Shown: positions 1 through 64,000 of the stretch, piece after piece
Numbering within the stretch: position 1 is the stretch's first letter
Layout of the letters: every line of letters starts with the position of its first letter
IMG/VR virus record: IMGVR_UViG_3300035703_002708
DNA from: a virus
Lineage: Duplodnaviria; Caudoviricetes
Length of the DNA: 64,000 nt
Strand: one strand, 5' to 3'
Program-made: the position numbers and the translations under genes
The notes under the pieces: generated by a model
The model's database searches: none
Seen by the model: only the letters and a program-made list of their open reading frames with translations
What the model was told of the DNA's origin: nothing

Positions 1-2
1 TT

Positions 3-326
3 GCGGATGACTTAGTAGTTACCGCCAACCCGCTGAATAGGATTTATCAATTAGAATCTGGGTTATGTATTACTTTGACTGCTACGGGAGCAACTACGTC
101 AAATAATCCAACAAATGTAATTGTTTATGGACCGTATACTTCATGTACTCAATGTATAACACCTTTGAATTCAGGTGGTGTTGTATCAACTAATTGTAAG
201 GATTGTGGTACAGGTACTTTCACCTCTACAACTTTCAATCAGGCAATCTATACAAATGGACAAAATAGAGCAATTAAACAAAATAATTCTGTTGCTTTAG
301 GCGGGTTTAACGGTCTAAATAATTAA
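3..326 (+). CDS. 3' end of a Cys/Thr-rich putative structural protein (truncated by window start)
   Basis: The frame is open from base 3 (ADDLVVTANPLNRIYQLESGLCITLTATGAT...) to TAA at 324-326. CTQC/CKDC pairs resemble those in the large structural proteins downstream. Confidence 0.7.
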   Translation, partial: ADDLVVTANPLNRIYQLESGLCITLTATGATTSNNPTNVIVYGPYTSCTQCITPLNSGGVVSTNCKDCGTGTFTSTTFNQAIYTNGQNRAIKQNNSVALGGFNGLNN

Positions 327-327
327 A

Positions 328-534
328 TCACTTAGAAAGTATCCTAATACATTTGGATATTACTTCTGTTTCACCAATATTATAAACACCTCTTTCATAC
401 GCGTGCTTAACTGCATGTATTAAAAATACTGTTGCAACCTCAGCACTCATAGTTTGTAGAATAGTTTCTAATTGCTCCTCAGTTGAGATTTCCAATCTCC
501 CAAATAACACCGCTAACGGTTCTTTTTCTTCCAT
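328..534 (-). CDS. hypothetical protein (68 aa)
   Basis: ATG-start ORF with globular helical composition; no recognisable motif. Confidence 0.6.
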   Translation of the reverse strand: MEEKEPLAVLFGRLEISTEEQLETILQTMSAEVATVFLIHAVKHAYERGVYNIGETEVISKCIRILSK

Positions 535-670
535 TATCTGTCAAGGTTTTTTCCCTGATAAAGTTTATAGTTGCCTGCTCAATATTTTCTATACAATGAT
601 TATTATCTAAAACAACTTTAGAGAATTCTTTTCTCAATTCAGGTGTCCAAACAAAATTTTCGTAAATCAT
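479..670 (-). CDS. hypothetical protein (63 aa)
   Basis: ATG-start ORF filling the gap before the divergent gene at 721; overlaps the next ORF by 56 nt. Confidence 0.45.
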   Translation of the reverse strand: MIYENFVWTPELRKEFSKVVLDNNHCIENIEQATINFIREKTLTDNGRKRTVSGVIWEIGNLN

Positions 671-690
671 ATAAAACTTAATTAAAAAGA

Positions 691-697
691 TATTTAT
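691..697 (+). promoter_or_regulatory. TATTTAT putative phage late-promoter motif
   Basis: Lies 23 nt before ATG 721; the same heptamer precedes most structural genes in the window. Confidence 0.55.
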
Positions 698-720
698 AAT
701 AATAAAGAAAAAAATCCTTT

Positions 721-1443
721 ATGACAAATAAAGATAAAAAAATAAATGAGGCCACCATTTCATCGGCATCAGGTAAATACTCTAACGTACCATTAGTACC
801 AGGAGAAAGATTGTTTAATAAACAACAAATGCAACCATTCCACATACCCACCTCAAAATATGATAGTGCGGAATTAGCATACGACAGTTATGATGGTAAA
901 ATGAGTACACCAAAAAAAGATATACAAAAAAAAGAAAAGATGGCAAGGAAAGTATCAAAATATATTAAAAATCATCCTATACAAAGTGATGATGATGGAA
1001 ATGTTTTAACAGGTCCATTAACCGTAAATGAAGGGTGGGTAGAAATAACACAAAATACTGATGTTGATTTATTAACCGAAGATTTAGCTGTTTGGTTTGG
1101 TACCAAAAAGAAACCTAAAGGTTCTAAACAACCAAAAGGACCTTGGGTTAATATATGTCGTAAAAAGGAGGGTGGTGGTCATCCCCCATGTGGTAGACCT
1201 GAGGCATCATCAAAAGGATATCCTAAATGTCGTGCCGCAGGTGTTGCCTCCAAAATGACCGATGCTCAAAAAAGGTCGGCGTGTCAACAAAAAAGAAGAG
1301 CAGAAAAAACAAAACCGAAAACAGGTACTGGTAACAAACCAACTATGGTGTCTTACAAACCAAAAAAGAAAAAGACCAATGAAAATATCAGAAATATCAT
1401 CAGAGGTCTTTTGATTGAGGAATTTAAAAAGCGTAAACCTTAG
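721..1443 (+). CDS. conserved phage hypothetical protein with small basic Cys domain (WVNIC..CGRP..YPKC..AC), probable virion/internal protein
   Basis: 240 aa. The WVxI...CGR...YPKC motif is one I recognise from unannotated phage proteins. INE/LTE/LIEE motifs are also present. Confidence 0.7.
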   Translation: MTNKDKKINEATISSASGKYSNVPLVPGERLFNKQQMQPFHIPTSKYDSAELAYDSYDGKMSTPKKDIQKKEKMARKVSKYIKNHPIQSDDDGNVLTGPLTVNEGWVEITQNTDVDLLTEDLAVWFGTKKKPKGSKQPKGPWVNICRKKEGGGHPPCGRPEASSKGYPKCRAAGVASKMTDAQKRSACQQKRRAEKTKPKTGTGNKPTMVSYKPKKKKTNENIRNIIRGLLIEEFKKRKP

Positions 1444-2157
1444 TTATTTGAAGTTACCTACAATATAGATAGGTGGTTCAGGTGTTCCGATTAAAGATTT
1501 TGCAAACGAAGGTACCGATTTGAATTTATAACTAGTGTCGGAGGACTCCAATTTAATGTCAACAGAGCTCCCACCATCAAAAAGTAAACCTGTTTTAATA
1601 CCTAAAGTAATACCAAACTCTGAAATTGTTCTCATAGATACTAAAGATAGATTATCAGAGTGTATAATTAATAAATCTCCATCTTGATTTTTACCAATTA
1701 AAGTTCTACAAGCTTCACCCTTATTGATTTTAGTGTCCGTAATATTAGCATTTACCTCACCATTTCTAATACCTACGTACTTTGTTTGACAAACAAATTT
1801 GGCGTTAGAGGGCCTCTTCAAACTAATTTTTGGTTCTCCACCGTCAGAATAGAAATAACCACCATATTTTATTTTTTGGTTAACTTTTTTGCCATCGATA
1901 GTTACCTCACCGATTTCATCACCTTTTGGTGTAAAAAAGTTGGCGTTCATAAAAAAATCATTATTTACATCACCTCTTTTTTTTACAGAAAAATCCATAG
2001 AATTTTTTCTGATTTTGATAACAACAAAACGTTTACCCCCAAAACTTTGGGATACCAGGTCAACCTTTTCGCTTTCCGTATCTATGAGTAGATTCGGGAA
2101 TGCGAATTTATAAACCAAACCGAAGATGAGTACGAGTACTATTAATATCTTTTTCAT
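1444..2157 (-). CDS. phosphodiester glycosidase family protein (NAGPA/DUF2233-like), N-terminal membrane anchor
   Basis: Motifs FFMNANFF, RTLIG...LLIIH and LLFDGGSS (LDGGGS-like); hydrophobic N-terminus MKKILIVLVLIFGLVY. Confidence 0.75.
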   Translation of the reverse strand: MKKILIVLVLIFGLVYKFAFPNLLIDTESEKVDLVSQSFGGKRFVVIKIRKNSMDFSVKKRGDVNNDFFMNANFFTPKGDEIGEVTIDGKKVNQKIKYGGYFYSDGGEPKISLKRPSNAKFVCQTKYVGIRNGEVNANITDTKINKGEACRTLIGKNQDGDLLIIHSDNLSLVSMRTISEFGITLGIKTGLLFDGGSSVDIKLESSDTSYKFKSVPSFAKSLIGTPEPPIYIVGNFK

Positions 2158-2161
2158 ATGT

Positions 2162-2192
2162 CAAAGGTACAAAAAGAAAATTGGTAACCAAA
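2162..2192 (-). promoter_or_regulatory. Bacteroidota primary-sigma promoter (TTTG-N19-TAnnTTTG)
   Basis: The minus strand reads TTTG (2192-2189), a 19-nt spacer, then TACCTTTG (2169-2162), just upstream of ATG 2157. Confidence 0.75.
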
Positions 2193-2211
2193 TTTTTTTT
2201 CAGATAAAGTA

Positions 2212-2218
2212 TATTTAT
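2212..2218 (+). promoter_or_regulatory. TATTTAT putative late-promoter motif
   Basis: 16 nt before ATG 2235. Confidence 0.55.
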
Positions 2219-2234
2219 ATGTATATAATTTTTT

Positions 2235-3401
2235 ATGAAAAATCAAATTACAGACACTGAGAGAAATACAATTTTAGAAATGCACATATCCAAAGGTTAT
2301 AAAACTTTAAATGTGGATGAAATTGTTAAGACATCTTTAATGGAACAATATACAGAATCTAATATAACCGCAGTACAGAATGCTCTGATAAAGGCCGGTG
2401 AAAATGTCGGACCTACAGGTGCTGACGGTGATTATGGTACAAATACAAAAAACGCAGTTAAAAGTTTCCAAAGAAAAAACGGATTAGAGGATGATGGCGT
2501 CGTAGGTCCCTGTACTGCTAAAGCATTAGGGGTAAAATCCTTACAAGGTGGTAATGTTTGCACCGATAGTAGTGTTAAACAAAAAGTTGTACCTGACTCT
2601 AGTAAAAATAAAACCAAAATAACACCTGATTCTTCTAAGTTGAAAACTGGTCAGGGTTTGACTGATAGAAAAAAATATGATTGTATTGCGATAACCAAAG
2701 ACCAATGTAGTAGTTTGACAAAACGAGGTGGAAATATTGGAACAGGAGGTAAAGACGAGGGTTGTGCTAAATATATGAGAGTTTGTTTACAACAATTGGA
2801 CGGTAAACTTGTTGGTGGTGATGCATGGAAGCTACTTCCAATACTTAAAGGACAGGGAGGAACAGAACTTTATAATATGTTCACTCAAGATATAGATTTT
2901 AATAAATTATCCAATCAATTTAAAGGTAAAAACGTAACAAACCTTTGTGCTATACATACAAAGGGTGGTGAAGGTCATGACAAAGAGGATTCTACATTTA
3001 AAACAATTGTTAAAAACAATTATCCGAATAAAACAAACATGTCAATAAGTAATTTGAAGTTGGGTGATATTGTAGGTTTATATTGGAGGGACTCAGGTAA
3101 CTTTGGAAAGGCTTTTTGTTCAAGAGGATTGAAAGATGGTAAGATAAAAAATGAACCATTTTCATTTAACACACACGTAGGTTTCGTAGGAGCGATAAAG
3201 GACGGAATGCCGCTTATTTTCCACAGTGTTCACTCGAAAAGATTAGCAACACCTGCAAGTGATTTGATGAATAAAAATCAACAGGGTATGATAACTTGGG
3301 TTGTTAGAGACCCTGAGATATATGCATCGGCTAATAGTAGTAAAAATAAACCTGAGGAAGAAAATTCTTGGTGGTCAGACCTTTTCAACAAACAAATTTA
3401 A
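2235..3401 (+). CDS. peptidoglycan hydrolase: PG_binding_1 domain plus CHAP/NlpC-like Cys-His amidase/peptidase
   Basis: PG-binding motif AVQNALIKAG..GADGDYGTNTKNAVKSFQRKNGLEDDGVVGPCT; catalytic-type GCAKYM, GDAW, LKLGDIVG, THVGFV and IFHS. Confidence 0.8.
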   Translation: MKNQITDTERNTILEMHISKGYKTLNVDEIVKTSLMEQYTESNITAVQNALIKAGENVGPTGADGDYGTNTKNAVKSFQRKNGLEDDGVVGPCTAKALGVKSLQGGNVCTDSSVKQKVVPDSSKNKTKITPDSSKLKTGQGLTDRKKYDCIAITKDQCSSLTKRGGNIGTGGKDEGCAKYMRVCLQQLDGKLVGGDAWKLLPILKGQGGTELYNMFTQDIDFNKLSNQFKGKNVTNLCAIHTKGGEGHDKEDSTFKTIVKNNYPNKTNMSISNLKLGDIVGLYWRDSGNFGKAFCSRGLKDGKIKNEPFSFNTHVGFVGAIKDGMPLIFHSVHSKRLATPASDLMNKNQQGMITWVVRDPEIYASANSSKNKPEEENSWWSDLFNKQI

Positions 3402-3817
3402 ATTTTCTTAAGTATATCAGTTAAAGAACAATTGATTTGTGAGTGGATTACAGTTTCGTAAGATTTCCTGCGCTTCTCAATCTCATTATTAAATAGATAA
3501 TTAACTCTTTCCCAAGTCCTTGGTTCCATCAAAATAGAATAATGGTATACGTGATTTGTCACGAATGCTTGTTGATGTTGTAATGTCAAAACAATACCCA
3601 ATCTATCGTTTATAATAATTTTCTTTTCTGATACGGGGGCATATATCAATTCCGTATCACTTTGCTTTAAAAGTTTTCTTGCGATATGAAAGCAGGTTTG
3701 TTGATACCTACTCATTGCCGCATCAATTTTCTCGTCAAGGGGTCTCCTGTGTATCCAAAGGTAATATTTAAGAAATACTCGTTTGATTTTTCTTTTAACA
3801 AATTGATAGAGTGTCAT
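3398..3817 (-). CDS. hypothetical protein (139 aa)
   Basis: Clean ATG ORF preceded by a TAnnTTTG box. Confidence 0.65.
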   Translation of the reverse strand: MTLYQFVKRKIKRVFLKYYLWIHRRPLDEKIDAAMSRYQQTCFHIARKLLKQSDTELIYAPVSEKKIIINDRLGIVLTLQHQQAFVTNHVYHYSILMEPRTWERVNYLFNNEIEKRRKSYETVIHSQINCSLTDILKKI

Positions 3818-3835
3818 ACTGAAGTTTTGTGGTTA

Positions 3836-3843
3836 CAAATATA
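3836..3843 (-). promoter_or_regulatory. Bacteroidota -7 box TATATTTG
   Basis: Minus strand TATATTTG, 18 nt before ATG 3817; no clear -33 TTTG at canonical spacing. Confidence 0.5.
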
Positions 3844-3859
3844 TAAAACTTTTGCGACA

Positions 3860-4348
3860 TTAACAGTACGGGGGTGAACATTTTTTCTTACCGCTAGCAT
3901 CCGGCATTTTACCTTTACAAACTTGTACTCCGTAACCGTTCGAATAAGCAGAGGGGTAAACCTTAAATTTTGCCTTAGCCGCTGCCTTACCCCTTGCACA
4001 CAATTTAGTACCTGTTTTTTTTCTACCTTCTTCCATCATACCTGTAAACGACGCATCTTCTATATCTTGCCTACCATCACCTTTAATATGATTCATCATA
4101 AAATCGAACACTTGGTCCATGTTGTTTTTGGCTTCTGCGATATGGTCTTGAGCCCAATCGTGACCATCATCTAATATTTGAGTTACCATATCTTGGTCTA
4201 ACTCTAATAACATATCACATTGTCTTCTCATTTGTTCTAAATTTGAAAAGAACATATATCTATCTGAATAATCTTCGTGTGATTCTTCTAATACTCTTTT
4301 TACTAATTTTGTAATATCTGATTCTGATAATCTAATAACTTTTTTCAT
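3860..4348 (-). CDS. conserved phage hypothetical protein (MKKVIRLSESD leader; C-terminal CARGKAAAKAKFKVYPSAY domain)
   Basis: 162 aa. Both the N-terminal leader and the C-terminal small basic Cys domain are patterns I recognise from unannotated phage proteins. Confidence 0.7.
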   Translation of the reverse strand: MKKVIRLSESDITKLVKRVLEESHEDYSDRYMFFSNLEQMRRQCDMLLELDQDMVTQILDDGHDWAQDHIAEAKNNMDQVFDFMMNHIKGDGRQDIEDASFTGMMEEGRKKTGTKLCARGKAAAKAKFKVYPSAYSNGYGVQVCKGKMPDASGKKKCSPPYC

Positions 4349-4363
4349 AAAATATTTTTCTAA

Positions 4364-4370
4364 ATAAATA
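4364..4370 (-). promoter_or_regulatory. TATTTAT putative late-promoter motif
   Basis: ATAAATA on the plus strand, 15 nt before minus-strand ATG 4348. Confidence 0.55.
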
Positions 4371-4381
4371 CTTTATAAAAT

Positions 4382-4412
4382 AAAAAACCCCTCTTTTGGA
4401 GGGGTTCTTTTT
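4382..4412 (-). terminator. intrinsic terminator (possibly bidirectional)
   Basis: Stem AACCCCTC (4386-4393) / GAGGGGTT (4399-4406) with a 5-nt loop and A/T tracts on both sides; lies directly after the stop of 4421..5698. Confidence 0.85.
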
Positions 4413-4420
4413 AAGTTTTT

Positions 4421-5698
4421 TTAGTTCTTGAATAACTTGTGAGTTGTTTTACTTTGATTACTTAAAACCTCTACATAATAAACACCTTTAGGTAATTCAG
4501 AAACGTCTATTTGGTTTGTAACACCATTATATTGTTTGACTAACATACCTACGTAATTATAGATGATAACATCTTTAATTTCGTTGTTATTGATGATTAT
4601 TTTATCGTCAAATGGGTTTGGTGATAATGTGACATCACTTTCTTCATTCATCGTCACTATGTCGTCGAAATCAACTCTTTGTTGAGGTCCACAGTTTTGA
4701 AATGAGAATACTCCATCAACATCATATCCATCTGCGGTTGGACCAAATGCCGAACTACGAGACCTATCAGTAATTCTGATGTATTGGAAACAATTGACAT
4801 CACCTAATTCAATCATCGCATCCAAACAATAAACACCCAAAGTTGTCCACATAAAACCATCCATAGAAACTTCTATAAGTGCTTGTTCAGGATATTGAGG
4901 ACACTGCGGATTACCATAAGTCGTTTCAGTGATTTTAAAATCGAAACCATCGATATTAAATACTGTGTAATCAAATTTCAGAGTGATTTGACCTCCGAAT
5001 CCTAATGAAACGAAATTAACATTTTCTGTTCCTTGTGGTAAACCAAGAGCGTTTGATGGATTACTTCTTGATGAAATAACAGGAGTTCCATTTTTTCTGA
5101 GCCCTTGTGTGAAGTTTATTACGTGTTGTGCAGAACCTACACCTAATGTTGATGGAGACATTTCAGTTTCCAAAACATAACCCTCAATACCATCAACATC
5201 GTATCCGTCACATACACCAAATGGGTCAAAATTACCATAAGGGGAAACATCAACTAATTTGAAATACTGAGCCCAATTTAATTCACCTAAATCAAACTCT
5301 GAATCTTGACATCCAGTACCACAAAAATACCAATTACAGTTATCCTGTGATGCAAATAACATAATTCTTTCAGGATACCTTCTACAAGGCGGTGTTCCAA
5401 ATGTTGTTTCGTGAACTTTCAAATCCATTCCCTCAACATTTTTAACTGCAGATTCCATCATCACAACCATTTCACCTTTGAAGCCTAACGACACGTAATT
5501 AGCATTAGTGTCAGGAGTGAATAAATCTGATGATTGCGCCATTCCAATACAATTAGAACTATTGGAGCGTAATGGACTAACACTTTCTCCGTTGTTGTTT
5601 AGTCCTTGGTCAAATGACAATACCTGTCCCACCCATATCGACTGAGACAAAGATACCTGGCATAGCAATGCCATGATTAAAGTTAGTAGTGTTTTCAT
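4421..5698 (-). CDS. secreted protein with type IX secretion (T9SS type A) C-terminal sorting domain and two tandem beta-rich domains
   Basis: Signal peptide MKTLLTLIMALLCQVSLS-Q. Duplicated VSLGF.G...ETT.G.P.C..YPE...DGYDVDG domains. C-terminal LSPNPFDD...IYNYVGMLVK...IDVSELPKGVYYVEV...THKLFK. Confidence 0.85.
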   Translation of the reverse strand: MKTLLTLIMALLCQVSLSQSIWVGQVLSFDQGLNNNGESVSPLRSNSSNCIGMAQSSDLFTPDTNANYVSLGFKGEMVVMMESAVKNVEGMDLKVHETTFGTPPCRRYPERIMLFASQDNCNWYFCGTGCQDSEFDLGELNWAQYFKLVDVSPYGNFDPFGVCDGYDVDGIEGYVLETEMSPSTLGVGSAQHVINFTQGLRKNGTPVISSRSNPSNALGLPQGTENVNFVSLGFGGQITLKFDYTVFNIDGFDFKITETTYGNPQCPQYPEQALIEVSMDGFMWTTLGVYCLDAMIELGDVNCFQYIRITDRSRSSAFGPTADGYDVDGVFSFQNCGPQQRVDFDDIVTMNEESDVTLSPNPFDDKIIINNNEIKDVIIYNYVGMLVKQYNGVTNQIDVSELPKGVYYVEVLSNQSKTTHKLFKN

Positions 5699-5714
5699 AA
5701 GTATTATTTTACTA

Positions 5715-5721
5715 ATAAATA
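5715..5721 (-). promoter_or_regulatory. TATTTAT putative late-promoter motif
   Basis: 16 nt before minus-strand ATG 5698. Confidence 0.5.
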
Positions 5722-5762
5722 TTAGAAAAACAACTCCTAAATATCAAATGTAAGATATTATA

Positions 5763-7256
5763 TTATTTTTTATCAACTATTTGAAACTTGATTTGTCTCT
5801 TGTAAGTACTCATCTCGCCGTTGATAATTAGTCTTAAATCTACAAAATATTCGTTAGGTATTTTATCCCTTGTATCAAATATAAAATAGTATTCATTTGG
5901 TGTTTTGTTGACTTGAGTCCAGTCTTGAACTTGTACTTCTGTTTGACCCTCCTTAACATAAACCCTATAGTACGCTTTGATTTTATTAAGAGGTTGATTA
6001 GATGTATATTCTTTTTTGATGATAACACCAACTTTTCTGACATCGGTATTCAATATCTTTTCATCCTGTCTGATACCATAATAATCAAATCCATAAACTG
6101 AAGGTTCACTTGATAACGTACCAATAGAAAGTGCGGATGAATAAGGTCGTACTATCAACTCATTTTCTACATCAGGTAATTCAACACCGTTTAAAGATAT
6201 ATTACTCCACACATCAGTAAATGTACAAGGTGTTTTATAACCTAAAAGTGCTGGTATTGTAACTTCATAAACTCCTTGAGTTTTTCTACATGTAGTAAGT
6301 GCGGTCAAACCTTCTATGGGTTCACCCGTACTATCATATATTGATACTGTTGGATTGGAGTCTAAATTTATTGGACTTCCATCTTCATACAAATACAAAT
6401 ATAACTTATTTGCTCTTCCCAACGAAAATAAATCTCTGTCATCTTGAATTAGGTCGTCATAATTTGTTTGTAAATATGGTTCGTAAAAAGTTTGTGTATG
6501 ACGAGTGAAAAATCCTACAGAATAATAAGATGTTAATCCAGTTAATAATTCTATACTTGGTTTGAACGCTATACCCCAACCAGTAACTCCTGTTATTGTA
6601 CCATTTAATATTCCATTTATTTCATTTGTCATATCAAATGAAATGTTTTCATTACCGAATTCAAAATGTTGTTCTGCAATAATTGTAAGAGCCGAGTAAT
6701 TTAAACCTGTAATTCCTGTCAAAGAATTTTCATTATTATATATACCAGGCGTAGTCCAATCTTCAGTTATCATTCTTTTGAACCAATTTGACGGTTCAGT
6801 AGAATAATTTTCTCTGCCGAATATTGATTCGGTATCATTTATCTGAATACCCAAATCATAGACAGATGCTAACCCCTCATCCCATGTTTGTGAGGTTCCT
6901 GTATCTCCCGATGTCAAAGGTATTCTAAATAAAATCAAATCAAAACCACTACCTCTTGTTATGTCACCACCAAATCTCGTCGACTTCAACAAATCAGGAG
7001 ATGAAAAAACAGTATTTGTCATTATAAGAGTGTGAGTCATAGAAGATGTACATCCCGTTTGAATTATTCCATTAGAAATCTTCTGTTGTAATAATGATAA
7101 ATCAATATCGAATATGAAACGTGAATATACAGGTGTTGGATTTTCAGGATTGATGTTACCAAAATATAATTGTGTCACAGGAGCCTTTCCCGTATTTGTA
7201 TAGACATTAGATAATATCGTATTATTTCTACTGAAATATGAATTATTTATAGACAT
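5763..7256 (-). CDS. hypothetical protein, probable structural (497 aa, beta-rich)
   Basis: Long ORF rich in TGxT motifs like the fibre genes; adjacent to the spike gene and preceded by TATTTAT. Confidence 0.7.
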   Translation of the reverse strand: MSINNSYFSRNNTILSNVYTNTGKAPVTQLYFGNINPENPTPVYSRFIFDIDLSLLQQKISNGIIQTGCTSSMTHTLIMTNTVFSSPDLLKSTRFGGDITRGSGFDLILFRIPLTSGDTGTSQTWDEGLASVYDLGIQINDTESIFGRENYSTEPSNWFKRMITEDWTTPGIYNNENSLTGITGLNYSALTIIAEQHFEFGNENISFDMTNEINGILNGTITGVTGWGIAFKPSIELLTGLTSYYSVGFFTRHTQTFYEPYLQTNYDDLIQDDRDLFSLGRANKLYLYLYEDGSPINLDSNPTVSIYDSTGEPIEGLTALTTCRKTQGVYEVTIPALLGYKTPCTFTDVWSNISLNGVELPDVENELIVRPYSSALSIGTLSSEPSVYGFDYYGIRQDEKILNTDVRKVGVIIKKEYTSNQPLNKIKAYYRVYVKEGQTEVQVQDWTQVNKTPNEYYFIFDTRDKIPNEYFVDLRLIINGEMSTYKRQIKFQIVDKK

Positions 7257-7270
7257 TTTAAGGTTTTTCT

Positions 7271-7277
7271 ATAAATA
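7271..7277 (-). promoter_or_regulatory. TATTTAT putative late-promoter motif
   Basis: 14 nt before minus-strand ATG 7256. Confidence 0.55.
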
Positions 7278-7291
7278 TCAATAAACTTAAA

Positions 7292-8860
7292 TTAGTTTAT
7301 TCTAATCTTGGTATTCAATATTGTATTTGGAGCGTCTGCCATCTTTTGTAGAATTTGTGCTGAAGTTGTTCCATCGACAGCGACAGGTATTGCAGGAATA
7401 CCACTATCATGACAATGTGAAGTTAAAAACCTAACAATCAAACTTAATAAATCCATGAGTTTTTCACCCCTTACCATAGAATCTGTTGACGAATCTAACT
7501 CTAAAAATTTATTTTGGTCTAAACCATAAATCGTATTTTGTAGTGATGGTTTTTTTACACCGATTTGGGAATCATGGGAAAACAAGTATATTTTTTGAGC
7601 ACCGACAATACCGTATGAAATACCTTGTTGACCTGATGTTTTGGTATCGTATGTTTGTGATTTTACAATCAATGGTGTGTCAGTTGACCCTTTTGAAGTT
7701 ACGATACCAAATCCTTTTTTTGGACTACCTTTAGATAAACCAATATTAAGGTAAAATTTAGTAAGATTGTTTGTCTCTATTGGATTTTGGTTTGACACCA
7801 TCCTCTTATAGGTTGGTGGGGATGGTCTAAAAGCGAACGGAAATTGTTTTCCACGTTCAGGGACGAAAGGGACTTGAGTGTACCCCTCCACAAAAATTTC
7901 ACCGTTGTTAAGGCCATCAATAAACGAATTAAAAATATTTAGAACCTCTTCATATGACTTACCAAAAAAATTAATACTAATTGGTAATTGGGAACCTTTT
8001 AAATTTTCAACATCTGTGTCTACCTTAAAGTTTTTTGTGTTTAATTTTTCGTCCTTTTTTGTTTGTACATTATACAAATTTATGTATCCTGAAAATATAT
8101 CAACTTCATTTTCTGGGTTAGATATGTGCCATTCTATTAATAATATTAATTGTTTGAATTCGGTGTCGATAACGGTAGTTGTCTTTTGTGGTCCTTTTTC
8201 TTGATTTGTTGTAAAATCGGTCAATTGTAAAAAAGCTCTCTTTTCGTTTTCAGTAGGTAAACTATTAGTGGGACCAACTAAATTTTTAGATTTTCCTGCT
8301 CTTATTAGAGCTGTGTCATTTTTCAAAATAATGTCCGCGGACCCCCTACCTAACATAGCATTGTCTTCTGGTTCGGGGAAAATACCGTATGATTTGGATT
8401 GAATTCTACCTCCAACCTCTTTTAAATTTTTTGCCTGTTTTATATTGTCACCAAATGGTAAATGTACTTTTGATGCTGTATTATCTTCATATGCAAAGGC
8501 TAATGGTGTAGATGGAATTGCCGGTATATAGAAACGGTTTCTATCACTGTATTTTCTTGACTGAGATTTGGCGTTCTGAACAACAGGATAGATTATATGT
8601 ACCAATTCGTTTTCTTTTGGAGTTATATTTAAAGAGTAGGGTAGTAAAGGGATAATTGTAAAAGGGTCATCTTTGGTCCATTTACATTTTCTTTTAACTC
8701 CTGTAACTACATCGGTCTCATCTTTACAAGCTTGTGTTACTGTTGATTTGATATCCTCAACATTTTCAGAATCAGGTATGACTCGTAATCTACCGAGTCT
8801 TAATGGGTCATCAGAATCGACTACATACCCTTGGTATAAAATTTTATTAATTTCCTCCAT
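7292..8860 (-). CDS. baseplate central spike protein (T4 gp5/VgrG-like)
   Basis: N-terminal OB-fold signature YQGYVVDSDDPLRLGRLRV, then GRGSADIILKNDTALIRAG, and a C-terminal VRGEKL...LTSHCH HxH tip motif. Confidence 0.7.
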   Translation of the reverse strand: MEEINKILYQGYVVDSDDPLRLGRLRVIPDSENVEDIKSTVTQACKDETDVVTGVKRKCKWTKDDPFTIIPLLPYSLNITPKENELVHIIYPVVQNAKSQSRKYSDRNRFYIPAIPSTPLAFAYEDNTASKVHLPFGDNIKQAKNLKEVGGRIQSKSYGIFPEPEDNAMLGRGSADIILKNDTALIRAGKSKNLVGPTNSLPTENEKRAFLQLTDFTTNQEKGPQKTTTVIDTEFKQLILLIEWHISNPENEVDIFSGYINLYNVQTKKDEKLNTKNFKVDTDVENLKGSQLPISINFFGKSYEEVLNIFNSFIDGLNNGEIFVEGYTQVPFVPERGKQFPFAFRPSPPTYKRMVSNQNPIETNNLTKFYLNIGLSKGSPKKGFGIVTSKGSTDTPLIVKSQTYDTKTSGQQGISYGIVGAQKIYLFSHDSQIGVKKPSLQNTIYGLDQNKFLELDSSTDSMVRGEKLMDLLSLIVRFLTSHCHDSGIPAIPVAVDGTTSAQILQKMADAPNTILNTKIRIN

Positions 8861-9053
8861 TTTGTCTCCTCTGATATTCTTTCAAAATTTTATTATAAGT
8901 TGTTTCTAAATTATCTAAATAATATGTGAGAGATATCAAATTTCGTTTTGTTTTTTCAAATTCTTCATTTATATGGTCCATAACTTTTATCAAATCTTTA
9001 TTAGGTCTAGACTCATATTCATCAATAATTTTTTTTAAAATATCTGTATCCAT
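8847..9053 (-). CDS. hypothetical coiled-coil protein (68 aa)
   Basis: Tightly packed operon ORF. Confidence 0.65.
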   Translation of the reverse strand: MDTDILKKIIDEYESRPNKDLIKVMDHINEEFEKTKRNLISLTYYLDNLETTYNKILKEYQRRQNGGN

Positions 9054-9055
9054 TT

Positions 9056-10960
9056 TTAAATAAATTTACCTGACCAAGAAATTGGTGATGTTGGGCCAAA
9101 TGGGTGAGCTAATGGAGGAATTACGAGTTCGGTTTTAGCATTTTCCCATAACTCCTTACCCTGACCTTTCATCAAACAATAATCCTTTATTAAACTTATA
9201 TTAGTTCTACCATCAGGTAAAGGACCTGTAGGGTAACCAATTGCCTGTAGTTCGTTTATGTAATTAATATAACCCCTCTCAACTGAATACCCATCTAAAG
9301 TTGGTGCAAGAAACAATAATGGAATAGGTACCTTTTGATTTGACAATCCTAAACTAGGAATTTTCAACAAAGACAGAAGTTGGTCTAATACCGATTTACA
9401 TTGCCTCCAATCTCTTACTAATTGTACAATTTTTATCAAAGAACCAACTAAGGTCAAAATCGCTGTGTATTTTTTTAAAATATCTTCTTTAACTAAATCT
9501 TTAGCAATACTCTTGAGAAGTTGTATTATTTCTTGCTTTAGCAATCTGAAAAGTTCTCTTACGAAGAGAGCACCAATTCTCGAAGCCAATCCAATAAAAA
9601 ACCTTCTGTATTTTTGAGTGAATTCCATCATAGAATTTACTTCCAAATTAGGGGTAAATTTCCCCATGGCTTTAAACATTATCAATATACCTAAAAAGAT
9701 TTTAGGAGAAATAATTGAGCTTATGAAGGATTGCGGGAAATTTGCAATAACAGAAAAATCAAAATTTAATGAGAAGTTCATACCAACCTGTAACCCCAAA
9801 CCATTTGGATTGGACAGAAAAGTATCCCTTGCTTTGTCTAAGGCGTTTCTGATTGCCTCATCGTCCTCTTCATCTATAAAATTCAATTCGTCTAGTGAAT
9901 CTACAATTTCAAATGAATTAACGGGAAATTTTATATTATCACAACCCTCTAATTCTACGGCACTACTTTGTATGTTAGCAATTTCTTGATAGATTTTCAT
10001 CAAATCTAAATCTGTAAATTCAAAAAAATCATCGTCTAAATTGTCTAGTTCTCCAATTTTTGAAGAACCGCTAACATCTATCTCCCCTTTATTGTCGAAA
10101 CACAAACCTAAAATTCTTGCCAAAATTCTTGAGAATTTAGAATTATCCTCTTTTTGATTTATACCAACATTAGATTGTAGACTTATTGCACCTGTAAGTG
10201 AGTTTATGATTTCTCCAATTACTTTTTTGAGTTCGACAATTGCCATTCTTTTGTAGTAATCTCTTATAAAATCAGCAACCTTATTTGGTGTTCCTATTCT
10301 GTCTTTTACTCTTACTTTAAAGAAGTTTCCAGGTGCTCCGTTTCCGTCTTGTTGCACAAAACTGATATCAAAAAGTTCTCTCCCTGATGCTCCTTTGAAT
10401 GTATATTCGACCCCTTCATTTTGTATCCTTTCGTAAAGTTGTCTGTTCATAGGATATTTTAACCCCGCATAATCTAAATCTTTGTTTTTTTCATACGAAA
10501 TTTTACCGACATTAGATTGGGGGTCGATTAATAATTGACCTCTGAAATCGGTAGTTGCAACTCTTATGTAAATCACTTGGTCACCTTCATAGGTCTGTTG
10601 TTGAGAACACCCCAAAAGTTTGATTATTTCTTCCTCAACAATTTGCTCAACCTCAGGTCTAAACTTTTTTATTATTTTAATCATGTAGTTTTTGAGGTTC
10701 TCGGCAGTATTAGGACCGTTTCCTTTGTTTGCTTTGATTAAATCTATAATTTGATTAAGTTGACTTTGTATTTCTTTTTGAGCTCTATTTTTTTGTTCTT
10801 CTAATTTGTTGAGAGGATTTGCGATTGCAAAATTGGCGGGGGAATCAGAATCACCGTTTTTTTCGGTTATATCACTGATACCGGTTTTTATGTCTTTGAA
10901 GGTTTTAAAACCTTTGATTTTACTTTTGGCACTTTTATAGCCTTCGTTCAAATCCGCCAT
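9056..10960 (-). CDS. hypothetical protein (634 aa, largely helical)
   Basis: Long ORF translationally coupled to its upstream gene; no recognised motif. Confidence 0.75.
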   Translation of the reverse strand: MADLNEGYKSAKSKIKGFKTFKDIKTGISDITEKNGDSDSPANFAIANPLNKLEEQKNRAQKEIQSQLNQIIDLIKANKGNGPNTAENLKNYMIKIIKKFRPEVEQIVEEEIIKLLGCSQQQTYEGDQVIYIRVATTDFRGQLLIDPQSNVGKISYEKNKDLDYAGLKYPMNRQLYERIQNEGVEYTFKGASGRELFDISFVQQDGNGAPGNFFKVRVKDRIGTPNKVADFIRDYYKRMAIVELKKVIGEIINSLTGAISLQSNVGINQKEDNSKFSRILARILGLCFDNKGEIDVSGSSKIGELDNLDDDFFEFTDLDLMKIYQEIANIQSSAVELEGCDNIKFPVNSFEIVDSLDELNFIDEEDDEAIRNALDKARDTFLSNPNGLGLQVGMNFSLNFDFSVIANFPQSFISSIISPKIFLGILIMFKAMGKFTPNLEVNSMMEFTQKYRRFFIGLASRIGALFVRELFRLLKQEIIQLLKSIAKDLVKEDILKKYTAILTLVGSLIKIVQLVRDWRQCKSVLDQLLSLLKIPSLGLSNQKVPIPLLFLAPTLDGYSVERGYINYINELQAIGYPTGPLPDGRTNISLIKDYCLMKGQGKELWENAKTELVIPPLAHPFGPTSPISWSGKFI

Positions 10961-11322
10961 TATTTCAATTTAAAGGTTTTATTACTTTCTACGTCTTTTT
11001 TAATCAAATCGTCAATCAAATCATCATCCATGTCCGAGATAGAAAAACTTTCTTCGTTATTTTTACTTTTTTCCCAAATTGATGATTGTAGTTTAGAAAG
11101 TTGTAATTTTTTCTCGACACAATCATTGATGATTTTTTGTTGTTTTTCAATTACTGGTCCAATCAAAGTCATATCCTCCGGGTCCTTCATCATTGACAAC
11201 ATTTTATTTTGGATTCGTATTGCGGTACTTCTTTGTTCTACAAGTTCATTATAGATTTCTTGCATTAGAGATAACATCGATTCCTTAGTTAACTCTATTT
11301 TCTTTTTTTGTGGTCTAGACAT
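10960..11322 (-). CDS. hypothetical coiled-coil protein (120 aa)
   Basis: ATG ORF with a heptad pattern; TATTTAT motif at 11327-11333 just upstream. Confidence 0.7.
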   Translation of the reverse strand: MSRPQKKKIELTKESMLSLMQEIYNELVEQRSTAIRIQNKMLSMMKDPEDMTLIGPVIEKQQKIINDCVEKKLQLSKLQSSIWEKSKNNEESFSISDMDDDLIDDLIKKDVESNKTFKLK

Positions 11323-11334
11323 ATTTATAAATAT

Positions 11335-12078
11335 TTACCGAACCATATTTTGAATCAGTTCGAAATATACCTTTTTGAACTTTTTCATACTAGCCCTTAT
11401 CTCTTTTGTTGACAAGTTGGTCATATCTCGTAAGGATAGTAATATAATATTTTTATTAAATTTGTTATTATCGGTACTTATGAAGATAGTATCATAGTTT
11501 ATAAAAACTTCATAAAGAGATTCTCCCAATTTCCTTTCGTTTTCAGATAAATCGTTGTCTTGTAGTATTTCTACTAAGTTTTCTAAAAATTTATCTATTA
11601 TTTGTTCACTAGATAAAGAGTCATCTTCCATATAGTAAATCAAATCTTCTCTGTCCGTATTTTCTAAATCGCTAGAAATATCTTCGTACGATATTTTCCT
11701 ATTCATGTCTTTTTGGTCTTTTATAATTTGACCCATTAAATAGTTTTTACATATGGTACCGAAATATGAATAAGCCTTCTTTTCTTTAGAAGGCTTAAAC
11801 TTTTCTATCTTAGTCATCAGAAATGAATGGGTATCAGCATGAATCTCCTCGAAATCCATGTCCTTTCTGTACAACTTATATCGTCTTATAATAGACGATA
11901 TCATTTTATCCAGCGGTTTTCTAAGATTTTGATTGTAGATTTTGTTTCTTTCCTCAAATGTGTTTGCGGATAAAAATAATCTTACAGCAAATTCTTCTTT
12001 TTCGTCGAAATAGTTGTCGGATTTTGGTTTTCTACCTTTCTTTTTTGAATCATCAATGGTTTGTCCACTTAATGTCAT
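11335..12078 (-). CDS. RNA polymerase sigma-factor-like protein (sigma70 region 2; phage late sigma candidate)
   Basis: Region-2-like KIEKFKPSKEKKAYSYFGTICKNYL; C-terminal HTH-like MTNLSTKEIRASMKKFK. ATG 12078 overlaps the upstream TGA. Confidence 0.65.
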   Translation of the reverse strand: MTLSGQTIDDSKKKGRKPKSDNYFDEKEEFAVRLFLSANTFEERNKIYNQNLRKPLDKMISSIIRRYKLYRKDMDFEEIHADTHSFLMTKIEKFKPSKEKKAYSYFGTICKNYLMGQIIKDQKDMNRKISYEDISSDLENTDREDLIYYMEDDSLSSEQIIDKFLENLVEILQDNDLSENERKLGESLYEVFINYDTIFISTDNNKFNKNIILLSLRDMTNLSTKEIRASMKKFKKVYFELIQNMVR

Positions 12079-12884
12079 CAAACGGTTTGCGGTTCATATT
12101 TTATCTGTCTGTCAATACTGAAAAAATATTCTTTTTTTGCAGACTCAATCCAAAATTTGATTTCATCAGGAACCATAACATCTGAACCATTTTTGTAATT
12201 CCAAAAAATTGAACCTTCTCGTAGATTTACGTGCTTGTATCCAATTTTAGGAATCGTCATAATTTTGACTGAATTATGTGTCATTCTTAACATAAATTCA
12301 TAGACAAATGTCAATTTTATTGATGGTTTAAATTTACCGTATTGTTCAAATACTGATTTTTTTATCACCATACCAGACGACTGGAAGTTTTGGTAATTTT
12401 GCAAAGTTTCATTAGTTAGAATACCCATATCAGGTGAGAAGTTTGCGGCAAATGTTGCTTCATTAGTAAATCCCGCAAACACACCTTTATCGTCAATATC
12501 TACAACAATTGGTAGAAATGCTTCAACATCTTTATATGATTTAACATATAGGTTTACATTTTTAAACCAAATTGACGAGTATTCATCATCGAATTCAAAA
12601 AATGAAACCCATTCTGAAGTTGAGTTATCAACACCATAATTAATTTGTGAACAAAAATTAGGCTCGTCCTTCCAAACTAATTTTTTAACCGTAAGGTCAC
12701 CAAAGTCATATGAGTCAAGAGCACTTGTAAGTGTATCTTCATCAGTATGTACAATGATTAGTTCGTTAAATGGAATTTTTTGAGTTTTCAGAGACGTAAT
12801 TGCCTTATCAAAAAGTTCATCAAAGTCTTTAACCTTAGCAGACTTTATAGGTAATATTACAGATAAATTAAGTTTTTCGCTCAT
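12078..12884 (-). CDS. glycosyltransferase, GT-A fold (GT2-like)
   Basis: LSVILPI, IIVHT, WVSFFEFDD (DxD-like); start placed at ATG 12884. Confidence 0.75.
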   Translation of the reverse strand: MSEKLNLSVILPIKSAKVKDFDELFDKAITSLKTQKIPFNELIIVHTDEDTLTSALDSYDFGDLTVKKLVWKDEPNFCSQINYGVDNSTSEWVSFFEFDDEYSSIWFKNVNLYVKSYKDVEAFLPIVVDIDDKGVFAGFTNEATFAANFSPDMGILTNETLQNYQNFQSSGMVIKKSVFEQYGKFKPSIKLTFVYEFMLRMTHNSVKIMTIPKIGYKHVNLREGSIFWNYKNGSDVMVPDEIKFWIESAKKEYFFSIDRQIKYEPQTV

Positions 12885-12885
12885 A

Positions 12886-13947
12886 TTATTCAATAGTTTG
12901 TAATTTGTTTAGTTGTTCTTGGAATGGTTCCAATCTTGTTTCGATGTATCTTGTAAATAAATCAATTACCTTGGATTCGAACTCATCGACTTTTGTATAT
13001 TTTTCAGCGGTTTTCTCGATGTTTTCATAAAGAGACTCATTGATATTATCTTCTAACCAATTGTGTAAGAAGTCAGATACGAAATCAACAATTTGGTTTT
13101 GTTCTCTAATCCAAACACCATTTTCTTCATTCATCCATTCAGGAAACAAATTTGGTATTTTACCAATGACTGGTACACCAACTTTCATAGATTCTAATGG
13201 GAATGTCCCAAATCCACTTGTTGAGTCAATCCAAACCGATAAAAAACAATCTTTAAGTGCGTTTGCAAATTCTTTTTGTGATAGTCCTCTCATATCTCTA
13301 AAAGTAACCCAACGATACTGAGGGTATTTTAAATAGAAAGTTTTAATCAGGGTCATTGTGTCTCTTTGGTCTCTTGTATGAATCGCAATAATTGGTTTTG
13401 GGGGTAATTCCTGTTTTTGGAAAACATTAGAAATCACAGGTGTTAAAATATCAAAAGAAGTACCTTTCATTACTGAACTTACGTATTGTTTTTGTTCCTC
13501 AGATGTGGTAATACATTTTGTAAACCCATATTGCGCCCATGTTTGACCAGGCTGTAGTGTTTCAACTATGTGGTCGTAAGCTTGACATAATACAATTTTA
13601 GCACAAGGAAGGTTTGTTAATTGCGGCATCACAAATCCATAAAGTTCTGGCACGATGATAAAATCTTCAGGGGATACCTCCAAATTCTGACCTTCAATCG
13701 CTCTATGAGGTAGTTCATCCATGTATTCTTGACCTAACCAATTCGCTACTCCTGTATAATCAGGTTTTTCATGTAGAATAATCGAATTAAATCCTGCTCG
13801 CTTCAGTGTCATGGCCATTTGGTAGGTATGTGCAATACCTGCCTTAGCATTACCTTTGGTGTCTTGTACCATAAAATAAATCCTTACAGATTTGTTTTTA
13901 AGGTTCTCTACTGATTTCTCTAAATTTTTAATTTGTTCGGGTGTCAT
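12886..13947 (-). CDS. glycosyltransferase, GT-B fold (GT4-like)
   Basis: C-terminal SGFGTFPLESMKVGVPVIG corresponds to the E-x7-E GT4 motif region. Confidence 0.7.
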   Translation of the reverse strand: MTPEQIKNLEKSVENLKNKSVRIYFMVQDTKGNAKAGIAHTYQMAMTLKRAGFNSIILHEKPDYTGVANWLGQEYMDELPHRAIEGQNLEVSPEDFIIVPELYGFVMPQLTNLPCAKIVLCQAYDHIVETLQPGQTWAQYGFTKCITTSEEQKQYVSSVMKGTSFDILTPVISNVFQKQELPPKPIIAIHTRDQRDTMTLIKTFYLKYPQYRWVTFRDMRGLSQKEFANALKDCFLSVWIDSTSGFGTFPLESMKVGVPVIGKIPNLFPEWMNEENGVWIREQNQIVDFVSDFLHNWLEDNINESLYENIEKTAEKYTKVDEFESKVIDLFTRYIETRLEPFQEQLNKLQTIE

Positions 13948-13948
13948 A

Positions 13949-14212
13949 TTAATATTTGTTGATTAATTTTTTATTCAATAGTGAGTTAAAAGCAATTTTG
14001 AATGGAATGGTCAATCCTCCGCCACTCTTTAATCCTAATGTTTCGTCTATTTCTTCATCTTCAGTCATAATAACTTCCATCATCATTTTTACAACTTCGT
14101 ATTTTACAACATTAATGTGCATTTCACTACCACCACTTGCCGAAGGGATATTTATATATTTTTCAATTTCGTCGATATCAACGTAATAAGTGTCATTAAA
14201 GATTTTGAACAT
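13949..14212 (-). CDS. hypothetical protein (87 aa)
   Basis: Operon-packed ATG ORF. Confidence 0.7.
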   Translation of the reverse strand: MFKIFNDTYYVDIDEIEKYINIPSASGGSEMHINVVKYEVVKMMMEVIMTEDEEIDETLGLKSGGGLTIPFKIAFNSLLNKKLINKY

Positions 14213-14877
14213 TATGCGTATTGTTTTATAATGTTTTCCAACATAGTTTCAAATTCCTTTATTGAAGAAATTGTGTATGGTGAAGAAACGTGTTTATTGT
14301 ATTTTGTTTCGTATTTAACCACGATTTTGTTCTGTGGATGATTTAATAATAAGTCAGGATTTGCCGTAAGTAAAACATCTACTTCATCCCACATAGATTT
14401 AATTGTTTGGTTAGAATAAAATTTTACCTTTTCTAATAAACAACCAAATTTCGATATGAAAAAAAGTGATGCGGGTTTTGACTTTCCAATCTCATCTGAC
14501 ACAATCAACAAATCATGTTCATCTCTTAATTTTATATATAAATCATTAAGGTCATTAAATGATGTCATTTCGGCTGATGGGGCGTGACCAAAAATTTGCA
14601 TCGGAAATTCTTGGTACATAAAATTATAAAGTTCATCGTTGTTTGGAAATGCAAAATGTTTTGACAAGTCTATTGAATCGACTTCGGACAAGACCTCGTA
14701 TTTAAATGGAGTTTCTACTTTAGATAAAATCTCTTTATATTCCTCGTTATTATCAATCGCTTCGTAGGTCTTGAGTTTTTCGTCGTATTCCTCGTCGATT
14801 AGATATCTCTCGTAAGTTTGTTTAAACTTCTCGATGGTGTCTCTTAAAACACCATTTAATTCAATACCGATTTTCAT
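14212..14877 (-). CDS. HAD-superfamily 5'(3')-deoxyribonucleotidase-like protein with altered motif I
   Basis: MKIGIELNGVLRDT occupies the IDxDGVL.D position. Confidence 0.55.
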   Translation of the reverse strand: MKIGIELNGVLRDTIEKFKQTYERYLIDEEYDEKLKTYEAIDNNEEYKEILSKVETPFKYEVLSEVDSIDLSKHFAFPNNDELYNFMYQEFPMQIFGHAPSAEMTSFNDLNDLYIKLRDEHDLLIVSDEIGKSKPASLFFISKFGCLLEKVKFYSNQTIKSMWDEVDVLLTANPDLLLNHPQNKIVVKYETKYNKHVSSPYTISSIKEFETMLENIIKQYA

Positions 14878-15602
14878 TCTTCGTATCTTTTTAGTAATTT
14901 ACTAATTAATGGATTTCTCACAACATCTTTGTCTGAAAATTCGAATACTCCGACATCGTCAATACTTTTGAATCGTTGAAGTGCGTCCCACAATCCTGAT
15001 TGACGTTTATCTTTGTATCTGTCAGTTTGTTCCAAATCCCCTGATATAAAAAATTTAGAGTTATAACCAATCCTTGTCAATAATAATTTCATTTGATTTG
15101 GTGTTGCGTTTTGTGCCTCCTCAAAAATCAAAATGGTGTTATCGATATTCATACCTCTCATATACGCTAAAGCGAATACTTCGATGATTTCCGCTTCTTT
15201 GAGTTTTTCTCTTGCCTCTTTACCAACAATTTTATTTAGTAGGTAATAAGAAGGGAAAATATAAGGGTCTAATTTTTCCTCTACGTTTCCTGGTAATGAA
15301 CCTAATTTTTCTTCAGCCTCAACTGCAGGACGAACAATTACTAACTTTTCGTATGAATTGGTGGGGTCCAAAAGTAAATCAACCGCTGCCTTCATCGAAA
15401 TATAACTTTTACCGACACCAGCAGGACCTGAACACAATACTATTTGATTATTAGTTAATAATTCATAGTAAGTCTTTTGACTTTCGGTAAGAAATTTATT
15501 TCTGATTTTTTTTGTCACTAAAGAATTGATATAATCTTTTTTTGACATTTTTCTTTCGACAGGTTCAGCTTTCGGAGTATTCTGTTTTTTTCTTTGCGTC
15601 AT
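14874..15602 (-). CDS. phoH: PhoH-like ATPase
   Basis: GPAGVGKS Walker A; IVRPAVEAEEKLGSLPG; AYMRG...IFEEAQN; LLTRIG...SGDLEQTD; VVRNPLI. Confidence 0.95.
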   Translation of the reverse strand: MTQRKKQNTPKAEPVERKMSKKDYINSLVTKKIRNKFLTESQKTYYELLTNNQIVLCSGPAGVGKSYISMKAAVDLLLDPTNSYEKLVIVRPAVEAEEKLGSLPGNVEEKLDPYIFPSYYLLNKIVGKEAREKLKEAEIIEVFALAYMRGMNIDNTILIFEEAQNATPNQMKLLLTRIGYNSKFFISGDLEQTDRYKDKRQSGLWDALQRFKSIDDVGVFEFSDKDVVRNPLISKLLKRYEE

Positions 15603-16632
15603 TTTTATTTACATTATTGTTAATCCATTGATAAGTTTTTTCTAATCCATAAATCAATGGTTGTGAGACCGACCAACCTATTTTTTCTTTATAAAGTTTG
15701 TTATCAGAATTTCTACCTTTAACACCAACAGGGCATTTAAATCCATATTTTTGTTTGAAGTCTTCACCTGATATATTATATATTTTAATGTTTTTTCTTG
15801 AAATATCAATGGCCATTTGAGCCAGTTGGTTTATAGTAACCATTTCCTCAGAACCGATATTTACAGGTCCTTTGAAATCACTATCCATTAATCTTAATAC
15901 CGCCTCAACACACTCGTCGATGTATAAAAATGACCTAGTTTGTTGACCATCTCCCCAAACTTCAATCTCACTACCTTCAGGTGTTTCAGAAACTTTTCTA
16001 CACATAGCAGCGGGAGCTTTTTCCTTACCTCCATTCCAAGTACCGTAAGGTCCAAAAATGTTATGGAATCTTGCGACTCTAACATCTAAACCATAGTTTC
16101 TATTAAAAGCAAAATACAATCTTTCACTGAAAAGTTTTTCCCAACCATACTCTGAATCGGGATTTGCCGGGTAAGCGGACGATTCTTCACAATTTGGGTT
16201 ATTAGGGTCTAGTTGATTATGTTCGGGATACATACAAGCCGAAGATGAGTAAAATATTTTTTTAACATTCATCATCGTTGCGTAGTACGAAACATTCAAA
16301 TTAATTAATGCCGAATTGTGCATTACATCGGCATCATTTTCTCCTGTGAAAATATATCCCGCACCTCCCATATCGGCAGCCAATTGATAGACCTCGTCAA
16401 AACTATTTTCTTTATCGTCTAACGACTTTTGATTCGGACCGAACATTATTTTACTTACAAGTTGTGCGTCTCTCAAATCTCCTTGTATAAATTCAGTACA
16501 AAATTCGTGTTGGTCGAAATATTCATGTTGTTTTATGTCTACAACTCTTACGAAATTACCTTCAGTAAATAATCTTTTCGCGAGATGACCACCTATGAAT
16601 CCGCCACCTCCTAATATTAATATATTTTTCAT
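15565..16632 (-). CDS. NAD-dependent epimerase, GDP-mannose 3,5-epimerase-like
   Basis: GGGGFIG, YQLAADMGGAGYI, SSSACMYP, DSEYGWEKLFSERLY, EKAPAAMCRK, GVKGRNSDN. Confidence 0.88.
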   Translation of the reverse strand: MKNILILGGGGFIGGHLAKRLFTEGNFVRVVDIKQHEYFDQHEFCTEFIQGDLRDAQLVSKIMFGPNQKSLDDKENSFDEVYQLAADMGGAGYIFTGENDADVMHNSALINLNVSYYATMMNVKKIFYSSSACMYPEHNQLDPNNPNCEESSAYPANPDSEYGWEKLFSERLYFAFNRNYGLDVRVARFHNIFGPYGTWNGGKEKAPAAMCRKVSETPEGSEIEVWGDGQQTRSFLYIDECVEAVLRLMDSDFKGPVNIGSEEMVTINQLAQMAIDISRKNIKIYNISGEDFKQKYGFKCPVGVKGRNSDNKLYKEKIGWSVSQPLIYGLEKTYQWINNNVNKNDAKKKTEYSES

Positions 16633-17516
16633 TTTTTAAAAAAGTTTTTTATAAATTTTTCTAAATCTCCTGTTGGTCTCCAATTAGACATGGATTTTAA
16701 CTTTTCAGAATTGGATAAAGTTTTTTTAGGCTCTACGACACTTCCTATATATTCAACTTCAGAATCAATTAAATTGCATATCTCATTTATTTTGTAATCG
16801 TTACCGTTACCGACGTTGAATATTTCGAAATCAGATTCCAATGACAAACATTCAACATTTGCGTTTACTACATCATCTACGTGTGTAAAATCTCGAGATT
16901 GTTCGCCATCATTTGTTATTGGTATTGGATTTCCTATCAAGAAATTTTTTTTAAAAATAGACAGTGCTGTAATATATTGACCATTCAGAGGCATACTATC
17001 ACCATAGACGTTAAAATACCTAAGACAAAAAGTTTTAATGTTATATAAATCCGAATAAATTTTACAATATTGTTCACCAATAAGTTTTTGTAACCCGTAT
17101 GGTGATTTGGGATTTAAATTTTTTGAAGTCTCGACAAAAGGTAGTTCGTCATCACCGTAAACAGATGAAGACGAGCTAAAAATAAACCTTTCAACACCAT
17201 ATTTTCTACACATATCGAGTAGATTAACAGTACCTGTTACATTCACTTCGTTGAATTTTACAGGGTCTTTAATTGATGGTTGTACTCTAGCTAAAGCCGC
17301 TAAGTGAAATACACAATCAACTTTGCCAATCTGTTCAAAAATTTTTGTCAATTCATCATAATTAACGATATCTGTTTCGAACAAAACATCGCCAAAATTA
17401 GGTTGTGAACTATTTGATAGATTATCTATCACATAAACAAAATGACCTAATGATTTTAATTTTTTTACTAAATTGTGACCAATAAATCCACATCCACCTG
17501 TTACTAATATCTTCAT
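16629..17516 (-). CDS. NAD-dependent nucleotide-sugar epimerase/dehydratase (extended SDR)
   Basis: TGGCGFIG, HLAA, SSSSVYG, SPYGLQK (YxxxK), LRYFNVYG, RDFTHVDD. Confidence 0.9.
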   Translation of the reverse strand: MKILVTGGCGFIGHNLVKKLKSLGHFVYVIDNLSNSSQPNFGDVLFETDIVNYDELTKIFEQIGKVDCVFHLAALARVQPSIKDPVKFNEVNVTGTVNLLDMCRKYGVERFIFSSSSSVYGDDELPFVETSKNLNPKSPYGLQKLIGEQYCKIYSDLYNIKTFCLRYFNVYGDSMPLNGQYITALSIFKKNFLIGNPIPITNDGEQSRDFTHVDDVVNANVECLSLESDFEIFNVGNGNDYKINEICNLIDSEVEYIGSVVEPKKTLSNSEKLKSMSNWRPTGDLEKFIKNFFKK

Positions 17517-17520
17517 ATTT

Positions 17521-18213
17521 TTAATTATAAATCATTTTTTGTAAAATTCCGCAGTTGTATTCGATTAAGTCATTAGACGAATCAACTTTTTTAAGATTGT
17601 ATTTTATGGCAATATTTGTTAATATACTTTGGTCGTGTCTATGTTCTATAAAATTTTTATGATTTGGGTGACCACAAATGTTCGGGAGGTCTGTGACTAT
17701 GTTTTCATTTCTACAATAATCCAACCATTCCTCAATTAACTTTAGATTTGATACCGTTTTCCTAAATCCTAAAACCCCCGCTTCTAATTGTACCTGATTA
17801 TGGAAATTTTCAGAGTCGCAATTCATTAAAACGAAACAATCTTTTTTTGTCCAAACATCGTGTGATTCATGTCTCAAATTATTGAATAATAAATAATCGT
17901 TGTTTTCGAAGTGATTCTCAATGAATGAGAAAAATCTATCTTTTGGTAGGTCAGTAGAATCCAAATAAATAACTATATCGTTTTCATTTGACTCTAACAA
18001 TGATTTTAAAATTAAATAAGGTTTCCATAACCAATAACCATATCCTCTTCCATATTTGAATATTTTATGGTTTTCAGTTAAGAACTCATTTGATATGTCT
18101 TCCTTATTATAGATTTCGATATTTTTTATGCCTGAGTTACTTAAGATTTCGACCAAATGTGTTCTTGGTTTAACATAATTGTCTGTGGCAAAAGTTATAA
18201 ATTTAAAATTCAT
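17521..18213 (-). CDS. putative glycosyltransferase-like protein
   Basis: GYWLWKPYLI, IYLDS and EHRHDQSIL motifs in a glycan operon. Confidence 0.55.
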   Translation of the reverse strand: MNFKFITFATDNYVKPRTHLVEILSNSGIKNIEIYNKEDISNEFLTENHKIFKYGRGYGYWLWKPYLILKSLLESNENDIVIYLDSTDLPKDRFFSFIENHFENNDYLLFNNLRHESHDVWTKKDCFVLMNCDSENFHNQVQLEAGVLGFRKTVSNLKLIEEWLDYCRNENIVTDLPNICGHPNHKNFIEHRHDQSILTNIAIKYNLKKVDSSNDLIEYNCGILQKMIYN

Positions 18214-18220
18214 AGTTTCA

Positions 18221-18931
18221 TTAACTTCTTAAGAAATTTATTCCACCGTGTTCTGTTTTCCCCAACTGAAATATTTTTTTTTGGTATGGTAGGTCGAATG
18301 ATGGGGGGTAAACATATCCAGAATCTAATTTTTTCGGTGGATTTTTTATAAAATATTTGTTCATGTGGGATTCATCATGCCATATCGCAATAATGTTGTT
18401 GTCTAAATCTTTTTGTATTTCATTCTGTAGAGTCTCCGTCATTTCTAAAAAACTTTCGTTTTTCCCTCCAAAAAAGCATCCTTGGAAATAGTTTTCTCCT
18501 TCTTCTCCATACCCTACGTATGCTGTCGAATCTGGTCTTCTTTCGAGAGGAAATGCCTGACTTTTTATTATGTTATGAAATCCAGGATGAATCGCTCCAA
18601 CTAATCCTGATTTTTCATCAAATGGAAGTATTTCTTTTCCAATATTTTCTAAAAAAAACATATTTACATTACTGAAAAAAATAAAATCATGGTCAAGTTT
18701 ATCTTTAATCGAGTTTATTAAATGAAATCTCATTAAAGTATCAAATGGCCACCCCATTTTTTTCTGATATATTACGTTCACGTTTTTTCTTGGTCTCAAA
18801 TTGTTCGAATCAGTGAAAATAAAAAATTCCAATTGTTCATCACAAAAAAAATGTTTGATACAACTGGATATTAGTCCATCCACAAATAATTCGTATTTAC
18901 CAGTGGCAATAAAAATATAACAAATTTTCAT
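18221..18931 (-). CDS. GT6 (ABO blood-group-type) glycosyltransferase
   Basis: FIATGKY, GWPFDTLMRF, NVN in place of DxD as in bacterial GT6, and WHDESHMNKY. Confidence 0.9.
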   Translation of the reverse strand: MKICYIFIATGKYELFVDGLISSCIKHFFCDEQLEFFIFTDSNNLRPRKNVNVIYQKKMGWPFDTLMRFHLINSIKDKLDHDFIFFSNVNMFFLENIGKEILPFDEKSGLVGAIHPGFHNIIKSQAFPLERRPDSTAYVGYGEEGENYFQGCFFGGKNESFLEMTETLQNEIQKDLDNNIIAIWHDESHMNKYFIKNPPKKLDSGYVYPPSFDLPYQKKIFQLGKTEHGGINFLRS

Positions 18932-18934
18932 ATA

Positions 18935-19531
18935 TTAATTTCTATAAAAAACAACATCATAATTCTCGAAAGAGTGTAAATTTTTTGAGGTACATTCGAA
19001 TCCTAATTTTTTCATCCTTTCTTTAATCAAATTGGTTTCTCTTTTCAATGATGAATCTAAAAATTCATGAAACTCGACGGTAATTTGCCCAATTTTATCA
19101 AAAACAAAATCTGGTGTGTTACTTAACAAATCATATTCTGCCCCTTCAATATCTATTTTGATTATATCCACAAAATCCAAATTATTTTCATAAAAAATTT
19201 CCTCTAATGTTATTGACTTGATTACGTGAGTCACATGTGTGAATTTATTAAACATCACAGAACCATTGTATGGTGAATTGGGGTCTTCATAGAAGTTATA
19301 ATCCATATTTGGTTTACTGGATATTACTCTGTTATAGATTTTGAGTTTGTCTGAATGGGGTAAAGATTTGAAATTTTCGGGACCGGCTTCAACCATAATA
19401 ATTTTATCCACATTATACATTTCATTTAAGTTTAACGAAAACTCACCTTTACAAGCTCCTAAATCAATAATATTTATTTTTTTTCTGAATAAATCATCAA
19501 AAAAAGTGTGTTCCATTATTCTTCTTTCCAT
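18935..19531 (-). CDS. FkbM-family methyltransferase
   Basis: IIDLGACKG, MVEAG, IIKIDIEGAEY, QITVEFH. Confidence 0.85.
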   Translation of the reverse strand: MERRIMEHTFFDDLFRKKINIIDLGACKGEFSLNLNEMYNVDKIIMVEAGPENFKSLPHSDKLKIYNRVISSKPNMDYNFYEDPNSPYNGSVMFNKFTHVTHVIKSITLEEIFYENNLDFVDIIKIDIEGAEYDLLSNTPDFVFDKIGQITVEFHEFLDSSLKRETNLIKERMKKLGFECTSKNLHSFENYDVVFYRN

Positions 19532-20151
19532 CAGTATAAATTTTTTGGATTATTTGTTTTATGAATATCACTCATTTGTGTACTGAAATCAGTTTTCATA
19601 AATTGATAAAATTCTTCATATGTCATAAATTCTTTATCCTCAGTTTTTTTAAGGACACACCAATTTAAGTTACCGTTACTATCAACGTGTTGGTCAAATT
19701 CCAAAATTTGATATCCATAATCCTCCATTTTTTTAAAAAAATCATAATCAGTATAATACCTACAATGATTCTTCCAACTTCCGTACTCAGGTATTTCATG
19801 AATCATAATACCATCCACCATTAACCAGTTGTGTATGTTATTCCAACAATTGTACTGCCCTTCTTCATACTCTACATGTTCTGAAGTTCCGAAATTAGTT
19901 ATGATATCCGCATAGAATTTTTTCGGTTGATAGATTGATAAATCACATAATGTGACCTCTGGATGATTGTGTAAGTCGATACTTAAATATTGTTTGAATC
20001 TATTTTTAAAGAAATTTCTTACGAGTTGTTGGTTATATTCCCCGCCAGAAAAGTTTTGTATCCCTAATTCGAGCAGTGTTTTATTATTTAAATTTTCTAA
20101 TCCTGAAAAAATTTTGTTCAATGAATCTAGTGCTATCGTTGTTACTCCCAT
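19531..20151 (-). CDS. SAM-dependent methyltransferase-like protein
   Basis: LLELGIQN, SIDL and DIITNFGTSEHVE class I MTase pattern. Confidence 0.65.
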   Translation of the reverse strand: MGVTTIALDSLNKIFSGLENLNNKTLLELGIQNFSGGEYNQQLVRNFFKNRFKQYLSIDLHNHPEVTLCDLSIYQPKKFYADIITNFGTSEHVEYEEGQYNCWNNIHNWLMVDGIMIHEIPEYGSWKNHCRYYTDYDFFKKMEDYGYQILEFDQHVDSNGNLNWCVLKKTEDKEFMTYEEFYQFMKTDFSTQMSDIHKTNNPKNLY

Positions 20152-20161
20152 TTTTAAAATT

Positions 20162-20938
20162 TTAAATTAACCACCCACCAATTGATTTAAGTGAGTTTAT
20201 TTTAGTTTCTTTTCCCACCATATAATTTGCGTGAACCACCATTTTGTTTTCTTTTAGATTCCACCCGGCAAAAAAAGTATCGTATCCATTTTGGAATTCT
20301 TCAGGGTCATAAACCTCTAAATTAGCGTGAGGGTATTCTTTTATGTTATTACAAACAGAGTTAAGATAATGAAAAAGTACCTCTTGGTCGTTTTGTCGGT
20401 CATTAAGTCTGCTTTTAACTTCATTCAATAAGTAAAAAGACTTATCGTTCTTTTTAACCGAAAAATTACCAGCACATACGTAATTACTGTGTATTGGAAA
20501 GTCCCAACCATTGTTTCTTCTTGTTCTCGGTGAGTCTTGTTGAAAGACAAAATCAAAGTCTTTTAATTTTTCTTTCATAATTGTGCTTGGGTCTTTAAAG
20601 AAAAAAACATCTCCGTCAAAGTAATGCACAATATCATACACCTCTAGATTTTTAATAATTACTTCTATTTTTTTATTCATTATTTTTATAAAACCTGGAG
20701 TGTTAAACGTCTCATAATTAGATACGTCAATATAATCTCTGTATAAAAAAACCCTCTCAACGTTAAAGTTATTTTTGTTCTCCAATAAAAAAGTTTCAAG
20801 ATTGGAAAATGCTTGGCTGTCAAGAGCGGTAACTCTTAAAATATTATTACCGTCATCCAAAACTTTTAAGAAGTTGATAATATTATTTTTAGTTAAATCT
20901 GTGTACCCATTATTACATATTGTTAAATAACAAATCAT
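20162..20938 (-). CDS. nucleotide-diphospho-sugar transferase (GT77-like)
   Basis: HYFDGDVFF (DxD), CAGNF, NDQEVL, HANYMVG..KI. Confidence 0.75.
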   Translation of the reverse strand: MICYLTICNNGYTDLTKNNIINFLKVLDDGNNILRVTALDSQAFSNLETFLLENKNNFNVERVFLYRDYIDVSNYETFNTPGFIKIMNKKIEVIIKNLEVYDIVHYFDGDVFFFKDPSTIMKEKLKDFDFVFQQDSPRTRRNNGWDFPIHSNYVCAGNFSVKKNDKSFYLLNEVKSRLNDRQNDQEVLFHYLNSVCNNIKEYPHANLEVYDPEEFQNGYDTFFAGWNLKENKMVVHANYMVGKETKINSLKSIGGWLI

Positions 20939-20942
20939 TTTT

Positions 20943-21716
20943 TTAATTTAAGTTTCTATTTTCGTTTATTATTGTTCCGTTTAAAATGTGACCCCACCTT
21001 TCTGCGATTATTTTTTCATTTTTTTTGTCCGCTTCTCTTATTAAGTTGTAACTTTTAGTTCTGGTGGTTCCCCATTCTGGTTTAGAATACCAATCTATCC
21101 AATATAACCCACTTACTTTACCAAGTTTTTCCCATGCTCTAAATGAAATATCATGGTCGTCATATGTTTGAGGTGAAAATATTTCATCATAAAAATCTAA
21201 TTTGACAACATCAGAGTAATTATACATAAGTGGTCCTCGATTAGCTATTTCTCTAACACCAAATTTATCTCTAGGGTAACCTAATTTGCCATCTATAATA
21301 TCGACATGGTCTATTTTGTTTTGGGAATAAACCCTATCATTATGTGCCCTAAAAGATGTTACCGCAAATACATCATCAAAAGTTATAAAAGGCTTCAACA
21401 TCCTCTTATCAAAATCAATTTCATTAATTATCATGTCGTCTTGAATTATTATTACATAATCCGATTCGACATGTTTAAGTCCAAAATTATTGGCTTTTGT
21501 TTCAAATACATCGTCAGTATATAGGTATGTTAGTTTTTTTTGAAATTTTTTCAAAATGTTTTGTGAGATATTTTCACTGTTGTCGGTGCATCCATCATAA
21601 ACAACAATTATTTCTTCTACATTGTTAGAAATGTTTTTCACAATAGATTCACAAACTCGTTCAATTAAGAACTCTTTGTTGTGAATAGTCAACAATATTG
21701 AAACATTTTTTTTCAT
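20943..21716 (-). CDS. GT2 glycosyltransferase
   Basis: SILLTIHN, VVYDGCTD, IIIQDDM, YDDHDISFRA. Confidence 0.85.
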   Translation of the reverse strand: MKKNVSILLTIHNKEFLIERVCESIVKNISNNVEEIIVVYDGCTDNSENISQNILKKFQKKLTYLYTDDVFETKANNFGLKHVESDYVIIIQDDMIINEIDFDKRMLKPFITFDDVFAVTSFRAHNDRVYSQNKIDHVDIIDGKLGYPRDKFGVREIANRGPLMYNYSDVVKLDFYDEIFSPQTYDDHDISFRAWEKLGKVSGLYWIDWYSKPEWGTTRTKSYNLIREADKKNEKIIAERWGHILNGTIINENRNLN

Positions 21717-22546
21717 ATGTTGATATTAGAAAATTTATTTGCAAAAAATAAAAAGGAACTTTTAGAGTTTTGTAATATGTTTGTTTTAGAAAGAATCAAC
21801 ATATCTTCGAAGGCTTCTATTACTGATTGTTTTGACCTTTTCACGTTAAAGTTGAATACTCTACCTTCATTGTCCATAGTTAAATCATTCCACCCACCGT
21901 CTTTGAATTTCTCAACGTAGGATGTTTTATCATTAACTATGGTATTTGGAAGAATTTTGAACAGACTTTCAGTTTGTTGGTCGTCGGAACACACGAAATA
22001 TTTTTGTTGTAAATTATTTTTTACATAATTAATGACAGAATTATCATCTATTCTATACATAGAATCAGTTTTTCTAAGGTGAATTCCGATGGTACTTTTA
22101 TTTATTTCATTTTTTAATACGAATGAATTTACTTTATTAATGATTGACTTTTTTATTTTTAAAAAAGAAAGTTTGGACATTGACTCACTCTCAGAGAAGA
22201 CCTCTGAAATTTTATTATGATAATAAACAATAGTTTTTCCGAATGATGCTGCCTCAGTGTAGGTTTCAGACGAATGTTTGAGTTTGATTTTTGGATTAAA
22301 ATTAGTCTGATTTTCGTGAATCAAAAAAACATCATCGATGTGTTTACTGAAAATTTCGTTTATGTTGTTCCTTATGACTGGTAAATTTACCTCAAATAAA
22401 TCATCAAAACTACAACCACACCAAGAGTTCTCCGGCCAACATACAATTGGTGAATAATTTATTAAGTCCGAAACAAGCAAACCACCGATTAATGTCCCTA
22501 AACGATTACCCAACCCCCCATCACAAAAAATTATAATATTATTCAT
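21713..22546 (-). CDS. fucosyltransferase-like GT-B protein (O-FucT/NodZ/GT11-like)
   Basis: GGLGNRL, IGIHLRKTD, FVCSDD, EDMLILSK...SSF. Confidence 0.7.
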   Translation of the reverse strand: MNNIIIFCDGGLGNRLGTLIGGLLVSDLINYSPIVCWPENSWCGCSFDDLFEVNLPVIRNNINEIFSKHIDDVFLIHENQTNFNPKIKLKHSSETYTEAASFGKTIVYYHNKISEVFSESESMSKLSFLKIKKSIINKVNSFVLKNEINKSTIGIHLRKTDSMYRIDDNSVINYVKNNLQQKYFVCSDDQQTESLFKILPNTIVNDKTSYVEKFKDGGWNDLTMDNEGRVFNFNVKRSKQSVIEAFEDMLILSKTNILQNSKSSFLFFANKFSNINI

Positions 22547-22547
22547 T

Positions 22548-23120
22548 TTAGTACCAAAGTTCGTAACTAATTTTATTTTTTTCTAAATAATTTAGGATAT
22601 TTTGTTTTCTAAAATTTAGATTATGTTTTTCTATCATTGAATCAGAAATATACTGATTGTGAAATTCCACAAAGATTTTTGTAAATCTTGTCAGGATATT
22701 TTTTTCGATAAGTTTTTCAAGAATTTCGTACTCAGAACCCTCAATATCCATTTTTAAGAAAACTTCATCATTTTCACTGAACGAATTAATTAAGTCAATT
22801 AAGTCAGTCGATGTAACATTTATAAAGTTGTCCCATACCTGATTATACTTGGAGTTATGAAATTCATTATAAATCGTCGAACTAACCGAGAACTCGTCGT
22901 TTTTAGGTATGAACAGTTTTACTTCCTCATTCGAAGCGTGGACTGCTTTATTCTGAATTGTTACGTTAGTATTTAAATTGTATTTTTCAACTAGGTGATT
23001 ATAACAATTTGGGTTTGGCTCAAACATAAAAATTCTCCAAGTATCATCTATATTCAATATACTCTTCAGATGTTCGAATCCTTGTCCTAAGTTCGAACCA
23101 CAATCTATTAAATTTTTCAT
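22548..23120 (-). CDS. FkbM-family methyltransferase
   Basis: IDCGSNLG, FEPNP, LKMDIEGSEY, IFVEFH. Confidence 0.85.
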   Translation of the reverse strand: MKNLIDCGSNLGQGFEHLKSILNIDDTWRIFMFEPNPNCYNHLVEKYNLNTNVTIQNKAVHASNEEVKLFIPKNDEFSVSSTIYNEFHNSKYNQVWDNFINVTSTDLIDLINSFSENDEVFLKMDIEGSEYEILEKLIEKNILTRFTKIFVEFHNQYISDSMIEKHNLNFRKQNILNYLEKNKISYELWY

Positions 23121-23124
23121 AATT

Positions 23125-24459
23125 TTAGAAACCCAACTTTTGTCCTTTTGAGTAAGGAAATTTATTGGTTGAAAGATAATAATCCAATGGTGACTTGTAA
23201 ATACGATTTTTTAGAGTAACGTCTAACCAAAGGAATTCCTGAACGACTTGTTTATCCAAAAAAGGGTATCTTACTTCGATTCCATAAGACCCACCAACAT
23301 ACTCTTCTTTCGCAATGTACGATTCCATACTACTTCCAAAAAAACTATTCCAAGGAAATATTTTAGATAAGTCATCAGGGAACAAACCTCCGAAATTTGA
23401 ATGATTATAATATTTCACTCCATTGAACCCGTAATCTGAAAATACTTCGTCCGGTCCACAACCACTTATTAATATTTTATAACCTTCATTACTAGCGGTG
23501 TCACAAATATAACTGAGATGTCTTGAACCACCGTCATCAGTTAAGGATAAATGAAACTCATTATAGTTAGATGATGATGATGATATTGTATATTTAAATT
23601 CTTCAGTGTTTTTTTTAATGTATTGAATCGTTTCACTAAGTTTGGAATCGGTTTTGTCGAGAATCTTATATTTTTTGTCTAAAGATTTCAAAATCGATAT
23701 TCTTTCGGTTAGAATTTCTTCATTTTCTGTACCTCTCAAAATATAACTTTTGAAATCAACATTTTGTTTAATCATCTCGTTACAAATCGCTCCTGAGTCA
23801 TAACCTGAAGAAAGACCAATAAAAACTTTTTCTCTCAAACCCTTAGTCCTTTTTTCAATTGATTTTTCGAAAGATTTTACGAAATCATCAAAATTTTTTT
23901 TGTTTTGATTTTCAATGTCAAAATCGAACACGGTAAATTCATCTAGTATCGAATTTGATTCTAAATCGATAATTAATGTTTTATTTGCACTTATTTTTTT
24001 TATCTCATTAAAACCTATTTTCCTCAATGGGTCAGAATATGTTGAGACACCTAAATGACCATTTTCCATTGAGAAAAATATTGGTTTAGTTTTGAAAACA
24101 TCGGATGAAATAATGCATTTATTTTTGTTGTAATCTATGAGAACGATTGCAAATTCACCGTCTAAAGTTTTAGGAAAGTGGTAATCATGTTTTAAATAAC
24201 TTTCTATAATACACTCACCATCACTTTTGAAATCCCCAAAATCATTAGAGTTATATATTTCACCATTATAGATGGATAATATACCTTCTTTTTCGAAAGG
24301 TTGTGGTCTGAACTCTCCAGTTATAGATAATAGATTATGAACAAACGTGTGTCCATTTATTATTTTGACCGAAGTAAAATCAGGACCCCTGAATTTATTA
24401 AAGTGATTGACGTAATCTATGTTGTCAATTGTTTTAGTTGAAAAAATGAAGCTACACAT
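23125..24459 (-). CDS. asparagine synthetase-like (AsnB-type) glutamine amidotransferase
   Basis: N-terminal MC, RGPD, YNGEIYN, LDGEFA, LSSGYDSG, GCGPDEVF, IEVRYPFLD. Confidence 0.88.
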   Translation of the reverse strand: MCSFIFSTKTIDNIDYVNHFNKFRGPDFTSVKIINGHTFVHNLLSITGEFRPQPFEKEGILSIYNGEIYNSNDFGDFKSDGECIIESYLKHDYHFPKTLDGEFAIVLIDYNKNKCIISSDVFKTKPIFFSMENGHLGVSTYSDPLRKIGFNEIKKISANKTLIIDLESNSILDEFTVFDFDIENQNKKNFDDFVKSFEKSIEKRTKGLREKVFIGLSSGYDSGAICNEMIKQNVDFKSYILRGTENEEILTERISILKSLDKKYKILDKTDSKLSETIQYIKKNTEEFKYTISSSSSNYNEFHLSLTDDGGSRHLSYICDTASNEGYKILISGCGPDEVFSDYGFNGVKYYNHSNFGGLFPDDLSKIFPWNSFFGSSMESYIAKEEYVGGSYGIEVRYPFLDKQVVQEFLWLDVTLKNRIYKSPLDYYLSTNKFPYSKGQKLGF

Positions 24460-24462
24460 ATC

Positions 24463-25140
24463 TTAAACTCTAGTACTTAAACTTGTTGGTAATGTTTTTT
24501 GAAAAAAATCGTTTTTAGCTTGCGCAATTCCTGGTAAAATTTGTGGTTCATATTTTTTTAACCATAAAACATAAGGGAAACTCAATTGGTCTCTTGAGGT
24601 GTATTTACATATATGTTCCCACCAACATAACATAATTTCTCTAACCTTTTCAGTATTTTTTACAACAAATGTTGGTAATTCAAATAAACCATTGTTCTCT
24701 GGAAAACCATTCATCGAGTAATCAAACATTTGTTTATCCACCAATTCTTGATAATCATACCTGAGGTATTTTATTGCTTGGGCTTCTTGGTAAATACAGT
24801 TTCTCTCCCCATGTTTGAATACCATAATATCTTTATTCATTTTGTTTACTATTTCATGTGGGTCCATCAGAATATCGTGAGTTGAATCAATCCATATATA
24901 GTAGTCGTAGTTTGGTAAAAATAAAAACGGAAGGACTTTATATATTTTAGCATTACGCCTATCCTGAAACACAGAATCTGATGAAAAATTTAATGGTCTA
25001 TGTATCTGCCATGTATTTGATGAAATATTAGTGTCTACAAATGCATGATAATCTACATTATCATATTTGTTGATTTGTTCTTTTAAAGGACTAGACTCTC
25101 TCTTTCCTATTTTTGATGTAACTATCGCAATTTTATTCAT
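24463..25140 (-). CDS. DUF616-like putative glycosyltransferase
   Basis: RRNAKIYKVLP, YIWID, KHGERNCIYQE, RDQLSFPY. Confidence 0.8.
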   Translation of the reverse strand: MNKIAIVTSKIGKRESSPLKEQINKYDNVDYHAFVDTNISSNTWQIHRPLNFSSDSVFQDRRNAKIYKVLPFLFLPNYDYYIWIDSTHDILMDPHEIVNKMNKDIMVFKHGERNCIYQEAQAIKYLRYDYQELVDKQMFDYSMNGFPENNGLFELPTFVVKNTEKVREIMLCWWEHICKYTSRDQLSFPYVLWLKKYEPQILPGIAQAKNDFFQKTLPTSLSTRV

Positions 25141-26629
25141 ATAAGATATCTTTTTTCAATTTATCTATGTTGTCTCTAACGAAATCTTGTATTTTAGAAT
25201 AATCGAAATGCATCTTCAAATTCTTTGTTTCGTCTTCATTTCTGGTCATACTTTCCAAATGATAAGATACAAGGGACCCATCGTAATAGTTTTTTAAACC
25301 CTTCAATAACATTCTGAGATTGAGTTCTACGTCTTCAAAACATGATTCATACTCCTCATTGAACATACCGCAGTCTATGAATCTTTTTTTATAGACCATC
25401 ATTAATGCGGCTGTAGAACCAACTATTTCTTTTCTAGTGGTATTATAATTGAAATAGCTTTTGAAATTATTGTGTGTCAGTAATAAATTTTTGGTTTTGT
25501 TTAGACCAACGAATATACCATCATGTTGTACTGTATTGTCTCCAAAATGTAATCTAGCACCGACAGTTCCGACCTTTGCATTATCTTTGAATATTTTCAA
25601 CATACCATAAATTACATTGTTCATTATTTTGATATCGTTGTTACTGAACAATAAAAATTCATATGAGTCATCAATGTGGTTTTTAACGACATCATTGTTA
25701 ATTTTGGCAAAATTATAATAATCGTATTCTATCAGATTGATATCACCCAAAGGTAGTATTTTTTTTCGAATCAAATCTTTCTCTTCTTCAGTAGAACCTG
25801 TGTCGGCAATAAAAATTGAAAATAAATTTTCATTACAGTGGTCAAAGAAAGATTTTACACATTCATACAACATGTTGATTTTACCCTTGGTAGGAATTAT
25901 AACAGCAACCTTTCCGACATTTTTGATTGGTTTTTCGATTATTTCCGGTACAAAAATATCTTTTGGTTTTAAATCTAAAGGTAACTTGCTACCCCACTTT
26001 TGTAAAAACTGATTTTTACTAACCCAAAATTCTTCGTTTGGTTTACCAACAGATTTATGTGTTATTTCGAAAGAGGATGTTACACCAATTTTGACTCCGT
26101 CCAAATAATTTGGTACGCAAAAACCGTGGTCATAAAAATGAAATTTACCTATAGTTTCATCAAACTTATGTTTGATTTTAGTTTTATCAAAACTTAAAAA
26201 TAAACCATCTAAAGTTACAACAGGAACTAAAAATGGTAATTTTGGAGAATACTTACTTAACCATTTTTTTTGACCGTCAGGGTGGTGGTAAACCTGACCT
26301 ACCATAGTTTGTTGCATTTTCTCCCAATACACACCAGACTCAGGGAAATAACAAGAACCTGCTTTTCCTATTATTGAGAAATCATGATTATTTTCAAAGT
26401 CTTGCATTAGTTTCTTAGCCCATCCTGTCTCTAATTTTATATCATCATGACATAAAACTAAAATATTGTTTGATGACTCACCAATTATTTCATTATAAAC
26501 CTGAGCCAATGATTTTTCACCATTATTAATTTTTTCAATTATCTCAATATTTTTTAAACCTGATGACTTCTTGAAATATTCTTGTAGAGAAGGATTTGAA
26601 ACCCTTGTACTATACCCTATTGTTATCAT
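25133..26629 (-). CDS. two-domain glycosyltransferase (GT2-like N-domain plus GT2 C-domain)
   Basis: CHDD..., LDG, FHFYD in the N-half; VIIPT, IADTGS, FSNND, FEDVELNLR in the C-half. Confidence 0.85.
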   Translation of the reverse strand: MITIGYSTRVSNPSLQEYFKKSSGLKNIEIIEKINNGEKSLAQVYNEIIGESSNNILVLCHDDIKLETGWAKKLMQDFENNHDFSIIGKAGSCYFPESGVYWEKMQQTMVGQVYHHPDGQKKWLSKYSPKLPFLVPVVTLDGLFLSFDKTKIKHKFDETIGKFHFYDHGFCVPNYLDGVKIGVTSSFEITHKSVGKPNEEFWVSKNQFLQKWGSKLPLDLKPKDIFVPEIIEKPIKNVGKVAVIIPTKGKINMLYECVKSFFDHCNENLFSIFIADTGSTEEEKDLIRKKILPLGDINLIEYDYYNFAKINNDVVKNHIDDSYEFLLFSNNDIKIMNNVIYGMLKIFKDNAKVGTVGARLHFGDNTVQHDGIFVGLNKTKNLLLTHNNFKSYFNYNTTRKEIVGSTAALMMVYKKRFIDCGMFNEEYESCFEDVELNLRMLLKGLKNYYDGSLVSYHLESMTRNEDETKNLKMHFDYSKIQDFVRDNIDKLKKDILYE

Positions 26630-27036
26630 TCTTCAAATACTTCTATGTTGTGTGTTTTATTAACCAACTTTGACCATTTTCCGTTATATCTTGTTGCTCT
26701 TACAATATGGTTATCAATCCAGTGGTAGTTTCCACCTCTTGGTTTGTTAAAAATGATACTGTGATATTTGAATCCCCATTTTTCTAACCATTGTTTTGTC
26801 ACCAATTCGTGTTCATCGGTTCTTGATGTAAAAAATGTTATAACGTGACCTTCTTCATACCAAGAATTAATCATATCTACTGAACCTTCAAAAGGTTCAA
26901 CTACCGACATTCGTTCAGGTTGTTCGTTTGGTACATCATCAGTAATTGTTCCATCGATGTCAATCAAATAATTTTTTAACCCGAAGGCTAACTCAGGACT
27001 TACGTTAGCGTCCAGTTGAACCAAAACCGTTTGCAT
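26626..27036 (-). CDS. small HAD-family phosphatase of a type common in Bacteroidota
   Basis: YLIDIDGTI, FFTSR, KPRGGNYHWIDN. Start set at ATG 27036; the track start of 27069 lies deeper inside dut. Confidence 0.8.
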   Translation of the reverse strand: MQTVLVQLDANVSPELAFGLKNYLIDIDGTITDDVPNEQPERMSVVEPFEGSVDMINSWYEEGHVITFFTSRTDEHELVTKQWLEKWGFKYHSIIFNKPRGGNYHWIDNHIVRATRYNGKWSKLVNKTHNIEVFEE

Positions 27037-27631
27037 TTCTATCTTTGTCTTTAATTTTATTTGTCTCAAATAATTCTACGACACCACCATTTAATACGTG
27101 AGTCAAAACACCTTGGGCGATTTTCATACCCTTTTTGATGATATATTCTTCTTGGTTTGTGTTGAAGATTATCACTTGGACTTCACCAGTGTAACCATTG
27201 TCGACAGTGCCTGGAGAGTTCAAAACCATCAAACCATCTTTGATTGCCAATCCACTTTTACTTCTTACCTGTAATTCAACATTGGGAGGTAAATCAAACT
27301 TTAATCCTGTTGGAACTAATGCTCTACCTAAAGGACCAATTGTTATCTCCTCGACCGAGTAAAAATCAAAACCAGAATCGGTGGTGTAGTTGTACGAGGG
27401 TAGAACCGCATCTTCATGTATTTTCTGAACATATACCTCTAACGATGCTTTAGGAGTTGCCATAAGATTGTTTTCTAATTCAGTCATATCTAAACCGTAT
27501 TGTTTTTCTAAATATGAAAAATCGAAGTCATCTTCGTTATTTGAATCATCGATTTCATCGATTCCTAAGTTTTTCTGAAGTTGTTCTAACAAATCTTGTA
27601 TTTTTTTTATGTCTTCAGGGTTTGTTATCAT
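27005..27631 (-). CDS. dut: trimeric dUTPase with acidic N-terminal extension
   Basis: DSGFDF, VPTGL, RSKSGLA, PGTVDNGYTGE, KIAQGV, RNANGFGSTG. Confidence 0.95.
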   Translation of the reverse strand: MITNPEDIKKIQDLLEQLQKNLGIDEIDDSNNEDDFDFSYLEKQYGLDMTELENNLMATPKASLEVYVQKIHEDAVLPSYNYTTDSGFDFYSVEEITIGPLGRALVPTGLKFDLPPNVELQVRSKSGLAIKDGLMVLNSPGTVDNGYTGEVQVIIFNTNQEEYIIKKGMKIAQGVLTHVLNGGVVELFETNKIKDKDRNANGFGSTGR

Positions 27632-28329
27632 TTTAGTTCTTTAAATTTTTTTATTACGTCAATTAGTACTTTAACATCTTTTTCACAGTATTCTGCAATT
27701 TGTTTCAATTTACCTTCTTCCCAGTATGCGTTGTGAACTTTTTCACCTGTAATTTCTCCGTCTTTAGAAGTTGGTACATTCATAGACACACACATCAAAT
27801 CAAGTGAACCTATCGATGTATATGAACCAAATTGCCATAGTTCTTTTGTGTCAATCGCTTTAATTTCCCAAGGCTTGGTATCATAACTCGGTAAAATAGA
27901 TGGGGGTAAGATTCCATTAATTACCATTCGTTTTGACAACATAGGAATATCAAAGTTTTTTAGATTGTGTCCACATAGGTAGAATCCTAATTTACCACAT
28001 CTATCAAGTAACTTTTGAGTTTCTTTCAAAACATCATGTTCTTTTTCTGAAGAAAATGTTTGTGCTTTAATTTCTCCTTTGTCAGTAACAAATGAAACAC
28101 TTACACAAACAACTTTTGCAAACTCAGGAACAAGTGCTGTTCTTTTTTGAAAAACATAATCAAAGGACTTTCCATCATCTTCAGGAAACCTTTTTTGGAA
28201 CCAATCAAAGTAGTTAGAAAACTGTTCAGCCAATAAAGGGTAGTTTTCCTTACAACTTTGGTAGTCTTTTGATACTCCTACTGTTTCAATATCAAGAAAC
28301 AAAATTTTCGTTAAGGGTATGTTGAGCAT
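27628..28329 (-). CDS. DnaQ-fold 3'-5' exonuclease (PolB-exo-like, Bacteroidota type)
   Basis: LFLDIETV (ExoI), GHNLKNFDIP (ExoII), YCEKDV (ExoIII). Confidence 0.88.
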   Translation of the reverse strand: MLNIPLTKILFLDIETVGVSKDYQSCKENYPLLAEQFSNYFDWFQKRFPEDDGKSFDYVFQKRTALVPEFAKVVCVSVSFVTDKGEIKAQTFSSEKEHDVLKETQKLLDRCGKLGFYLCGHNLKNFDIPMLSKRMVINGILPPSILPSYDTKPWEIKAIDTKELWQFGSYTSIGSLDLMCVSMNVPTSKDGEITGEKVHNAYWEEGKLKQIAEYCEKDVKVLIDVIKKFKELK

Positions 28330-29554
28330 TATTTTTTTTATCTACAATTAATTTGTACCACTCGGCTCTCGCCTTTGTAACATTTCTCAAGTCGTATGTA
28401 TCTTTTACTGTTTCATACAAACGTTCGCCCAAATCTACAATCATATTTGTATTATCAATCAATTTTTTAATGTTTTTTGCCCAATCACTATGATTTCTTG
28501 ATTCAGGAACTAATAGTGCGTTTCCATCTGTGAATTGACCGTTCTTAAGTGCATGTTTCAAATCTATAGTGTAAGGACCAACTTCTGATGCAATTAACGC
28601 CTTTTTATAGAATCCCGCTTCAATAACTTTTAGTTGAGATTTGACTATATTAAACATATGACTCTTAATCGGAGCAATTGAGATGTCAAATTTAGAATAA
28701 TTTCTTGCATATTGTGTGATATGTTTTGTCCAAACCCTTCTATAATTTTCATTTTTCTCATTTTCAAACGGTTCTTCCACGAATTTATCCAAAAACAATT
28801 TATATTCAGGAGTGATGATTTGGTACTTGTTTGTAAAAATTTCTTCGTACTTAGCCCACACAGTTTCATGTGGTTGGATTGGACGTTGTTTTTGTTCACC
28901 TGTTTGTTTGTTAATTTCAGTGATGGTTCCCCTTGTGTCAAATCCACAAACAACATATTGAATTTTGTCTTGTATTGGTGATAATTTAGAGACCATACCC
29001 TCTAACAACATCAAGTCATGTAAGTGCGAAGAACCTCCTAACCAACCAATTCTTATTTTGTCAGACTTTTCTGTTGGTTCATTAAACTGTGGTTCAGATG
29101 GGTCAATTGCATTTGGGAAAATCTCGACATTTTTGTTAATTTTCTTTAATTCATTTGCGAAAATAGTTGTAGTGGTAGTTACGTAATCGGGATGTTTTAA
29201 GTTTTCTACGATTTTTTCGTTAATCTTATTTTGACGAATAATATCGTGAATAGGGTGTTCTTTACCTGGCATCCAATAATCGTCGATATCAATGACTGTA
29301 ACTATACCTAACGACTTTAACATCCTAACAATATTAGGTGTGTGTTCATAAACATTTCCGATATTACGGTGGATGTGAACAATCTGATATTGTTTCCAAT
29401 AATTTATATCATTAATTCGTGGTTCATAGTCAATATCTACATGAAAATCATCAGGATACATATTTTGTAACATTACGTGGGGGTCAACAGACCTGAATTT
29501 ACCTACCCCCGTTTTGTCCGACGGTAGAACTAACACTTTAATTTTTTCGCTCAT
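28292..29554 (-). CDS. glycosyltransferase, GT-B fold
   Basis: GVGKFRS.DP, IDIDDYW, FPNAID, RIGWLGGSSH, DISIAP, KSQLKVIEAG; start at ATG 29554. Confidence 0.8.
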   Translation of the reverse strand: MSEKIKVLVLPSDKTGVGKFRSVDPHVMLQNMYPDDFHVDIDYEPRINDINYWKQYQIVHIHRNIGNVYEHTPNIVRMLKSLGIVTVIDIDDYWMPGKEHPIHDIIRQNKINEKIVENLKHPDYVTTTTTIFANELKKINKNVEIFPNAIDPSEPQFNEPTEKSDKIRIGWLGGSSHLHDLMLLEGMVSKLSPIQDKIQYVVCGFDTRGTITEINKQTGEQKQRPIQPHETVWAKYEEIFTNKYQIITPEYKLFLDKFVEEPFENEKNENYRRVWTKHITQYARNYSKFDISIAPIKSHMFNIVKSQLKVIEAGFYKKALIASEVGPYTIDLKHALKNGQFTDGNALLVPESRNHSDWAKNIKKLIDNTNMIVDLGERLYETVKDTYDLRNVTKARAEWYKLIVDKKNNAQHTLNENFVS

Positions 29555-29569
29555 ATAAAATAGATTTGT

Positions 29570-29602
29570 CAAAAATATAGAGATGTTATATTAGAATATC
29601 AA
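29570..29602 (-). promoter_or_regulatory. Bacteroidota-type promoter heading the glycan operon
   Basis: Minus strand TATTTTTG (29577-29570) with TTG 22 nt upstream, located right after a terminator. Confidence 0.55.
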
Positions 29603-29610
29603 CATACCTA

Positions 29611-29645
29611 AAACAAAAAACCCCAACTAATGTGTCGGGGTTTCT
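29611..29645 (-). terminator. intrinsic terminator
   Basis: Minus strand AAACCCCGAC-acatta-GTTGGGGTTT followed by a T-tract; downstream of 29667..30269. Confidence 0.85.
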
Positions 29646-29666
29646 TCCTAAAAATAATACTAAAAC

Positions 29667-30269
29667 TTAACTAACCTTTTTTATCTTAGTTAACTTCCCT
29701 TCAAAAATATGATTACCTACTTTGAAAGTAAAGTTATCTTTGGTTCGTTGAGTTGATTCTATTAATAATCCGTTTTCTCTGAGAACTTCCTCCACAGTTT
29801 CTCTTACTATCGACGCGATTTCATTTTTATCAATTGATGGAGTCTCGATGTGTTTTGGAAGTGGTCCTGTCGTTTTTTTACCTTCAGTAACTTTTTGTTT
29901 TTCAGTACCCATTAATCTTGATGCCTTTGCAACTAAATCATCTGACAAAGTAGGTCCTGTTTGTTGTGGTTGATTAATTGGATGTTCCATCATTAATCTT
30001 TTTATTTCGTCAGGTAACTTTGAATTTTTTATTTTTTCTTCAGTAATAGGTCCTGGGTTTGTATTTACAGGTCTACTTACTTGTTGCTCACTAAGAAATT
30101 CAGATGGTATATTGTAAGATGCCGCTGGAGTGTCAAAACTTTGTAATTCAGGTGCCGACAAAGTCGAGATATCACTTTCACTTACATTACCTCTAGGCAT
30201 TTCTTTGTGTTTATCCATGATTTTTTTTGAAATCATCAACTTTTGTATCAAATCGTTTTCTGTTCTCAT
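29667..30269 (-). CDS. hypothetical protein (200 aa), possible virion internal protein
   Basis: ATG ORF with several (V/L/I)xE motifs. Confidence 0.75.
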   Translation of the reverse strand: MRTENDLIQKLMISKKIMDKHKEMPRGNVSESDISTLSAPELQSFDTPAASYNIPSEFLSEQQVSRPVNTNPGPITEEKIKNSKLPDEIKRLMMEHPINQPQQTGPTLSDDLVAKASRLMGTEKQKVTEGKKTTGPLPKHIETPSIDKNEIASIVRETVEEVLRENGLLIESTQRTKDNFTFKVGNHIFEGKLTKIKKVS

Positions 30270-30658
30270 GCTTGTTGGTCAAATTGTGCATTTATTAAAA
30301 CTTTGGTCATACTTCTATCACCATTAAAATTATAGTTAGGTCTTGGTTCCTCAAAATTTTCTTCGGTTGGTCTGAACATAGTAATTTTATCTAATCTAAA
30401 AAGACGCCATCCAGGAAGTGGTTGTTTTCCTTTAAAGGCCGTATGCGACGCCCCTTCAAAATCCCAAGCCCTTAAAACCAAGTTACCCGCCTTACTATAC
30501 CCTAAACAAACAGGTTCAATCTCTCTTAATCCTTTTCCTCCTGGTTCATCTCCGATATAATAAATTATACATTTATTTTTTTTGGAAATAGCATCCCTAA
30601 CGGCACCCAAAGATGCCACTTCTAAAATAAGGTTTTTAAGGGAGTTGTAAAGTTTCAT
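30266..30658 (-). CDS. stand-alone WYL-domain-like protein
   Basis: AISKKNKCIIYY, REIEP..LG, LRAWD, WRLFRLDKI. Confidence 0.75.
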   Translation of the reverse strand: MKLYNSLKNLILEVASLGAVRDAISKKNKCIIYYIGDEPGGKGLREIEPVCLGYSKAGNLVLRAWDFEGASHTAFKGKQPLPGWRLFRLDKITMFRPTEENFEEPRPNYNFNGDRSMTKVLINAQFDQQA

Positions 30659-30948
30659 TAAACACTTGGAGTTGTGTATGGTTTGTTTGATTGATAAAAA
30701 TTAATCTTGATTTGGTCTTTTCTTGCTGTTTTGTCTTCTGATGAACCACCATTTAAAATGTCCAAGAAAATACCAGTACCTTTACCAAACAAGTCACCAT
30801 CCGAAATCGCATCTTTATTTACAGATGAATATTCGTTTGCCGATTGTTTGTAGTCGTTAATTTTTATACCATTTGTTCTTTCTGTTTGACCGATTTGACC
30901 CAACGTGTTTAGAGGTTGAGAGAAATCAATTGGAAAATAAGCTGCCAT
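30658..30948 (-). CDS. hypothetical protein (96 aa)
   Basis: Translationally coupled ORF. Confidence 0.7.
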   Translation of the reverse strand: MAAYFPIDFSQPLNTLGQIGQTERTNGIKINDYKQSANEYSSVNKDAISDGDLFGKGTGIFLDILNGGSSEDKTARKDQIKINFYQSNKPYTTPSV

Positions 30949-30949
30949 G

Positions 30950-31408
30950 TTAAATTATTTTTTTCATTAAGTAGTTTATCCTTTTCAGGTCTTCTTTTAA
31001 TTCGTTATTTATTTTGTTATGAGATTTACTAGGTCTGTTCATAGAACTCATATCGTCTTTTTGATGTGTTTTATTAAACTGATTTGGTAAACCCGCTTCT
31101 TGTTTATTCTTCTTTACATTATAAATATCATCTCGGAGAAATCTTAGAGTTTCGTTAACCCAATTTTTCATATAATCTCCACCATTTAATATGTAAGTCT
31201 TTTCTTGAACATCTCCTTTGAAGTTATCAAAGTAGTTTTTAATTCTTTTCAATTGTTGGTATGAAATTTCATCAGAGTCTTGTAGTTCTTTGTTTCTTTT
31301 GTGTCCTTCATCGTTTGATTCCGAACTCACAGAGTTGAACGAATTACGCATGTGTTCGCGTATTTCATCAGGAACTTTTACCTTTTTATCGTATAAATCC
31401 TTATTCAC
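30950..31408 (-). CDS. conserved phage hypothetical protein (152 aa)
   Basis: SYQQLKRIKNYF...NGGDYMKNWV resembles an unannotated domain seen in phage head-associated proteins. Confidence 0.65.
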   Translation of the reverse strand: MNKDLYDKKVKVPDEIREHMRNSFNSVSSESNDEGHKRNKELQDSDEISYQQLKRIKNYFDNFKGDVQEKTYILNGGDYMKNWVNETLRFLRDDIYNVKKNKQEAGLPNQFNKTHQKDDMSSMNRPSKSHNKINNELKEDLKRINYLMKKII

Positions 31409-32222
31409 TTTTTAACATCTTAACAAGTTGATTAATAGATATACCTTCTTTTTCTGCCATTTTTTTAATCGATTCCAAATTCTTTTTTAGAATTTTTGAT
31501 GACGGATGTTCTTTTTTAACAACATCAGCATCGTCAGAATTTCTTTTTGATAAAATGTCTTCCAACATTTTTTTCATCTCGAGTTTTTCCATTTCAGATA
31601 AAGTAAGTTTTCCAACAAATCCTTTTTTGTTTTTAAATTTTGATTTACTATCTCTTTTACCTGTAGGGTCTTTACCGAATTGTTTTGTTCTGTCTTTTGC
31701 CTCTTCGGGTTCCATACCCATTTTTTTAACCAAAGTTTTGTAAGTTTTTTTTCCATCCAAATCTTTCGTTTCCTCATAACCAAAAGCGTCAGAATAATCT
31801 ACTTCATTAACGACAGGTTCCTCTTCTTTTGATTCACCATAATAAACACGGTAACCTCTTGTAACAGGGTTGTTTGTTTGTCTTGTTGCAGGAACCGTTT
31901 GGTCCATAGTTCTACGAGGATGCATAGATAAATCTAATATTGGTGTGGATGATGTAGACATCGTTCCATCAGGGTCTATTAATTCATCCAATTCTTTTTC
32001 TACCTCGTCAGTAGATTGCGGTTTTTTCTTTTTTGATAAAATTTTTGATATAAGAGATTTAACTTTTGGACTATCTTTTTTTTCGAAGTCTATTTTTCTG
32101 TCTTTTTTTCTTGATTCTGTTAAAGTTTCTTCTACAGAATAATACAAAGAAATTTTGTCTCCCTTATCTTTTAGGTAGAAATAATATGGTGAACTATAAT
32201 ATTCTTGATTATAATTTATCAT
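31401..32222 (-). CDS. hypothetical charged protein (273 aa)
   Basis: First gene of the minus-strand block; preceded by TATTTAT. Confidence 0.7.
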   Translation of the reverse strand: MINYNQEYYSSPYYFYLKDKGDKISLYYSVEETLTESRKKDRKIDFEKKDSPKVKSLISKILSKKKKPQSTDEVEKELDELIDPDGTMSTSSTPILDLSMHPRRTMDQTVPATRQTNNPVTRGYRVYYGESKEEEPVVNEVDYSDAFGYEETKDLDGKKTYKTLVKKMGMEPEEAKDRTKQFGKDPTGKRDSKSKFKNKKGFVGKLTLSEMEKLEMKKMLEDILSKRNSDDADVVKKEHPSSKILKKNLESIKKMAEKEGISINQLVKMLKSE

Positions 32223-32233
32223 GGTTTTTTACA

Positions 32234-32260
32234 ATAAATACTATGATATCGTGTATTTAT
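32234..32260. promoter_or_regulatory. back-to-back TATTTAT motifs at the divergent junction
   Basis: ATAAATA at 32234-32240 (11 nt before minus ATG 32222) and TATTTAT at 32254-32260 (15 nt before plus ATG 32276). Confidence 0.65.
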
Positions 32261-32275
32261 CTATAAAAAAATAGA

Positions 32276-35200
32276 ATGGCTCAACAAAACATTAACCAAT
32301 TTGTTTTTAAGAAGTTTTATGTAAGTCCCCATTTTTTGAGTTTGACCGATATCTCGTTAGCATCCGATGAATTGGACTTTAACGAGGAGGTGGTTTTTTC
32401 ACCTTATTTGATTGCTCAGACCTACGGGAACCGTCTGCCATTCTATTTTGATTTAAGTTCGACAGGAACAACTCAACAACCGATTTTGACTTATGGTAAT
32501 TATGACACCTCAAATGTTATAGTTTCTGAAAATTATTATAATCCCGAAAATTTAGATTTAAGTTGTTTTACGGCACAAACCGCATGTGATATAGGACTTA
32601 CAGGTATAGACAATGGTCTTGTAACGGGAATGACTGGACAGTCCATCACATTTACAAATGGATTATTAGATGATTCACAAAAATTTGATAGATTAAGTTT
32701 TGATAGAAGATTAAAACTTTTTCAAGTTACGGGATATACCTCACAAAATATTCAATTTTCAGGTATAACAGGTAGAACACTTTTTGAGATAGTTTCTAAA
32801 ACAGGAACAACCGAAGGATATTACCAAGAACTATACGGAGGTTTTTATCAAGGTTTTTACAAATTATTTGGTTACGACTATGATATCTTTCCAAGTAGAA
32901 TGAATAAAGGTTGGGCGGTTGAAATGGTATTGAAACCCCGACTTTCCAACGAATATGCTCCATCTTCAGGAGAAACAACACTTAACGAAATTTATCCTGA
33001 TAACAAAAATACATTTTTTTATTTTGGTACAAGGGCTGAAAATAAATTTGGTCATCACGCATCAGGAAGTCCCGCATCTGATAGTGGATATACAAGAGTA
33101 ACACAAGGATTAGAAACTTGTTTGAAAACTTGTGCGTGTGCTGATACAGGAGTAACAAATTCTAGATGTGTTGATGTTTATGAGCCATCAGGAGAAACAA
33201 TTGTTCATAACGTAAATTGTAATTGTGGTTGTAATAACGCAACTATCGAAAATACTCCTGACAAAGACCCACTTTTAGATTCAATCTCAAACGCAATTTC
33301 TTTTAGATTATGTGGTGATGATGAATCAAATCCAAAAATTGGTGTAAGAATACTCAGATATACAGGTGGATGTGAAACTACAGGAAGTTGTGATACATCT
33401 GGTATTACATACACAACAGGATATACTGTTGATGAATATTGTAGTGAAAATGGAATTTACGATTATTGTTTGACCAAAAATTCGGCTTACACAAATTCTG
33501 AACATTGGTTTTTGGTTGATATTGTGTGGGAACGTTATACATGGCTAGACACCTGTGATTTATTTTACAGAGGTGGGTTAGGCGACATATCAAAATTTGT
33601 CTATTTAGATTCGTTAGCGAATAATTCAGTTTACCTAATTGAACCTCCAGCAACTAAAAGCGGAGCAACTCCACCTGAACAAATAGAAATCGTAAGATTA
33701 AATGAGAAGTGGTTATTGGATAAACAGTACCGTATGGGTAGATTAAAAATCTACGTAAATGGTAAAATATTCTATACGGTAGAAGATGTTGAGGAGATTA
33801 TACCGAGAGCACTTGACACATATAAAGAAAGACAACTTGGTGTTCCTTTTAATATATCGTGGGGTGGTGGTACGATTGGTCTACGAGAAAATTTAACGTT
33901 TTCAGCATGTCCGACTGGAACTACCAATGTTTACATTCAAGACCCTGAATTATTTCCTAATAATGTTTTAAGTGCCACTTCATTATCATCACTTACTACA
34001 AACATTTTAATCGAACCTAATTTTGCAGGTACCTTTGATGGGGGTATCTCACAATTCAGAATGTATGTTTCTCCCTTATCGGCTCCGGAAGTAAAACATA
34101 ATTTTGAATTACTAAAAACAAAATTTAGTTTATTCAATCCTGATTGTCCTAATTGTAATATTACATGTTTGGAAGATGATTTTACGTACACAATCTTTCC
34201 AACACCAACGCCAACAAATACTCCGACAAACACTATAACACCAACCGAAACGGTAACACCTACAGCCACACCAACGCCCACTAAGACTTTAACACAAACA
34301 CCAACAAACACAGTAACACCATCGGTAACCAAAACAGTAACTCCATCTATAACTTTAACAAAATCGTTACCTGTAACACCAATTTCGACAAATACACCAA
34401 CAAAAACATCAACACCAACTAATACTGTCACTAAAACTTCTCAACCTACAGTTACTCCAACACCAACAATTTCTTTAACCTCAACTCCTGAACCAACCCC
34501 TATTCCTACCTCAACTACAACAAAATCACCGACCCCTACCAACACAATAACTAAAACTTCGATTGTTGAGGAAACTAATACGCCAACACCAACTATTTCT
34601 TTAACCTCAACTCCTGAATCAACACCTATTCCCACTTCAACTACAACCAAATCACCAACACCAACAAATACGATAACTAATACTACAACTATAACTAACA
34701 CACAAACAATCACATCGTTACCAACATCAACACCTGAAAGAACTCCTCTACCAACAAGCACTCCAACAAAAACACCAACAACTACCGTAACAATAACCCC
34801 TACGATAACTCAAACCAGTACAACAACAAAAACACCAACGGCTACAAATACTCAGACTCCTACAATTACAAAAACATTAAGTCAGACACCCACAATTACA
34901 AATACAGCAACTATAACATTATCTCAAACCCCTACCGAAACTCAAACTCCAACAGTTACAAAAACAAGCACTCAAACCCCGACAACAACTATAACTCAAA
35001 CAAGTACTCAAACACCAACCAAAACAGAAACACCAACAGTAACTCAAACTCCAACAGTAACTCAAACTCCAACAACAACGCCGACAGTTACTAAAACCCA
35101 AACAACAACACCGACAGTAACTAAAACCCAAACTCAAACACAAACCGTTACTAATACCGTAACCTCTTCAATCACGCCAACACGCACTCCCAAAAATACA

Positions 35201-37264
35201 TCTTTACCAACAAGTACCCCTACAAGAACTCAAACTCAGACGGCAACTGTTACCGCGACAAATACTGTTACTCCAACTGTAACAACCACAATTACAAAAA
35301 CCCCAACTCAAACTGTTACCACTACTAAGACACAAACTCAAACACCAACTGTAACAAAAACTCAAACTCAAACTCAGACGCCAACAAAAACTCAAACTCA
35401 AACACCGACAATAACAAAAACAAATACTCAAACACAAACACCTACCAAAACGGTTACATCAACACCAACTGTTACCTCAACTATTACACCATCTATAACT
35501 CAAACAAAAACACCTCCAAACACTCCTTTACCGACTAACACCCCGACTAAGACAACGACACAAACACCTACCACCACACAAACTCAAACTCAAACGTCAA
35601 CAGTAACTCAAACAGTTACTACGACACCAACTTTGACATCAACAGTAACCTCAACAGTAACACAAACAGTTACTAACACAGTTACACCGACACCAACAAA
35701 TACAGTTACACCAACGGTTACCACAACCCCAACGGTTACAAAAACCCCAACATCGACAGTTACTCAAACTATTACTAATACACAAACCGTAACATTAACT
35801 AAATCAAATACTCCGACATTAACATCAACATTCGGTAAAACTCCTTTACCGTCAAACACACCAACAAAAACTAGTACTCAAACGCCAACTGTGACCTCAA
35901 CTGTTACAACAACCCCTACAATAACTAAAACAACAACTCCAAGCCAATCTATTACTCCGACTAACACTCCTACAAGTACTTTAACTCCAACCGTAACCAA
36001 AACTGTTACTGTTTCACCAACAGTCACTATTACACCATCTATAACTCCAAGTCAAAGAGCGAGTATTTTAGCGGATGTATTGTGTAATTGTTCAGGTAAC
36101 ACAACTAGAAACATTTACGTATTCTATGATGGTTCAGGGTCTTACGAGGATTCACTATTGCAAGATGTATCTTTAAGTGTGAGGATGTGGTATTCAGGTC
36201 TTACAACAAATAGTGGTTGGACAGGTAACTTATATGAAATGGTAATTTGGGACGAGAGATGGATTTCATGGCCGATTTATCCAATAATTGGAAGTTTGTC
36301 GGGGGGTAGTGTTGGTGCCACCTATATAAGTAATGATTCTTTATTATATAGTGGTATAACAAATGATACTGTTGTTAAACAAACTATAAATAATGGATAT
36401 GAATTTGGAAATTTTGGTGTTAGCGACCCATACGGTTCTCAAGGTGTTCCATTCAATAAATCTGAACTTACAAACTTTAGTACTTCGGGTAATTTCACCC
36501 CTGAAACAGATAGTTTTATATCTATATGTGTAATTAATGAATCTTCACCTGTTTATACACAAACAGGTTCCACTTTGTCTAGTGGAAACACAGGTAATTT
36601 ACCCACAACATTCTATATAAATCAAACGGGTGTTCAGAAAGATTACAACAATTACTTGACGGCTTGGAGTTATTTCACAAATACATTAGGTAAAAACTTG
36701 AATAATTTATTATTCGTAAATCCTAACGGTAATTTGATTGAGGGATTCCAAACAATTGAAGCTCAATCATTCCAATTTATATTTGAATCTTTGGCAATAA
36801 TTGAAGGCCAAACAAGGTCGTCAAGTTATTTCTCAAATTATAACTTCAACGGAGGTGTATGGCCGAATATAAATTCTGAATTAGGTAATGATTGGACATT
36901 TGTCACATTACAAACAGTAAATCCTTTTAGTACATATACAAGTTTAACGGGATACACATCACTCAATGTGGTAAATCAGAATGGTGCGGGATTAATTAAC
37001 TTTGATTGGAGAATCGACCCAACAGTAACTGACTTCAGTTCTAACACAATTCAAAATTCATTTAATAGATTCTTCAGTGGTGATAGTAGTGAATGTTTAT
37101 ATACCGACTCACCTTTACCGCCTCTGTCTATTGGTAATGCGGTTAAATTATCGGGTATAACAGGTTGTTGGGAATATAGAGGGGTTCAAGAAAGTTCAGT
37201 AGTTAGGACACCAATTTCTGTAACGGGTTCAACATCTACCAATTGCTCTTCTTGTACTCCATGA
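32276..37264 (+). CDS. large putative virion fibre protein: LamG/ConA-like region, mucin-like Thr/Pro stalk, vWA-like domain
   Basis: LKIYVNGK...[11 protein letters not shown] (LamG-like); about 620 aa of TPT repeats; [10 protein letters not shown] carries a MIDAS-type DxSxS. Confidence 0.75.
34199..36050 (+). repeat. coding low-complexity Thr/Pro (TPT, TQT, TKT) mucin-like region
   Basis: In-frame ACN/CCN-rich tract; includes a 126-nt-offset duplication (34457 vs 34583). Confidence 0.9.
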
Positions 37265-37271
37265 TATTTAT
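37265..37271 (+). promoter_or_regulatory. TATTTAT putative late-promoter motif
   Basis: 19 nt before ATG 37291. Confidence 0.55.
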
Positions 37272-37290
37272 ATTGTAAAATATAATTATC

Positions 37291-40200
37291 ATGTTAACCC
37301 CTACTCCAACGACCCCACAAAATGTGTACATTCCATACGTGTTTCTTGATTGTCGTACATCAAGTTTCGAAAAAGTATTTAACATAATATACTCATCATT
37401 CAATACTGGCGATATAGTTTCCTATGACGATGGTGGTGGGTCAAAGTGTTATTTTTTGACTTCTTCAACAGGTTCTACTGTTGGTGTGCATAATTTTGAC
37501 AATCCTGAGTATACAAGTGGGGATTGTTCAACATGTATGTCAGCATATTGTGATTCGATGGCCGCATATGACTTTGTAAGTTGTTGTACAAATGATTTAG
37601 ATAACTTAATAACATACGGTATATATTTACCAAATTTTTCCGCAGGTACTGAAGTTATAGTTGACCCTGATTCGGGGGATTATTACCGTATTTATAGCGC
37701 ATCTTCAAAAGGATATTCGTATTGTTTCGAGACTCCTAATTATAATTCATGTGTTGACGCTTATATTGCAAATAATAGACTACCTGAATGTGATAGTGTA
37801 ATAGTAAGAAGAGCTTTTAATTGTTGTTCTGGTGAAACCACACAACAAATATTTGTGGCTACCAATTTGGAAAGTGGGGACACATTTTCTTTTTCGGGAC
37901 AGTGTTGGACTGTCGGTCTCACTGGTTCAACTACTCCGATAACATTAATAAGTAGTGGTGAAACCATATACTCATCTTGCACTGATTGTTTAAATCAAAC
38001 AAAATTTGTTTATAACATCTCTAATTGTAATACAAGTATTGGTTATAGACCTGTTTGTTTTAACGAAGAATTAACGGTTGGTCAGTCATATTTGATGGAT
38101 GTTTCCATTGGTACAGGGCAGACATTTTCATCAACTTGTTTTAATGTAATAGATAGAGAGGATGATTGTACTTCTTGTTTTGAGAACAATAATTATGGTC
38201 AAATTTTGTATGAGGGGTTTCCTAGTTGTAATATGTGTGTTAACGGACCTACACCTACACCAACACCAACCATAACTCAAACATCTATGGGTTATATTTT
38301 GAATCAATATTCTTTCCAAATTACAGGTTTAACCGCGAGTACTGGTTCTACTTTATTTTTGGATATTAACAATGAACCTATTTCATCAGTAACTAATAAT
38401 TCTGTGGTTATACGAATAAACTATTTGGATATTTACGGTAATAATAAAATATCTAATTATTCTTCTTTTACGGGTCTAACTGATTTATATATTAAAATCG
38501 AACAGGGGGATAGTTACGTGACATTTTTTTTATCTGACGGTAGTTTATTAGAAATCGACCCTGTTAATAATAATATTAAAATCGACGGTTATAATAACCC
38601 CACAGATGTGATATTGTTAGATTACAACCTTGGTAAATTTGACAATAGACAGTTTGTTGACATTTATTTTGGAAGTTCTGTACCAAGTGAAACCTGTTTT
38701 GGTGTAATCGACACAGTTCAGGCAACAATACCTAATGGATATGATAGAATATTAATGGATGTGGGAGATGGTGCTTTTTATGGGTTTGAACCGGCACAAT
38801 TTTTTTTGGAAAATTCTTATTTATTAAATGGTAATGGGGTTCCTGTTGCCACTTCCGAAACACCGGGTATTTGGATGGCAACTATGGGAAATCCTGGTCC
38901 TCTAAGTAGGGTTGGAGTTAAGCGGGATTTTACAGAAATCGAGGTTGTTGGTTGCAATTGGTGGGGGATTAGTAGATGTATTAATACACCCGTATCTAAA
39001 TATTATTTTATAGGTGTCAGTGGTGATAACAATTGGAGATTATATTTAGATAATCAAAAATTAGTTGACACATCATTACTTTCACCGTGCGGTCCATCAC
39101 AATCAGGCGTTGTGGGTTGTGCATCATCGTTCTCCCTACCGGATTATCCGTTCGAAAGGTGGAGGGTTTACCAAGTTTTTTTGGAGGCCGGTTTCCATGT
39201 TATACAGGTAGTTAATCAAGATTGTAACGGTACCACAAGTTTAGGGTTTGAAATATATGATAATACTCTTGAGGAGTTATTAGGTGCTCAACAGTTAACT
39301 GATTTGAATATATTATTCACAACTAAGTTTTATAGAGATTTAATTGAAACTGGGGCGACTTTGTTTTTTGATGTTGTTATAAACAGGCAAACTAATCAAT
39401 ACACACAGAACGGTTATGGTTGTCCAAGTGGTTATACATACGGTTGTGGAAATTGCTATACATTTGGTAACATACCTTGCCCGACAATTACCCCGACTAA
39501 CACCCCTACAATAACCCCGAGTCCGACTATTACCCCAACCCAAACACCCACTAAAACTCTGACACCAACAAGAACACCGACACCAACACCGACCAAGAGA
39601 CCGATGATGTGTTTTGAGGTTGGTACCGATTATGCACCCTTTACAGGTGCTTGCTCAGAATTTAGTTCTGGTTCTATAAATGGTAAACCATATTGGTATC
39701 TACCCACCATAACTTGTGTTCATAATCAAATTTATAGGGTCGTGTGGAGTATAGTTAATAATAGGTGGGAACTAATAGATGGTAGTAATGTTGTATATTT
39801 TTACTTAAACTCACAATCAGAATACCCGGTTAGTACTCTTGCTAATCCGTGGGTTCGGATTGCGCCATTAGTCCCTCAAATGACAACATTCCCTATATCG
39901 TCTTCAATAGGGTTATGTGGGGCACCATCATTCAATATTGAACTACAACTATCCGACCCTTGGAGTGCGGTTACAGGAACAACATCGATTCTTGATAATT
40001 TTGGTGAGACTATTTTAGATATAAATGGGACTGACCTTCAAATTATCGGTAGTACAGTTGATATAAAGTATACTGGAGGTACGGTCGCGGAATGGGATAG
40101 ATTCGATGATTTAGTCAAATATACAGGGTCCACAGGAAAATATTTTTCAATACAACAGGATTCGTCATATGTAGTTTTTTTCATATCAGGCAGTTCTATA

Positions 40201-41217
40201 TTCTCATTAGACAGTGTTTCTAGAACTTTTAGTATGGATGGTGTAACATATAAAGACCAAATTATTATAGTTGATTCTGGTAACACGTCATTCATAAGCG
40301 GAAAAACGGTCAACATTAGTTTCGATTCTTATTACCCTAATATTGTTTATCCAACACCAACCCCAACTAAAACCAATCCAAGACCACCACTACCAACCTC
40401 AACTCCGACTAAGACAATAAAACCAACAACAACACCAACTAAAACTATAACTCAGACTAAAACTCCAACTAAGACTATAAATGTAACAAAAACTCCTGAC
40501 TCTACAAATTTACCAACTTCTACACCAACTAAGACAATAAAACCAACATCTACACCAACCAAAACTGTAACGCAAACAAAAACACAAACAAGTACAATAA
40601 AACAAACTTCTACACCAAAATCAACCAATATACCGACTAACACACCAACCAAAACTGTTAGACCGTCTCAAACTCCAACTAAAACAAATACACCGACAAG
40701 AACTCAAACCTCAACACCAAAGTCAAGTAATACACCACAAAAAACTAACTTACCAACATCTACCCCTACAAAAACTAAAACATTAACTCCAAGTCGTACT
40801 TTTACCGGTGTCACAATAACACCAACGGTAACTAAAACCAAAACCCCAACCAAAAGTGTTGCTCAGACTCAGTTACCTTCTAACACTCCAACAAAAACGG
40901 TTACCCCGACCAAATGTTGTAGCGGATGGAATTTGTATGGTGGAACAATGTGTGACTTCGTAGCTTTCCAAGTGCAAGGATGTAATGGAACTACATACAT
41001 AAAAGACATGAAGAGATTTCAAACCGATGTTGTTTGTGCTTATAATGTGACAATTTTATCACAAGGATGTAGTGCGTCCGCTTATGTGTCAAGTCAATGC
41101 AGTTGTCCTTCACCTACACCAACAAATACGCAGACACCAACACCCACATTAACCAAAACCCCAAAATCAACTCCTTTACCAACAGGTACACCAACTAAAA
41201 CACCAACAAAATCTTAA
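37291..41217 (+). CDS. large putative virion protein: Cys-rich modules, PA14-like domain, duplicated beta domain, Thr/Pro/Lys stalk
   Basis: CC...C...CxxC modules; GVSGDNNWRLYLDNQKLV...LEAGFHVIQV (PA14-like); YIKIEQGDSYVTFFLSDG vs YFSIQQDSSYVVFFISGS duplication; LPTSTPTKT repeats. Confidence 0.7.
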   Translation: MLTPTPTTPQNVYIPYVFLDCRTSSFEKVFNIIYSSFNTGDIVSYDDGGGSKCYFLTSSTGSTVGVHNFDNPEYTSGDCSTCMSAYCDSMAAYDFVSCCTNDLDNLITYGIYLPNFSAGTEVIVDPDSGDYYRIYSASSKGYSYCFETPNYNSCVDAYIANNRLPECDSVIVRRAFNCCSGETTQQIFVATNLESGDTFSFSGQCWTVGLTGSTTPITLISSGETIYSSCTDCLNQTKFVYNISNCNTSIGYRPVCFNEELTVGQSYLMDVSIGTGQTFSSTCFNVIDREDDCTSCFENNNYGQILYEGFPSCNMCVNGPTPTPTPTITQTSMGYILNQYSFQITGLTASTGSTLFLDINNEPISSVTNNSVVIRINYLDIYGNNKISNYSSFTGLTDLYIKIEQGDSYVTFFLSDGSLLEIDPVNNNIKIDGYNNPTDVILLDYNLGKFDNRQFVDIYFGSSVPSETCFGVIDTVQATIPNGYDRILMDVGDGAFYGFEPAQFFLENSYLLNGNGVPVATSETPGIWMATMGNPGPLSRVGVKRDFTEIEVVGCNWWGISRCINTPVSKYYFIGVSGDNNWRLYLDNQKLVDTSLLSPCGPSQSGVVGCASSFSLPDYPFERWRVYQVFLEAGFHVIQVVNQDCNGTTSLGFEIYDNTLEELLGAQQLTDLNILFTTKFYRDLIETGATLFFDVVINRQTNQYTQNGYGCPSGYTYGCGNCYTFGNIPCPTITPTNTPTITPSPTITPTQTPTKTLTPTRTPTPTPTKRPMMCFEVGTDYAPFTGACSEFSSGSINGKPYWYLPTITCVHNQIYRVVWSIVNNRWELIDGSNVVYFYLNSQSEYPVSTLANPWVRIAPLVPQMTTFPISSSIGLCGAPSFNIELQLSDPWSAVTGTTSILDNFGETILDINGTDLQIIGSTVDIKYTGGTVAEWDRFDDLVKYTGSTGKYFSIQQDSSYVVFFISGSSIFSLDSVSRTFSMDGVTYKDQIIIVDSGNTSFISGKTVNISFDSYYPNIVYPTPTPTKTNPRPPLPTSTPTKTIKPTTTPTKTITQTKTPTKTINVTKTPDSTNLPTSTPTKTIKPTSTPTKTVTQTKTQTSTIKQTSTPKSTNIPTNTPTKTVRPSQTPTKTNTPTRTQTSTPKSSNTPQKTNLPTSTPTKTKTLTPSRTFTGVTITPTVTKTKTPTKSVAQTQLPSNTPTKTVTPTKCCSGWNLYGGTMCDFVAFQVQGCNGTTYIKDMKRFQTDVVCAYNVTILSQGCSASAYVSSQCSCPSPTPTNTQTPTPTLTKTPKSTPLPTGTPTKTPTKS

Positions 41218-41220
41218 ATT

Positions 41221-41433
41221 ATGGCCGTAGTAGAAATATATAGTAATAACTTTAGTGGACAACAAGTAAACATAGTATTTACTCCAACTAACAGTGCTGA
41301 ATCATATGGATTAGGTACGCAAACTATACCCTTCTTATTTGATACGTCAAGTATTAATAATAATATTGATATATATGGCAAATATAGTATATCACCACTT
41401 AATTCTAATTGCTCTTATATATTAGTTATATAA
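41221..41433 (+). CDS. small beta-rich hypothetical protein (70 aa)
   Basis: ATG 3 nt after the upstream stop; composition similar to the neighbouring structural genes. Confidence 0.65.
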   Translation: MAVVEIYSNNFSGQQVNIVFTPTNSAESYGLGTQTIPFLFDTSSINNNIDIYGKYSISPLNSNCSYILVI

Positions 41434-41555
41434 TATTTTATATAAACTGGTTAACTAGTATGCAATTTATAAAATTTTTTTCTAGTAAAGTAAACAGAAA
41501 AATTTTTATACAGAATAAAAAATGATGACTTATAATTTAAATTAAAAAGGTGGTG

Positions 41556-41562
41556 TATTTAT
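41556..41562 (+). promoter_or_regulatory. TATTTAT putative late-promoter motif
   Basis: Only 4 nt before ATG 41567. Confidence 0.45.
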
Positions 41563-41566
41563 CGGT

Positions 41567-44500
41567 ATGTGTGAATTAATATTGACTGGTCTTACATATA
41601 GTTGTGGACCTTACACAATAGATTTATGTGATTGTCAAGGTGGTAATTGTATTAAGATTATTGTCACACCCGACGTTGGAAATCTAACGGGTACAATCAC
41701 ATATCCTGATGGTTCTTCAGAAACCTATGAAAATGGTATTATTGATATTAATATACCAGAGGGGTATTCTGAGGACGATTGTATTATATTCACAGTTTTC
41801 AATAGCGATGGTGAACCCGTTGTTGACAAACCTGAACCACCAAATTTTAGTCAAACACCAACGCCAGGTTTAACACCCACACCAACCAAAACAATCAACT
41901 ACGTAGAACCTCCTAGACCCGGTGGAGGTGGCCCTGGTATTGTATTGGATTTTCCTTCACAGACCCCAACACTAACCCCAACTCCTTCGCCGGCAACCCC
42001 AACCCCTACAGTAAGTCTAACTAACACCCCAACAGTTACAGTCACTACGACATTAACTCAGACTATGACTGTAACCCCGACCGTTACTCCAACACCTTTA
42101 ACCCCAAATTTAGGATTCAGTTCTTGTTGTGACAATAGTTTTTTTTCATTAAAAGAGGAAACTCAATTTATTTCCACTTTAGACCCAACAAAAACATATT
42201 ACATTCAAACCAATGAATTTGTAGGATGTGTTACAATAGTAAGTCAAAGACCGACAGATTTTTTTGAATTTATATCTATAAGTTCGGGATATGTTGATTG
42301 TGTCGATTGTTTATCGGCAACAACTGGAAACAATTTTTGTCCGACCCAAACTCCAACGCCAACAATAACAATCACACCAACGAGACCAATTAAGGCATTC
42401 AAAGATTGTTGTGAAAACATATACATAGGTTTAACTGAAGAGTCTGAATTATTATATTCTTTAGACCCAAATAAGTCTTATTATTTGGTCACTGATGGGT
42501 ATTCAGGTTGTACAACTATAGTTAATGAACAACCAACCTTATATTATAATTTTGTATCTATTTTAGAATACAATGATTGTGATTTATGTAGGATAGATAA
42601 AGTGGGGGTAATATGTCCTTCACCAACACCAACCGTAACTTCAACCCCTACTGTTACACCTACGGTAACACCTACTATAACATCAACCCCAACTATAACA
42701 CCGACAATTACTCCAACTTTTGTAGAAAAGTTTTGTTATGAGTTAAGTGCTTGTACCACAAACCTTGTTTATAGTGGTTGTTCTCCCTTATCTCTTAATT
42801 TAGATAAAACTTATCAAATACTTTTAGATATTGACGAGGGTAGTCGAAACACCAAACTACAAACAGGTACAGGATTTAATGGTTCTGTATTTACAGTTGA
42901 ATATCAAAACGATAACAAAATACTTGTTGGTGGTAACTTTAGCCAATATAACGGCCTGTCAACGTCAAATGAGATAATAAGACTAAACCAAGATGGTTCG
43001 ATTGACAATACATTTAACTATGCCGGCCCATCATATGTCTATATAAATGATATTGTCGAACAAAATGATGGTAAAATCCTTGTAGGGTTAGGTCAAGTTT
43101 TTGGTAATAGCGGTAATATACTACAAAGACTAAATTCAGACGGGTCACTCGATGGTACATTTACGCCACTGACGTGTCCGAACGGAGGTGCAATTTCAAA
43201 AATATTAATACTACCCGATAGTACAATTGTAATTGGAGGAACATTTAATAACCCAAACTCCACATTCTTCCATAAATTAATAAGACTTTTTCCTGATGGT
43301 AGTGTTGACCCATTTTTTGGGACTGGTGGTTTTTTACCTAATTTAGGTGTCGAATCTGTTTATGATGTTGATGTTTTGAGTGATGGTACACTGATATGTG
43401 TCGGTTCATTTTCTGAGTACAAATTTATATCAGCAAACAAAATTGTTCCGATTTTACCTAACGGAACTATAAATGTTGGTTTTTCATATGGGTCAGGATT
43501 TGATGACGATGTTTACGCTGTAAAAGTATTAAACGACGACTCAATTCTTGTGGGTGGTAAATTTACCCAATACAATGGAACATCATCAAGTTGTGTTATA
43601 AAATTACTTTCCGATGGTTCAATAGATACGTCTTTTGTTGTTGGTAGTGGTTTTTCTGGTGGAGTTGTTTATGACATAACAGTAGATACTTCAGGTGATT
43701 ACATATTCGTTGGAGATTTTACTGATTATAAAAATCAAACGGCTAATGGAATTATAAAATTAGATTCTAATGGAGATATTGTAACAACCTTTGTTACTGG
43801 AATTGGATTAGACAATACAGGATATAAAATTGATGTTAATTCTGACGGTTCTGAAATTATAGTTGGAGGTATATTCTCAAGTTACAATAATTGTGTTAAT
43901 AACAATTTAGTATCAATTATAAACTCGGTTACAAGTGTAACCGATTGTTTTACGATTATTAATAGTGGGTCATGTTCTTGTTGTCAAAACACTATAGTTA
44001 GTGCAAGTACCGAATACATAAATTGTAATGATTGTTTAGTATTAACACCAACACCGACACCAACACCGACAATAACACCAACAAATACTAAGACGCAGAC
44101 TATTACACCTACAATATCTGTAACCAAAACTGTAACAAGAACATTAAACCCAACAAGAACCCCAACACATACACCAACTCCTACCGTTACACCAACTAAT
44201 CTTATTCCAATATTCTCATCTTGTTGCGGAACCATTAATATCCAATTCACCGACCCTAACGTTGCGTTAGGTTTAACAATTGGTGAGTTTTATTTCGTTG
44301 AGGCCGATTCATACTCTGCCTGTACACTACTAACGTTGGGTTATCCTAACCTTATTTTGGATACTGCAACAGGTGTTACAACAGTTACTGATTGTGTAAC
44401 TTGTATTACCGATTATCTTCCAAGTGGTATTTGTCCGACCCCTACACAAACACCAACAAGTACACTAACTCCAACCCCAACTATATTACCAATCGTTTTG

Positions 44501-47500
44501 AGTTCTTGTTGTGGTAATTTTTTGATTGATGTCTCAGACCAAGTTGAATTACTTGAAACATTAAGCCAATATACTGAAACAACGTTTTTATTTACATCTG
44601 ATGACGGATTTAGTGCGTGTACAAGTTTGGCAAGAGCAGTACCTAACACATTATTTAATTTCACATCATTTAGGGTTTTTATAGATTGTGATGCTTGTAA
44701 TACATTTTTAAATGGTACAGTGGTTTGTCCGACGCAGACGCCAACCCCAACAGAAACTAAAACATCTACGCCAACTTTAACGCCGACAATTACTCCAACA
44801 ATAACTGTAACAAATACCAAAACACCTACAATTACACCAACAATAACAATAACAAGTTCAATTACACCCACTGAAACACCAACATCGACCGTAACTACAA
44901 CTCAAACACCAACAAACACTCAGACTCCAACCGTAACGAAAACCCCTTTGGCGTCACCTCAAGAAACAAGGACTCCTACCCCTACGCCTACTATAACCCC
45001 AACTGAAACACCAACTCAAACTGTAACACCTACTATCACAAATACTCAAACAGTAACAACAACAGAAACACCAACTCAGACTCCTACTATAACAGTTACC
45101 AAAACTGAAACTCCAACAAATACACCAACAGTAACCACAACTATTACCAATACCGCAACTCAAACACTAACCGTAACTAACACGATAACACCAACAGAGA
45201 CTGTCACACCAACAGTTTCACCAACTAACACACCATCAATTTCTGCTACATTGACACCTGGTGTTACCAAAACCCCAACAAGAACAGAAACACCAACTCA
45301 GACTCCTACCAATACAATAACACCAACCATCACACAAACCCCAACACAGACCAAAACCCCAACACAGACACAAACACCAACCAAAACAGAAACACCAACA
45401 GTAACCGCAACAAAAACCCCAACAAAAACACAGACGCCAACCATTACTCCCACAGTTACTCCAACTATTAGTGTAACGCCAACAATAACTCAAACACAAA
45501 TTCAATTTTGTCCTGATTGTGATATAACTGGTAACACTTATTTGGATGGTGTAACACTTACACCAACTGTGACAAGTACAATAACCCCGACAATAACACA
45601 AACATCGACTGTAACACCAACTGTAACACTAACGAACTCAGTAACACCGACTCAAACACAGACAAACACTCAAACGCCTACAATAACCCCAACCACTACT
45701 CTAACACCCACAATAACACCCACAATAACACAAACCCCAACAATAACTCAAACACAGATTCAATTCTGCCCTGACTGTGACATAAGTGGAAACACATACT
45801 TGGATGGAGTTACCCTAACACCAACAGTTACAGGTACTATAACACCTACTATAACTCCAACAAATACTCAAACACCATCAAAAACCCCTACTAAGACCCC
45901 AACTCAAACAAAAACACCTACTAAAACTCAAACACCAACAATAACCCCGACTAAGACCCCAACCCAAACAAAAACCCCTACTAAAACTCCAACCCAAACA
46001 AAAACCCCTACTAAAACTCCCACCCCAACAATAACTCCAACAAAAACAGAAACCCCCACGGTTACTCCCACAAAAACACCAACTAAATCTGTAACACCAA
46101 CAATAACCCCAACCCAAACCCAAACACCAACAGTAACGCCAACAATAACTCAAACACAAATTCAATTTTGTCCTGATTGTGATATAACAGGTAACACTTA
46201 TTTAGATGGGGTAACTTTAACACCTACCGTAACAAGTACTGTAACACCATCTATTTCTCCAACCGCAACAATAACACCGACTATAACTACGACAAAAACT
46301 GTTACACCAACTAGTACACCAACGACATCTGTATCACCATCACTTACTCCAACAACATCAGTATCACCTTCGTTAACACCAACTAATACACAGACTCCTA
46401 CTATAACACAAACACAAATTCAATTCTGTCCTGATTGTGATATAAGTGGTAATACATACTTGGATGGTGTGACGTTAACTCCTACAGTCACAAGTACTGT
46501 AACACCGTCAATTACACCAACAAATACTAAAACACCAACAATAACACCCACCAAAACCAAAACCCCTACCATAACCCCAACAAAAACGGTTACTAATAGT
46601 CAAACACCAACCAAGACCGTTACTAACACCCCAACACAAACCCCAACCCTGACAAGAACACCAAACGAGGCTTGTCCTGATTGTGATATAACCGGTAACA
46701 CATATTTAGATGGAGTAACACTCACTCCAACTGTTACTAGCACAATAACACCATCAATATCACCAACTAGTACAATAACACCATCAATATCACCAACTAG
46801 TACTATAACACCTACCGTAACCCCTACTACGTCAATATCTCCTTCATTAACACCAACAACATCTATATCGCCTTCCCTAACCCCTACACAAACTGTAACA
46901 CCAACCATCACCCAAACTCAAATTTCAACTTGCCCTGATTGTGACATTAGTGGTAACACGTATTTAGATGGAGTAACTTTAACACCTACGGTTACAAGTA
47001 CAATAACTCCATCCATTACCCCAACAACAAGTGTAACACCTACAATAACCCAAACTACTACTATAACACCAACAATTACACCTACAAAAACCCAAACACC
47101 AACAATAACCCCGACAATAACAAAAACACCTACTCAAATTGCGTCATGCCCTGATTGTGATATAACAGGTAACACTTATTTAGATGGTGTAACTTTAACT
47201 CCTACAGTTACATCAACCATAACACCATCGATATCGCCAACCCCAACAGTAACCCCATCAATATCACCAACGTCATCAGTTACTCCTACAGTAACTCCAA
47301 CAACATCAATTTCTCCTTCCTTAACTCCAACAACATCAATTTCTCCTTCCTTAACACCTACGAATACTCAAACACCTACAATAACCAAAACTCAAATTTC
47401 AACTTGCCCTGATTGTGACATTAGTGGCAATACATACTTAGATGGAGTAACTTTAACGCCTACCGTTACAAGTACAGTTACGCCATCGATAACACTAACT

Positions 47501-50500
47501 TCAACTATAACTCCGTCTATTTCTCCAACATCAACTAAAACTCCAACAATAACACCAACCAAAACTCAAACTCCTACTATAACTCCAACTATAACAAAAA
47601 CACCAACTCAAATTGCCGCTTGTCCTGATTGTGATATAACAGGTAACACTTATTTAGATGGAGTAACTTTAACTCCTACGGTTACTAGTACAGTGACTCC
47701 ATCAATCACGCCTACATCAAGTATAACACCTTCAATTTCTCCAACAAAAACTCAAACACCAACAATAACACCAACTACATCGGTATCTCCATCTTTAACA
47801 CCAACATTATCGGTTTCACCGTCATTGACACCTAATGTAACCGTGACACCAACAATTACTCAAACACAAATTCAATTTTGTCCCGATTGTGATATCAGTG
47901 GAAATACATATTTGGACGGAGTCACATTGACTCCAACTGTAACGAGCACAATCACACCATCTTTTACACCAACACAAAGCCAAACTCCAACTGTAACACC
48001 TACAGTTACTACCACAAAAACACCAACTCAAACACAAACACCAACTATAACTCCAACTATAACGCAAACTCCAACTATAACTCCAACTATAACTCAAACT
48101 CAAGTATCATCGTGTCCTGACTGCGATATAACAGGAAACACGTATCTGGATGGTGTAACATTAACCCCAACAGTTACAAGTTCATTAACCCCTTCAATAA
48201 CACCAACATCCTCGGTAACACCAACCAATACTCAAACACCAACAATTACGCCTACTATAACACCGACACAAACTATTACGCCTACTATAACACCGACAAC
48301 GTCAATATCACCATCTTTAACGCCAACTAATACACAAACACCAACAATAACCAAAACTCAAATACAGTTCTGTCCTGATTGTGACATAAGTGGTAATACT
48401 TATTTGGATGGTGTAACTCTGACACCAACAGTCACTTCGACTATTACACCAACAAAAACCCCAACACCAACTAGACCCCAATTAACTTTCAGCGGATGTG
48501 ATGATGTTTTTTCAGGGCAATCATTTAACTTTAGTGGTTTTGGAATGGATTTCACCACGATTTATGATTTAAACCCTTCACTAATATATTCTTTCTCCGC
48601 AAATGGTATTGTGGGATGTTTTAGAATTGTCGAAGGGTTCACTCAAACGTACTATTACCTGACTTCAAACACTGGACAAACTTTTTCAACATGTGGAATA
48701 TGTTCCGAAAATAACCCCATTGAGTCTCAATACCCTGTCATACAACTTTGTCAGTGTAGTGGTTTTACAAATTGTATTTGGTCTAACGGAGATTTTACCT
48801 TCAATACGACAATATTATTTGGGGTGTCTAATCAAATTGGTTGTTGGAAAATGATTTCTACCGCAACAACAACCACTACGGCGGGATATGATGTTCCGAC
48901 AGGACAAACCTACGATAACTGTGTTGAATGTGAAAGTGGTTCGATAAACAGAGTCTTCAGTTCGTGTTGTGGTAATTATGTATTTAATATCGCCGAACCA
49001 CTACAAGGTATTATAGATAATTTATTTTTCGAAAAAATATACGAAATCAATACAGAAGAATTTTCAGGGTGTGCTAGAGTTGTAAGCGGGTTTTCAGAAA
49101 ATAATTATAATTTGACTTCATTAGATACTAATGAATATTTTGATACATGTTTGGATTGTTTAACCGCAACAACAGGTTCTAACATTTGTCCGACATTAAC
49201 ACCAACACCGACAGAAACACCAACACAAACCCCAACTACAACAATAACACCGACCGAGACTGTAACACCAACAATAACACCGACCGAGACTGTAACGCCA
49301 ACACAAACTCCTACCATTACACCGACTAATACTCAAACACCTACAATAACTCAAACAGAAACACCTACTCAGACTCCCACACCTACAGAAACAAAAACAC
49401 CAACTCCAACTCAAACGCCAACAATAACACCAACAATCACTCAAACACCGACTCAAACACCGACTCAAACACCAACACCTACTATAACACCAACGAAAGA
49501 ACCTGATTACGAAGTTTGGGAATTTAGGGATTGTTGTACAGAAACCGATTCGAAATATTACAGAGTATACAATTATCCAAGTGTGGTTTTGGACTCAGTC
49601 GCCCTTTCGGGTGTTTCAGCGCTTTACGATTATGGACTCACATACGTTGATTATAATAATTCCATATATGTGATTGCATCTTTTAACTTAAACGTTGTGG
49701 ATACAAGTACAAACACTCTGACACAAGTTATAGACTTCGGGAATGCGGTTGTGTCACCAACCTATTCTCCTGAAAACCAAAAATTATATGTTAGTGAATA
49801 CGCAATAGATAGATTAGTAGTTGTTGACGTTACCACTAATACTACGGCTTCAACAATCAATGTCGGTACTTACCCTGCGGTGTTATACTACAATTCAACT
49901 TATGAAAAGTTATACACACTAAATTTAAATTCAAATGACGTAACTGTTGTTGATACTACATCAGACACTGTACTCATAAACGTTAGTGTTAGCGGTTCAC
50001 CTATTAGTTATGTTTATAACCAAGACAACGAGTACTTATATATCTTCCACACAAATAGTAATTACGTTTCTGTTATTGACACTTTTGACGACAGTATTGT
50101 AACAACCATTAATTTGGGAGCTCAATGTGACTCTGGTATATATGACCCTACAAATCAACGCATTTATTGTTGGGGTTGGGGTGATGGTAATTACGTTAAA
50201 GTTATCAATACAAATACAAACACATTTTCAAACACAATAACGACAACATTACTCCCTTACAATAGACAATCACAAATAGTCGGAAATTACTTGTATATTC
50301 CTTGTAATTTAGGGATTGAAGTAATTGAACTTTCAAGTCAAACGTCATATACCTCAATAGTTGTTCCAGTGGGTTCGGTCGAACAAATAATCCTAAACCC
50401 AACCAACGGATATTTGTATGTAACCTTTACAAACTTAGGAGTTGTTATTATAGACCCATCGTCAAACGAAATAATCCAAACAAACACTAGTTTTTTAACC

Positions 50501-53500
50501 TCAGGATATTACATACCACAAACAGGTTATATATATTATAACGGTACGAATCCAAGTCCACAATTACAAGTTGTGGGTGAAATTTTCAGGTCTTGGAATG
50601 TAGGAGATGTTGTGAACGACTTATCAAACGGACAATGTTATTCTGCGTACCAATTGGTTTCACCATCGACACCATACTCACAAAATGTTTCAATTACATC
50701 TTACACCGATTGCTGGTCTTGTGTCCAAGCGATAGGTTGTCCTTTCATTTTCGAGGATTGTCAATCAGGAACAACACAATTTACAATTAATGTGATACCA
50801 ACAGGTCAAACACCTCAGTACGGAACAAATTACTCTTATGAATTAGTTTCAGGGGACACAACAGTTACCGCATATGGTGGAGACTCAGGAAATGAGGCGT
50901 GTTTGTTTTTCACAGAAATACCAACTTTGGGAATAGTTTCTATATATCCAGTATCACCAATCCAAAACCCCCTAATTGGAGATTGTATAACTTGTGAAAC
51001 ATCCTACCCAAGTTACCCAACACGAGCCAAATTTACAGATTGTTGCACTCAAACTGAAGAAATATATTTTAATATAAATTACCCAAGTATTCAGTGGATG
51101 ATAGGAGATGTTGTGTTATACACCATACCAAACAGTGATACAAAAAAATGTTACGAATTAATTGAATTTGATACTTTTAATACGTTCCCTGCTGGTGTAT
51201 GGAATTTCAATGACCCCGACTATAAGGGCTCACCATACAACTGTGAAAAATGTTTTGCCTTTAACAAATGTGAATGTCAAGAAGTTTTCACACCATATGA
51301 CTTTTTAAGTTGTTGTGACAATTCTACAATACTTGTTATGGGTATTTTACCTGAAAACTTTGTTTTAGGAAATGTGGTTATGTATGAAGGAGTACCATAC
51401 TCGATGATTGGTCCTTCAGTAAATCCGATTGATGGTGGTTGTTTTGCAGTTTTTGATTACGTTGACTGTACTGCGGCAAATAATGAGGAGGTTAATCCTT
51501 GCGGATTTAGTTTAGGTCAGTACGAATATTGTTGTAACACTTCTGAGATTATTGAAGTGTGGGAACCAGGTTATACAAACTCAAGTTATACAAACTTTTT
51601 ATATAATAATAAATGTTGGAATAGACGTGGTAATGGAGCAGGAACAACAGGCGAAACTATTTTTTGGACAGGATACACTTCGTGTGAAGAGTGTTATCCA
51701 AATTCAATAGGATATGTTTTAAGTTCTTGTACAATAGACGGTTTGACAATCACAGCACAAACTTCTGATTACAGTACATTGAATGTTAATAGTTTTTACA
51801 ATTTCACATCAGGAATTACTGATACTTTTTATTACGATTCAACATTTGTTTATGGTACAGGTTTTGGTTATACAGGTTCCTCTGTTGGTCAAGTAAATGA
51901 TATAATTTATTATCCACCAAAAGATGACCTATTCTTCGGTGGTATTTTCAACTCATATGATGGCACATCTGTAAATAACTATGCAAGAATCGACAATCTT
52001 GGAAATTTTGTTGGACTATTTGATGCAACTGGTTTAAATACTGGAGATACTTCCTTTATAAGTCAAATCGGAATTCAATCCAATGAAAAACTTATTGTTG
52101 TTGGTAATTTTACATCCTACAGTAGTAATAATGTTGGAAGAATAGTTAGGACTAATTCTGAGGGTGCTTATGACAACACATTTTCAGGTGACACTGGTTT
52201 TAACAATTTAGTTATCGATATTGCAATAAACAATTCAGACCAAATATATTGTGCGGGGGTCTTTTCAACGTATAGAAGTTTTTCGGCCATAGGATTAGCG
52301 AGATTAGGTCCTGACGGTATTTTTGACACAGGATTTACTTCTCATTTCACTTCCGCCACAAACCTAAAAATCAGAGAAATAGAAGTCCAAACTGATAATA
52401 AATTGATAGTTGTGGGGGACATTCCTAATTTATATAGTGGAATTACTTTCGGACCAATTAGAAGATTGAATTCTGATGGTAGTATAGATTTTTCTTTCTC
52501 TGGAACTGTTAGTGGCTTTGGTGGTTCTATTGCTTCGGTAGAAATACAAAATGATGGAAAAATAGTGTGTGGTGGTAATTTTACGACGGCAAACGCACAA
52601 ACCTTGTCAGGTATGGTTAGGTTTACAAGTGGTGGCACTGTTGATAATACCTTTAATGCTCAATCATGGATTTCGACCTATAACATAGAATCCATTTCAA
52701 AAATTAAACTTTTAGAAGACGGTAAATTTTTGGTATATGGTGGGGACTTAAGTCTCAATCGGTATGTGTTTTATATCGGAACTAATGGAGAGTTATTACA
52801 AACAATACAAATCAATGGAGGTGGTGTCTCTGATATAGAAAATTTATTACCTGGCAGTGGAAGATACGTCTTAGGTGGTAACTTTACAGGAGTAACGATA
52901 AATAGTGTTTCATACAGCGCCAATAGTGTATTTGCAATTGAACGTGTGGTTGAAAATTGTTTTAAAGTCATTGATACCGTAACTGGTTGTACTGCATCTG
53001 AGGCAACAATAGTAGTTGCGGGTACTGAATATGCTTCATGTGCAAGTTGTTTGATACCTCCTACAATGACACCAACACCAACTCAGACACCGACAATAAC
53101 TCCAACTAAAACACCAAGTCCAACACCAACACAGACTAAAACTCCTACGCAAACCCCAACTCAGACTCCAACTCAGACCCCTACGCAGACACAAACACCT
53201 ACCGAAACGCCGACACAAACGCCAACACAGACCCCTACTCAAACTCCTACTCAAACTCCTACTCAAACACAGACACCAACACAAACACAGACACCAACAC
53301 CGAGTAGATTCCCTGACTGTGTTGATTGTGAATTATCAGGACTTTCATATTATTCTGGTTACAGTGATTGTACATGTTATTCAATAACTATGACCACTCT
53401 TGCCGCGGTATTTGCGTACAACTGTTACGGAGTGTATACAGTAATTCTAACATCAGGAACATATTGTTTAAGAGAAATAGTTGACTCAAATGGAAATACA

Positions 53501-54139
53501 GTGATATCTCAAGGGTCATGTGAATCAGGTGTATGTGCTTCACCTACACCAACGCCAACACAGACACCAACGCCAACAATGACACCTAGTAAAACTCCTC
53601 CAATTACACCAACACCAACAAAGTTATGTTGTGCACCAACAATAACTAATGTAGACTTCGGAACCAATACAATTAGAAACTTCGATTGGATGGATGTGTT
53701 TTACACACAAGGATGTGGGTTAGCGGACGGATATATAGTGACACTACAAACAGCAAACGCTAGTTACATTTACAATGTACCCACACCAAATCCTGAAGGT
53801 TATTTCAGAGTTAATTACGTGGCATCAAGAGGTGGAATAATCTCAATTACAAAAGTCTGCGATAACGGAGCACTTTTGGTTTCTAACCAATATTATGTCG
53901 GTAAACCAGGGTCATCATTCCTACTCGTAAGATGGACAAGGTGCCCAAGTTTCGGAACTTCTATACCTTTCTATACATACGTTTACTCTAATGTACAACA
54001 GTCCCCATCTCCTAGTTCGATATACACACCATCAGGTAACCCACTTAATGGTGTTTACACCAGTGCCACTACGTTAAACGAAGGACCTATTGATAGATAC
54101 CTAAATGGTACATACTGGCAATCAGGTTCGTGCCCATAA
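41567..54139 (+). CDS. giant (4190 aa) putative virion fibre/adhesin: about 14 Cys-rich modules, two Delta-60-type and one YVTN-type beta-propellers, long Thr/Pro/Ser stalk
   Basis: QNDNKILVGGNF...IIRLNQDGSIDNTF repeats (about 42850-43920 and 51840-52940); TINVGTYP..LYYNS..EKLYTLN.NSNDVTVVDT repeats (49583-50593); TPT tracts. Confidence 0.8.
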   Translation: MCELILTGLTYSCGPYTIDLCDCQGGNCIKIIVTPDVGNLTGTITYPDGSSETYENGIIDINIPEGYSEDDCIIFTVFNSDGEPVVDKPEPPNFSQTPTPGLTPTPTKTINYVEPPRPGGGGPGIVLDFPSQTPTLTPTPSPATPTPTVSLTNTPTVTVTTTLTQTMTVTPTVTPTPLTPNLGFSSCCDNSFFSLKEETQFISTLDPTKTYYIQTNEFVGCVTIVSQRPTDFFEFISISSGYVDCVDCLSATTGNNFCPTQTPTPTITITPTRPIKAFKDCCENIYIGLTEESELLYSLDPNKSYYLVTDGYSGCTTIVNEQPTLYYNFVSILEYNDCDLCRIDKVGVICPSPTPTVTSTPTVTPTVTPTITSTPTITPTITPTFVEKFCYELSACTTNLVYSGCSPLSLNLDKTYQILLDIDEGSRNTKLQTGTGFNGSVFTVEYQNDNKILVGGNFSQYNGLSTSNEIIRLNQDGSIDNTFNYAGPSYVYINDIVEQNDGKILVGLGQVFGNSGNILQRLNSDGSLDGTFTPLTCPNGGAISKILILPDSTIVIGGTFNNPNSTFFHKLIRLFPDGSVDPFFGTGGFLPNLGVESVYDVDVLSDGTLICVGSFSEYKFISANKIVPILPNGTINVGFSYGSGFDDDVYAVKVLNDDSILVGGKFTQYNGTSSSCVIKLLSDGSIDTSFVVGSGFSGGVVYDITVDTSGDYIFVGDFTDYKNQTANGIIKLDSNGDIVTTFVTGIGLDNTGYKIDVNSDGSEIIVGGIFSSYNNCVNNNLVSIINSVTSVTDCFTIINSGSCSCCQNTIVSASTEYINCNDCLVLTPTPTPTPTITPTNTKTQTITPTISVTKTVTRTLNPTRTPTHTPTPTVTPTNLIPIFSSCCGTINIQFTDPNVALGLTIGEFYFVEADSYSACTLLTLGYPNLILDTATGVTTVTDCVTCITDYLPSGICPTPTQTPTSTLTPTPTILPIVLSSCCGNFLIDVSDQVELLETLSQYTETTFLFTSDDGFSACTSLARAVPNTLFNFTSFRVFIDCDACNTFLNGTVVCPTQTPTPTETKTSTPTLTPTITPTITVTNTKTPTITPTITITSSITPTETPTSTVTTTQTPTNTQTPTVTKTPLASPQETRTPTPTPTITPTETPTQTVTPTITNTQTVTTTETPTQTPTITVTKTETPTNTPTVTTTITNTATQTLTVTNTITPTETVTPTVSPTNTPSISATLTPGVTKTPTRTETPTQTPTNTITPTITQTPTQTKTPTQTQTPTKTETPTVTATKTPTKTQTPTITPTVTPTISVTPTITQTQIQFCPDCDITGNTYLDGVTLTPTVTSTITPTITQTSTVTPTVTLTNSVTPTQTQTNTQTPTITPTTTLTPTITPTITQTPTITQTQIQFCPDCDISGNTYLDGVTLTPTVTGTITPTITPTNTQTPSKTPTKTPTQTKTPTKTQTPTITPTKTPTQTKTPTKTPTQTKTPTKTPTPTITPTKTETPTVTPTKTPTKSVTPTITPTQTQTPTVTPTITQTQIQFCPDCDITGNTYLDGVTLTPTVTSTVTPSISPTATITPTITTTKTVTPTSTPTTSVSPSLTPTTSVSPSLTPTNTQTPTITQTQIQFCPDCDISGNTYLDGVTLTPTVTSTVTPSITPTNTKTPTITPTKTKTPTITPTKTVTNSQTPTKTVTNTPTQTPTLTRTPNEACPDCDITGNTYLDGVTLTPTVTSTITPSISPTSTITPSISPTSTITPTVTPTTSISPSLTPTTSISPSLTPTQTVTPTITQTQISTCPDCDISGNTYLDGVTLTPTVTSTITPSITPTTSVTPTITQTTTITPTITPTKTQTPTITPTITKTPTQIASCPDCDITGNTYLDGVTLTPTVTSTITPSISPTPTVTPSISPTSSVTPTVTPTTSISPSLTPTTSISPSLTPTNTQTPTITKTQISTCPDCDISGNTYLDGVTLTPTVTSTVTPSITLTSTITPSISPTSTKTPTITPTKTQTPTITPTITKTPTQIAACPDCDITGNTYLDGVTLTPTVTSTVTPSITPTSSITPSISPTKTQTPTITPTTSVSPSLTPTLSVSPSLTPNVTVTPTITQTQIQFCPDCDISGNTYLDGVTLTPTVTSTITPSFTPTQSQTPTVTPTVTTTKTPTQTQTPTITPTITQTPTITPTITQTQVSSCPDCDITGNTYLDGVTLTPTVTSSLTPSITPTSSVTPTNTQTPTITPTITPTQTITPTITPTTSISPSLTPTNTQTPTITKTQIQFCPDCDISGNTYLDGVTLTPTVTSTITPTKTPTPTRPQLTFSGCDDVFSGQSFNFSGFGMDFTTIYDLNPSLIYSFSANGIVGCFRIVEGFTQTYYYLTSNTGQTFSTCGICSENNPIESQYPVIQLCQCSGFTNCIWSNGDFTFNTTILFGVSNQIGCWKMISTATTTTTAGYDVPTGQTYDNCVECESGSINRVFSSCCGNYVFNIAEPLQGIIDNLFFEKIYEINTEEFSGCARVVSGFSENNYNLTSLDTNEYFDTCLDCLTATTGSNICPTLTPTPTETPTQTPTTTITPTETVTPTITPTETVTPTQTPTITPTNTQTPTITQTETPTQTPTPTETKTPTPTQTPTITPTITQTPTQTPTQTPTPTITPTKEPDYEVWEFRDCCTETDSKYYRVYNYPSVVLDSVALSGVSALYDYGLTYVDYNNSIYVIASFNLNVVDTSTNTLTQVIDFGNAVVSPTYSPENQKLYVSEYAIDRLVVVDVTTNTTASTINVGTYPAVLYYNSTYEKLYTLNLNSNDVTVVDTTSDTVLINVSVSGSPISYVYNQDNEYLYIFHTNSNYVSVIDTFDDSIVTTINLGAQCDSGIYDPTNQRIYCWGWGDGNYVKVINTNTNTFSNTITTTLLPYNRQSQIVGNYLYIPCNLGIEVIELSSQTSYTSIVVPVGSVEQIILNPTNGYLYVTFTNLGVVIIDPSSNEIIQTNTSFLTSGYYIPQTGYIYYNGTNPSPQLQVVGEIFRSWNVGDVVNDLSNGQCYSAYQLVSPSTPYSQNVSITSYTDCWSCVQAIGCPFIFEDCQSGTTQFTINVIPTGQTPQYGTNYSYELVSGDTTVTAYGGDSGNEACLFFTEIPTLGIVSIYPVSPIQNPLIGDCITCETSYPSYPTRAKFTDCCTQTEEIYFNINYPSIQWMIGDVVLYTIPNSDTKKCYELIEFDTFNTFPAGVWNFNDPDYKGSPYNCEKCFAFNKCECQEVFTPYDFLSCCDNSTILVMGILPENFVLGNVVMYEGVPYSMIGPSVNPIDGGCFAVFDYVDCTAANNEEVNPCGFSLGQYEYCCNTSEIIEVWEPGYTNSSYTNFLYNNKCWNRRGNGAGTTGETIFWTGYTSCEECYPNSIGYVLSSCTIDGLTITAQTSDYSTLNVNSFYNFTSGITDTFYYDSTFVYGTGFGYTGSSVGQVNDIIYYPPKDDLFFGGIFNSYDGTSVNNYARIDNLGNFVGLFDATGLNTGDTSFISQIGIQSNEKLIVVGNFTSYSSNNVGRIVRTNSEGAYDNTFSGDTGFNNLVIDIAINNSDQIYCAGVFSTYRSFSAIGLARLGPDGIFDTGFTSHFTSATNLKIREIEVQTDNKLIVVGDIPNLYSGITFGPIRRLNSDGSIDFSFSGTVSGFGGSIASVEIQNDGKIVCGGNFTTANAQTLSGMVRFTSGGTVDNTFNAQSWISTYNIESISKIKLLEDGKFLVYGGDLSLNRYVFYIGTNGELLQTIQINGGGVSDIENLLPGSGRYVLGGNFTGVTINSVSYSANSVFAIERVVENCFKVIDTVTGCTASEATIVVAGTEYASCASCLIPPTMTPTPTQTPTITPTKTPSPTPTQTKTPTQTPTQTPTQTPTQTQTPTETPTQTPTQTPTQTPTQTPTQTQTPTQTQTPTPSRFPDCVDCELSGLSYYSGYSDCTCYSITMTTLAAVFAYNCYGVYTVILTSGTYCLREIVDSNGNTVISQGSCESGVCASPTPTPTQTPTPTMTPSKTPPITPTPTKLCCAPTITNVDFGTNTIRNFDWMDVFYTQGCGLADGYIVTLQTANASYIYNVPTPNPEGYFRVNYVASRGGIISITKVCDNGALLVSNQYYVGKPGSSFLLVRWTRCPSFGTSIPFYTYVYSNVQQSPSPSSIYTPSGNPLNGVYTSATTLNEGPIDRYLNGTYWQSGSCP
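45509..48430 (+). repeat. 12 in-frame copies of CPDCDI(T/S)GNTYLDGVTLTPTVT separated by Thr/Pro/Ser linkers
   Basis: First Cys codons at 45509, 45767, 46169, 46427, 46673, 46931, 47147, 47405, 47621, 47879, 48113 and 48371. Confidence 0.95.
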
Positions 54140-54165
54140 AAAAAGAAAAAAATGAAATAAACACA

Positions 54166-54172
54166 TATTTAT
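54166..54172 (+). promoter_or_regulatory. TATTTAT putative late-promoter motif
   Basis: 12 nt before ATG 54185. Confidence 0.55.
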
Positions 54173-54184
54173 AAATAAAAAAAA

Positions 54185-56545
54185 ATGAACGCTTATATTT
54201 GCATTTCAAGTACTGGTAATACTCCTCTTACAGGATTTACCATTTTTCAAAACGTAGATAACTATCTTACACCGTTGGTTAGTAATGTACCATTGAGTAA
54301 TTTCTTATTACCAAATTGTCCATACGTAGTAACAAATGTTGACCCAAATACAACAATTATAAGATTATATGATTATGGTGCCGGTTGTTGTGTTGATATT
54401 CCATATACCGATGGATTTAACATATGTGACATATGTGTCCCACTAGGTTTCAGTGCCAATAGTTCGCCAAATGTCGGTTCGATATCTGTTGGACAACTAT
54501 CTGGTGGATGTGACCCGTCAATAGGTCAGTATTATTTGGAATGGTATGGTCCTGGTACAGGAAGTACTCAATTAGTATTCACTAGTGGATTCGGTGGACC
54601 AATACCGAATTTTAATTCATACCAAATGGAACATCCGCTTACAGGTACAAGTCAAGTTCCTCTTATTAGTGGGGCTTATAGACCTATAATTAGATATATC
54701 GATACTAATGGTATTATTTATTCTTGGGCTTTTGGTGCTTACGGGGATTGTTTTCAAAACAATCCTTTCATAGTTTTACCATACACGGCAACTAATGGTT
54801 CTGGAGTAGATTACGAACACGAATTAGTTTTCAGTGGAGACCCAAGACCAGGATTTACTCAATCAGGTACTATAGAGTTGTCAGGAACAACTAACTATGT
54901 ACCTTTCAGGTTCGATGGAAACCTAAGTAAAAAAATATTGAGAATCGAGTTTTCAGGAAGTGCTTATCCTGCACCACTACAATTAGAAAATGTATTACTA
55001 GGTTTTATACCTAACACAAACACATTAAATTTTGAAACAACACAATTTGCAAAAGATGGCGGCCCTAACGCCGATTTTTTCACTAGAGTATTATGTTTGA
55101 CAGGTCTAACAAGGAATGCTGGTGACACTCTTACATTTTATATTGATAGTCCCTATACTTCAGCAGAGAATTTTATTACAAATTGGAGTTTTTATTTTGA
55201 CCAATTACCTACCTTTGATTGTACTAGTTGTTTATTGGACACTCCTAAGTACCTTATAAGCGGTGGTTCGTTTAGTGCTTCAAGTGGTACTTGTTCTTCT
55301 ACAACTGTAACCTTTTCAGTGTCAGGATGCTCGTCAACCGTTGACCTCAATAAGGATTTATATAAATATATTTTCAAAAACAGTGGATTTGCATATCCTG
55401 GACCCTATGGGTATAGTGCTAACGCAAATGGTCTAATTCCTGTATCTGTTAATTTGGGTAACGGTATTTCAAAAGAATGTTATGTTGATTTATATTTACC
55501 TGAAAATGTACTTCCTAATGACTGTATTGATATGTCACTTAGCGCCGGTGCACAAGCTCTGGCCAAAATGTATGTTAATATATCAAACACAAGTCCTAAT
55601 ACAAAATTAATTGAATGGTTTTGGACTGATTTTGCAACTAACCCAGTTTCCGCTAATTTGTTCAATTACATCCAACAAAGTTGGACTGATGTGATAACTC
55701 AGTTTACACCTAACGACTATCCAAGTACCGATTATAGATATTATCGAGCTCTTTACTTCCAAGCACCAACAGGTACTGGTGGTTCTACTCAATGTAACGA
55801 TGAGGCCTACATAGGTTGTTTCTTAAATCAAAATACAACCACCGCAACTTTTACTGTGACACCTAGTACAGTACCTAATATCAATATTTATAAAATATCG
55901 ATACAGGGTTCGTTTTTCGCAAATCCACAATTACTTTTGAATTCCTATGGTCCTTGTGATGATGCAAACACTTGTAAATCAATCAATGGTGACCAATATC
56001 AAAACATCGCTAAAAAGGTACAGGATTTTATAAGTGCAACTACAGTTAATATTACTGATACTGGTCTGGTTGGTTTCACACCCAGCCCAATGCCTGGTAA
56101 ACCCATCTCACCAGACTTCTACACCAAAAACCCGTTTCAGGTTTATTATCCCATTTTTATAAACTCACCTGGTAACCCTCAAGGTTCTACCGCAAATACT
56201 AGCAATTTCGCAAGTGTTTACCAATATCAAATGAAGACGTATCCATCATCAGGTGCTTCACCTAATTCACAAACTGTGATTTCTGGTTTGACTGCTGATA
56301 CCTGTAGTTCATTGACAGGTAAGACTTACAATCCTTATAGTGCGGATTCAACTAACTATAGAAGTACTTATCAGAAATATCACTTCTATTATGATATAGT
56401 CGATAATCCAAATGTTACTTTAGGTTATAGTATTTATGCAAATGATATTTTATCAAACGGTCAACCTTCGGGTACTCAAACTTTGATTGCAACAGGTACC
56501 GGCTCAACATTAACAATTATAAATTCTTCCTACTTCACACCATAA
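54185..56545 (+). CDS. Cys-containing beta-rich putative structural protein (paralogue of 56559..58742)
   Basis: Shares STGNT..., CPYV, GCC.DIP, WYGP, HPLTG and FSG..Y..PL..E with the next gene. Confidence 0.75.
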   Translation: MNAYICISSTGNTPLTGFTIFQNVDNYLTPLVSNVPLSNFLLPNCPYVVTNVDPNTTIIRLYDYGAGCCVDIPYTDGFNICDICVPLGFSANSSPNVGSISVGQLSGGCDPSIGQYYLEWYGPGTGSTQLVFTSGFGGPIPNFNSYQMEHPLTGTSQVPLISGAYRPIIRYIDTNGIIYSWAFGAYGDCFQNNPFIVLPYTATNGSGVDYEHELVFSGDPRPGFTQSGTIELSGTTNYVPFRFDGNLSKKILRIEFSGSAYPAPLQLENVLLGFIPNTNTLNFETTQFAKDGGPNADFFTRVLCLTGLTRNAGDTLTFYIDSPYTSAENFITNWSFYFDQLPTFDCTSCLLDTPKYLISGGSFSASSGTCSSTTVTFSVSGCSSTVDLNKDLYKYIFKNSGFAYPGPYGYSANANGLIPVSVNLGNGISKECYVDLYLPENVLPNDCIDMSLSAGAQALAKMYVNISNTSPNTKLIEWFWTDFATNPVSANLFNYIQQSWTDVITQFTPNDYPSTDYRYYRALYFQAPTGTGGSTQCNDEAYIGCFLNQNTTTATFTVTPSTVPNINIYKISIQGSFFANPQLLLNSYGPCDDANTCKSINGDQYQNIAKKVQDFISATTVNITDTGLVGFTPSPMPGKPISPDFYTKNPFQVYYPIFINSPGNPQGSTANTSNFASVYQYQMKTYPSSGASPNSQTVISGLTADTCSSLTGKTYNPYSADSTNYRSTYQKYHFYYDIVDNPNVTLGYSIYANDILSNGQPSGTQTLIATGTGSTLTIINSSYFTP

Positions 56546-56558
56546 AAATTAAAACTTT

Positions 56559-58742
56559 ATGCCATTTTCCATAGATTTATGTCTTACTAATACAGGAAAC
56601 ACGGTATTGGGTCCAACCTTTTTAGTTTTTTCTGATACGAATCCTAACGTACCTTTCACAACAATAAATTTATCAGATATTGTTCAGACTGAATGTCCTT
56701 ATGTTTTGAGTGGTGTGCCTGATAATGCAACATCTATAAGGTTATTAAATTTACCAACAGGGTGTTGTATTGAAATTCCGATAACCGGAAATTTGGATTT
56801 ATGTATAATGTGTGATTTAGGATTCAACGTTTATTCGGCAAATACCGTCAGTGTAATTACCGCAGGTAATTTGACTGGTAGTTGTGACGATAATATTACA
56901 GACTATGTCGTTAATTGGTATGGACCTGATAGTAGTACCAACATTCAGTTCACAAGTGGAAAAGGAAATACTTTTACTTATGATTGGATACATCCGTTAA
57001 CAGGAAACTCATCGGTTTTTGCACCAGCCGGCGTCTATACCCCAAAAATAGAATCCATAATACTAAATGGAGAACTTCTCCAAGAAGATTATGGAGTTTT
57101 ATCAAATTGTTTTTCTGCGGTTACTGTTGAAGCATTCAACTGTTCGAATGGAAATAATACCAATCCACCCTCACTTGCACTTACGGCTTATTCACATGTA
57201 ATTGAGTTTAGTCAACAATCACAAGGAAATGTACCACCAAATTTATCGGCGATATTCGAGTTATCTGCAAACACAAATTTCTTGGCCTTTGCTTTTAAGG
57301 GGGCAAGTGTACCAGATTCACTAAAAATTTCTTTTTCAGGTGCTAGCTACTCTACACCATTAGTTATGGAGTATATCACGGTTGGTGATAACCTGACGAC
57401 ATCAAATCTAAACCCAAATTCATTTCCAAAAAGTGCTGACACCCTATTCTTTTTTTCTAAGGTTCTTAATTTACAAGATACTGTAACGGTATTACCTGGC
57501 GATTATTTGATAATCGAGGTAGAACCAAATCCGACAAATCCAAATACTGAATGGACATTGTATTTAAAATGTTTAGAAACTTTCAATTGTGTCAAATGTA
57601 TAGACACAAACACACCACACAAAATATTACAAAGTTCCATAACAGGTATTACTGGCAGTTGCGGTCAGTTACAAATTCAATTTGTTTTGACGGGATGTTC
57701 AAACAGTCAAAATAATTCAGAGGATGTGTTCAAATACTTTTTGAATGATGGATTAACCCAATCCCCACTTGCAAACAATGGGATAACTGTTGGGTCTCAA
57801 TATACAACATTTAATTTATTTTATAGTGCGCTTACATGTAGTTTTAATCAAGCGCCAGGTTTCCCTTATCAAATTTCATGTTATATCTCAGGTTCCGACA
57901 ATATAAATTTTAGAACTTATAGACCAAACGTTAATACTAGAATTCTTGAATTTAAATTTGAAGGACTTTCGGACTTCAATGCTTACCTTTCCAACTTTTT
58001 AGATGCTATGCAGTATAGTGGTTCGTCAGACCCAACAAACATAACTTACTATAGTAGATTATTTCTAAGTGTACCGGCGCCTAGTGGTGGTACACTTTGT
58101 GGTGACAATACCACACGACTTGATTTTACATTACACCCACCTACGTTAGATTACGCAACAGGAACCACTATTGAATTTCCATATAATTATACTTTTTCAA
58201 TTACGTCAACAACCATATCAAACGGTGCCTCATATAATATTTGTGACCAAAATTGTTTGAGTTTTTTAGATGGTACAGTAAATACGGTAAATGCTAGTGT
58301 TACAGGTTCTAGTCTCGATATAACAGGGACAACGACAGTCTCGTCAAGATACCAATATCCATTTTATAATATTTGGAGATTTACAAGTAGCACAACTAAT
58401 CAAACGTCTACATTTTATAATTTCTCAATAAGGTTTCCGACATATTCAAATGCAACCTATGTGGCGTCAGGAACGCCATTACAAAACATTTCAACAATGT
58501 CCGCCACAACCTGTGATTTTTCATCATCCATGTATCAAGACATCTTTGCCGGGGTTACCGAATGGTATCAATATGTTGGTTCTTATTTGCTGCAAAGAAC
58601 AAATCCGAATAATCCTAATGATTTTAGAATCATGGCTTCGGTTATAACTAATGGCCAACCAAGTTTTTTATATGATGTTTTGGCTTACGGAATTTCAGGA
58701 GGCACCGTTTATGCTTCTAACCCAACCTACATTCAATCTTAG
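56559..58742 (+). CDS. Cys-containing beta-rich putative structural protein (paralogue of 54185..56545)
   Basis: Collinear motifs with the preceding gene over most of its length. Confidence 0.75.
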   Translation: MPFSIDLCLTNTGNTVLGPTFLVFSDTNPNVPFTTINLSDIVQTECPYVLSGVPDNATSIRLLNLPTGCCIEIPITGNLDLCIMCDLGFNVYSANTVSVITAGNLTGSCDDNITDYVVNWYGPDSSTNIQFTSGKGNTFTYDWIHPLTGNSSVFAPAGVYTPKIESIILNGELLQEDYGVLSNCFSAVTVEAFNCSNGNNTNPPSLALTAYSHVIEFSQQSQGNVPPNLSAIFELSANTNFLAFAFKGASVPDSLKISFSGASYSTPLVMEYITVGDNLTTSNLNPNSFPKSADTLFFFSKVLNLQDTVTVLPGDYLIIEVEPNPTNPNTEWTLYLKCLETFNCVKCIDTNTPHKILQSSITGITGSCGQLQIQFVLTGCSNSQNNSEDVFKYFLNDGLTQSPLANNGITVGSQYTTFNLFYSALTCSFNQAPGFPYQISCYISGSDNINFRTYRPNVNTRILEFKFEGLSDFNAYLSNFLDAMQYSGSSDPTNITYYSRLFLSVPAPSGGTLCGDNTTRLDFTLHPPTLDYATGTTIEFPYNYTFSITSTTISNGASYNICDQNCLSFLDGTVNTVNASVTGSSLDITGTTTVSSRYQYPFYNIWRFTSSTTNQTSTFYNFSIRFPTYSNATYVASGTPLQNISTMSATTCDFSSSMYQDIFAGVTEWYQYVGSYLLQRTNPNNPNDFRIMASVITNGQPSFLYDVLAYGISGGTVYASNPTYIQS

Positions 58743-58812
58743 AAAATTAATTTCCTTCTATTTATTTGTCCAACTCATCTCCTATTTTTCTATCAAAATA
58801 GAACAATAATTT

Positions 58813-60063
58813 ATGAAAATATTTATTCAAATTGCCTCTTACAGAGACCCCGAATTAGAAAAAACAGTTAAATCCGCAATTGAGAATGCAAAAAAACCGA
58901 AAAATTTAGTTTTCGGAATTGCTCGTCAATATCATCCTGATGACAAGTTCGACACTTTGGACGAATACAGAAAGGACAAAAGATTTAGAATTTTGGACAT
59001 TCCATATTTGGAATCACAAGGAACTTGTTGGGCAAGAAACCAAATCCAACAATTATATAAAGGTGAAGAATACACCTTACAAATTGATTCCCACATGAGA
59101 TTTGCACCAAATTGGGATGAAGAAATGATTGGTATGGTTAAGCAACTTCAGAAAAAAGGGCACAAAAAACCTTTACTGACAGGATACGTATCATCATTTA
59201 ATCCCGATAATGACCCACAAGAAAGAATTCAAGAACCTTGGAGAATGGTTTTTGATAGGTTTATACCTGAAGGGGCGGTTTTTTTCTTACCTGAAACAAT
59301 TCCTGGTTGGCAAACCCTTACTGAACCTATCACCGCAAGATTTTATTCCGCACACTTTGGTTTTTCACTTGGAAGTTTTGCCGTTGACGTACAGCATGAC
59401 CCCGATTATTACTTTCACGGTGAAGAAATCTCAATCGCGGCAAGAGCATATACTCACGGATATGATTTGTTCCACCCACACAAAGTATTGATTTGGCATG
59501 AATACACAAGAAAAGGAAGAACAAAACAGTGGGACGACGATACAGACTGGGTTACTAAAAACAACAGATGTCATTTAAAAAACAGGAAACTTTTTTCTAT
59601 GGACGGCGAAGTATATAATCCAGAAGAATTTGGTATCTATGGTTTCGGAACTGAACGTAGTTTAAGAGATTATGAAAAATATTCGGGTCTTCTTTTCGAA
59701 AGAAGGGCCATCCAACAATATACAATAGATAAAAACTATCCACCAAATCCATATAATTTTGATAACGAAGAAGATTGGAAAAATAGTTTCGCATCAATAT
59801 TCAAACATTGTATAGATATCGGTTATCATCAGGTACCTGAAACAGATTATGAGTTTTGGGTTGTTGCTTTCCATAATGAATCGGATGAAACAATATACAG
59901 AAAAGATGCCGACGCAGACGAAATTAGACGAATGAAGAACGACCCTGATGGTTACTGTAAAGTTTGGAGGGAATTCCAAACATCACATAAACCTAAGTAT
60001 TGGGTTGTTTGGCCATACTCAACAACCAAAGGTTGGTGTGAAAGAATAACAGGAACTTTATAA
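58813..60063 (+). CDS. GT60-like polypeptide/hydroxyproline alpha-GlcNAc transferase homologue with extra C-terminal domain
   Basis: IFIQIASYRDPEL, QGTCWAR, YKGEEYTLQIDSHMRF..NWD, FHGEEI...RAYTHGYDLFHP...WHEY. Confidence 0.85.
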   Translation: MKIFIQIASYRDPELEKTVKSAIENAKKPKNLVFGIARQYHPDDKFDTLDEYRKDKRFRILDIPYLESQGTCWARNQIQQLYKGEEYTLQIDSHMRFAPNWDEEMIGMVKQLQKKGHKKPLLTGYVSSFNPDNDPQERIQEPWRMVFDRFIPEGAVFFLPETIPGWQTLTEPITARFYSAHFGFSLGSFAVDVQHDPDYYFHGEEISIAARAYTHGYDLFHPHKVLIWHEYTRKGRTKQWDDDTDWVTKNNRCHLKNRKLFSMDGEVYNPEEFGIYGFGTERSLRDYEKYSGLLFERRAIQQYTIDKNYPPNPYNFDNEEDWKNSFASIFKHCIDIGYHQVPETDYEFWVVAFHNESDETIYRKDADADEIRRMKNDPDGYCKVWREFQTSHKPKYWVVWPYSTTKGWCERITGTL

Positions 60064-60065
60064 GT

Positions 60066-60905
60066 ATGATTGAGATACATAATGAATGGGACCCATTTGA
60101 CAATGGAGAGTGGTTCGCAACGGAAAGAAAAAATTTCGGACATAAGTTGTTTGCATATATTATCCCACGAATAATGTCGGAATTATTGAATTACAATTTA
60201 ATTGTTCCAGAAAATTCATACATTGGAAAAATAAACAAAGAAAATGGTAATGAATTTGAGAAAGTTTTATTTCCATATACTAGCATAACCGACAGATTGT
60301 CTTTCACTGACAATGTTGTGGAGCTCAATGACGAATCACTTAATGGTAGTGATATCGAGACATTTGTTAAAAATATAAATGGAAATAAAATATATTCTAA
60401 ATGTCACTGTTCTAATTACAACTACATAAAACCTCACAAGAGTTTGGTTAGAGAAATCCTAAAAGATTTGATAGTACCGAAATCTCACGAAAATGACATA
60501 TTACTTTTTTTGAGGAAAAGTAGAAGAGCACATACATATCGTCTACCTGATAGTTACTATTTGAATATTTTAGAAAACGAAAGTTTTGACAAGATGTACT
60601 TATCGGTGGATGATATTGACAGACACTACAACCTATATCAAAATTTAAAAAAGTATGACCCAATAATACTTGAGGGTGATATACTCGAAAATTTTAAAAA
60701 GGCCACATCATTCAACAAAATGATTTGTTCTCAGGGACAATTTGCGTTTTGGGCAGCTTGGCTGTCTGATGCGGACAAAATATATTGGCCAATAACAAAT
60801 GCAGGGCCTAATGCAGGACCCGAAGTACATCGTCACCACTTAAATTTAAAAGTCGACGACGAAGAAAGGTATACATTTATTAACATAGAAAACATTTATC
60901 ATTGA
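60066..60905 (+). CDS. GT11-like (alpha-1,2-fucosyltransferase-related) protein, divergent
   Basis: NFGHKLFAY (cf. GLGNQMFQY), LPDSYY, and ICSQGQFAFWAAWLS (cf. SNSTFSWWAAYL); the HxR motif is replaced by FLRK. Confidence 0.6.
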   Translation: MIEIHNEWDPFDNGEWFATERKNFGHKLFAYIIPRIMSELLNYNLIVPENSYIGKINKENGNEFEKVLFPYTSITDRLSFTDNVVELNDESLNGSDIETFVKNINGNKIYSKCHCSNYNYIKPHKSLVREILKDLIVPKSHENDILLFLRKSRRAHTYRLPDSYYLNILENESFDKMYLSVDDIDRHYNLYQNLKKYDPIILEGDILENFKKATSFNKMICSQGQFAFWAAWLSDADKIYWPITNAGPNAGPEVHRHHLNLKVDDEERYTFINIENIYH

Positions 60906-61870
60906 TGAAAAAAAAAATTAAAATAACGAGAGGAAATTTTTGTAACAATTGTAGTTATTACTTGGTTAATTATTTAGTAAATTTACTCAAAAAAAATTAT
61001 GATGTAGAAATTTCTAACGACAACCCCGACATAGTTTTTTTCTCCAATCAATTCGTGAGTACAAGTAATTTGGACGAATACACCGGTGAAAATGCTAAAA
61101 CAGAATACGATTTTCCTAACGCAAAGAAAGTTTTCATAAGCGGTGAGGCGGTGGCCAATTACGATTATTATACGACAAAAAGTGACCAACACTTTACAAT
61201 TGGTAAACCTGGTGACTTGAATAACGAAAGGCATTTGAATATTTCATATTTTTCTATTGTTTCGGCATGGCAATTATGGGATGAATGTAAAATGTTCGAT
61301 AGTCCATTTGGTTGGTTAACGCAAAAGAAAAACTTGGGAGAAATTTTAAAAAATAAAAAATATTTTGCGGCAATAGTACAACAATCGACAAATGACTATA
61401 GAAGAGGTTTGTTTGATAACCTTTGTACCATAGAAAAGGTTAGGTCTTGTGGAGGTTTTGAAACTAATATACCTGATTGTTCTTTAGCGAACAGAGGTAG
61501 AACAGAAGCTGAAGCTTACGGCAACAAAGTAAAGTTTCTCTCAGAACATTTTTTTTCCTTACAGGTGCAATCAACGACTTTAGATTGGTTCACCCAAGAA
61601 AAAATAATCCAAGCATATGCCGCAAACACAATACCAATTTTTTGGGGTAACCCACAGATTTTAGATGATGGATTTAATCCTGAATCATTTATTAATTGTC
61701 ATAATTATTCTTCAATAGAAGAGGTTACAGAAAAAGTTAGAGAAATCTATTCTGATAAAAATAAGGTCTATAAAATGTTATTGGAACCTGTCTTTGTTGA
61801 TAACAAGTTACCGAAAGAGTTTGATGAAGATGTTTTGATTGAGTTTTTAGATAAAATTGTTAAACATTAA
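60905..61870 (+). CDS. GT10-like (alpha-1,3-fucosyltransferase family) protein
   Basis: PDIVF, KKVFISGE, and FSLQVQST..WFTQEKIIQAYAANTIPIFWG (GT10 motif), FINCHNY. Confidence 0.8.
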   Translation: MKKKIKITRGNFCNNCSYYLVNYLVNLLKKNYDVEISNDNPDIVFFSNQFVSTSNLDEYTGENAKTEYDFPNAKKVFISGEAVANYDYYTTKSDQHFTIGKPGDLNNERHLNISYFSIVSAWQLWDECKMFDSPFGWLTQKKNLGEILKNKKYFAAIVQQSTNDYRRGLFDNLCTIEKVRSCGGFETNIPDCSLANRGRTEAEAYGNKVKFLSEHFFSLQVQSTTLDWFTQEKIIQAYAANTIPIFWGNPQILDDGFNPESFINCHNYSSIEEVTEKVREIYSDKNKVYKMLLEPVFVDNKLPKEFDEDVLIEFLDKIVKH

Positions 61871-61875
61871 ATATT

Positions 61876-63312
61876 ATGGAGAATTACAAAAACGTTTCCG
61901 CAGAAAACATTTTGAAAAATTTGAGAGACAGAATAAATCAAGAAAATATAACTTTTTTACAGATAGGTGCAAACGACGGTTATACAAATGACATAGCTAG
62001 TCTAATTTTAAAACCATCAGATAAAGGAGTTTTCGTGGAACCCATAAAAGAAAGTTTCGAAAAGTTAATCTCGAACAAAAAAAACTTCTCGAACTCAAAG
62101 TTCGCTAACTTGGCAATATTACCAGATGAACTGCAAGATTACAACGAGATGAATTTGTTATCCGATTGCCCCTCTAATTTAGGTGCATCATTCAGTTTAT
62201 TTAATCGAGGTAGAATAATCAAAACAGAAAAAGTGGATGTGTCAACACCATTGGAATTTCTATACAGTTATAGAATAAACGATTTGGATTTTTTATTTTG
62301 TAACGCTTCGACATTGGACCATTTAATTGTTTTGGACACCGTGAAACGAATACAACCAAAAGTTTTATTCTTCAACACTTGTTATTGGTGTAACAATGAT
62401 TATGAGTTGGAATTAACAGATACTGTAAAGATAACCATTCCATCAAGAAAAAAAATGAAGGAATTTTTAAATAATTTAAATTATGAGGTTATCGATTTAT
62501 GGGAGAATTCGGAAAACAAAAGAGAAGACATATTGGCATTTAAAAAAGAATTGAATGGGGATTTCGTCGAGATAATAGAACCTAAAGTAATCGAAAAATT
62601 AGAACCAAAACAAGTTAGTATTAATCACAATTTAGAAAAGGTAATTTCATTCACACTTTTCGGTAACAACTTAAAATACTATGTTGGTGCGGAAAAAAAT
62701 ATTGAAATTAATAAAAAACTTCTACCTGATTGGACAAACGTAATATACTACCACAAAGACAGTATTTTACCAGGTTATGTAGAAAAATTGACAAACTTGG
62801 GGGCAAAACTAATCGATGTTAGTTCAATTATTATATCGGGAAAAGAAAGCATCCAATTCCAATATTTTTGGAGATTTTTCAGTTTTTTCGAAGAAGGGAT
62901 TTCTATTGTTAGAGATTTAGATAGTAGATTTTCAGAGAGAGAAGTTAAATACATAAACGAATGGTTGAAATCAAGTAAGAATTACTTTATCATACGAGAC
63001 CATCCTTGGCATTCACAAGTACCTAGTGGATTGTTCGGTATCAAAAATAAAGATGAAGAATTCAAAACACATTTCGAAGACTTTATAAAAAATTCAGAAA
63101 TCAGATGGGGAAGCGACCAAGATATACTATTCCAATTCATGGAAAGAAAAAACAAAAATGAAGTTTTTTATTGTGGATTTGATGATAATGAAAACTATAT
63201 TCCAAGAGACAATAAAAATTTCTTTATAGGTATGCAAATAGACGAAAATGAACAACCACTAAACCCAAGTGCGACTGTTGCATTGGAATTTCTAGAAAGT
63301 ATTAATTTATAA
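61876..63312 (+). CDS. fusion of a FkbM-like methyltransferase domain and a putative glycosyltransferase-like domain
   Basis: FLQIGANDG, FVEPI in the N-half; VISFTLFG..KYYVGA, WRFF, IVRDLDSR, IIRDHPWH, GSDQDIL in the C-half. Confidence 0.7.
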   Translation: MENYKNVSAENILKNLRDRINQENITFLQIGANDGYTNDIASLILKPSDKGVFVEPIKESFEKLISNKKNFSNSKFANLAILPDELQDYNEMNLLSDCPSNLGASFSLFNRGRIIKTEKVDVSTPLEFLYSYRINDLDFLFCNASTLDHLIVLDTVKRIQPKVLFFNTCYWCNNDYELELTDTVKITIPSRKKMKEFLNNLNYEVIDLWENSENKREDILAFKKELNGDFVEIIEPKVIEKLEPKQVSINHNLEKVISFTLFGNNLKYYVGAEKNIEINKKLLPDWTNVIYYHKDSILPGYVEKLTNLGAKLIDVSSIIISGKESIQFQYFWRFFSFFEEGISIVRDLDSRFSEREVKYINEWLKSSKNYFIIRDHPWHSQVPSGLFGIKNKDEEFKTHFEDFIKNSEIRWGSDQDILFQFMERKNKNEVFYCGFDDNENYIPRDNKNFFIGMQIDENEQPLNPSATVALEFLESINL

Positions 63313-63314
63313 TA

Positions 63315-64000
63315 ATGGCTTATTCTTATTGTTTCTGTACAGTTGCAGTCGGTCAACCCTACCTTGATTCTGCTTTGACTTTTGCTAAAGTGCTAAATGA
63401 AAAGTCAAAAGGACATCATATGATTATAGTCACTGATGAAACAGTGGAAGAAAAGATAGACAATACCACCATCACCCTATTACCCAACGACAAAAAAAAA
63501 TTTATAGGACCTTGGTTCAATTGGATGTTGAAATACTATCCAATTAAAGTGGCCAAAGATTTGGGTTTCGATTTCATCGTTTTTTTGGACGCTGATTGGA
63601 GACTAACATCATTTTATGACGAAAATGGATTGAGAAACGTTTTCAAATTTATGGTTGAGTCCGATGTCGACATATGTTTTGAAAGACCATACAGGATAGG
63701 TAGTGCGAAAAAAGATGGGCGACATTGTATTTTTTCACATAAAGTCGAATTTTATAATCTATTGGAAACTGAAGAGTACGATGACGGACACGCATGTAAT
63801 GAACAATTCTTGATTTTAAAAAAATCCGAAAAGTTGAACTTGTTCGTATCTAAGTTTGAAGAACTCCATGATAAAAGTTCCGAACACAATATTTGGCCAT
63901 TTTGTGAAGGATTAGAAATTGGAATGTCAATGTCATTCGCAAAAATGAATATGAATTGGGGTGGATGGGAACCACATTTGAGAAACATGTTTGAATTTAC
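63315..64000 (+). CDS. putative GT-A-type glycosyltransferase, truncated by window end (absent from the ORF track)
   Basis: ATG 63315 gives MAYSYCFCTVAVGQPYLDSA...FIVFLDADW..., open to base 64000, with a DxD motif. Confidence 0.65.
   Translation, partial: MAYSYCFCTVAVGQPYLDSALTFAKVLNEKSKGHHMIIVTDETVEEKIDNTTITLLPNDKKKFIGPWFNWMLKYYPIKVAKDLGFDFIVFLDADWRLTSFYDENGLRNVFKFMVESDVDICFERPYRIGSAKKDGRHCIFSHKVEFYNLLETEEYDDGHACNEQFLILKKSEKLNLFVSKFEELHDKSSEHNIWPFCEGLEIGMSMSFAKMNMNWGGWEPHLRNMFEF

Follow-up and report, generated by a model that had tools for sequence, protein, structure and literature searches.

A Ser/Thr-Gly/Ala-x-Thr Motif in Excess in Putative Particle Proteins of a Giant Freshwater Phage Lineage, a Possible O-Glycosylation Signal

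Why does one tetrapeptide, Ser/Thr-Gly/Ala-any-Thr ([ST][GA].T), recur throughout a set of large phage genes? We present here an analysis of this motif in a 64,000-nt stretch of DNA (the window) from an uncultured giant freshwater phage (IMG/VR IMGVR_UViG_3300035703_002708; Duplodnaviria, Caudoviricetes), which belongs to a large clade of T4-related freshwater phages with Bacteroidota-type hosts (the presumed host phylum). The original prediction, made from the letters of this window, was that the motif is a recognition signal for a phage glycosyltransferase or other modifier. Four properties of the motif are established below: its excess, its residue specificity, its confinement to a single protein class and lineage, and the turnover of its sites. 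The features of the window are given in Table 1.

Table 1. Features of the window, with motif counts in the form observed/expected (1,000 mono-residue shuffles for the six motif-rich proteins)
Feature	Coordinates	Strand	Evidence and motif sites
497-aa protein, tandem beta-sandwich (Ig/FN3-like) domains	5763..7256	-	7/0.9; AF2 pLDDT 62, Ig-like Foldseek matches
248-aa conserved protein, function not assigned, adjoins conserved GT2 gene	11335..12081	-	2/0.06
Soluble GT2-family glycosyltransferase, candidate motif reader	12078..12893	-	PF00535 1.6e-5
Soluble GT-B (GT4-like) glycosyltransferase, overlaps GT2 gene, candidate motif reader	12886..13947	-	PF00534 3.4e-4, below curated cut-off
Remainder of glycan-building island: epimerases/dehydratases, GT6, GT2, GT77-like, TOD1/MUCI70-like, FkbM methyltransferases	14212..32222	-	Pfam
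1662-aa protein, globular N- and C-terminal parts flanking long Thr/Pro stalk	32276..37264	+	25/9.6, all off stalk
1308-aa Cys- and Thr-rich protein	37291..41217	+	20/4.6; phrog_15511 stretch
4190-aa giant protein: two DUF5122 beta-propellers, Thr/Pro stalks, 12-copy repeat	41567..54139	+	41/22.8 (12 of the 41 are repeat copies); PF17164 2.8e-59
12 copies of 22-residue island CPDCDI[S/T]GNTYLDGVTLTPTVT, variable Thr/Pro spacers between	45509..48454	+	Motif at island centre
786-aa multi-beta-sandwich protein	54185..56545	+	11/2.3; N-terminal paralogue of 56559 protein
727-aa multi-domain beta-sandwich protein	56559..58742	+	12/2.1; AF2 pLDDT 89, pTM 0.80
Second enzyme group straight after motif-rich genes: GT60-type GlcNAc transferase, GT10-like enzyme, two unassigned proteins	58813..63312	+	PF11397 6.4e-67, PF00852 7.6e-8

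Motif excess and residue specificity

All six proteins named in the original prediction exceeded their shuffled controls (Table 1), so the unusual frequency claimed for them was borne out. For the pooled count, Thr/Pro linkers (windows with ≥60% Thr+Pro) and the 12-copy repeat were masked. The masked proteins contain 103 motifs versus 16.3 expected (z 20.6), a 6.3-fold excess, and shuffling within 40-residue blocks gave an expectation of 16.2. Reversed and permuted patterns in the same masked parts were flat, at 0.7 to 1.3 times expectation (T.[GA][ST], 12 versus 15.9; [ST].[GA]T, 19 versus 15.7; [GA][ST].T, 14 versus 16.0). An unbiased scan of all three-residue gapped patterns ranked TG.T first (46 versus 6.3; p 1.7e-24), SG.T third, and SA.T fourth. 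The remaining 41 open reading frames (ORFs) of the window (11,470 residues), glycan-operon enzymes included, contain 6 motifs versus 6.6 expected; the enzymes, in which the motif had been called rare, show no excess and no depletion either. Codon choice inside the motif equals background, which places selection on the protein and not on the DNA. No period was found in the spacing of the sites.

The proteins are very rich in Thr, which reaches 24%, and a 12-copy repeat is present in one of them, as would suit an artefact of composition, repeats, paralogy, or a DNA-level signal. This explanation is scarcely credible and was rejected: masking of linkers and repeats raises the excess, block shuffles leave it intact, permuted patterns of the same composition are flat, motif codons are used as in the background, and BLASTP finds a single paralogous pair among the six, the 54185 and 56559 proteins (34% identity over ~360 residues). 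The folds had been called unrelated, which holds for the most part, the exceptions being this pair, the two DUF5122 propellers of the 41567 protein (related to each other by BLASTP), and a phrog_15511 stretch common to the 32276-37264 and 37291-41217 proteins. The repeat core does fit the motif, as predicted. The amino acids of its 22-residue island are invariant over the 12 copies except for a strict T/S alternation at motif position 0, which yields TGNT and SGNT in turn, and all 22 codons differ synonymously between copies.

Only the full three-part combination is in excess ([ST]G.T, 6.8×, versus 0.78× for [^ST]G.T and 1.0× for [ST][GA].[^T]). At position 0, Asn and Asp show no excess (N[GA].T, 0.8×; D[GA].T, 0.93×). 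The alternatives to Gly/Ala at position +1 are found at 1.35× (Ser/Asn), 1.1× (Pro), and 0.4× (Asp). At position +3, Thr reaches 6.3× versus 2.0× for Ser, and Asn is at 1.0× ([ST][GA].N, 13 versus 12.8; T[GA].N, 9 versus 6.4). Pro is missing at x (0 versus 4.8 expected), where the other residues, bulky hydrophobic and charged ones included, mirror the background. A hydrophobic residue is preferred at position -1 and lifts the excess to 9.4×. Family alignments display swaps between Ser and Thr and between Gly and Ala at conserved sites; at some of these, position +1 switches between Gly and Asn/Asp, which resembles the behavior of a turn residue. A hydroxyl is required at position 0 and a small residue at position +1, and Thr is preferred at position +3.

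Protein class, lineage, and turnover of sites

The six proteins are putative particle proteins, assigned to the virion module or to fibre-like genes by context and fold. The 5763-7256 protein represents a very large unannotated family (≥2,948 homologues; ≥581 IMG/VR loci), which adjoins the T4-type major capsid gene in relatives and averages 4.3 motifs versus 0.7 expected. The related loci and a 96%-complete relative with 291 ORFs (G002) encode a gp23-type capsid protein (PF07068, 1.8e-73), a gp20-type portal protein (PF07230, 1.9e-66), and a tail sheath (phrog_23, 4.8e-53). The architecture is T4-type (Straboviridae-like): the capsid, portal, and contractile-sheath genes share a module with motif-rich genes, outside this 64-kb window. 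The 248-aa protein beside the GT2 gene is also motif rich as a family (50 motifs versus 3.9 expected in 55 related loci).

In G002, 15 of the 291 ORFs hold 224 of the 276 motifs (47.7 expected), and the other 276 ORFs hold 52 versus 50.3 expected. The enriched set includes the tail sheath, fibres, and the homologue of the 5763-7256 protein. Residues 126 to 500 of the tail sheath carry 12 motifs versus 2.0 expected, and its conserved core carries 0 versus 0.7. DNA polymerase has 1 motif (0.59 expected), and no motif occurs in DnaB, RNR, or a gp6-like baseplate wedge protein. An enrichment of ~3× was also seen in the portal protein, which is not exposed. There is no excess in the virion genes of T4 (19 versus 17.9) or in its fibres (11 versus 8.9). 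LR756508, a 484-kb huge phage with a capsid protein 44% identical, contains 110 motifs versus 90.7 expected over the whole genome and no enriched ORF. The excess is specific to this lineage and to one class of its proteins. Among clade members, the number of motifs in the 5763-family protein is uncorrelated with that in the capsid protein (rho -0.09), so there is no on/off pattern that ties the motif to a particular gene.

Sites shift position heavily. The 56559 family (103 homologues) has a mean of 10.9 motifs versus 2.2 expected, with a range of 2 to 25, and 65 aligned members place them at 81 distinct positions of the 727-residue fold. Single protein families run from 1 or 2 sites, the expectation, to 9 or 25. 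On the predicted model, the 81 positions fall in coil, strand, and helix in background proportions, with no single secondary-structure context. Exposed turns had been expected; in the 56559 protein, whose confident model has generic beta-sandwich matches only in the PDB, 5 of the 12 sites are instead inside beta-strands, so some may be poorly accessible, and several sites lie at a strand start or two to five residues ahead of a predicted strand. These background classes of the predicted model, together with Asn and Asp at expectation in position 0, do not fit a generic Ser/Thr or Asx capping turn.

A candidate cytoplasmic glycosylation signal and its rivals

The genome is full of glycosyltransferases. 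The GT2 gene is conserved beside the virion module and is found in 54 of 80 related loci and in all four long relatives (65 to 80% identity); the overlapping GT4-like gene is found in the same number of long relatives (4/4; 61 to 74% identity). As a pair (12078-13947), they adjoin the virion module here, in 53 to 54 of 80 related loci, and in 4/4 long relatives. Both genes are absent from the motif-free outgroup LR756508, where PF00535 gave no match, versus seven matches in G002; the four long relatives served as positive controls, and all four were positive. The proposed link between these candidate genes and the motif is a contrast with one whole-genome outgroup, plus T4. The island at 14212-32222, with phoH and dut interleaved, has the motif at background, and the 58813-63312 group has 0 sites. 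No TM-like segments were found in the glycan enzymes, all of which were called soluble. The six motif-rich proteins have no signal peptide and no hydrophobic N-terminus (maximum 12-residue hydropathy ≤1.2); the N-terminus of the neighboring T9SS protein (4421-5698) is clearly hydrophobic (2.48), and that protein contains no motif. Soluble enzymes and proteins lacking a signal peptide fit a cytoplasmic system.

From these observations we infer, tentatively and at somewhat less than an even chance, that the motif directs O-glycosylation in the cytoplasm and is read by soluble glycosyltransferases that the phage itself encodes. Hydrophobic-[S/T]-[G/A]-x(not Pro)-T would be a lineage-specific short linear motif kept by selection on outward-facing particle proteins, namely the capsid protein, the part of the tail sheath that protrudes, the Ig-like and beta-sandwich proteins, the fibres, and the giant Thr/Pro-stalked proteins. 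The proposed reader, a soluble glycosyltransferase of the phage, would recognise the hydroxyl residue, the small residue, and the Thr three places on, and the first sugar would go on the Ser/Thr of the motif. The conserved GT2/GT4-like pair would be the best candidate for initiation, and the variable enzymes of the glycan island would then extend the chain. That an enzyme reads the motif, that it is a glycosyltransferase, and which residue it modifies are all part of this conditional reading.

Several observations count against glycosylation: the sites inside beta-strands, the hydrophobic residue at -1, the Gly/Asn/Asp interchange at +1, quasi-regular repeats in fibres, a T4 capsid counterpart of one site, the ~3× enrichment of the portal protein, and the lack of covariation within the clade. 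In addition, one of the two paralogous propellers of the 41567-54139 protein has no site at all; the second propeller region (residues 3361 to 3806) has 11 and the first has 0. The prediction of a recognition signal held in part. The excess is real, directional, protein-level, and specific to class and lineage, in a genome rich in soluble glycosyltransferases, all of which would suit recognition by a modifier that the phage encodes; the modification is putative, and the enzymes are candidates that the one outgroup contrast links to the motif. The motif may instead have a lineage-specific structural role, because it is often inside predicted beta-strands, prefers a hydrophobic residue before it, and recurs in some fibres as a strand-starting element might.

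The main rival is such a structural element, which we consider rather unlikely: hydrophobic-[S/T]-[G/A]-x-T would be the clade's favored means to start or kink beta-strands in the beta-sandwich, fibre, and insertion modules spread among its particle proteins, and would be kept for folding or packing with no enzyme involved. Every motif-rich protein is all-beta, a hydrophobic residue is favored at -1, several sites lie at or just ahead of a predicted strand start, and Gly, Asn, and Asp interchange at +1 in some alignment columns. The G002 fibres have quasi-regular hydrophobic-TGxT-hydrophobic units, like a structural, strand-starting repeat, and one capsid site, T-G-T-T in the clade, reads N-G-S-T in T4, so this site is in part ancestral structure. 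However, a general micro-motif would be expected in T4, LR756508, and the low-count family members, and no such excess is seen there. The 81 positions in one fold favor no secondary-structure class; Asn/Asp, which commonly take the place of Ser/Thr in capping turns, show no enrichment at position 0; Ala freely replaces Gly, which misfits a turn needing a left-handed backbone conformation; x has background composition even for bulky hydrophobic and charged residues; and the paralogous propellers differ 11 to 0.

A docking or ligand-contact motif is quite improbable. It would contact a second protein of the phage, such as a decoration or cement protein that binds along the capsid, sheath, and stalks, or form a Thr-based surface for water, ice, or polysaccharide. 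The nearest described look-alike is the ice-binding motif T-A/G-X-T/N of Flavobacterium frigoris FfIBP, from the presumed host phylum, which is aligned on one face of the beta-helix of a DUF3494 fold and can end in Asn (PMC5334608). The residues and their order (Thr, Ala/Gly, any, Thr) are nearly identical, the sites here are on outward-facing parts, and the 22-residue island, kept in 12 conserved copies along a disordered stalk, resembles a repeated binding site. Unlike in FfIBP, Ser and Thr serve equally well in first position here, and Asn is not enriched in the last. The six proteins had no Pfam match to DUF3494 or another ice-binding family, and the confident 56559 model consists of beta-sandwiches. 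The lack of a spacing period means no aligned arrays, and 10 to 47 scattered copies per protein in varied structural contexts are unusual for a docking site. Some other covalent modification at the motif (Ser/Thr phosphorylation, acylation, methylation of a neighboring residue, or cross-linking) would draw on the same sequence evidence, as the hydroxyl at position 0 fits any O-linked chemistry, and FkbM-type methyltransferases are present inside the glycan island. It is nonetheless very improbable: no kinase, acyltransferase, or cross-linking enzyme was seen within the 64-kb window, and glycosyltransferases are by far the most abundant candidate modifying enzymes, with two conserved beside the virion module.

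Comparison with known systems

Mycobacteriophage virions are reportedly O-glycosylated by phage-encoded glycosyltransferases (Freeman et al. 2023, Cell Host Microbe, as cited in PMC12619734). The likeness lies in a tailed phage with its own glycosyltransferases near structural genes (here 12078-13947, and the GT60 and GT10-like genes after fibre-like genes) and, on that model, a cytoplasmic sugar-coating of particle proteins. As far as the summary in PMC12619734 goes, the mycobacteriophage glycans are at the C termini of capsid and tail-tube subunits, with no tetrapeptide signal described. In contrast, the candidate sites here, known from sequence alone, are internal, number 7 to 47 per protein, and share a defined motif.

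The other comparable systems differ in acceptor or substrate. The major capsid protein Vp54 of chlorovirus PBCV-1, a eukaryotic virus, is N-linked (to Asn) at atypical sequons of about (A/G)-N-T-x-T. It resembles the system proposed here in having virus-encoded soluble cytoplasmic enzymes and a noncanonical short sequon with a small residue and Thr-x-Thr. It differs in that Asn is outside the motif here, and N-x-(S/T), with x not Pro, shows no excess (97 versus 105.7). The heptosyltransferases Aah and TibC act on the bacterial autotransporters AIDA-I and TibA, each on a single substrate and with no strict tetrapeptide. They too are soluble cytoplasmic enzymes, as the candidates here are, that act on many Ser/Thr scattered along an all-beta surface protein, but they are of a different family. 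General O-glycosylation in Bacteroidota, the presumed host phylum, uses a short signal that likewise includes a hydroxyl residue, the three-residue sequon D-(S/T)-(A/I/L/V/M/T). In the globular parts of the six proteins, this sequon is about as frequent as expected (26 versus 26.9), which upholds the claim that the motif is distinct from it, and its substrates are exported across the inner membrane, unlike six proteins without a signal peptide. Xylosyltransferase sites in proteoglycans, Ser-Gly(-x-Gly), also place a small residue after the hydroxyl acceptor; these are Ser only, in acidic context, and in the eukaryotic secretory pathway, whereas the motif here takes Ser or Thr and has Thr at +3 in place of acidic context.

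As an attachment signal, the motif would allow sugar-coated proteins and residues in an abundant uncultured phage lineage to be predicted by a simple sequence rule, would provide the lineage's large swappable glycan-gene islands with a target, and would offer a tag that is short and portable (either the tetrapeptide or the 22-residue island). The wider proposal, that this widespread giant freshwater phage lineage runs its own cytoplasmic O-glycosylation with the sequon [S/T]-[G/A]-x(not Pro)-T and adds to its capsid, sheath, fibres, and giant stalked proteins a glycan with an outer part that relatives exchange, is conceivable, though we would put it well short of an even chance. To our knowledge, no tailed phage has been described before with a glycosylation system directed by a sequon, and such a coat would matter for host recognition, for the stability of particles in water, and for escape from recognition by hosts or grazers. 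If the motif is structural instead, it is a clean, lineage-wide, protein-class-specific signature that sets outward-facing particle proteins apart from the other proteins of the phage and would still help to annotate the many genes of unknown function in such phages.

The motif sites are not mucin-type Thr/Pro acceptor regions of GT60-type initiation, since the 103 sites were counted outside windows with ≥60% Thr+Pro and Pro never occurs at x; the Thr/Pro stalks may be a second, separate target. Among the stalked proteins, that at 32276-37264 has viral ConA-like/Laminin_G_3 proteins as its atlas look-alikes, which is offered as a lead only.

Motif excess and positional specificity

The tetrapeptide [ST][GA].T (positions 0, +1, x and +3) is pervasive in six proteins of the window (see the table), as originally noticed by eye; each contains 2- to 8-fold more sites than mono-residue shuffles. 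Thr/Pro stalks, which raise the Thr content yet contain no Gly, were masked along with the 12-copy repeat of the 41567 protein, after which 103 motifs remained against 16.3 expected (z, 20.6). Shuffling in 40-residue blocks gave the same excess. Composition, linkers and repeats were ruled out as its cause, since it stays intact under masking and block shuffles. Order-changed controls were flat (reversed, 0.76×; [ST].[GA]T, 1.2×; [GA][ST].T, 0.9×). When all three-residue patterns were scanned without bias at six spacings, TG.T came out on top (p = 1.7e-24), with SG.T in third place and SA.T in fourth, making the pattern noticed by eye the strongest of their short signals. Rarity by eye in the glycan-operon enzymes had also been noted; the 41 other ORFs, which include these enzymes, hold 6 motifs versus 6.6 expected, which is about expectation. 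The occurrences are largely independent, as supposed: 54185 and 56559 form the sole detectably paralogous pair among the six proteins, which ruled out paralogy as the main source, and two related DUF5122 propellers lie inside the 41567 protein.

Codons at the three fixed positions follow the general usage of these proteins, which places selection on the amino acids; a DNA-level cause was rejected. The excess needs all three parts: [ST]G lacking Thr at +3, and G.T lacking a preceding Ser/Thr, are at or below expectation. Patterns that have Asn or Asp at position 0, Ser, Asn, Pro or Asp at +1, or Asn at +3 are not in excess, and those with Ser in place of Thr at +3 reach 2×. The composition of x equals background save for Pro (0 versus 4.8), and a hydrophobic residue at −1 lifts the excess to 9.4×. 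Spacing between sites showed no period.

Next in enrichment after the motif are Cys patterns, counted over the globular parts of the large proteins at 32276–58742 (D-C-x-x-C, 11 versus 0.36; F-x-x-C-C, 8 versus 0.37). These proteins contain 2.5 to 3.4% Cys despite the absence of a signal peptide.

Features of the window and of the relative G002
Feature	Coordinates	Strand	Remarks
NAGPA-type phosphodiester glycosidase domain	1444–2157	−	PF09992, 7.2e-9
Endolysin-like gene	2235–3401		Peptidoglycan-binding domain
T9SS protein	4421–5698	−	Clear signal peptide; type IX secretion C-terminal sorting domain (PF18962, 2e-11)
Motif-rich protein (5763)	5763–7256	−	497 aa
Glycan island	12078–32222	−	Interleaved with phoH (14874–15602) and dUTPase (27005-31)
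GT2 and GT4-like genes	12078–13947 (GT2, 12078–12893; GT4-like, 12886–13947)	−	Beside the virion module in 53-54/80 loci and 4/4 long relatives
Motif-rich protein (32276)	32276–37264
Motif-rich protein (37291)	37291–41217
Motif-rich protein (41567)	41567–54139		4190 aa
22-residue island, 12 copies	45509–48454	+	Inside the 41567–54139 gene; CPDCDI[S/T]GNTYLDGVTLTPTVT; variable Thr/Pro spacers
Paralogous DUF5122 beta-propellers, two	Residues ~417–825 and 3430–3830 of the 41567–54139 protein	+
Motif-rich protein (54185)	54185–56545
Motif-rich protein (56559)	56559–58742		727 aa
GT60 gene	58813–60063	+
Fibre genes of G002	270529–275162 (L098:10529–15162)

Distribution among homologues and relatives

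The unannotated 5763 family, built of tandem Ig-like domains, is extremely abundant in metagenomic data (homologues, at least 2948; IMG/VR loci, at least 581), with members mostly ~60% identical. Its members average 4.3 motifs versus 0.7 expected (range, 1 to 9), and the 103 homologues of the 56559 protein average 10.9 versus 2.2 (range, 2 to 25); reversed-pattern counts are at expectation. Conserved sites swap S/T and G/A, and at some of them position +1 alternates between G and N or D. In relatives, the 5763-family gene adjoins a T4-type capsid gene; our guess is that it encodes a Hoc-like head-decoration protein.

Around 5763 homologues, 80 related IMG/VR loci contain 1267 motifs versus 435 expected in 1254 ORFs. 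Among the neighbouring genes in these loci are those for the T4-type capsid protein (major; PF07068, 1.8e-73) and the portal (PF07230, 1.9e-66). The excess is 5.9× in the 5763 family, 5.6× in a 200-aa family, 3.9× in the capsid protein and 3× in the portal; several conserved nonstructural families, both glycosyltransferases included, are at 0.1 to 0.3×. Motif counts of 5763-family and capsid proteins from the same loci did not covary and no genome-wide on/off switch was found, so this test could link the motif to no gene.

In G002, a 282-kb, 96%-complete relative with 291 ORFs, 15 ORFs hold 224 motifs versus 47.7 expected and the other 276 hold 52 versus 50.3. Among the enriched ORFs are the tail sheath, homologues of the 5763 and 56559 proteins, SprB- and PKD-like proteins, and several fibre genes in a row. 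The DNA polymerase has 1 motif versus 0.59, and DnaB, ribonucleotide reductase and a gp6-like baseplate wedge protein have none. T4 is flat (particle genes, 19 versus 17.9; long fibres, 11 versus 8.9), as is the 484-kb huge phage LR756508, whose capsid protein is the closest deposited relative (110 versus 90.7 over 539 ORFs, with no enriched ORF); the structural region of a cyanophage is mildly enriched (1.6×). Among capsid representatives the excess drops from 2.3× to ~1.3× with distance. Given these flat and mild values and the fading with distance, the motif is no general property of these folds.

Location of sites within proteins

Exposure was judged by proxies, namely secondary structure and domain position. 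Residues 126 to 500 of the tail sheath carry 12 motifs versus 2.0 expected, and its conserved core (801 to 1193) carries 0 versus 0.7, a contrast compatible with an outward-facing location. The clade's capsid protein (L037:12457–14286 and its counterparts in the 80 loci) has ~610 aa versus 521 in T4, with an expanded, indel-rich N-terminal half that contains most of the variable motif sites. Two capsid sites are nearly fixed, one of them T-G-T-T in the clade and N-G-S-T in T4, and ~36 others lie within indel-rich variable stretches.

The 56559 protein was confidently modeled as several beta-sandwich domains (pLDDT, 89); the 5763 model is moderate (pLDDT, 62), and its Foldseek matches say only tandem Ig-like domains. 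Mapped on the 56559 model, 729 occurrences from 65 family members fall at 81 distinct positions, predicted to be 41% all-coil, 22% all-strand and otherwise mixed, which matches the fold background. By this model the sites have no single structural context, and their positional turnover is heavy. Between the paired propellers of the 41567 protein, the second region has 11 motifs at differing blade positions and the first has none.

The 12 copies of the 22-residue island, set in a Thr/Pro stalk, differ synonymously at all 22 codons, and their amino acids change only at motif position 0, where Thr and Ser strictly alternate. Synonymous variation around near-invariant residues points to purifying selection on the island, and the alternation shows that the first motif position takes exactly Ser or Thr. 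Too short for a normal domain, the island, which has a CxxC pair, may be a site for docking or modification that is present in repeated copies.

Two of the G002 fibre genes have 20 motifs in 531 residues and 31 in 966 residues. These genes show dense runs, e.g., SGTT..SGFT..SAST.SATT..SGFTANT..SATT.SATTYYNLP, and repeated hydrophobic-TGxT-hydrophobic units.

Candidate readers and phage setting

Several features together argue for a lineage-specific factor that would recognize the motif: the three-way specificity; the requirement for a hydroxyl at the first position and a small second residue; the exclusion of Pro at x; the restriction to one lineage and ~5% of the proteome; the outward-facing location; and the turnover of sites across a fold. 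The best explanation, which we hold tentatively, is a cytoplasmic O-glycosylation signal, preferred because soluble glycosyltransferases are the dominant candidate enzymes. A lineage-specific strand-starting or packing element is the main rival; we consider it rather unlikely, and it draws on the hydrophobic preference at −1, the modeled placement of some sites inside strands, the G/N alternation at certain sites and the quasi-regular units of the G002 fibres. Docking or ligand contact is improbable, including an ice-binding-like role, which is brought to mind by a Flavobacterium protein whose published ice-binding motif is T-A/G-X-T/N (PMC5334608). That motif allows Asn at the last place, whereas the phage motif has no such variant in excess; moreover, the DUF3494 domain is absent from the six proteins, and their sites form no aligned rows.

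As for enzymes that might carry out O-glycosylation, the window encodes more than 10 glycan enzymes, all of which lack a membrane-span-like segment, and signal peptides are absent from the six motif-rich proteins, in contrast to the adjoining T9SS protein. The glycan island, where no protein has a membrane-span-like segment, includes types of enzyme seldom seen in phages (GT6, GT77-like and TOD1/MUCI70-like). Both the GT2 and the GT4-like gene are absent from LR756508 (loci L103–L127), which has zero GT2-family (PF00535) matches versus seven in G002. This single outgroup offers a lead that would link the motif to the GT2/GT4-like pair.

The gene context (the endolysin-like gene, the glycan island with phoH and dUTPase, and the capsid and portal neighbours in related loci) assigns the window (GC content, ~32%) to a large phage that is uncultured, and its 727-aa protein has been recorded on a contig of 316,559 bases. 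Searched against a phage collection, the capsid protein matched only LR756508 (44% identity) and distant T4-like phages, and tblastn found no match there for the 54185 protein, the 5763 protein or a G002 fibre. The T9SS protein has zero motif sites, in contrast to the adjoining genes, and its sorting domain indicates a Bacteroidota-type host. Large freshwater phages of Bacteroidota that form a comparable lineage are described as having four core glycosyltransferase orthogroups (PMC12619734). The NAGPA-type phosphodiester glycosidase domain lies near the endolysin-like gene.

Follow-up and report, generated by a model that had tools for sequence, protein, structure and literature searches.

We analysed a 64,000-nt stretch of DNA (the window) that is part of a freshwater jumbo phage whose host is probably a member of the Bacteroidota. 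Freshwater metagenomes from at least 12 studies contain near-identical DNA, and no near-identical record was found among deposited phages. The right-hand part of the window carries the following plus-strand genes:

32276–37264, plus strand: giant protein of 1662 aa, with an N-domain (residues 1–631), a (Thr-x)n stalk (632–1266) and a C-domain (1267–1638)
37291–41217, plus strand: giant protein of 1308 aa, with Cys-rich globular modules alternating with Thr/Pro tracts
41567–54139, plus strand: giant protein of 4190 aa, with Cys modules, DUF5122, a YVTN-like region and a Thr-rich core
54185–56545, plus strand: 786-aa protein, Cys-rich and not Thr-rich, with weak leads
56559–58742, plus strand: 727-aa protein, paralogue of the 786-aa protein
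58813–60063, plus strand: GT60-family glycosyltransferase (PF11397), candidate polypeptide alpha-GlcNAc-transferase
60066–60905, plus strand: 279-aa protein with weak likeness to GT11 (alpha-1,2-fucosyltransferase; PF01531, E 0.008, 15.9 bits, under the cut-off)
60902–61870, plus strand: GT10-type (FucT-like) glycosyltransferase (PF00852, E 7.6e-8, 32.7 bits, above the cut-off)
61876–63998, plus strand: two co-directional genes, one of 478 aa and one GT-A-like of 228 aa that is open at the window end

From the giants through to the genes after GT60, all are co-directional and separated by gaps of 2–70 bp with a single 350-bp exception; the GT60 gene starts 70 bp after the last gene on the fibre side. 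A scan for sigma-70 promoters and terminators gave nothing above background. Short independent contigs from four freshwater runs tile the giant genes with zero to a few mismatches, but none of them bridges the Thr-tract repeats, and the exact tract lengths therefore depend on the original assembly.

The three giants are open reading frames of the lengths given in the initial annotation, within 26 kb given over to giant proteins, and the long Thr stalks ascribed to them are borne out. Together they contain 1,515 Thr residues (394, 199 and 922 in the 1662-, 1308- and 4190-aa proteins respectively), Thr/Pro/Ser-rich tracts make up 40%, 27% and 43% of their lengths, and a DNA pattern encoding T-x-T x8 gives 446 matches compared with 0 in shuffles. 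The description of roughly every second stalk residue as Thr also holds, with Thr being strictly period-2 (lag-2 co-occurrence 2.7–2.9 times and lag-1 co-occurrence 0.26–0.45 times expectation) and reaching 46% in the longest tracts, as in the stalk of the 1662-aa giant. There are 80 (T-x) runs with at least four units, comprising 1,872 residues altogether, and one in three x positions is Pro. The tracts encode Thr with the same codon usage as neighbouring genes, which indicates that they are not a simple DNA repeat. The longest tract of the 1308-aa giant is at residues 1013–1212, and this protein has no match in either Pfam or PHROG. In the 4190-aa giant, small Cys modules accompany two DUF5122 (delta-60) beta-propeller regions and the YVTN-like region, and the Thr-rich core of 1,266 residues (1048–2313) is interrupted 12 times by a CPDCD...GNTYLDG motif. 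A hydropathy scan found neither a signal peptide nor a TM-like segment in any giant, in agreement with the initial annotation as to signal peptides.

The 1662-aa giant combines a conserved N-domain, for which there is a ConA/LamG-like lead, with a variable C-domain. The N-domain is found at 45–65% identity in 21 of 80 related loci, upstream of GT60 every time and often as a separate gene of 584–640 aa. The lead comes from Atlas (lead scores 0.94–0.97) and, weakly, from Laminin_G_3, which is matched by three of 13 N-domain homologues (best E 1.7e-4); an AF2 model built on the 13-sequence alignment reached a pLDDT of only 31, and tblastn with the N-domain gave no match among 50,697 phage records. 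Searches of the giants against Pfam, PHROG and PDB gave nothing except DUF5122 and this weak LamG lead, and their globular domains matched no known phage structural family. Phmmer and profile searches against PDB gave no match for the N-domain, the 786-aa protein or GT60, and PHROGs gave none for flanking proteins of no recognised family. The 786- and 727-aa proteins, initially taken as paralogues in the giant set, are indeed paralogues of each other (34% identity across 360 aa) but have no detectable kinship with the giants and are not Thr-rich.

The giants constitute a hypervariable adhesin-like island flanked by a conserved ConA/LamG-like gene and the conserved GT60 gene. They are only about 40% alignable between close relatives, even where PhoH is 99% identical.

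The gene that comes after those of the fibre side does encode a GT60-family enzyme, as the initial annotation proposed. Its PF11397 match (E 6.4e-67) scores 226.9 bits, the cut-off being 21, and covers profile positions 94–350 of 352, and the protein has a GT-A domain with a D-x-H metal/nucleotide-sugar motif (D92, S93, H94) that is invariant across 25 homologues, followed by a beta-rich C-terminal domain (approximately residues 326–416). The AF2 model has a pLDDT of 88.8; in structure it matches Dictyostelium Gnt1 best (E 4.5e-25, TM 0.65), and the best 25 structural matches in PDB are all mucin-initiating ppGalNAc-transferases. As judged from this model, all of the folds nearest to it belong to polypeptide O-glycosyltransferases. 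The hydropathy scan revealed no TM segment, and we read the enzyme as soluble. GT60 enzymes of protists begin mucin-type O-glycan chains on domains rich in Thr/Ser (PMC8724618), and by analogy the predicted activity is transfer of alpha-GlcNAc from UDP-GlcNAc. No prolyl 4-hydroxylase domain was recognised among window ORFs of at least 150 aa, and a search of four complete GT60-bearing relatives for PF13640 (prolyl hydroxylase), in which the positive controls were detected, found none. The absence from these relatives favours Thr over hydroxyproline as the acceptor.

Of the FucT-like genes reported to follow GT60, the GT10-type gene passes its Pfam cut-off but the GT11-like one does not. Of 80 related loci, 10 have a GT10-type gene downstream of GT60, and 12–13 keep the 478-aa and 228-aa genes there; the 228-aa gene (63315–63998) has a weak TAGT match (E 0.022) that is under the cut-off. 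A further set of glycan genes is located on the opposite strand:

12078–29572, minus strand: glycan cluster, with glycosyltransferases (GTs) and other glycan genes interleaved
12078, minus strand: GT2
12886, minus strand: GT1-like, weak
14874, minus strand: PhoH, interleaved
15565, minus strand: Fcl-like SDR
16629, minus strand: GalE-like SDR
18221, minus strand: GT6
18935, minus strand: FkbM methyltransferase
20162, minus strand: Nucleotid_trans GT
20943, minus strand: GT2
22548, minus strand: FkbM methyltransferase
23125, minus strand: AsnB-type amidotransferase
24463, minus strand: TOD1/MUCI70-like GT
25133, minus strand: two-domain GT2
27005, minus strand: dUTPase, interleaved
27628, minus strand: exonuclease, interleaved
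28292, minus strand: GT1_4-like, weak

This cluster had been described as an operon of about 20 glycan genes. The GTs, epimerases, methyltransferases and amidotransferase are all present, but only about 13 genes are recognisable as such: eight GT genes with nine GT domains (two under Pfam cut-offs), two SDR epimerase/dehydratases, two FkbM methyltransferases and one AsnB-type amidotransferase, mixed with PhoH, dUTPase, exonuclease and genes of no assigned family. No TM-like segment or signal peptide was found by hydropathy scan in the sugar enzymes of the window, GTs included, and no flippase, polymerase or lipid-carrier initiating transferase is Pfam-recognisable among ORFs of at least 150 aa. 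The cluster is possibly linked to the giants, the only tie being one of proximity.

The initial annotation had suggested testing whether GT60 and Thr-stalk genes co-occur, and they do so in most close relatives and among cultured phages but not as a general rule. A Thr/Pro-rich ORF is located within 10 kb upstream of GT60 in 33 of 65 related loci, and is immediately adjacent in 21; among 40 relatives with GT60 identity of at least 71%, 31 have a Thr/Pro-rich gene upstream. Where long GT60-bearing records lack an adjacent Thr/Pro gene, tracts occur elsewhere in four of five. The lineage carrying GT60 is very abundant in freshwater, metagenomes yield more than 7,000 GT60 homologues, and within the lineage GT60 is near-core and tract content varies from 0 to hundreds of matches. 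One 88%-complete GT60 record has no tracts, three partial GT60 records have none under a stricter pattern, and five of seven complete viral genomes with long Thr tracts lack GT60. A strict genome-level rule of GT60 if and only if Thr tracts was therefore rejected, since tracts without GT60 and GT60 without tracts both occur. Among 50,697 cultured-phage records GT60 is present in only four, all XacN1-like jumbo phages; the three GT60-positive phages tested have 122 (XacN1), 64 (Xoo-sp13) and 3 (RAS14) tract matches, compared with 0 in eight GT60-negative jumbo phages (2.23 Mb), although this contrast represents few independent events because the three positives are one lineage. We found no paper in the literature connecting GT60 with phages. 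Taken as a whole, the first reading of the locus is partly supported.

The Xanthomonas jumbo phage XacN1 provides a cultured point of comparison. It encodes a GT60 homologue (ORF334) with 47% identity to that of the window, and the same (T-x)n grammar is present in at least nine of its large proteins, four of which lie beside a tail-sheath gene. XacN1 virions contain at least two periodate-Schiff-positive glycoprotein bands, which its authors ascribed to the two GTs of the phage; they made no connection of the bands to Thr tracts or to GT60, and the glycoproteins are reported as bands without protein names (PMC5852040). One of these two GTs is the GT60 homologue. XacN1 differs from the window phage in having a Pseudomonadota host and only two annotated GTs, and its tracts are shorter (no more than 46 residues) and scattered, whereas those of the window form one island. 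We considered XacN1 ORF325 (3313 aa, near its GT60) as a counterpart of the giants and rejected it, as it is not Thr-rich.

We lean towards the interpretation that the phage uses GT60 to sugar-coat the giants in the host cytoplasm, giving bottle-brush spacers; this is probable because the gene next to them encodes a soluble member of the family that initiates protist mucin-type chains. The giants, lacking signal peptides, would be made in the cytoplasm, where the soluble GT60 would add the first HexNAc (alpha-GlcNAc from UDP-GlcNAc, by family analogy) to Thr residues of the tracts. The transferases co-transcribed with it further downstream (GT10 and others) may then extend and methylate the glycans, possibly together with the minus-strand cluster. 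The glycosylated tracts would form stiff, protease-resistant and hydrated spacers that keep lectin-like and propeller domains off the particle.

An alternative explanation is that the Thr/Pro tracts are plain unglycosylated linkers, flexible or extended, between adhesin-like domains, and that the GTs including GT60 act on acceptors other than these. The occurrence of long tracts without GT60 in five of seven complete viral genomes, the retention of GT60 where relatives have few long tracts or none, and the Pro at one third of x positions, which by itself favours an extended chain, are all consistent with this. We nonetheless consider it rather unlikely, given the Thr/Pro genes that sit directly beside GT60 in 21 of 65 loci and upstream of it in 31 of 40 close relatives, the three-of-three against none-of-eight pattern in cultured jumbo phages, the strict period-2 Thr that is kept at the amino-acid level with ordinary codon usage, and the kinship of the GT60 fold to polypeptide O-glycosyltransferases. 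It is also conceivable that the giants are glycosylated but act off the particle, as decoys, matrix or adhesive released at lysis or left with debris; they have no homology to known virion proteins and belong to a hypervariable accessory island. However, the pairing of a conserved N-domain with a variable distal part is in keeping with the modular build of phage fibres, XacN1 glycoproteins were found in purified virions, and the position of four XacN1 tract proteins beside a tail-sheath gene likewise makes an off-particle role improbable.

Other explanations leave the giants as unrelated neighbours or direct the sugars to DNA. The glycan genes could make or remodel a non-protein glycan such as a host surface polysaccharide, LPS, or a free or virion-bound polysaccharide, and the many GT families together with sugar methyltransferases, epimerases and an amidotransferase do resemble polysaccharide loci; GT clusters of jumbo phages have been interpreted as capsule-modification systems (PMC7824862), and Mimivirus fibrils carry virus-made polysaccharides (PMC8456856). 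Set against this are the protein-directed nature of the GT60 family, the lack of TM-like segments in all of the enzymes, and the lack of any flippase, polymerase or lipid-carrier initiating transferase that Pfam recognises in ORFs of at least 150 aa, and we regard a non-protein glycan as quite unlikely. Glycosylation of phage DNA (hypermodified bases) as a defence against restriction appears highly improbable. DNA is a common target of phage GTs (Pyle 2024, as cited in PMC12619734), PhoH, dUTPase and exonuclease are located within the cluster, and there is the TAGT likeness at 63315–63998, but this match is under the cut-off, the closest folds to GT60 are polypeptide transferases, and at least eight GTs plus sugar methyltransferases far exceed the known needs of DNA glycosylation. 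Only two of four complete GT60-bearing relatives carry a ThyA-family (hydroxymethylase-type) gene, and the TET/JBP search gave no match in any of the four, although control genomes also gave none and absence is thus not demonstrated.

The proposed sugar-coating of the giants by GT60 has both likenesses to and differences from known systems. The protist GT60 enzymes (Dictyostelium Gnt1 and the Golgi pp-alphaGlcNAcT, and the mucin-initiating enzymes of Trypanosoma cruzi) share PF11397, the GT-A fold and D-x-H with the phage protein; Gnt1 is likewise soluble and cytoplasmic, and the mucin enzymes likewise act on Thr/Pro-rich tracts, which in the phage are candidate acceptors. In Dictyostelium, PTVT repeats are glycosylated. 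Unlike these enzymes, the window GT60 is phage-encoded, would work in bacterial cytoplasm, and carries an additional beta-rich domain of about 90 aa at its C-terminus; it appears to stand outside the Skp1 hydroxyproline route (PhyA then Gnt1), as no prolyl hydroxylase partner was found. Animal GT27 ppGalNAc-transferases, which act on PTS domains, also combine dense Thr/Pro tracts with an initiating transferase of related fold, but in the phage neither a secretory pathway nor a ricin-type lectin domain was recognised, and its Thr is strictly period-2 whereas that of animal mucins is clustered. All three giants have the long Pro/Thr/Ser-rich domains by which mucins are recognised; passage through a secretory compartment, a further mucin hallmark, is expected neither for them nor for the GTs, and any glycosylation would be cytoplasmic because giants and GTs lack signal peptides and TM-like segments.

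Among viruses, the mycobacteriophages, which are small actinophages, encode transferases of other GT families that glycosylate the phage's own proteins in the cytoplasm; the substrates there are capsid and tail-tube subunits, modified on short tails at their C-termini (Freeman et al. 2023, as cited in PMC12619734). The window differs in its giant accessory proteins, hundreds of candidate sites and GT60 initiator, and we view the proposed system as a variant of known phage virion glycosylation. Mimivirus and the Megavirinae also have a virus-encoded, host-independent glycosylation toolkit that decorates surface fibrils, but these are eukaryotic viruses, and the fibril proteins are polysaccharide-bearing GMC oxidoreductases rather than Thr-tract proteins (PMC8456856, PMC10117803); no role of GT60 in these fibrils is reported.

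More broadly, and more tentatively, we propose that a GT60-initiated protist-type mucin pathway, under phage control in the bacterial cytoplasm, could build a giant bottle-brush glycocalyx on jumbo-phage particles, as a trait common to this abundant freshwater lineage and XacN1-like phages. Through XacN1, the idea can be put to the test in a phage and host that are already in culture and for which proteomics data exist. If correct, it would provide a polypeptide HexNAc-transferase that is soluble, can be expressed in bacteria and may be useful for glyco-engineering. Tailed phages would then produce genuine mucin-like glycoproteins, each chain carrying hundreds of sites for O-glycans, by means of an enzyme family hitherto studied in protists only, and virus-encoded glycosylation would reach well past the short glycosylated tails of mycobacteriophages. 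This bears on how large phages may cross capsules and biofilms and resist proteases and grazers, and on their immune recognition.

The plus strand between 32276 and the window end carries ten genes arranged head to tail, which encode, in order, three Thr-tract proteins of 1662, 1308 and 4190 aa (the giants), a pair of 786- and 727-aa paralogues, a GT60 glycosyltransferase and four further products, two or three of which are glycosyltransferase (GT)-like. The principal features are:

12078-29572 (-), cluster of glycan genes
32276-37264 (+), 1662-aa giant
37291-41217 (+), 1308-aa giant
41567-54139 (+), 4190-aa giant
58813-60063 (+), GT60 gene
63315-63998 (+), GT-A-like protein, cut off by the window end

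The giants contain 1,515 Thr residues in total, and within the tracts Thr occupies every second position (enriched 2.7-2.9x at lag 2 and depleted to 0.26-0.45x at lag 1). There are 80 such (T-x)n runs, summing to 1,872 residues, with x being Pro (33%), Gln (14%), Ile (11%), Val (10%) or Lys (9%). A DNA-level search pattern for these tracts (T-x-T x8) matches 446 times, against 0 times in shuffles. The gene at 58813-60063 is a clear PF11397/GT60 member. The initial annotation of Thr-tract giants flanked by GT60 and glycan genes is borne out with minor corrections. Because the tracts use the same Thr codons as the remainder of the window, and the DNA repeats are only 73-86% alike, the tracts are maintained at the protein level rather than arising from fresh slippage or an assembly artefact. 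The tracts are separated by Cys-rich modules, by two DUF5122 propellers and a YVTN-like region, and by a CPDCD...GNTYLDG motif that occurs 12 times. The full motif, CPDCD-I/L-S/T-GNTYLDGVTLTPTVT, is an exact 24-residue sequence recurring every 72-134 residues at 45509-48399 (+), in the Thr-rich core of the 4190-aa protein, and may form a small metal- or disulfide-stabilised knot. Profile, PHROG and deposited-phage searches matched the giants to no known structural family.

The AF2 model of the window GT60 is confident (pLDDT 88.8), and residues D92-S93-H94 do not vary among the 25 aligned homologues (42-91% identity). Among reviewed proteins its best structural match is the Dictyostelium Skp1 GlcNAc-transferase Gnt1 (E 4.5e-25), and the remaining matches, like the top 25 in the PDB, are all animal polypeptide GalNAc-transferases; judging from the model, its nearest structural kin all attach the first sugar to a polypeptide. 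In Dictyostelium and T. cruzi, GT60 enzymes carry out the first step of mucin-type O-glycosylation (PMC8724618). The phage enzyme lacks a membrane anchor, its catalytic domain standing at the very start. A hydropathy scan showed neither TM-like segments nor signal peptides in the giants or in the window's sugar enzymes, and no flippase, polymerase or lipid-carrier transferase is Pfam-recognisable among the window ORFs of 150 aa or more. All of this points to a soluble, cytoplasmic acceptor. The acceptor residue is probably Thr and not hydroxyproline, given that no prolyl hydroxylase was found in four complete relatives. One viral record of 311 kb, 93% complete and with long Thr tracts, has GT60 as the N-terminal portion of a fusion protein of 799 aa (G028:C1:13400-16100).

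GT60 homologues number more than 7,000 in metagenomes and 170 in IMG/VR. Among the 65 loci with enough DNA upstream of GT60, a Thr/Pro-rich ORF lies within the preceding 10 kb in 33, and 21 of these have it as the immediate co-directional neighbour of GT60; it is present in 31 of 40 loci with GT60 identity of at least 71%, and in 2 of 25 below 71%. Four of five long GT60 records without an adjacent Thr/Pro-rich gene still have tracts elsewhere. The association is nonetheless no strict rule: GT60 is present in only two of seven complete viral genomes picked for long Thr tracts, and tracts are missing from one GT60 record that is 88% complete and, by a stricter pattern, from three partial ones.

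Of the 50,697 deposited phage records, just four carry GT60, all of them XacN1-like; the GT60-positive cultured phages represent a single lineage. The tract pattern matches 122 times in the Xanthomonas jumbo phage XacN1 (AP018399.1), 64 times in Xoo-sp13 and 3 times in RAS14, and 0 times in eight GT60-negative jumbo phages (2.23 Mb in all). The (T-x)n grammar of the window recurs in at least nine large XacN1 proteins annotated as hypothetical (ORF174, 234, 236, 237, 350, 369, 370, 372 and 384), in tracts of up to 46 residues, and four of the tract proteins adjoin the tail-sheath stabiliser gene. Purified XacN1 virions yield at least two periodate-Schiff-positive bands, which the authors ascribe to the phage's two GTs; the Thr tracts are not discussed (PMC5852040). 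One of these two GTs is the GT60 homologue (ORF334).

The proposed phage-encoded mucin-type glycoprotein system is partly supported: the GT60-Thr-tract link at its heart has genuine comparative and indirect experimental backing. The giants may be virion fibres, and both flanking clusters may be recruited to the system. The minus-strand cluster contains eight GT genes, two SDRs, two FkbM methyltransferases and an AsnB-type amidotransferase, mixed with nucleotide-metabolism genes, and its link to the giants is one of adjacency only. A role of the window's transferases in DNA modification is a weakly supported possibility. The GT-A-like protein at the window end resembles TET-associated DNA glycosyltransferases below threshold (PF20691, E 0.022). 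The ThyA family is present in two of four complete relatives; a TET/JBP profile search of the complete relatives gave no match, although control genomes were silent too, so absence is not implied.

The window has 32% GC and looks like a section of a jumbo phage genome, encoding PhoH, dUTPase and exonuclease, together with weak, sub-threshold matches to sigma-70 region 2 and to a late-sigma PHROG; its relatives in IMG/VR are records of 200-320 kb, of which some have terminal repeats. The dUTPase domain of the 208-aa protein at 27005-27631 (-) starts at residue 75, following roughly 70 aa of N-terminal extension. Freshwater metagenomes from at least 12 studies contain near-identical DNA, and no deposited phage is close at the DNA level. 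A 425-aa protein at 4421-5698 (-) starts with a hydrophobic, signal-like segment and ends in a T9SS C-terminal sorting domain (PF18962, E 2e-11). As a predicted phage-encoded cargo of a host type IX secretion system, it is the principal indication of a Bacteroidota host. Beside the glycan cluster, three large genes at 5763-10960 (-) encode 497-, 522- and 634-aa proteins without Pfam or PHROG matches, which may be structural; the N-terminus of the 522-aa protein is reminiscent of the OB-fold with which baseplate spike/hub proteins begin, and the 634-aa protein has one TM-like segment. At 1444-3401, a membrane-anchored NAGPA-type phosphodiester glycosidase (PF09992) is divergent from a PG_binding_1 protein, and the two may act in lysis or on the cell wall.

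Glycosylation of phage virions has been described before, as has GT60, and we did not find the two combined on giant Thr-tract proteins in the literature searched. Conservation as a gene in its own right is seen for the N-domain of the 1662-aa giant (45-65% identity, common N-terminus, 21 of 80 loci), which directly abuts GT60 in some relatives, and the remaining globular domains of the giants are found again in just one to four loci. In the closest relative, IMGVR_UViG_3300031787_009175, PhoH is 99% and GT60 90% identical, but the giant is only about 40% alignable, which suggests that the giants turn over or swap very fast. With so few loci sharing these domains and so little alignable in the closest relative, the giants constitute a hypervariable island between two conserved genes, as expected of proteins that contact the host or the environment.

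Follow-up and report, generated by a model that had tools for sequence, protein, structure and literature searches.

Paired 22-residue motifs and spacers of invariant length in a giant Thr/Pro-rich protein of a freshwater jumbo phage

Thr/Pro-rich linkers are commonly regarded as passive spacers, free to vary in length. A locus in which one class of such linkers keeps exactly the same length in every copy, whereas an alternating class does not, raises the question of whether spacer length can itself be selected or simply records how a repeat came into being. The locus lies in a stretch of 64,000 nucleotides (IMG/VR record IMGVR_UViG_3300035703_002708; hereafter, the window) whose source is a freshwater jumbo phage. 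The plus-strand ORF that hosts the repeat (41567..54139; 4190 aa) encodes a giant, Thr/Pro-rich protein made up of small Cys-rich modules, beta-propellers, and long Thr/Pro linkers, in which DUF5122 propeller repeats are the only Pfam matches. With 31–47% Thr, 12–19% Pro, and a 10-aa period, the linkers have the Thr/Ser/Pro tandem repeats of a mucin-type PTS region. The protein is probably O-glycosylated, and is probably located on the virion surface.

Within this ORF, a 22-residue motif, CPDCDI[T/S]GNTYLDGVTLTPTVT, occurs in 12 copies, starting at nt 45509, 45767, 46169, 46427, 46673, 46931, 47147, 47405, 47621, 47879, 48113, and 48371. Based on Tandem Repeats Finder and the motif positions, these form six T-S units on the plus strand, spanning 45509..48436; an earlier note on this DNA had placed the start correctly but the end at 48430, while the last motif in fact stops at 48436. 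Other claims of that note were reproduced, namely the strict alternation of T and S (12/12 motifs), the T-to-S interval of 258 nt in all six units, each with a 64-aa inner linker, and S-to-T intervals of 402, 246, 216, 216, and 234 nt. All units and linkers are on the plus strand. Unit 1 (45509..45832; T-motif, linker L1, S-motif, with motif starts 258 nt apart) is followed by the S-to-T linker M1 (45833..46168; 112 aa), which contains a recent 30-nt repeat expansion (45879-46047). Then come unit 2 (46169..46492; T2, L2, S2) and M2 (46493..46672; 60 aa); unit 3 (46673..46996; T3, L3, S3), whose L3 carries 2.6 copies of a 30-nt unit with 95% identity (46736-46812) and unaltered net length, and M3 (46997..47146; 50 aa); unit 4 (47147..47470; T4, L4, S4), with two SPSL decads identical across a 30-nt window, and M4 (47471..47620; 50 aa); unit 5 (47621..47944; T5, L5, S5) and M5 (47945..48112; 56 aa); and unit 6 (48113..48436; T6, L6, S6), where L6 measures 64 aa despite having one SPSL decad and a 93%-identical 30-nt duplicate (48236-48298). 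Neighboring CxxC pairs are 72–134 aa apart, with low-complexity linker in between. The PTTSISPSLT sequence that the note had seen in several T-to-S linkers is a decad, PTTS[IV]SPSLT, present twice in L2-L5, once in L6, and absent from L1. S-to-T linkers are indeed richer in Lys (23/328 residues vs 4/384 in the T-to-S class), and also poorer in Ser (20/328 vs 61/384). The mini-motif recurs a thirteenth time, in divergent form, at aa 3918 (CVDCELSGLSYY...; 53318..53383, plus strand), where it is directly fused to a C-terminal CxC module.

Judging from the sequence, the array appears to be an old higher-order tandem repeat, whose six units share a common origin. The proposal that a two-motif unit was duplicated six times is well supported by the fixed T,S order of all 12 motifs, by the distinct Ser-rich and Lys-rich linker classes, by a 474-nt period detected by Tandem Repeats Finder across 46670-48426 (a 258-nt period is found across 45475-45948), and by exact DNA matches of 38–56 nt that join like positions only. 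The 56-nt exact repeat (45473..45528 and 46133-46188, plus strand), which probably reflects recent in-register conversion between T1 and T2, exists as reported but is not the sole one, as further matches of 38–42 nt occur among T2, T4, and T5, and also in the flanks upstream of S3 and S4. Synonymous divergence is lower between T motifs (pS 0.52) than between T and S motifs (0.72), but reaches 0.79 between S motifs because sites are saturated. In related phages, the variable position is Ser, with no Thr variant; Ser would then be ancestral, with one copy of an early pair changing to Thr before the T+S pair was amplified to six units. Descent from one such pair is enough to give the T/S alternation, which in itself needs no selection.

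The motif itself is a different matter. As previously claimed, it is invariant in protein save for T/S and synonymously diverged: the mean pS of the core is 0.69, the variable position is encoded by ACN for Thr and AGT for Ser in every copy, and all other differences in the 22 core codons are synonymous. An invariant peptide with saturated synonymous sites implies that the motif is under strong purifying selection. Synonymous sites having been saturated since the amplification, with the peptide unaltered, every copy would be needed for function, possibly as a small turn or hairpin, stapled by its Cys residues, that breaks up the stalk. An AlphaFold2 model of the T-S unit was uninformative (mean pLDDT 41.6).

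A cognate mini-motif (C-x-D-C-x-x-S-G-Y-T-Y) was found in related jumbo-phage contigs of IMG/VR (L002, L007, L013-L021, L143-L150), either as a single copy in a protein or as two copies separated by 91 aa, so that copy number follows a series of 1, 2, and 12. Each 22-residue copy appears to be this phage's own version of a mini-module, C-x-D-C-x-x-[S/T]-G-x-[S/T]-Y-hydrophobic, always carried within a Thr/Pro linker; it has the CxDC, the [ST]-G at +3/+4, and the [ST]-Y-hydrophobic of that pattern, and, the motif being short, the case for kinship comes from shared context and from modules common to the same proteins. In an alignment of 15 copies from four sources (A1), C8, D10, C11, G15, and Y18 are invariant. 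The related giant proteins resemble the one studied here in having the same core in Thr/Pro linkers, a multi-module build, and the same Cys-rich modules, but often have a third Cys, and lack the T variant, the array, and a conserved linker length. Comparison by hhalign of the motif with the C-terminal tail (C-x-x-C...C-P-T) of the six-Cys "SSCC" module of the same proteins aligned 8 columns around CxxC, with a probability of 2.4%.

No homolog of the array was found in any collection searched. A peptide-pattern search of IMG/VR with the T-S unit returned low-complexity matches and the three-Cys cognate only, degenerate DNA patterns in IMG/VR recovered cognates but no array, and a globular part after the array found no close relative there. 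A word search of 5.8 billion proteins with residues 1290-2300 gave 120 Thr/Pro-rich matches, none with the motif, and a profile search of 1.84 billion representative proteins gave no match at E <= 0.001. A metagenome scan for the array yielded single chance matches only, among the matches listed, and a scan of GTDB species genomes 26 single matches, about chance level. Megablast against the phage GenBank collection found no match, a PDB profile search nothing below E = 1, and an ESM Atlas feature search no more than viral hypothetical clusters, all weak and below 0.9. The motif of 22 residues, together with its cognates in other freshwater jumbo phages, is an undescribed, strongly constrained element of giant phage proteins.

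As for selection on the length of the T-to-S spacer, which the earlier note had inferred, our data are suggestive: the contrast in indels at equal divergence supports it, whereas p values of ~0.01–0.08 do not carry it beyond that. The two linker classes have diverged alike by substitution (T-to-S, pS 0.63 and pN 0.20; S-to-T, pS 0.59 and pN 0.19), and yet MAFFT places zero gaps in the T-to-S linkers at both the protein and nucleotide level, and several in the S-to-T linkers, corresponding to 0 and at least 3–5 indel events, respectively; lengths are equal in 15/15 T-to-S pairs vs 1/10 S-to-T pairs. Three of the six T-to-S linkers have adjacent 30-nt units that are 93–100% identical and are still 64 aa long, while similar recent repeats in M1 and M5 are accompanied by altered length. 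Even L1, the interior of which is 54–67% identical to the other T-to-S linkers, a level that does not exceed the in-phase Thr/Pro baseline (maximum 0.67), is nonetheless 64 aa long. A decad-by-decad nucleotide comparison aimed at compensated indels met a background identity of 50–70%, too high for sub-repeat orthology. For the indel rate, we used orthologous Thr/Pro linkers of related phages with a fourfold-site divergence of 0.55–0.59, which show ~1.2–1.3 gap runs per 64 aa per pair and are of equal length in only 9/25 linker blocks; at that rate, six near-star-like copies would have accumulated ~3.7 events against the 0 observed (P of no indel, ~0.02). The p values above come from three rough tests on six copies related by descent, with p = 0.06 obtained when S-to-T indel events are set at their minimum of 3.

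We infer that the indel contrast between the linker classes reflects selection on length. The reading that we favor, and whose chances we put at about even, is that of an old two-motif tandem repeat in a stalk, where T-motif, 64 residues, and S-motif behave as a fixed-length module. Such a module would tolerate substitutions and in-place homogenization of its 10-residue sub-repeats, but not net indels, and the S-to-T segments would act as ordinary, indel-tolerant Thr/Pro linkers. If length is indeed selected, then selection can act on the very length of a spacer within a stalk that is disordered and probably glycosylated, and the array would offer a natural system to study what sets distances along phage surface fibers.

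Duplication history alone, in which the motif is selected but spacer length is not, and the T-to-S linkers escaped net indels by chance, is a serious contender, although somewhat short of an even chance. According to this explanation, the S-to-T differences would stem from the junctions of the amplification and from a small number of slippage events where repeats are purer, and the M1 expansion is in fact located in an unusually pure 30-nt repeat. The small sample, which at the minimum of 3 events gives only p = 0.06, the linker blocks of relatives that kept their length pairwise in 9/25, and the different spacing in the two-copy relative all speak for it. Duplication history alone is harder to reconcile with the contrast in equal-length pairs at the same substitution divergence, with the T-to-S linkers also containing very pure 30-nt repeats, on which slippage can act, at unaltered length, and with the events predicted from related linkers, none of which was seen. 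Should the invariance be a historical accident, the array would amount to a higher-order repeat that is neat but of an ordinary sort, in a phage protein resembling mucins. Further points run counter to length selection, namely that gene conversion, whether in-register or shifted, can even out sub-repeats without changing length, so that "compensated" cases need no selection, that S-to-T variation could in part consist of junction scars of the amplification, that the sole two-copy relative has its motifs spaced 91 aa apart, not 86, and that we know of no physical reason for an exact length in a flexible glycosylated spacer. A DNA-level cause for the 258 nt was without support, and the array's antisense ORFs follow from its AC-rich codons.

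The fixed-length module could be taken further and viewed as length-locked, with length rather than sequence selected so as to place Cys-stapled sites at a set distance along a glycosylated fiber, where they might be docking points, cross-links, or glycan-attachment sites. We consider this extension unlikely. If true, the partner matched by the set distance might be a periodic one, for instance the lattice of a capsid, a surface layer of the host, or a second chain, and the spacer would represent a type of low-complexity "ruler" so far undescribed in phage proteins. The earlier note had likewise proposed a ruler, in which CxxC knots, formed by metal or disulfides, might register chains or docking partners.

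Rather improbable is also the possibility that the motif is a modification site, where a hydroxy-residue followed by Gly and preceded by acidic residues, on a CxxC-stapled turn, accepts a dedicated glycan made by the flanking glycosyltransferase clusters, resulting in a bottle-brush, proteoglycan-like fiber. The sole variable position is always Ser or Thr, followed by Gly in all variants, Asp is invariant (D10) ahead of the second Cys (C11), and many glycosyltransferase genes (GT60-like, GT10-like, and GT2) adjoin the giant genes. Moreover, the consensus for proteoglycan xylosylation is an acidic Ser-Gly, which the motif resembles. Ser-Gly, however, may merely form a tight turn, and the fixed spacing is left unexplained. 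We give only a slim chance to a pairing of T and S motifs within each unit, where two CPxC knuckles would share Zn or exchange disulfides and close six 64-residue loops, loop closure fixing the length. Rubredoxin and zinc-ribbon sites classically have CPxC as their knuckle, the motifs occur in pairs, and the constraint is within the pair and not between pairs, but the distance between the knuckles is 86 residues instead of 10–30, and a flexible loop would not require an exact length. In relatives, the motif stands singly and has two or three Cys, so that pairing cannot be a general mode of the family.

Two candidates were rejected, namely a zinc-ribbon or rubredoxin-type knuckle pair in one compact fold, given the CxxC spacing reported above and the single-motif relatives, and an EF-hand-like calcium loop (D-x-[ST]-x-N-x-Y-L-D; here D-I-[TS]-G-N-T-Y-L-D), since relatives read V-E-S-G-Y-T-Y-V-F there.

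That the array is an artefact of assembly or annotation (a collapsed or chimeric repeat assembly, or low-complexity DNA that is non-coding) is extremely improbable, even though repeats are difficult to assemble and a Logan contig from another run, the one contig retrieved by exact-protein look-ups of neighboring genes, ends just ahead of it, because contigs of four other, independent freshwater runs contain pieces spanning T1-S1, S2-T3, S3-T4, and T5-S5-T6 with zero differences from the 64-kb window and no indel variants, the ORF stays open over 12.5 kb of AT-rich DNA, and virtually all core changes are synonymous. In the four-run search, joints and loose ends came mostly from Thr/Pro DNA of other organisms.

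Among known systems, the "periscope" proteins and SasG/Aap and Rib, variable-length repeat stalks of bacterial surface proteins built from folded domains whose DNA is nearly identical and whose copy number varies, share with the phage array a tandem-repeat stalk that projects functional domains and units of fixed length; the phage copies, however, are synonymously saturated, and their fixed-length part is a low-complexity linker. The tip of the T4 long tail fiber, a metal-knotted phage fiber with HxH iron sites, and phage tape-measure rulers, which are helical and not Thr/Pro-rich, are similar in idea, that is, in periodic metal or cross-link sites or in length that encodes distance, but have no homology with the array. 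The closest analogy is the mucin PTS region with its intervening Cys domains. In the gel-forming mucins MUC2 and MUC5AC/B, PTS tandem-repeat regions are broken by CysD domains of ~100 residues with ten Cys (PMC3195396). Like mucins, the phage protein has long Pro/Thr/Ser stalks, presumably O-glycosylated, with conserved Cys elements at intervals in a repetitive, indel-prone stalk. The phage element, however, has 22 residues and two Cys and does not qualify as a CysD, is of viral origin, and resembles no Pfam or PDB entry by sequence or by profile; the strict grouping of two motifs into a higher-order unit, with an inner spacer of fixed length, is a feature of the phage array, and not of mucins.

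A regular-expression scan of the host ORF, which runs uninterrupted for 4190 aa (41567-54139, +), returned 12 copies of CPDCDI[T/S]GNTYLDGVTLTPTVT, starting at nt 45509, 45767, 46169, 46427, 46673, 46931, 47147, 47405, 47621, 47879, 48113, and 48371 (+). As the earlier note had claimed, motifs with Thr (T) and with Ser (S) alternate without exception (12 of 12), every T-to-S distance is 258 nt (6 of 6), and the S-to-T distances vary (402, 246, 216, 216, and 234 nt; n = 5). Independently, Tandem Repeats Finder reported a 258-nt period at 45475-45948 and a 474-nt period at 46670-48426. The 56-nt exact DNA match singled out in that note is real but has company, as further exact matches of 38-42 nt connect T2, T4, and T5, and likewise the flanks before S3 and S4; these exact matches never pair a T position with an S position. 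Both linker classes consist of sub-repeats of 10 residues, in which Pro keeps a fixed register. The array structure is not an assembly artefact, because contigs from four freshwater runs, each from a different study, are identical to the window across T1-S1, S2-T3, S3-T4, and T5-S5-T6. The window's strain is present in many freshwater metagenomes: all or part of 48500-53500 occurs in 20 public runs, nearly all of them freshwater, that belong to 12 studies, and as pieces from four of these 20 runs are identical to the window, the strain is geographically widespread. A Logan contig from another run, assembled independently from short reads, holds the upstream 1308-aa gene in identical form and stops at aa 1278 of the ORF, 37 codons ahead of the first motif, which shows how such arrays drop out of assemblies and protein databases.

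Across the 12 copies, all differences in the 22-codon core are synonymous except T (ACN) versus S (AGT), in agreement with the claim of an invariant peptide encoded by synonymously diverged DNA. Because the mean pairwise synonymous divergence (pS) of the core is saturated (0.69) while the peptide is otherwise identical, the copies must be old, and every one of them has been preserved. Purifying selection on the motif is strong, and we regard this result and the anatomy of the array as solid.

The fixed spacing is a subtler matter. The T-to-S linkers (L1-L6) are all 64 aa long (6 of 6), and the S-to-T linkers (M1-M5) measure 112, 60, 50, 50, and 56 aa. Synonymous (0.63 and 0.59) and nonsynonymous (pN; 0.20 and 0.19) divergence are equal in the two classes, which therefore differ only in indels: MAFFT placed no gap in the T-to-S linkers, at protein or DNA level, and at least 3-5 events in the S-to-T linkers. 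In a rough partition test that takes indel hazard as proportional to length (384 versus 250 residues), the probability of every one of k events hitting an S-to-T linker is 0.39^k, which comes to 0.06 with k = 3 and 0.009 with k = 5. At a fourfold-site divergence of 0.55-0.59, pairs of orthologous Thr/Pro linkers from related phages differ by 1.2-1.3 gap runs per 64 aa, and the six copies are nearly star-like (61-77 % nucleotide identity), so that, by a similarly rough test, about 3.7 T-to-S indels would be expected (P(0) ~0.02). Equal-length pairs number 15/15 for T-to-S linkers, 1/10 for S-to-T linkers, and 9/25 for linker blocks of relatives. Adjacent 30-nt units in L3, L4, and L6 are 93-100 % identical, meaning recent homogenisation, and length is still 64 aa; M1 and M5 have equally pure 30-nt repeats, but their length is altered. 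The interior of L1 matches the other linkers at 54-67 %, with in-phase random Thr/Pro windows reaching at most 0.67, and L1 too is still 64 aa. Duplication history might nevertheless account for the invariance without any length constraint, and we give this reading a somewhat less than even chance, as the sample consists of six copies related by descent, shifted gene conversion can homogenise sub-repeats leaving length unchanged, S-to-T length differences may partly be amplification junctions, and orthology of individual decads lacks support against a background nucleotide identity of 50-70 %, too high to assign it. The selection on spacer length proposed earlier thus keeps the indel contrast (p ~0.009-0.06) in its favor, which makes a length lock suggestive, and a true constraint on the T-to-S spacer is in our view close to a coin toss, given six related copies and the neutral routes that remain.

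The T/S order, on the other hand, is explained by descent. Cognates of the motif in IMG/VR viral contigs take the forms F-C-V-D-C-V-E-S-G-Y-T-Y-V-F-x-C-A-P, C-I-D-C-S-E-S-G-Y-T-Y-I-F-D-C, and, with two Cys, C-I-D-C-[GN]-V-S-G-Y-T-Y-I-I-S, all embedded in Thr/Pro linkers; the giant proteins concerned also carry the six-Cys SSCC module and other modules of the window. As Ser precedes Gly in all cognates and in a 13th, divergent copy within the window protein itself (aa 3918), Thr is derived, and strict alternation needs no selection on T versus S, since amplification of a T+S pair as a block would produce it. A neutral switch requires one specific transversion, and that none is seen says little, since linker-like nonsynonymous rates predict well under one in 12 copies. 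At the corresponding place, the related jumbo-phage contigs L002 and L007 have one copy each and L013 two, compared to 12 in the window; the L013 pair (8287-8655, -), both Ser and 91 aa apart, is the sole other tandem case found and may represent the pre-amplification state. Relatives, whose linkers after the motif vary freely in length, reside on viral contigs in IMG/VR that reach 322 kb, one relative adjoining a phage DNA primase gene. No comparable array turned up, in proteins or contigs, when IMG/VR, GTDB species genomes, and GenBank phages were searched, nor in 5.8 billion proteins searched by word, in 1.84 billion representatives searched by profile, or, among the matches listed, in a metagenome scan; the window's own giant protein is apparently missing from the protein collections searched.

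The host protein strings small Cys-rich modules and beta-propellers on long Thr/Pro linkers, and DUF5122 propeller repeats are its only Pfam matches. Five SSCC modules of about 80 aa lie at 42116-42352 (aa 184-262), 42398-42628 (aa 278-354), 44213-44446 (aa 883-960), 44498-44740 (aa 978-1058), and 48956-49201 (aa 2464-2545). This recurrent module, shared with related phage contigs, gave an AlphaFold2 pLDDT of 81 in one of five models and no significant PDB fold match; among its weak PDB matches are many double-psi beta-barrels (p97 N domain, formate dehydrogenase, cerato-platanin, kiwellin). The same architecture is seen in two upstream giant genes, which encode proteins of 1662 aa (32276-37264, +), with a stalk of ~700 Thr/Pro-rich residues and after it a domain bearing a DGSGS (vWA/MIDAS-like) motif, and 1308 aa (37291-41217, +), one domain of which recurs in L002, L007, and L013 proteins; both match phrog_15511 (function unknown). 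Glycosyltransferase clusters flank the giant genes on both sides, and the window has an endolysin-like gene. Strongly negative GC skew (to -0.63) and positive AT skew at 34000-36000 and 44000-50000 coincide exactly with Thr/Pro-coding stretches, and were rejected as a replication signal, since ACN and CCN codons produce them. Within the array, antisense ORFs of 93-121 aa (45236-45601, 45878-46165, 46600-46911, and 47822-48103, -) most likely arise as artefacts because the sense strand is AC-rich.

As to function, nothing similar to the motif was found in PDB or Pfam, its likeness to the C-x-x-C...C-P-T tail of SSCC is confined to CxxC, and AlphaFold2 modeled the T-S unit with low confidence (mean pLDDT 41.6). 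The conserved pattern (hydrophobic, CxDC, two residues, Ser/Thr-Gly, one residue, Thr-Tyr, hydrophobic) would suit a small stapled turn or hairpin, and the motif may be a structural knot or cross-link. It may also serve as a site-specific modification acceptor, a reading favored by the hydroxy residue ahead of Gly, the acidic residues upstream, and the many neighboring glycosyltransferases. A metal shared by each T-S pair would fit poorly, as relatives carry single motifs. Any ruler or knot mechanism is conjecture. The closest known architecture is that of mucins, in which Cys domains interrupt a PTS region (PMC3195396). The window element is viral, much smaller than those domains, and not related to them in sequence; what is new with respect to such mucin-like architecture is a unit of two motifs whose inner spacer is fixed.

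Follow-up and report, generated by a model that had tools for sequence, protein, structure and literature searches.

A soluble GT60-family glycosyltransferase of a putative jumbo phage as a candidate initiator of mucin-type O-glycans on giant Thr/Pro-rich phage proteins

The window analyzed here (the whole stretch of viral DNA, 64,000 nt) encodes three giant proteins with extensive threonine/proline (Thr/Pro, TP) tracts and, downstream of them, a glycosyltransferase of family GT60, whose enzymes have to our knowledge been characterized in protists only; the question raised by this locus is what such an enzyme glycosylates in a phage, and whether the TP tracts are its acceptors. The window has a G+C content of approximately 33% and carries genes for a peptidoglycan-binding endolysin-like protein, PhoH, a dUTPase and a PolB-type exonuclease, as well as for a protein that bears a type IX secretion sorting domain. 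Viral contigs that reach 322 kb in length carry close homologs of the glycosyltransferase next to a gene for a family B DNA polymerase, and in cellular genomes its nearest matches (63–68% identity) are located on small contigs from bins assigned to Saprospiraceae and further Bacteroidia. As a lead, these features suggest that the source is a jumbo phage, as yet uncultured, with a host of the Bacteroidota type.

The ORF listing contains the glycosyltransferase gene as a complete ATG-to-stop frame of 416 aa, which is divided into a catalytic and an accessory domain:

58813..60063, + strand: GT60-family glycosyltransferase gene, 416 aa, soluble (PF11397, phrog_24687, structural model)
58813..59790, + strand: GT-A catalytic domain and linker helices, residues 1–326 (Foldseek)
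59791..60060, + strand: C-terminal FN3/Ig-like beta-sandwich, residues 327–416 (stand-alone model, structural alignment)

The preliminary description of this DNA had assigned the protein to GT60 and proposed an HMM search against GT60 and the Pfam GlcNAc model; the assignment is borne out by sequence, fold and motifs. Pfam PF11397 (GlcNAc, the model for CAZy GT60) matched far above its cut-off (E = 6.4e-67; 226.9 bits, cut-off 21), and phrog_24687 matched residues 2–413 (E = 1e-169); the gene family has been catalogued before, as a generic phage glycosyltransferase. An NCBIfam search gave no meaningful match. More than 7000 metagenomic homologs were found, forming 4616 clusters at 50% identity. 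An AlphaFold model of very high confidence (pLDDT 95.7, pTM 0.90) was calculated from an alignment of 44 diverse sequences, and its top Foldseek match among reviewed models is Dictyostelium Gnt1, with which family GT60 was founded (Q8T1C6; E = 9.6e-26, TM 0.66, 25% identity, residues 2–323); the reviewed-model matches ranked after Gnt1, among the matches listed, are all polypeptide GalNAc-transferases (ppGalNAc-Ts), and these enzymes also occupy almost all top ranks among the solved structures (E ~1e-9). By sequence, neither the protein nor its 44-sequence profile matched a solved structure; consequently, an experimental GT60 template on which single residues could be mapped is lacking.

The relationship to the ppGalNAc-Ts of family GT27 is a distant one. 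A GT27 family match was absent in Pfam, where only Glycos_transf_2 appeared with 19.8 bits, below its cut-off of 23.3, and the structural identity to GT27 enzymes is 10–17%. Since the protein starts directly at strand beta-1 and has no hydrophobic segment (the maximum Kyte-Doolittle 19-residue mean is 0.88), it lacks the type II membrane anchor that is a GT27 trait, and it is soluble and cytoplasmic like Gnt1. A ricin-like lectin is absent from the model, as in GT60; the C-terminal domain is an FN3/Ig-like sandwich instead. Judged from sequence and model, the phage enzyme is a true member of GT60 whose architecture, that of a soluble protein with a predicted FN3-like C-terminal domain, sets it apart; it belongs to a soluble, FN3-bearing GT60 subfamily that is abundant in phages and present in bacteria as well.

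The motifs quoted in the preliminary description were all found in the ORF translation: IASYRDPE (residues 7–14), LQIDSH (89–94) with the DxH motif as D92-S93-H94, GEE twice (at 84–86 and inside HGEEISIAARAY at 202–213), WHEY (228–231), and the C-terminal strings FKHCIDIG (330–337), FWVVAFH (348–354) and YWVVWPYSTTKGW (396–408). The catalytic motifs are located as follows:

58831..58854, + strand: IASYRDPE motif, following strand beta-1 at the nucleotide-binding end of the GT-A fold (alignment)
59086..59094, + strand: DxH metal-binding motif D92-S93-H94 (conservation; PMC7185993)
59416..59451, + strand: HGEEISIAARAY motif, with E204 and E205 invariant (alignment)
59494..59505, + strand: WHEY motif, with H229 as candidate C-terminal metal-binding His (alignment; PMC7185993)

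In a conservation alignment of 44 homologs, down to 35% identity, I7, A8, Y10, R11 and D12, the DxH residues D92, S93 and H94, and W228 and Y231 are each conserved in at least 90% of the sequences, and E204, E205, R211 and H229 form invariant columns; H229 is also found at the expected place in the predicted fold. The enzyme itself retains DxH, HGEE and H229. The HGEEISIAARAY motif presumably resembles the Gal/GalNAc-T motif of GT27. The use of DxH in place of DxD is specific to GT27 and GT60, and in GT27 a C-terminal His contributes to metal binding (PMC7185993).

The identity of the best structural match brings up the first alternative to Thr glycosylation. The single best match, Gnt1, is hydroxyproline-specific, and the tracts of the giant proteins are rich in proline; by analogy, the phage enzyme could add GlcNAc to hydroxyproline, after hydroxylation of tract prolines. 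The top rank of Gnt1 says little about the type of acceptor, since Gnt1 is the only GT60 enzyme among the reviewed-set matches listed. A prolyl hydroxylase of the PF13640 type was found in none of five GT60-bearing phage genomes, although control genomes did match, and no prolyl hydroxylase was detected among the scanned proteins of the window. The hydroxyproline route is largely rejected for lack of a PF13640 oxygenase in the five genomes, and we consider it very improbable.

The preliminary description had also pointed to an extra C-terminal domain of approximately 90 aa, which might serve as a lectin or in processivity, and had proposed a structure prediction. Its existence is confirmed: Pfam coverage stops at residue 295 and the structural match with Gnt1 at residue 323, and residues 327–416, modelled alone, form a confident separate fold (pLDDT 92.3), an FN3/Ig-like sandwich of seven strands. 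Among solved structures, it comes closest to fibronectin type III modules (VIA-align Z 7.7, rmsd 2.7 Å over 78 residues), at a level that indicates a common fold only; a Foldseek search with this domain returned nothing at E ≤0.001. No ricin beta-trefoil was found among its structural matches, the domain itself shows no resemblance to any specific carbohydrate-binding module, and GT60 enzymes are reported to be without a ricin-type lectin (PMC8724618). The tryptophan content is 5 of 90 residues (5.6%). A lectin role is thus not supported; the domain is a sandwich and not a beta-trefoil, and no indication of sugar binding was found. Close matches are confined to the same region of other PF11397 proteins (TM 0.83–0.94), with one entry in AlphaFold DB at TM 0.83 and two clusters in the ESM Atlas at TM 0.90–0.94 that are 80–97% viral; the domain is therefore a family-specific appendage. 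It occurs in 79 of 150 family representatives (selected at 50% identity), always after the catalytic domain and sometimes duplicated, and may hold an extended repetitive substrate or aid processivity.

The candidate acceptors and extension enzymes flank the glycosyltransferase gene on the same strand:

32276..37264, + strand: candidate acceptor of 1662 aa, of which 521 lie in Thr/Pro tracts (composition, tract map)
37291..41217, + strand: candidate acceptor of 1308 aa, of which 261 lie in Thr/Pro tracts (composition, tract map)
41567..54139, + strand: candidate acceptor of 4190 aa, of which 1629 lie in Thr/Pro tracts; contains DUF5122 beta-propeller repeats (tract map)
54185-56545 and 56559-58742, + strand: pair of tract-free paralogs of 786 and 727 aa (ORFs, composition)
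60066..64000, + strand: four tightly packed genes, candidate chain-extending enzymes (Pfam; spacing, with gaps of 2, -4, 5 and 2 nt)

All 88 TPTxTPT matches of the window sit inside the three giant genes, with 0 expected. We favor, with moderate confidence, the reading that the glycosyltransferase primes O-glycans on the Thr/Pro tracts of these giant phage proteins. It would be a soluble, cytoplasmic, metal-dependent, retaining GT-A enzyme that attaches the initial sugar, probably GlcNAc donated by UDP-GlcNAc, to Thr (or Ser) hydroxyls in the tracts; priming would take place in the infected cell, before the giant proteins are assembled or released, and variable glycosyltransferases and methyltransferases encoded nearby would then lengthen the chain. 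The FN3-like domain may grip the repetitive substrate during this process. The acceptor, donor sugar, linkage and order of action are those that we infer for the enzyme. The giant proteins themselves would be parts of the virion; Pfam and PHROG recognized no virion domain in them, and the matches were limited to a low-complexity one with phrog_15511 and to the DUF5122 repeats. When the enzyme was modelled in complex with 50 residues of TP sequence from the 4190-aa protein, the score was 0.00 and the partner was disordered, a result that weighs on neither side.

The placement of the enzyme "immediately downstream" of the Thr/Pro genes, as first described, was inexact; the two tract-free paralogs intervene over 4.7 kb after position 54139. 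They have no Pfam or PHROG match, and their homologs (34% identity) were limited to 2 of the 80 related viral loci. That the gene directly upstream of the glycosyltransferase lacks a TP tract here lends some weight to a different reading, a protein O-glycosyltransferase whose acceptors would be other phage proteins, such as those of the capsid, sheath or baseplate, or the two Ser/Thr-rich paralogs (786 and 727 aa) themselves.

From the last giant gene through the paralogs and the glycosyltransferase to the four downstream genes, all genes are on one strand and separated by gaps of 45, 13, 70, 2, -4, 5 and 2 nt. Since a sigma-70 promoter and terminator consensus scan of the interval 53.9–64 kb produced no excess over shuffles (49 vs. 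43.8 and 9 vs. 5.9), the operon structure is based on this gene spacing. The downstream genes encode, in this order, a weakly GT11-like protein, a GT10 fucosyltransferase-like protein, a 478-aa protein and a protein that weakly resembles TET-associated glycosyltransferases (TAGT); the GT10 match is above the Pfam cut-off (E = 7.6e-8), and the GT11 (E = 0.008) and TAGT (E = 0.022) matches are both below. The GT10- and GT11-like genes, together with the GT6, GT2 and methyltransferase genes of a cluster on the opposite strand, are candidates for chain extension.

The weak TAGT match of the last gene is one of two points that could be raised for glycosylation of phage DNA bases, by which the phage would evade host restriction; the other is that phage glycosyltransferases often modify DNA (PMC5852040). 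The neighborhood of the glycosyltransferase gene showed no hydroxymethylase or TET/JBP gene; the glycosyltransferase gene is placed between fiber-like proteins and glycan-extending enzymes. We know of no GT60 member that acts on DNA, and this reading appears extremely improbable.

The wider genomic surroundings are also compatible with a role in building or modifying a polysaccharide or lipid-linked glycan, for example in remodelling of the host envelope or for a glycan that is attached otherwise. The window contains two large glycan-gene clusters with GT2, GT6, GT10, GT1/4-like and sugar-nucleotide enzymes; such clusters are taken as surface-polysaccharide systems in a review of jumbo phages (PMC7824862). 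The solved structures that matched the enzyme include the polysaccharide GT-A enzymes TarS, RmlT, GlfT2 and K4CP, with scores only slightly weaker than those of the ppGalNAc-Ts. Yet all characterized GT60 enzymes and the nearest structural neighbors modify polypeptides, the phage enzyme is soluble, and Pfam detected no flippase, polymerase or membrane-bound priming-transferase family among the part of the window's ORFs that was searched. A polysaccharide function, moreover, does not predict an association with TP tracts; it is an unlikely explanation.

The association with TP tracts was followed across related loci, with whole-genome tract checks on relatives of this phage. Each of the 80 related viral loci has the glycosyltransferase (median identity 74%), whereas the four downstream genes occur in only 3–13 of the 80, at 30–50% identity, and no locus has counterparts of the globular parts of the giant proteins; the enzyme thus represents a conserved anchor amid rapidly changing flanks, the pattern to be expected if an initiating enzyme is combined with variable extension enzymes. 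The immediate upstream neighbor is rich in TP tracts in approximately 35 of 78 such loci, the immediate downstream neighbor in 0 of 76. Below approximately 70% identity to the glycosyltransferase this adjacency is mostly lost, and a protein of approximately 560 aa is encoded upstream instead. The many relatives without an adjacent tract gene speak for acceptors other than the giant proteins; however, in four of five long records that carry the glycosyltransferase without an adjacent tract, among them each of the three with a completeness of 90% or more, TPTxTPTxTPT tracts were found elsewhere, and the reversed control pattern was found in none of the five.

The association was also approached from the tracts. 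Among 41 viral records picked solely for a TPTx4 tract, 16 encode PF11397; in the isolate-phage collection, PF11397 is encoded by 4 of 50,697 records. Since the remaining 25 tract records, many of them fragments, are without PF11397, TP tracts do not require the GT60 family. As a caveat, shared ancestry within one jumbo-phage group means that the phage tract comparisons are not independent events.

The four isolates with PF11397 are the jumbo phages XacN1, Xoo-sp13, CM1 and RAS14. In XacN1 and RAS14, the glycosyltransferase homolog is located a few kb from a giant gene (>3100 aa) whose product has a short Thr/Pro tract near its C-terminus; the giant gene of XacN1 follows annotated baseplate wedge genes. 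TPTxTPT matches are spread over several loci in both genomes (51 in XacN1 and 22 in RAS14; 0 for the reversed control), whereas the jumbo phages RaK2, GAP32, CBB, Atu_ph07 and phiKZ (1.85 Mb in total) have neither TPTxTPT matches nor PF11397. The homolog in XacN1, ORF334, is 47% identical to the enzyme over its full length, including the C-terminal domain, and is one of just two glycosyltransferases encoded by this phage (PMC5852040). Purified XacN1 virions contain at least two Schiff-positive glycoprotein bands, and the authors proposed that these virion glycoproteins are products of the phage glycosyltransferases (PMC5852040). The proteins in the bands were not named (PMC5852040), and acceptors other than Thr/Pro proteins would fit them as well. 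The suggestion, made when the sequence was first described, that the enzyme would prime Thr/Pro stalks gains support from comparative genomics and from these virion glycoproteins of a cultured relative; acceptor and donor sugar are putative.

Full-length homologs of the enzyme, with the C-terminal domain included, are present in many bacterial phyla. Since high-GC DNA gives overlapping spurious ORFs, a tract scan of 80 bacterial loci was noisy, and only Pfam-confirmed VgrG cases were used from it. In seven Burkholderiales loci, a VgrG-type spike gene lies within 10 kb of the glycosyltransferase homolog; three of these spikes were confirmed by Pfam, with Phage_GPD, Phage_base_V and gp5 C-terminal domains (E ~1e-91), and the same three end in a (TP)n tail of 50–136 residues. 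The homologs are found 1–4 kb from the spikes that bear such tails. Like a phage appendage, the VgrG spike is made and assembled in the cytoplasm before extrusion, and a soluble transferase could reach it there. On sequence evidence, the Burkholderiales cases constitute an independent lineage for the association of GT60 with TP tracts.

This recurrence with VgrG tails, in addition to the genome-wide co-occurrence of TP tracts and GT60 in phages, argues against other phage proteins as the acceptors, as does the activity of the characterized Ser/Thr-directed GT60 and GT27 enzymes on Thr/Pro-rich, mucin-like sequence; such other acceptors are quite unlikely in our view. A more inclusive form of the preferred reading, priming of Thr/Pro tracts, would extend it to jumbo phages in general and to some spikes of bacterial type VI secretion systems, which would run a cytoplasmic mucin-type O-glycosylation: a soluble GT60 enzyme with an FN3-like domain would densely prime Thr in (TP)n and TPTxT stalks, and swappable enzymes of the GT6, GT10 and GT11 types would add fucosylated, ABH/Lewis-like caps. 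Virions would thereby gain a mucin-like coat, and the GT60 and GT27 initiators of eukaryotic mucins would fall within a prokaryotic and viral radiation. We offer this generalization tentatively, and give it slightly less than an even chance.

Mucin-type O-glycosylation is regarded as a process of the eukaryotic secretory pathway. A literature search on GT60 or PF11397 in combination with phages produced nothing relevant, and mucin-type O-glycosylation in phages or bacteria is unreported in the literature found; the link between GT60 and mucin-like tracts, and the prokaryotic and viral setting of a mucin-type initiator, are likewise absent from the papers found. If the proposed function is true, the largest appendages of tailed phages would be coated with mucin-like glycans made by the phage's own genes, which would probably affect adsorption, resistance to proteases, and contacts with hosts and surfaces. 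Thousands of uncharacterized prokaryotic and viral GT60 genes would gain a function, and the phage enzyme would provide a simple, soluble model of how initiating transferases handle dense repeats.

Several known systems share parts of this proposed arrangement. In mycobacteriophages, virion proteins are glycosylated by phage-encoded glycosyltransferases. We know of no GT60 initiator or mucin-like Thr/Pro repeats reported for the glycosylation systems of mycobacteriophages and chloroviruses, which differ from the system proposed here by other glycosyltransferase families and other acceptor sequences. In the capsid of chlorovirus PBCV-1, virus-encoded cytoplasmic glycosyltransferases glycosylate virion proteins without the secretory route of the host (cited in PMC5852040). 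The phage XacN1 resembles the phage analyzed here in its ORF334, in the proximity of giant and glycosyltransferase genes, and in its many TPTxTPT tracts; ORF334 was named only a "glycosyltransferase family protein" and was not tied to GT60 or to Thr/Pro tracts (PMC5852040).

Gnt1, the Skp1-hydroxyproline alpha-GlcNAc-transferase of Dictyostelium (Q8T1C6), shares with the phage enzyme PF11397, the DxH motif, and its nature as a soluble, cytoplasmic, protein-modifying enzyme; in contrast, it modifies one hydroxyproline of one protein and has no FN3-like C-terminal domain, whereas the candidate acceptors in the phage are hundreds of repeat Thr residues. The Golgi polypeptide alpha-GlcNAc-transferases of GT60 are type II membrane proteins. 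In Dictyostelium and Trypanosoma cruzi, these enzymes transfer alpha-GlcNAc onto Thr in Thr/Pro-rich, mucin-like sequence and start O-glycans (PMC3769586, PMC8724618); they are likened to the phage enzyme here by published descriptions, as members of the same family with the activity that is proposed for it. They differ in their Golgi location and in the absence of a C-terminal accessory domain (PMC8724618), and the phage enzyme differs from them in having no anchor. The ppGalNAc-Ts of GT27, such as human GalNAc-T2 and Toxoplasma GalNAc-T3, belong to another family; they are membrane-anchored, use UDP-GalNAc as donor, and carry a ricin-type beta-trefoil lectin in the place of the FN3-like sandwich. 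Nevertheless, they share with the phage enzyme the DxH motif and probably the C-terminal His, and act in O-glycosylation of Ser and Thr (PMC7185993), and in both cases the catalytic domain is followed by a C-terminal accessory domain.

The third giant gene upstream of the GT60 (PF11397) glycosyltransferase encodes a 4190-aa protein in which repeated Cys-containing modules lie between the Thr/Pro tracts; since synonymous codons vary within these tracts, they are maintained at the protein level. The glycosyltransferase gene itself is preceded by a short AT-rich gap.

41567-54139, + strand: 4190-aa tract protein that also carries five or more beta-propeller repeats of the DUF5122 type (E 1e-41)
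58743-58812: 70-nt AT-rich gap containing TATTTAT

In relatives, the variable cassette is closed by a gene of approximately 550-566 aa, with an HtrL_YibB match recorded for loci L001 and L002 only; in more divergent loci, a protein of approximately 560 aa is encoded directly upstream of the glycosyltransferase. This protein may represent a second conserved end of the variable cassette, with genes of the cultured jumbo phages XacN1 and RAS14 as putative members. The candidates of similar size in these phages are XacN1 ORF330 and a 545-aa gene in RAS14.

L001, 15935-17608: cassette-closing gene
L002, 17705-19405: cassette-closing gene

Some members of the glycosyltransferase family lack the FN3/Ig-like C-terminal domain and are polyproteins of 1300-2500 aa in which the GT60 catalytic domain occurs three or four times in tandem (family representatives P0122, P0123, P0124, P0132, P0136, P0162, and P0229). 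In the Burkholderiales genera Ralstonia, Achromobacter, and Paraherbaspirillum, GT60 homologs are located 1-4 kb from VgrG spike genes whose products terminate in (TP)n tails 50-136 residues long; in four further Burkholderiales loci with a nearby VgrG, the tail fell below the tract filter.

L259, 12270-15131: VgrG with (TP)n tail
L286, 15052-17535: VgrG with (TP)n tail
L245, 13903-16461, - strand: VgrG with (TP)n tail

The phage encodes a 425-aa protein with a C-terminal sorting domain of the type IX secretion system, which points to a Bacteroidota host and, judging from this domain, to possible export through the host machinery. Within the collection of cellular genomes, the glycosyltransferase is matched most closely (63-68% identity) on short contigs of approximately 34% G+C, binned as Saprospiraceae or Bacteroidia (L220-L225); these are probably phage contigs co-binned with their host, and thus provide a host lead.

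4421-5698, - strand: 425-aa protein (Por_Secre_tail, E 2e-11)
1444-2157, - strand, and 2235-3401, + strand: NAGPA-like phosphodiester glycosidase domain (E 7e-9) and adjoining peptidoglycan-binding, endolysin-like gene

Pfam families identify glycan genes in two parts of the window.

12078-29572, - strand: glycan genes
60066-61870, + strand: further glycan genes

They include GT2 genes, TOD1/MUCI70-like and Nucleotid_trans matches, three FkbM-type methyltransferases, and two GDP-mannose-dehydratase-like enzymes, together with a GT6 gene (PF03414, E 8e-35), a gene resembling GT10 fucosyltransferases (E 7.6e-8), and a weakly matching GT11-like gene; the GT6, GT10, and GT11 families are those that make the ABH and Lewis antigens on mucins.
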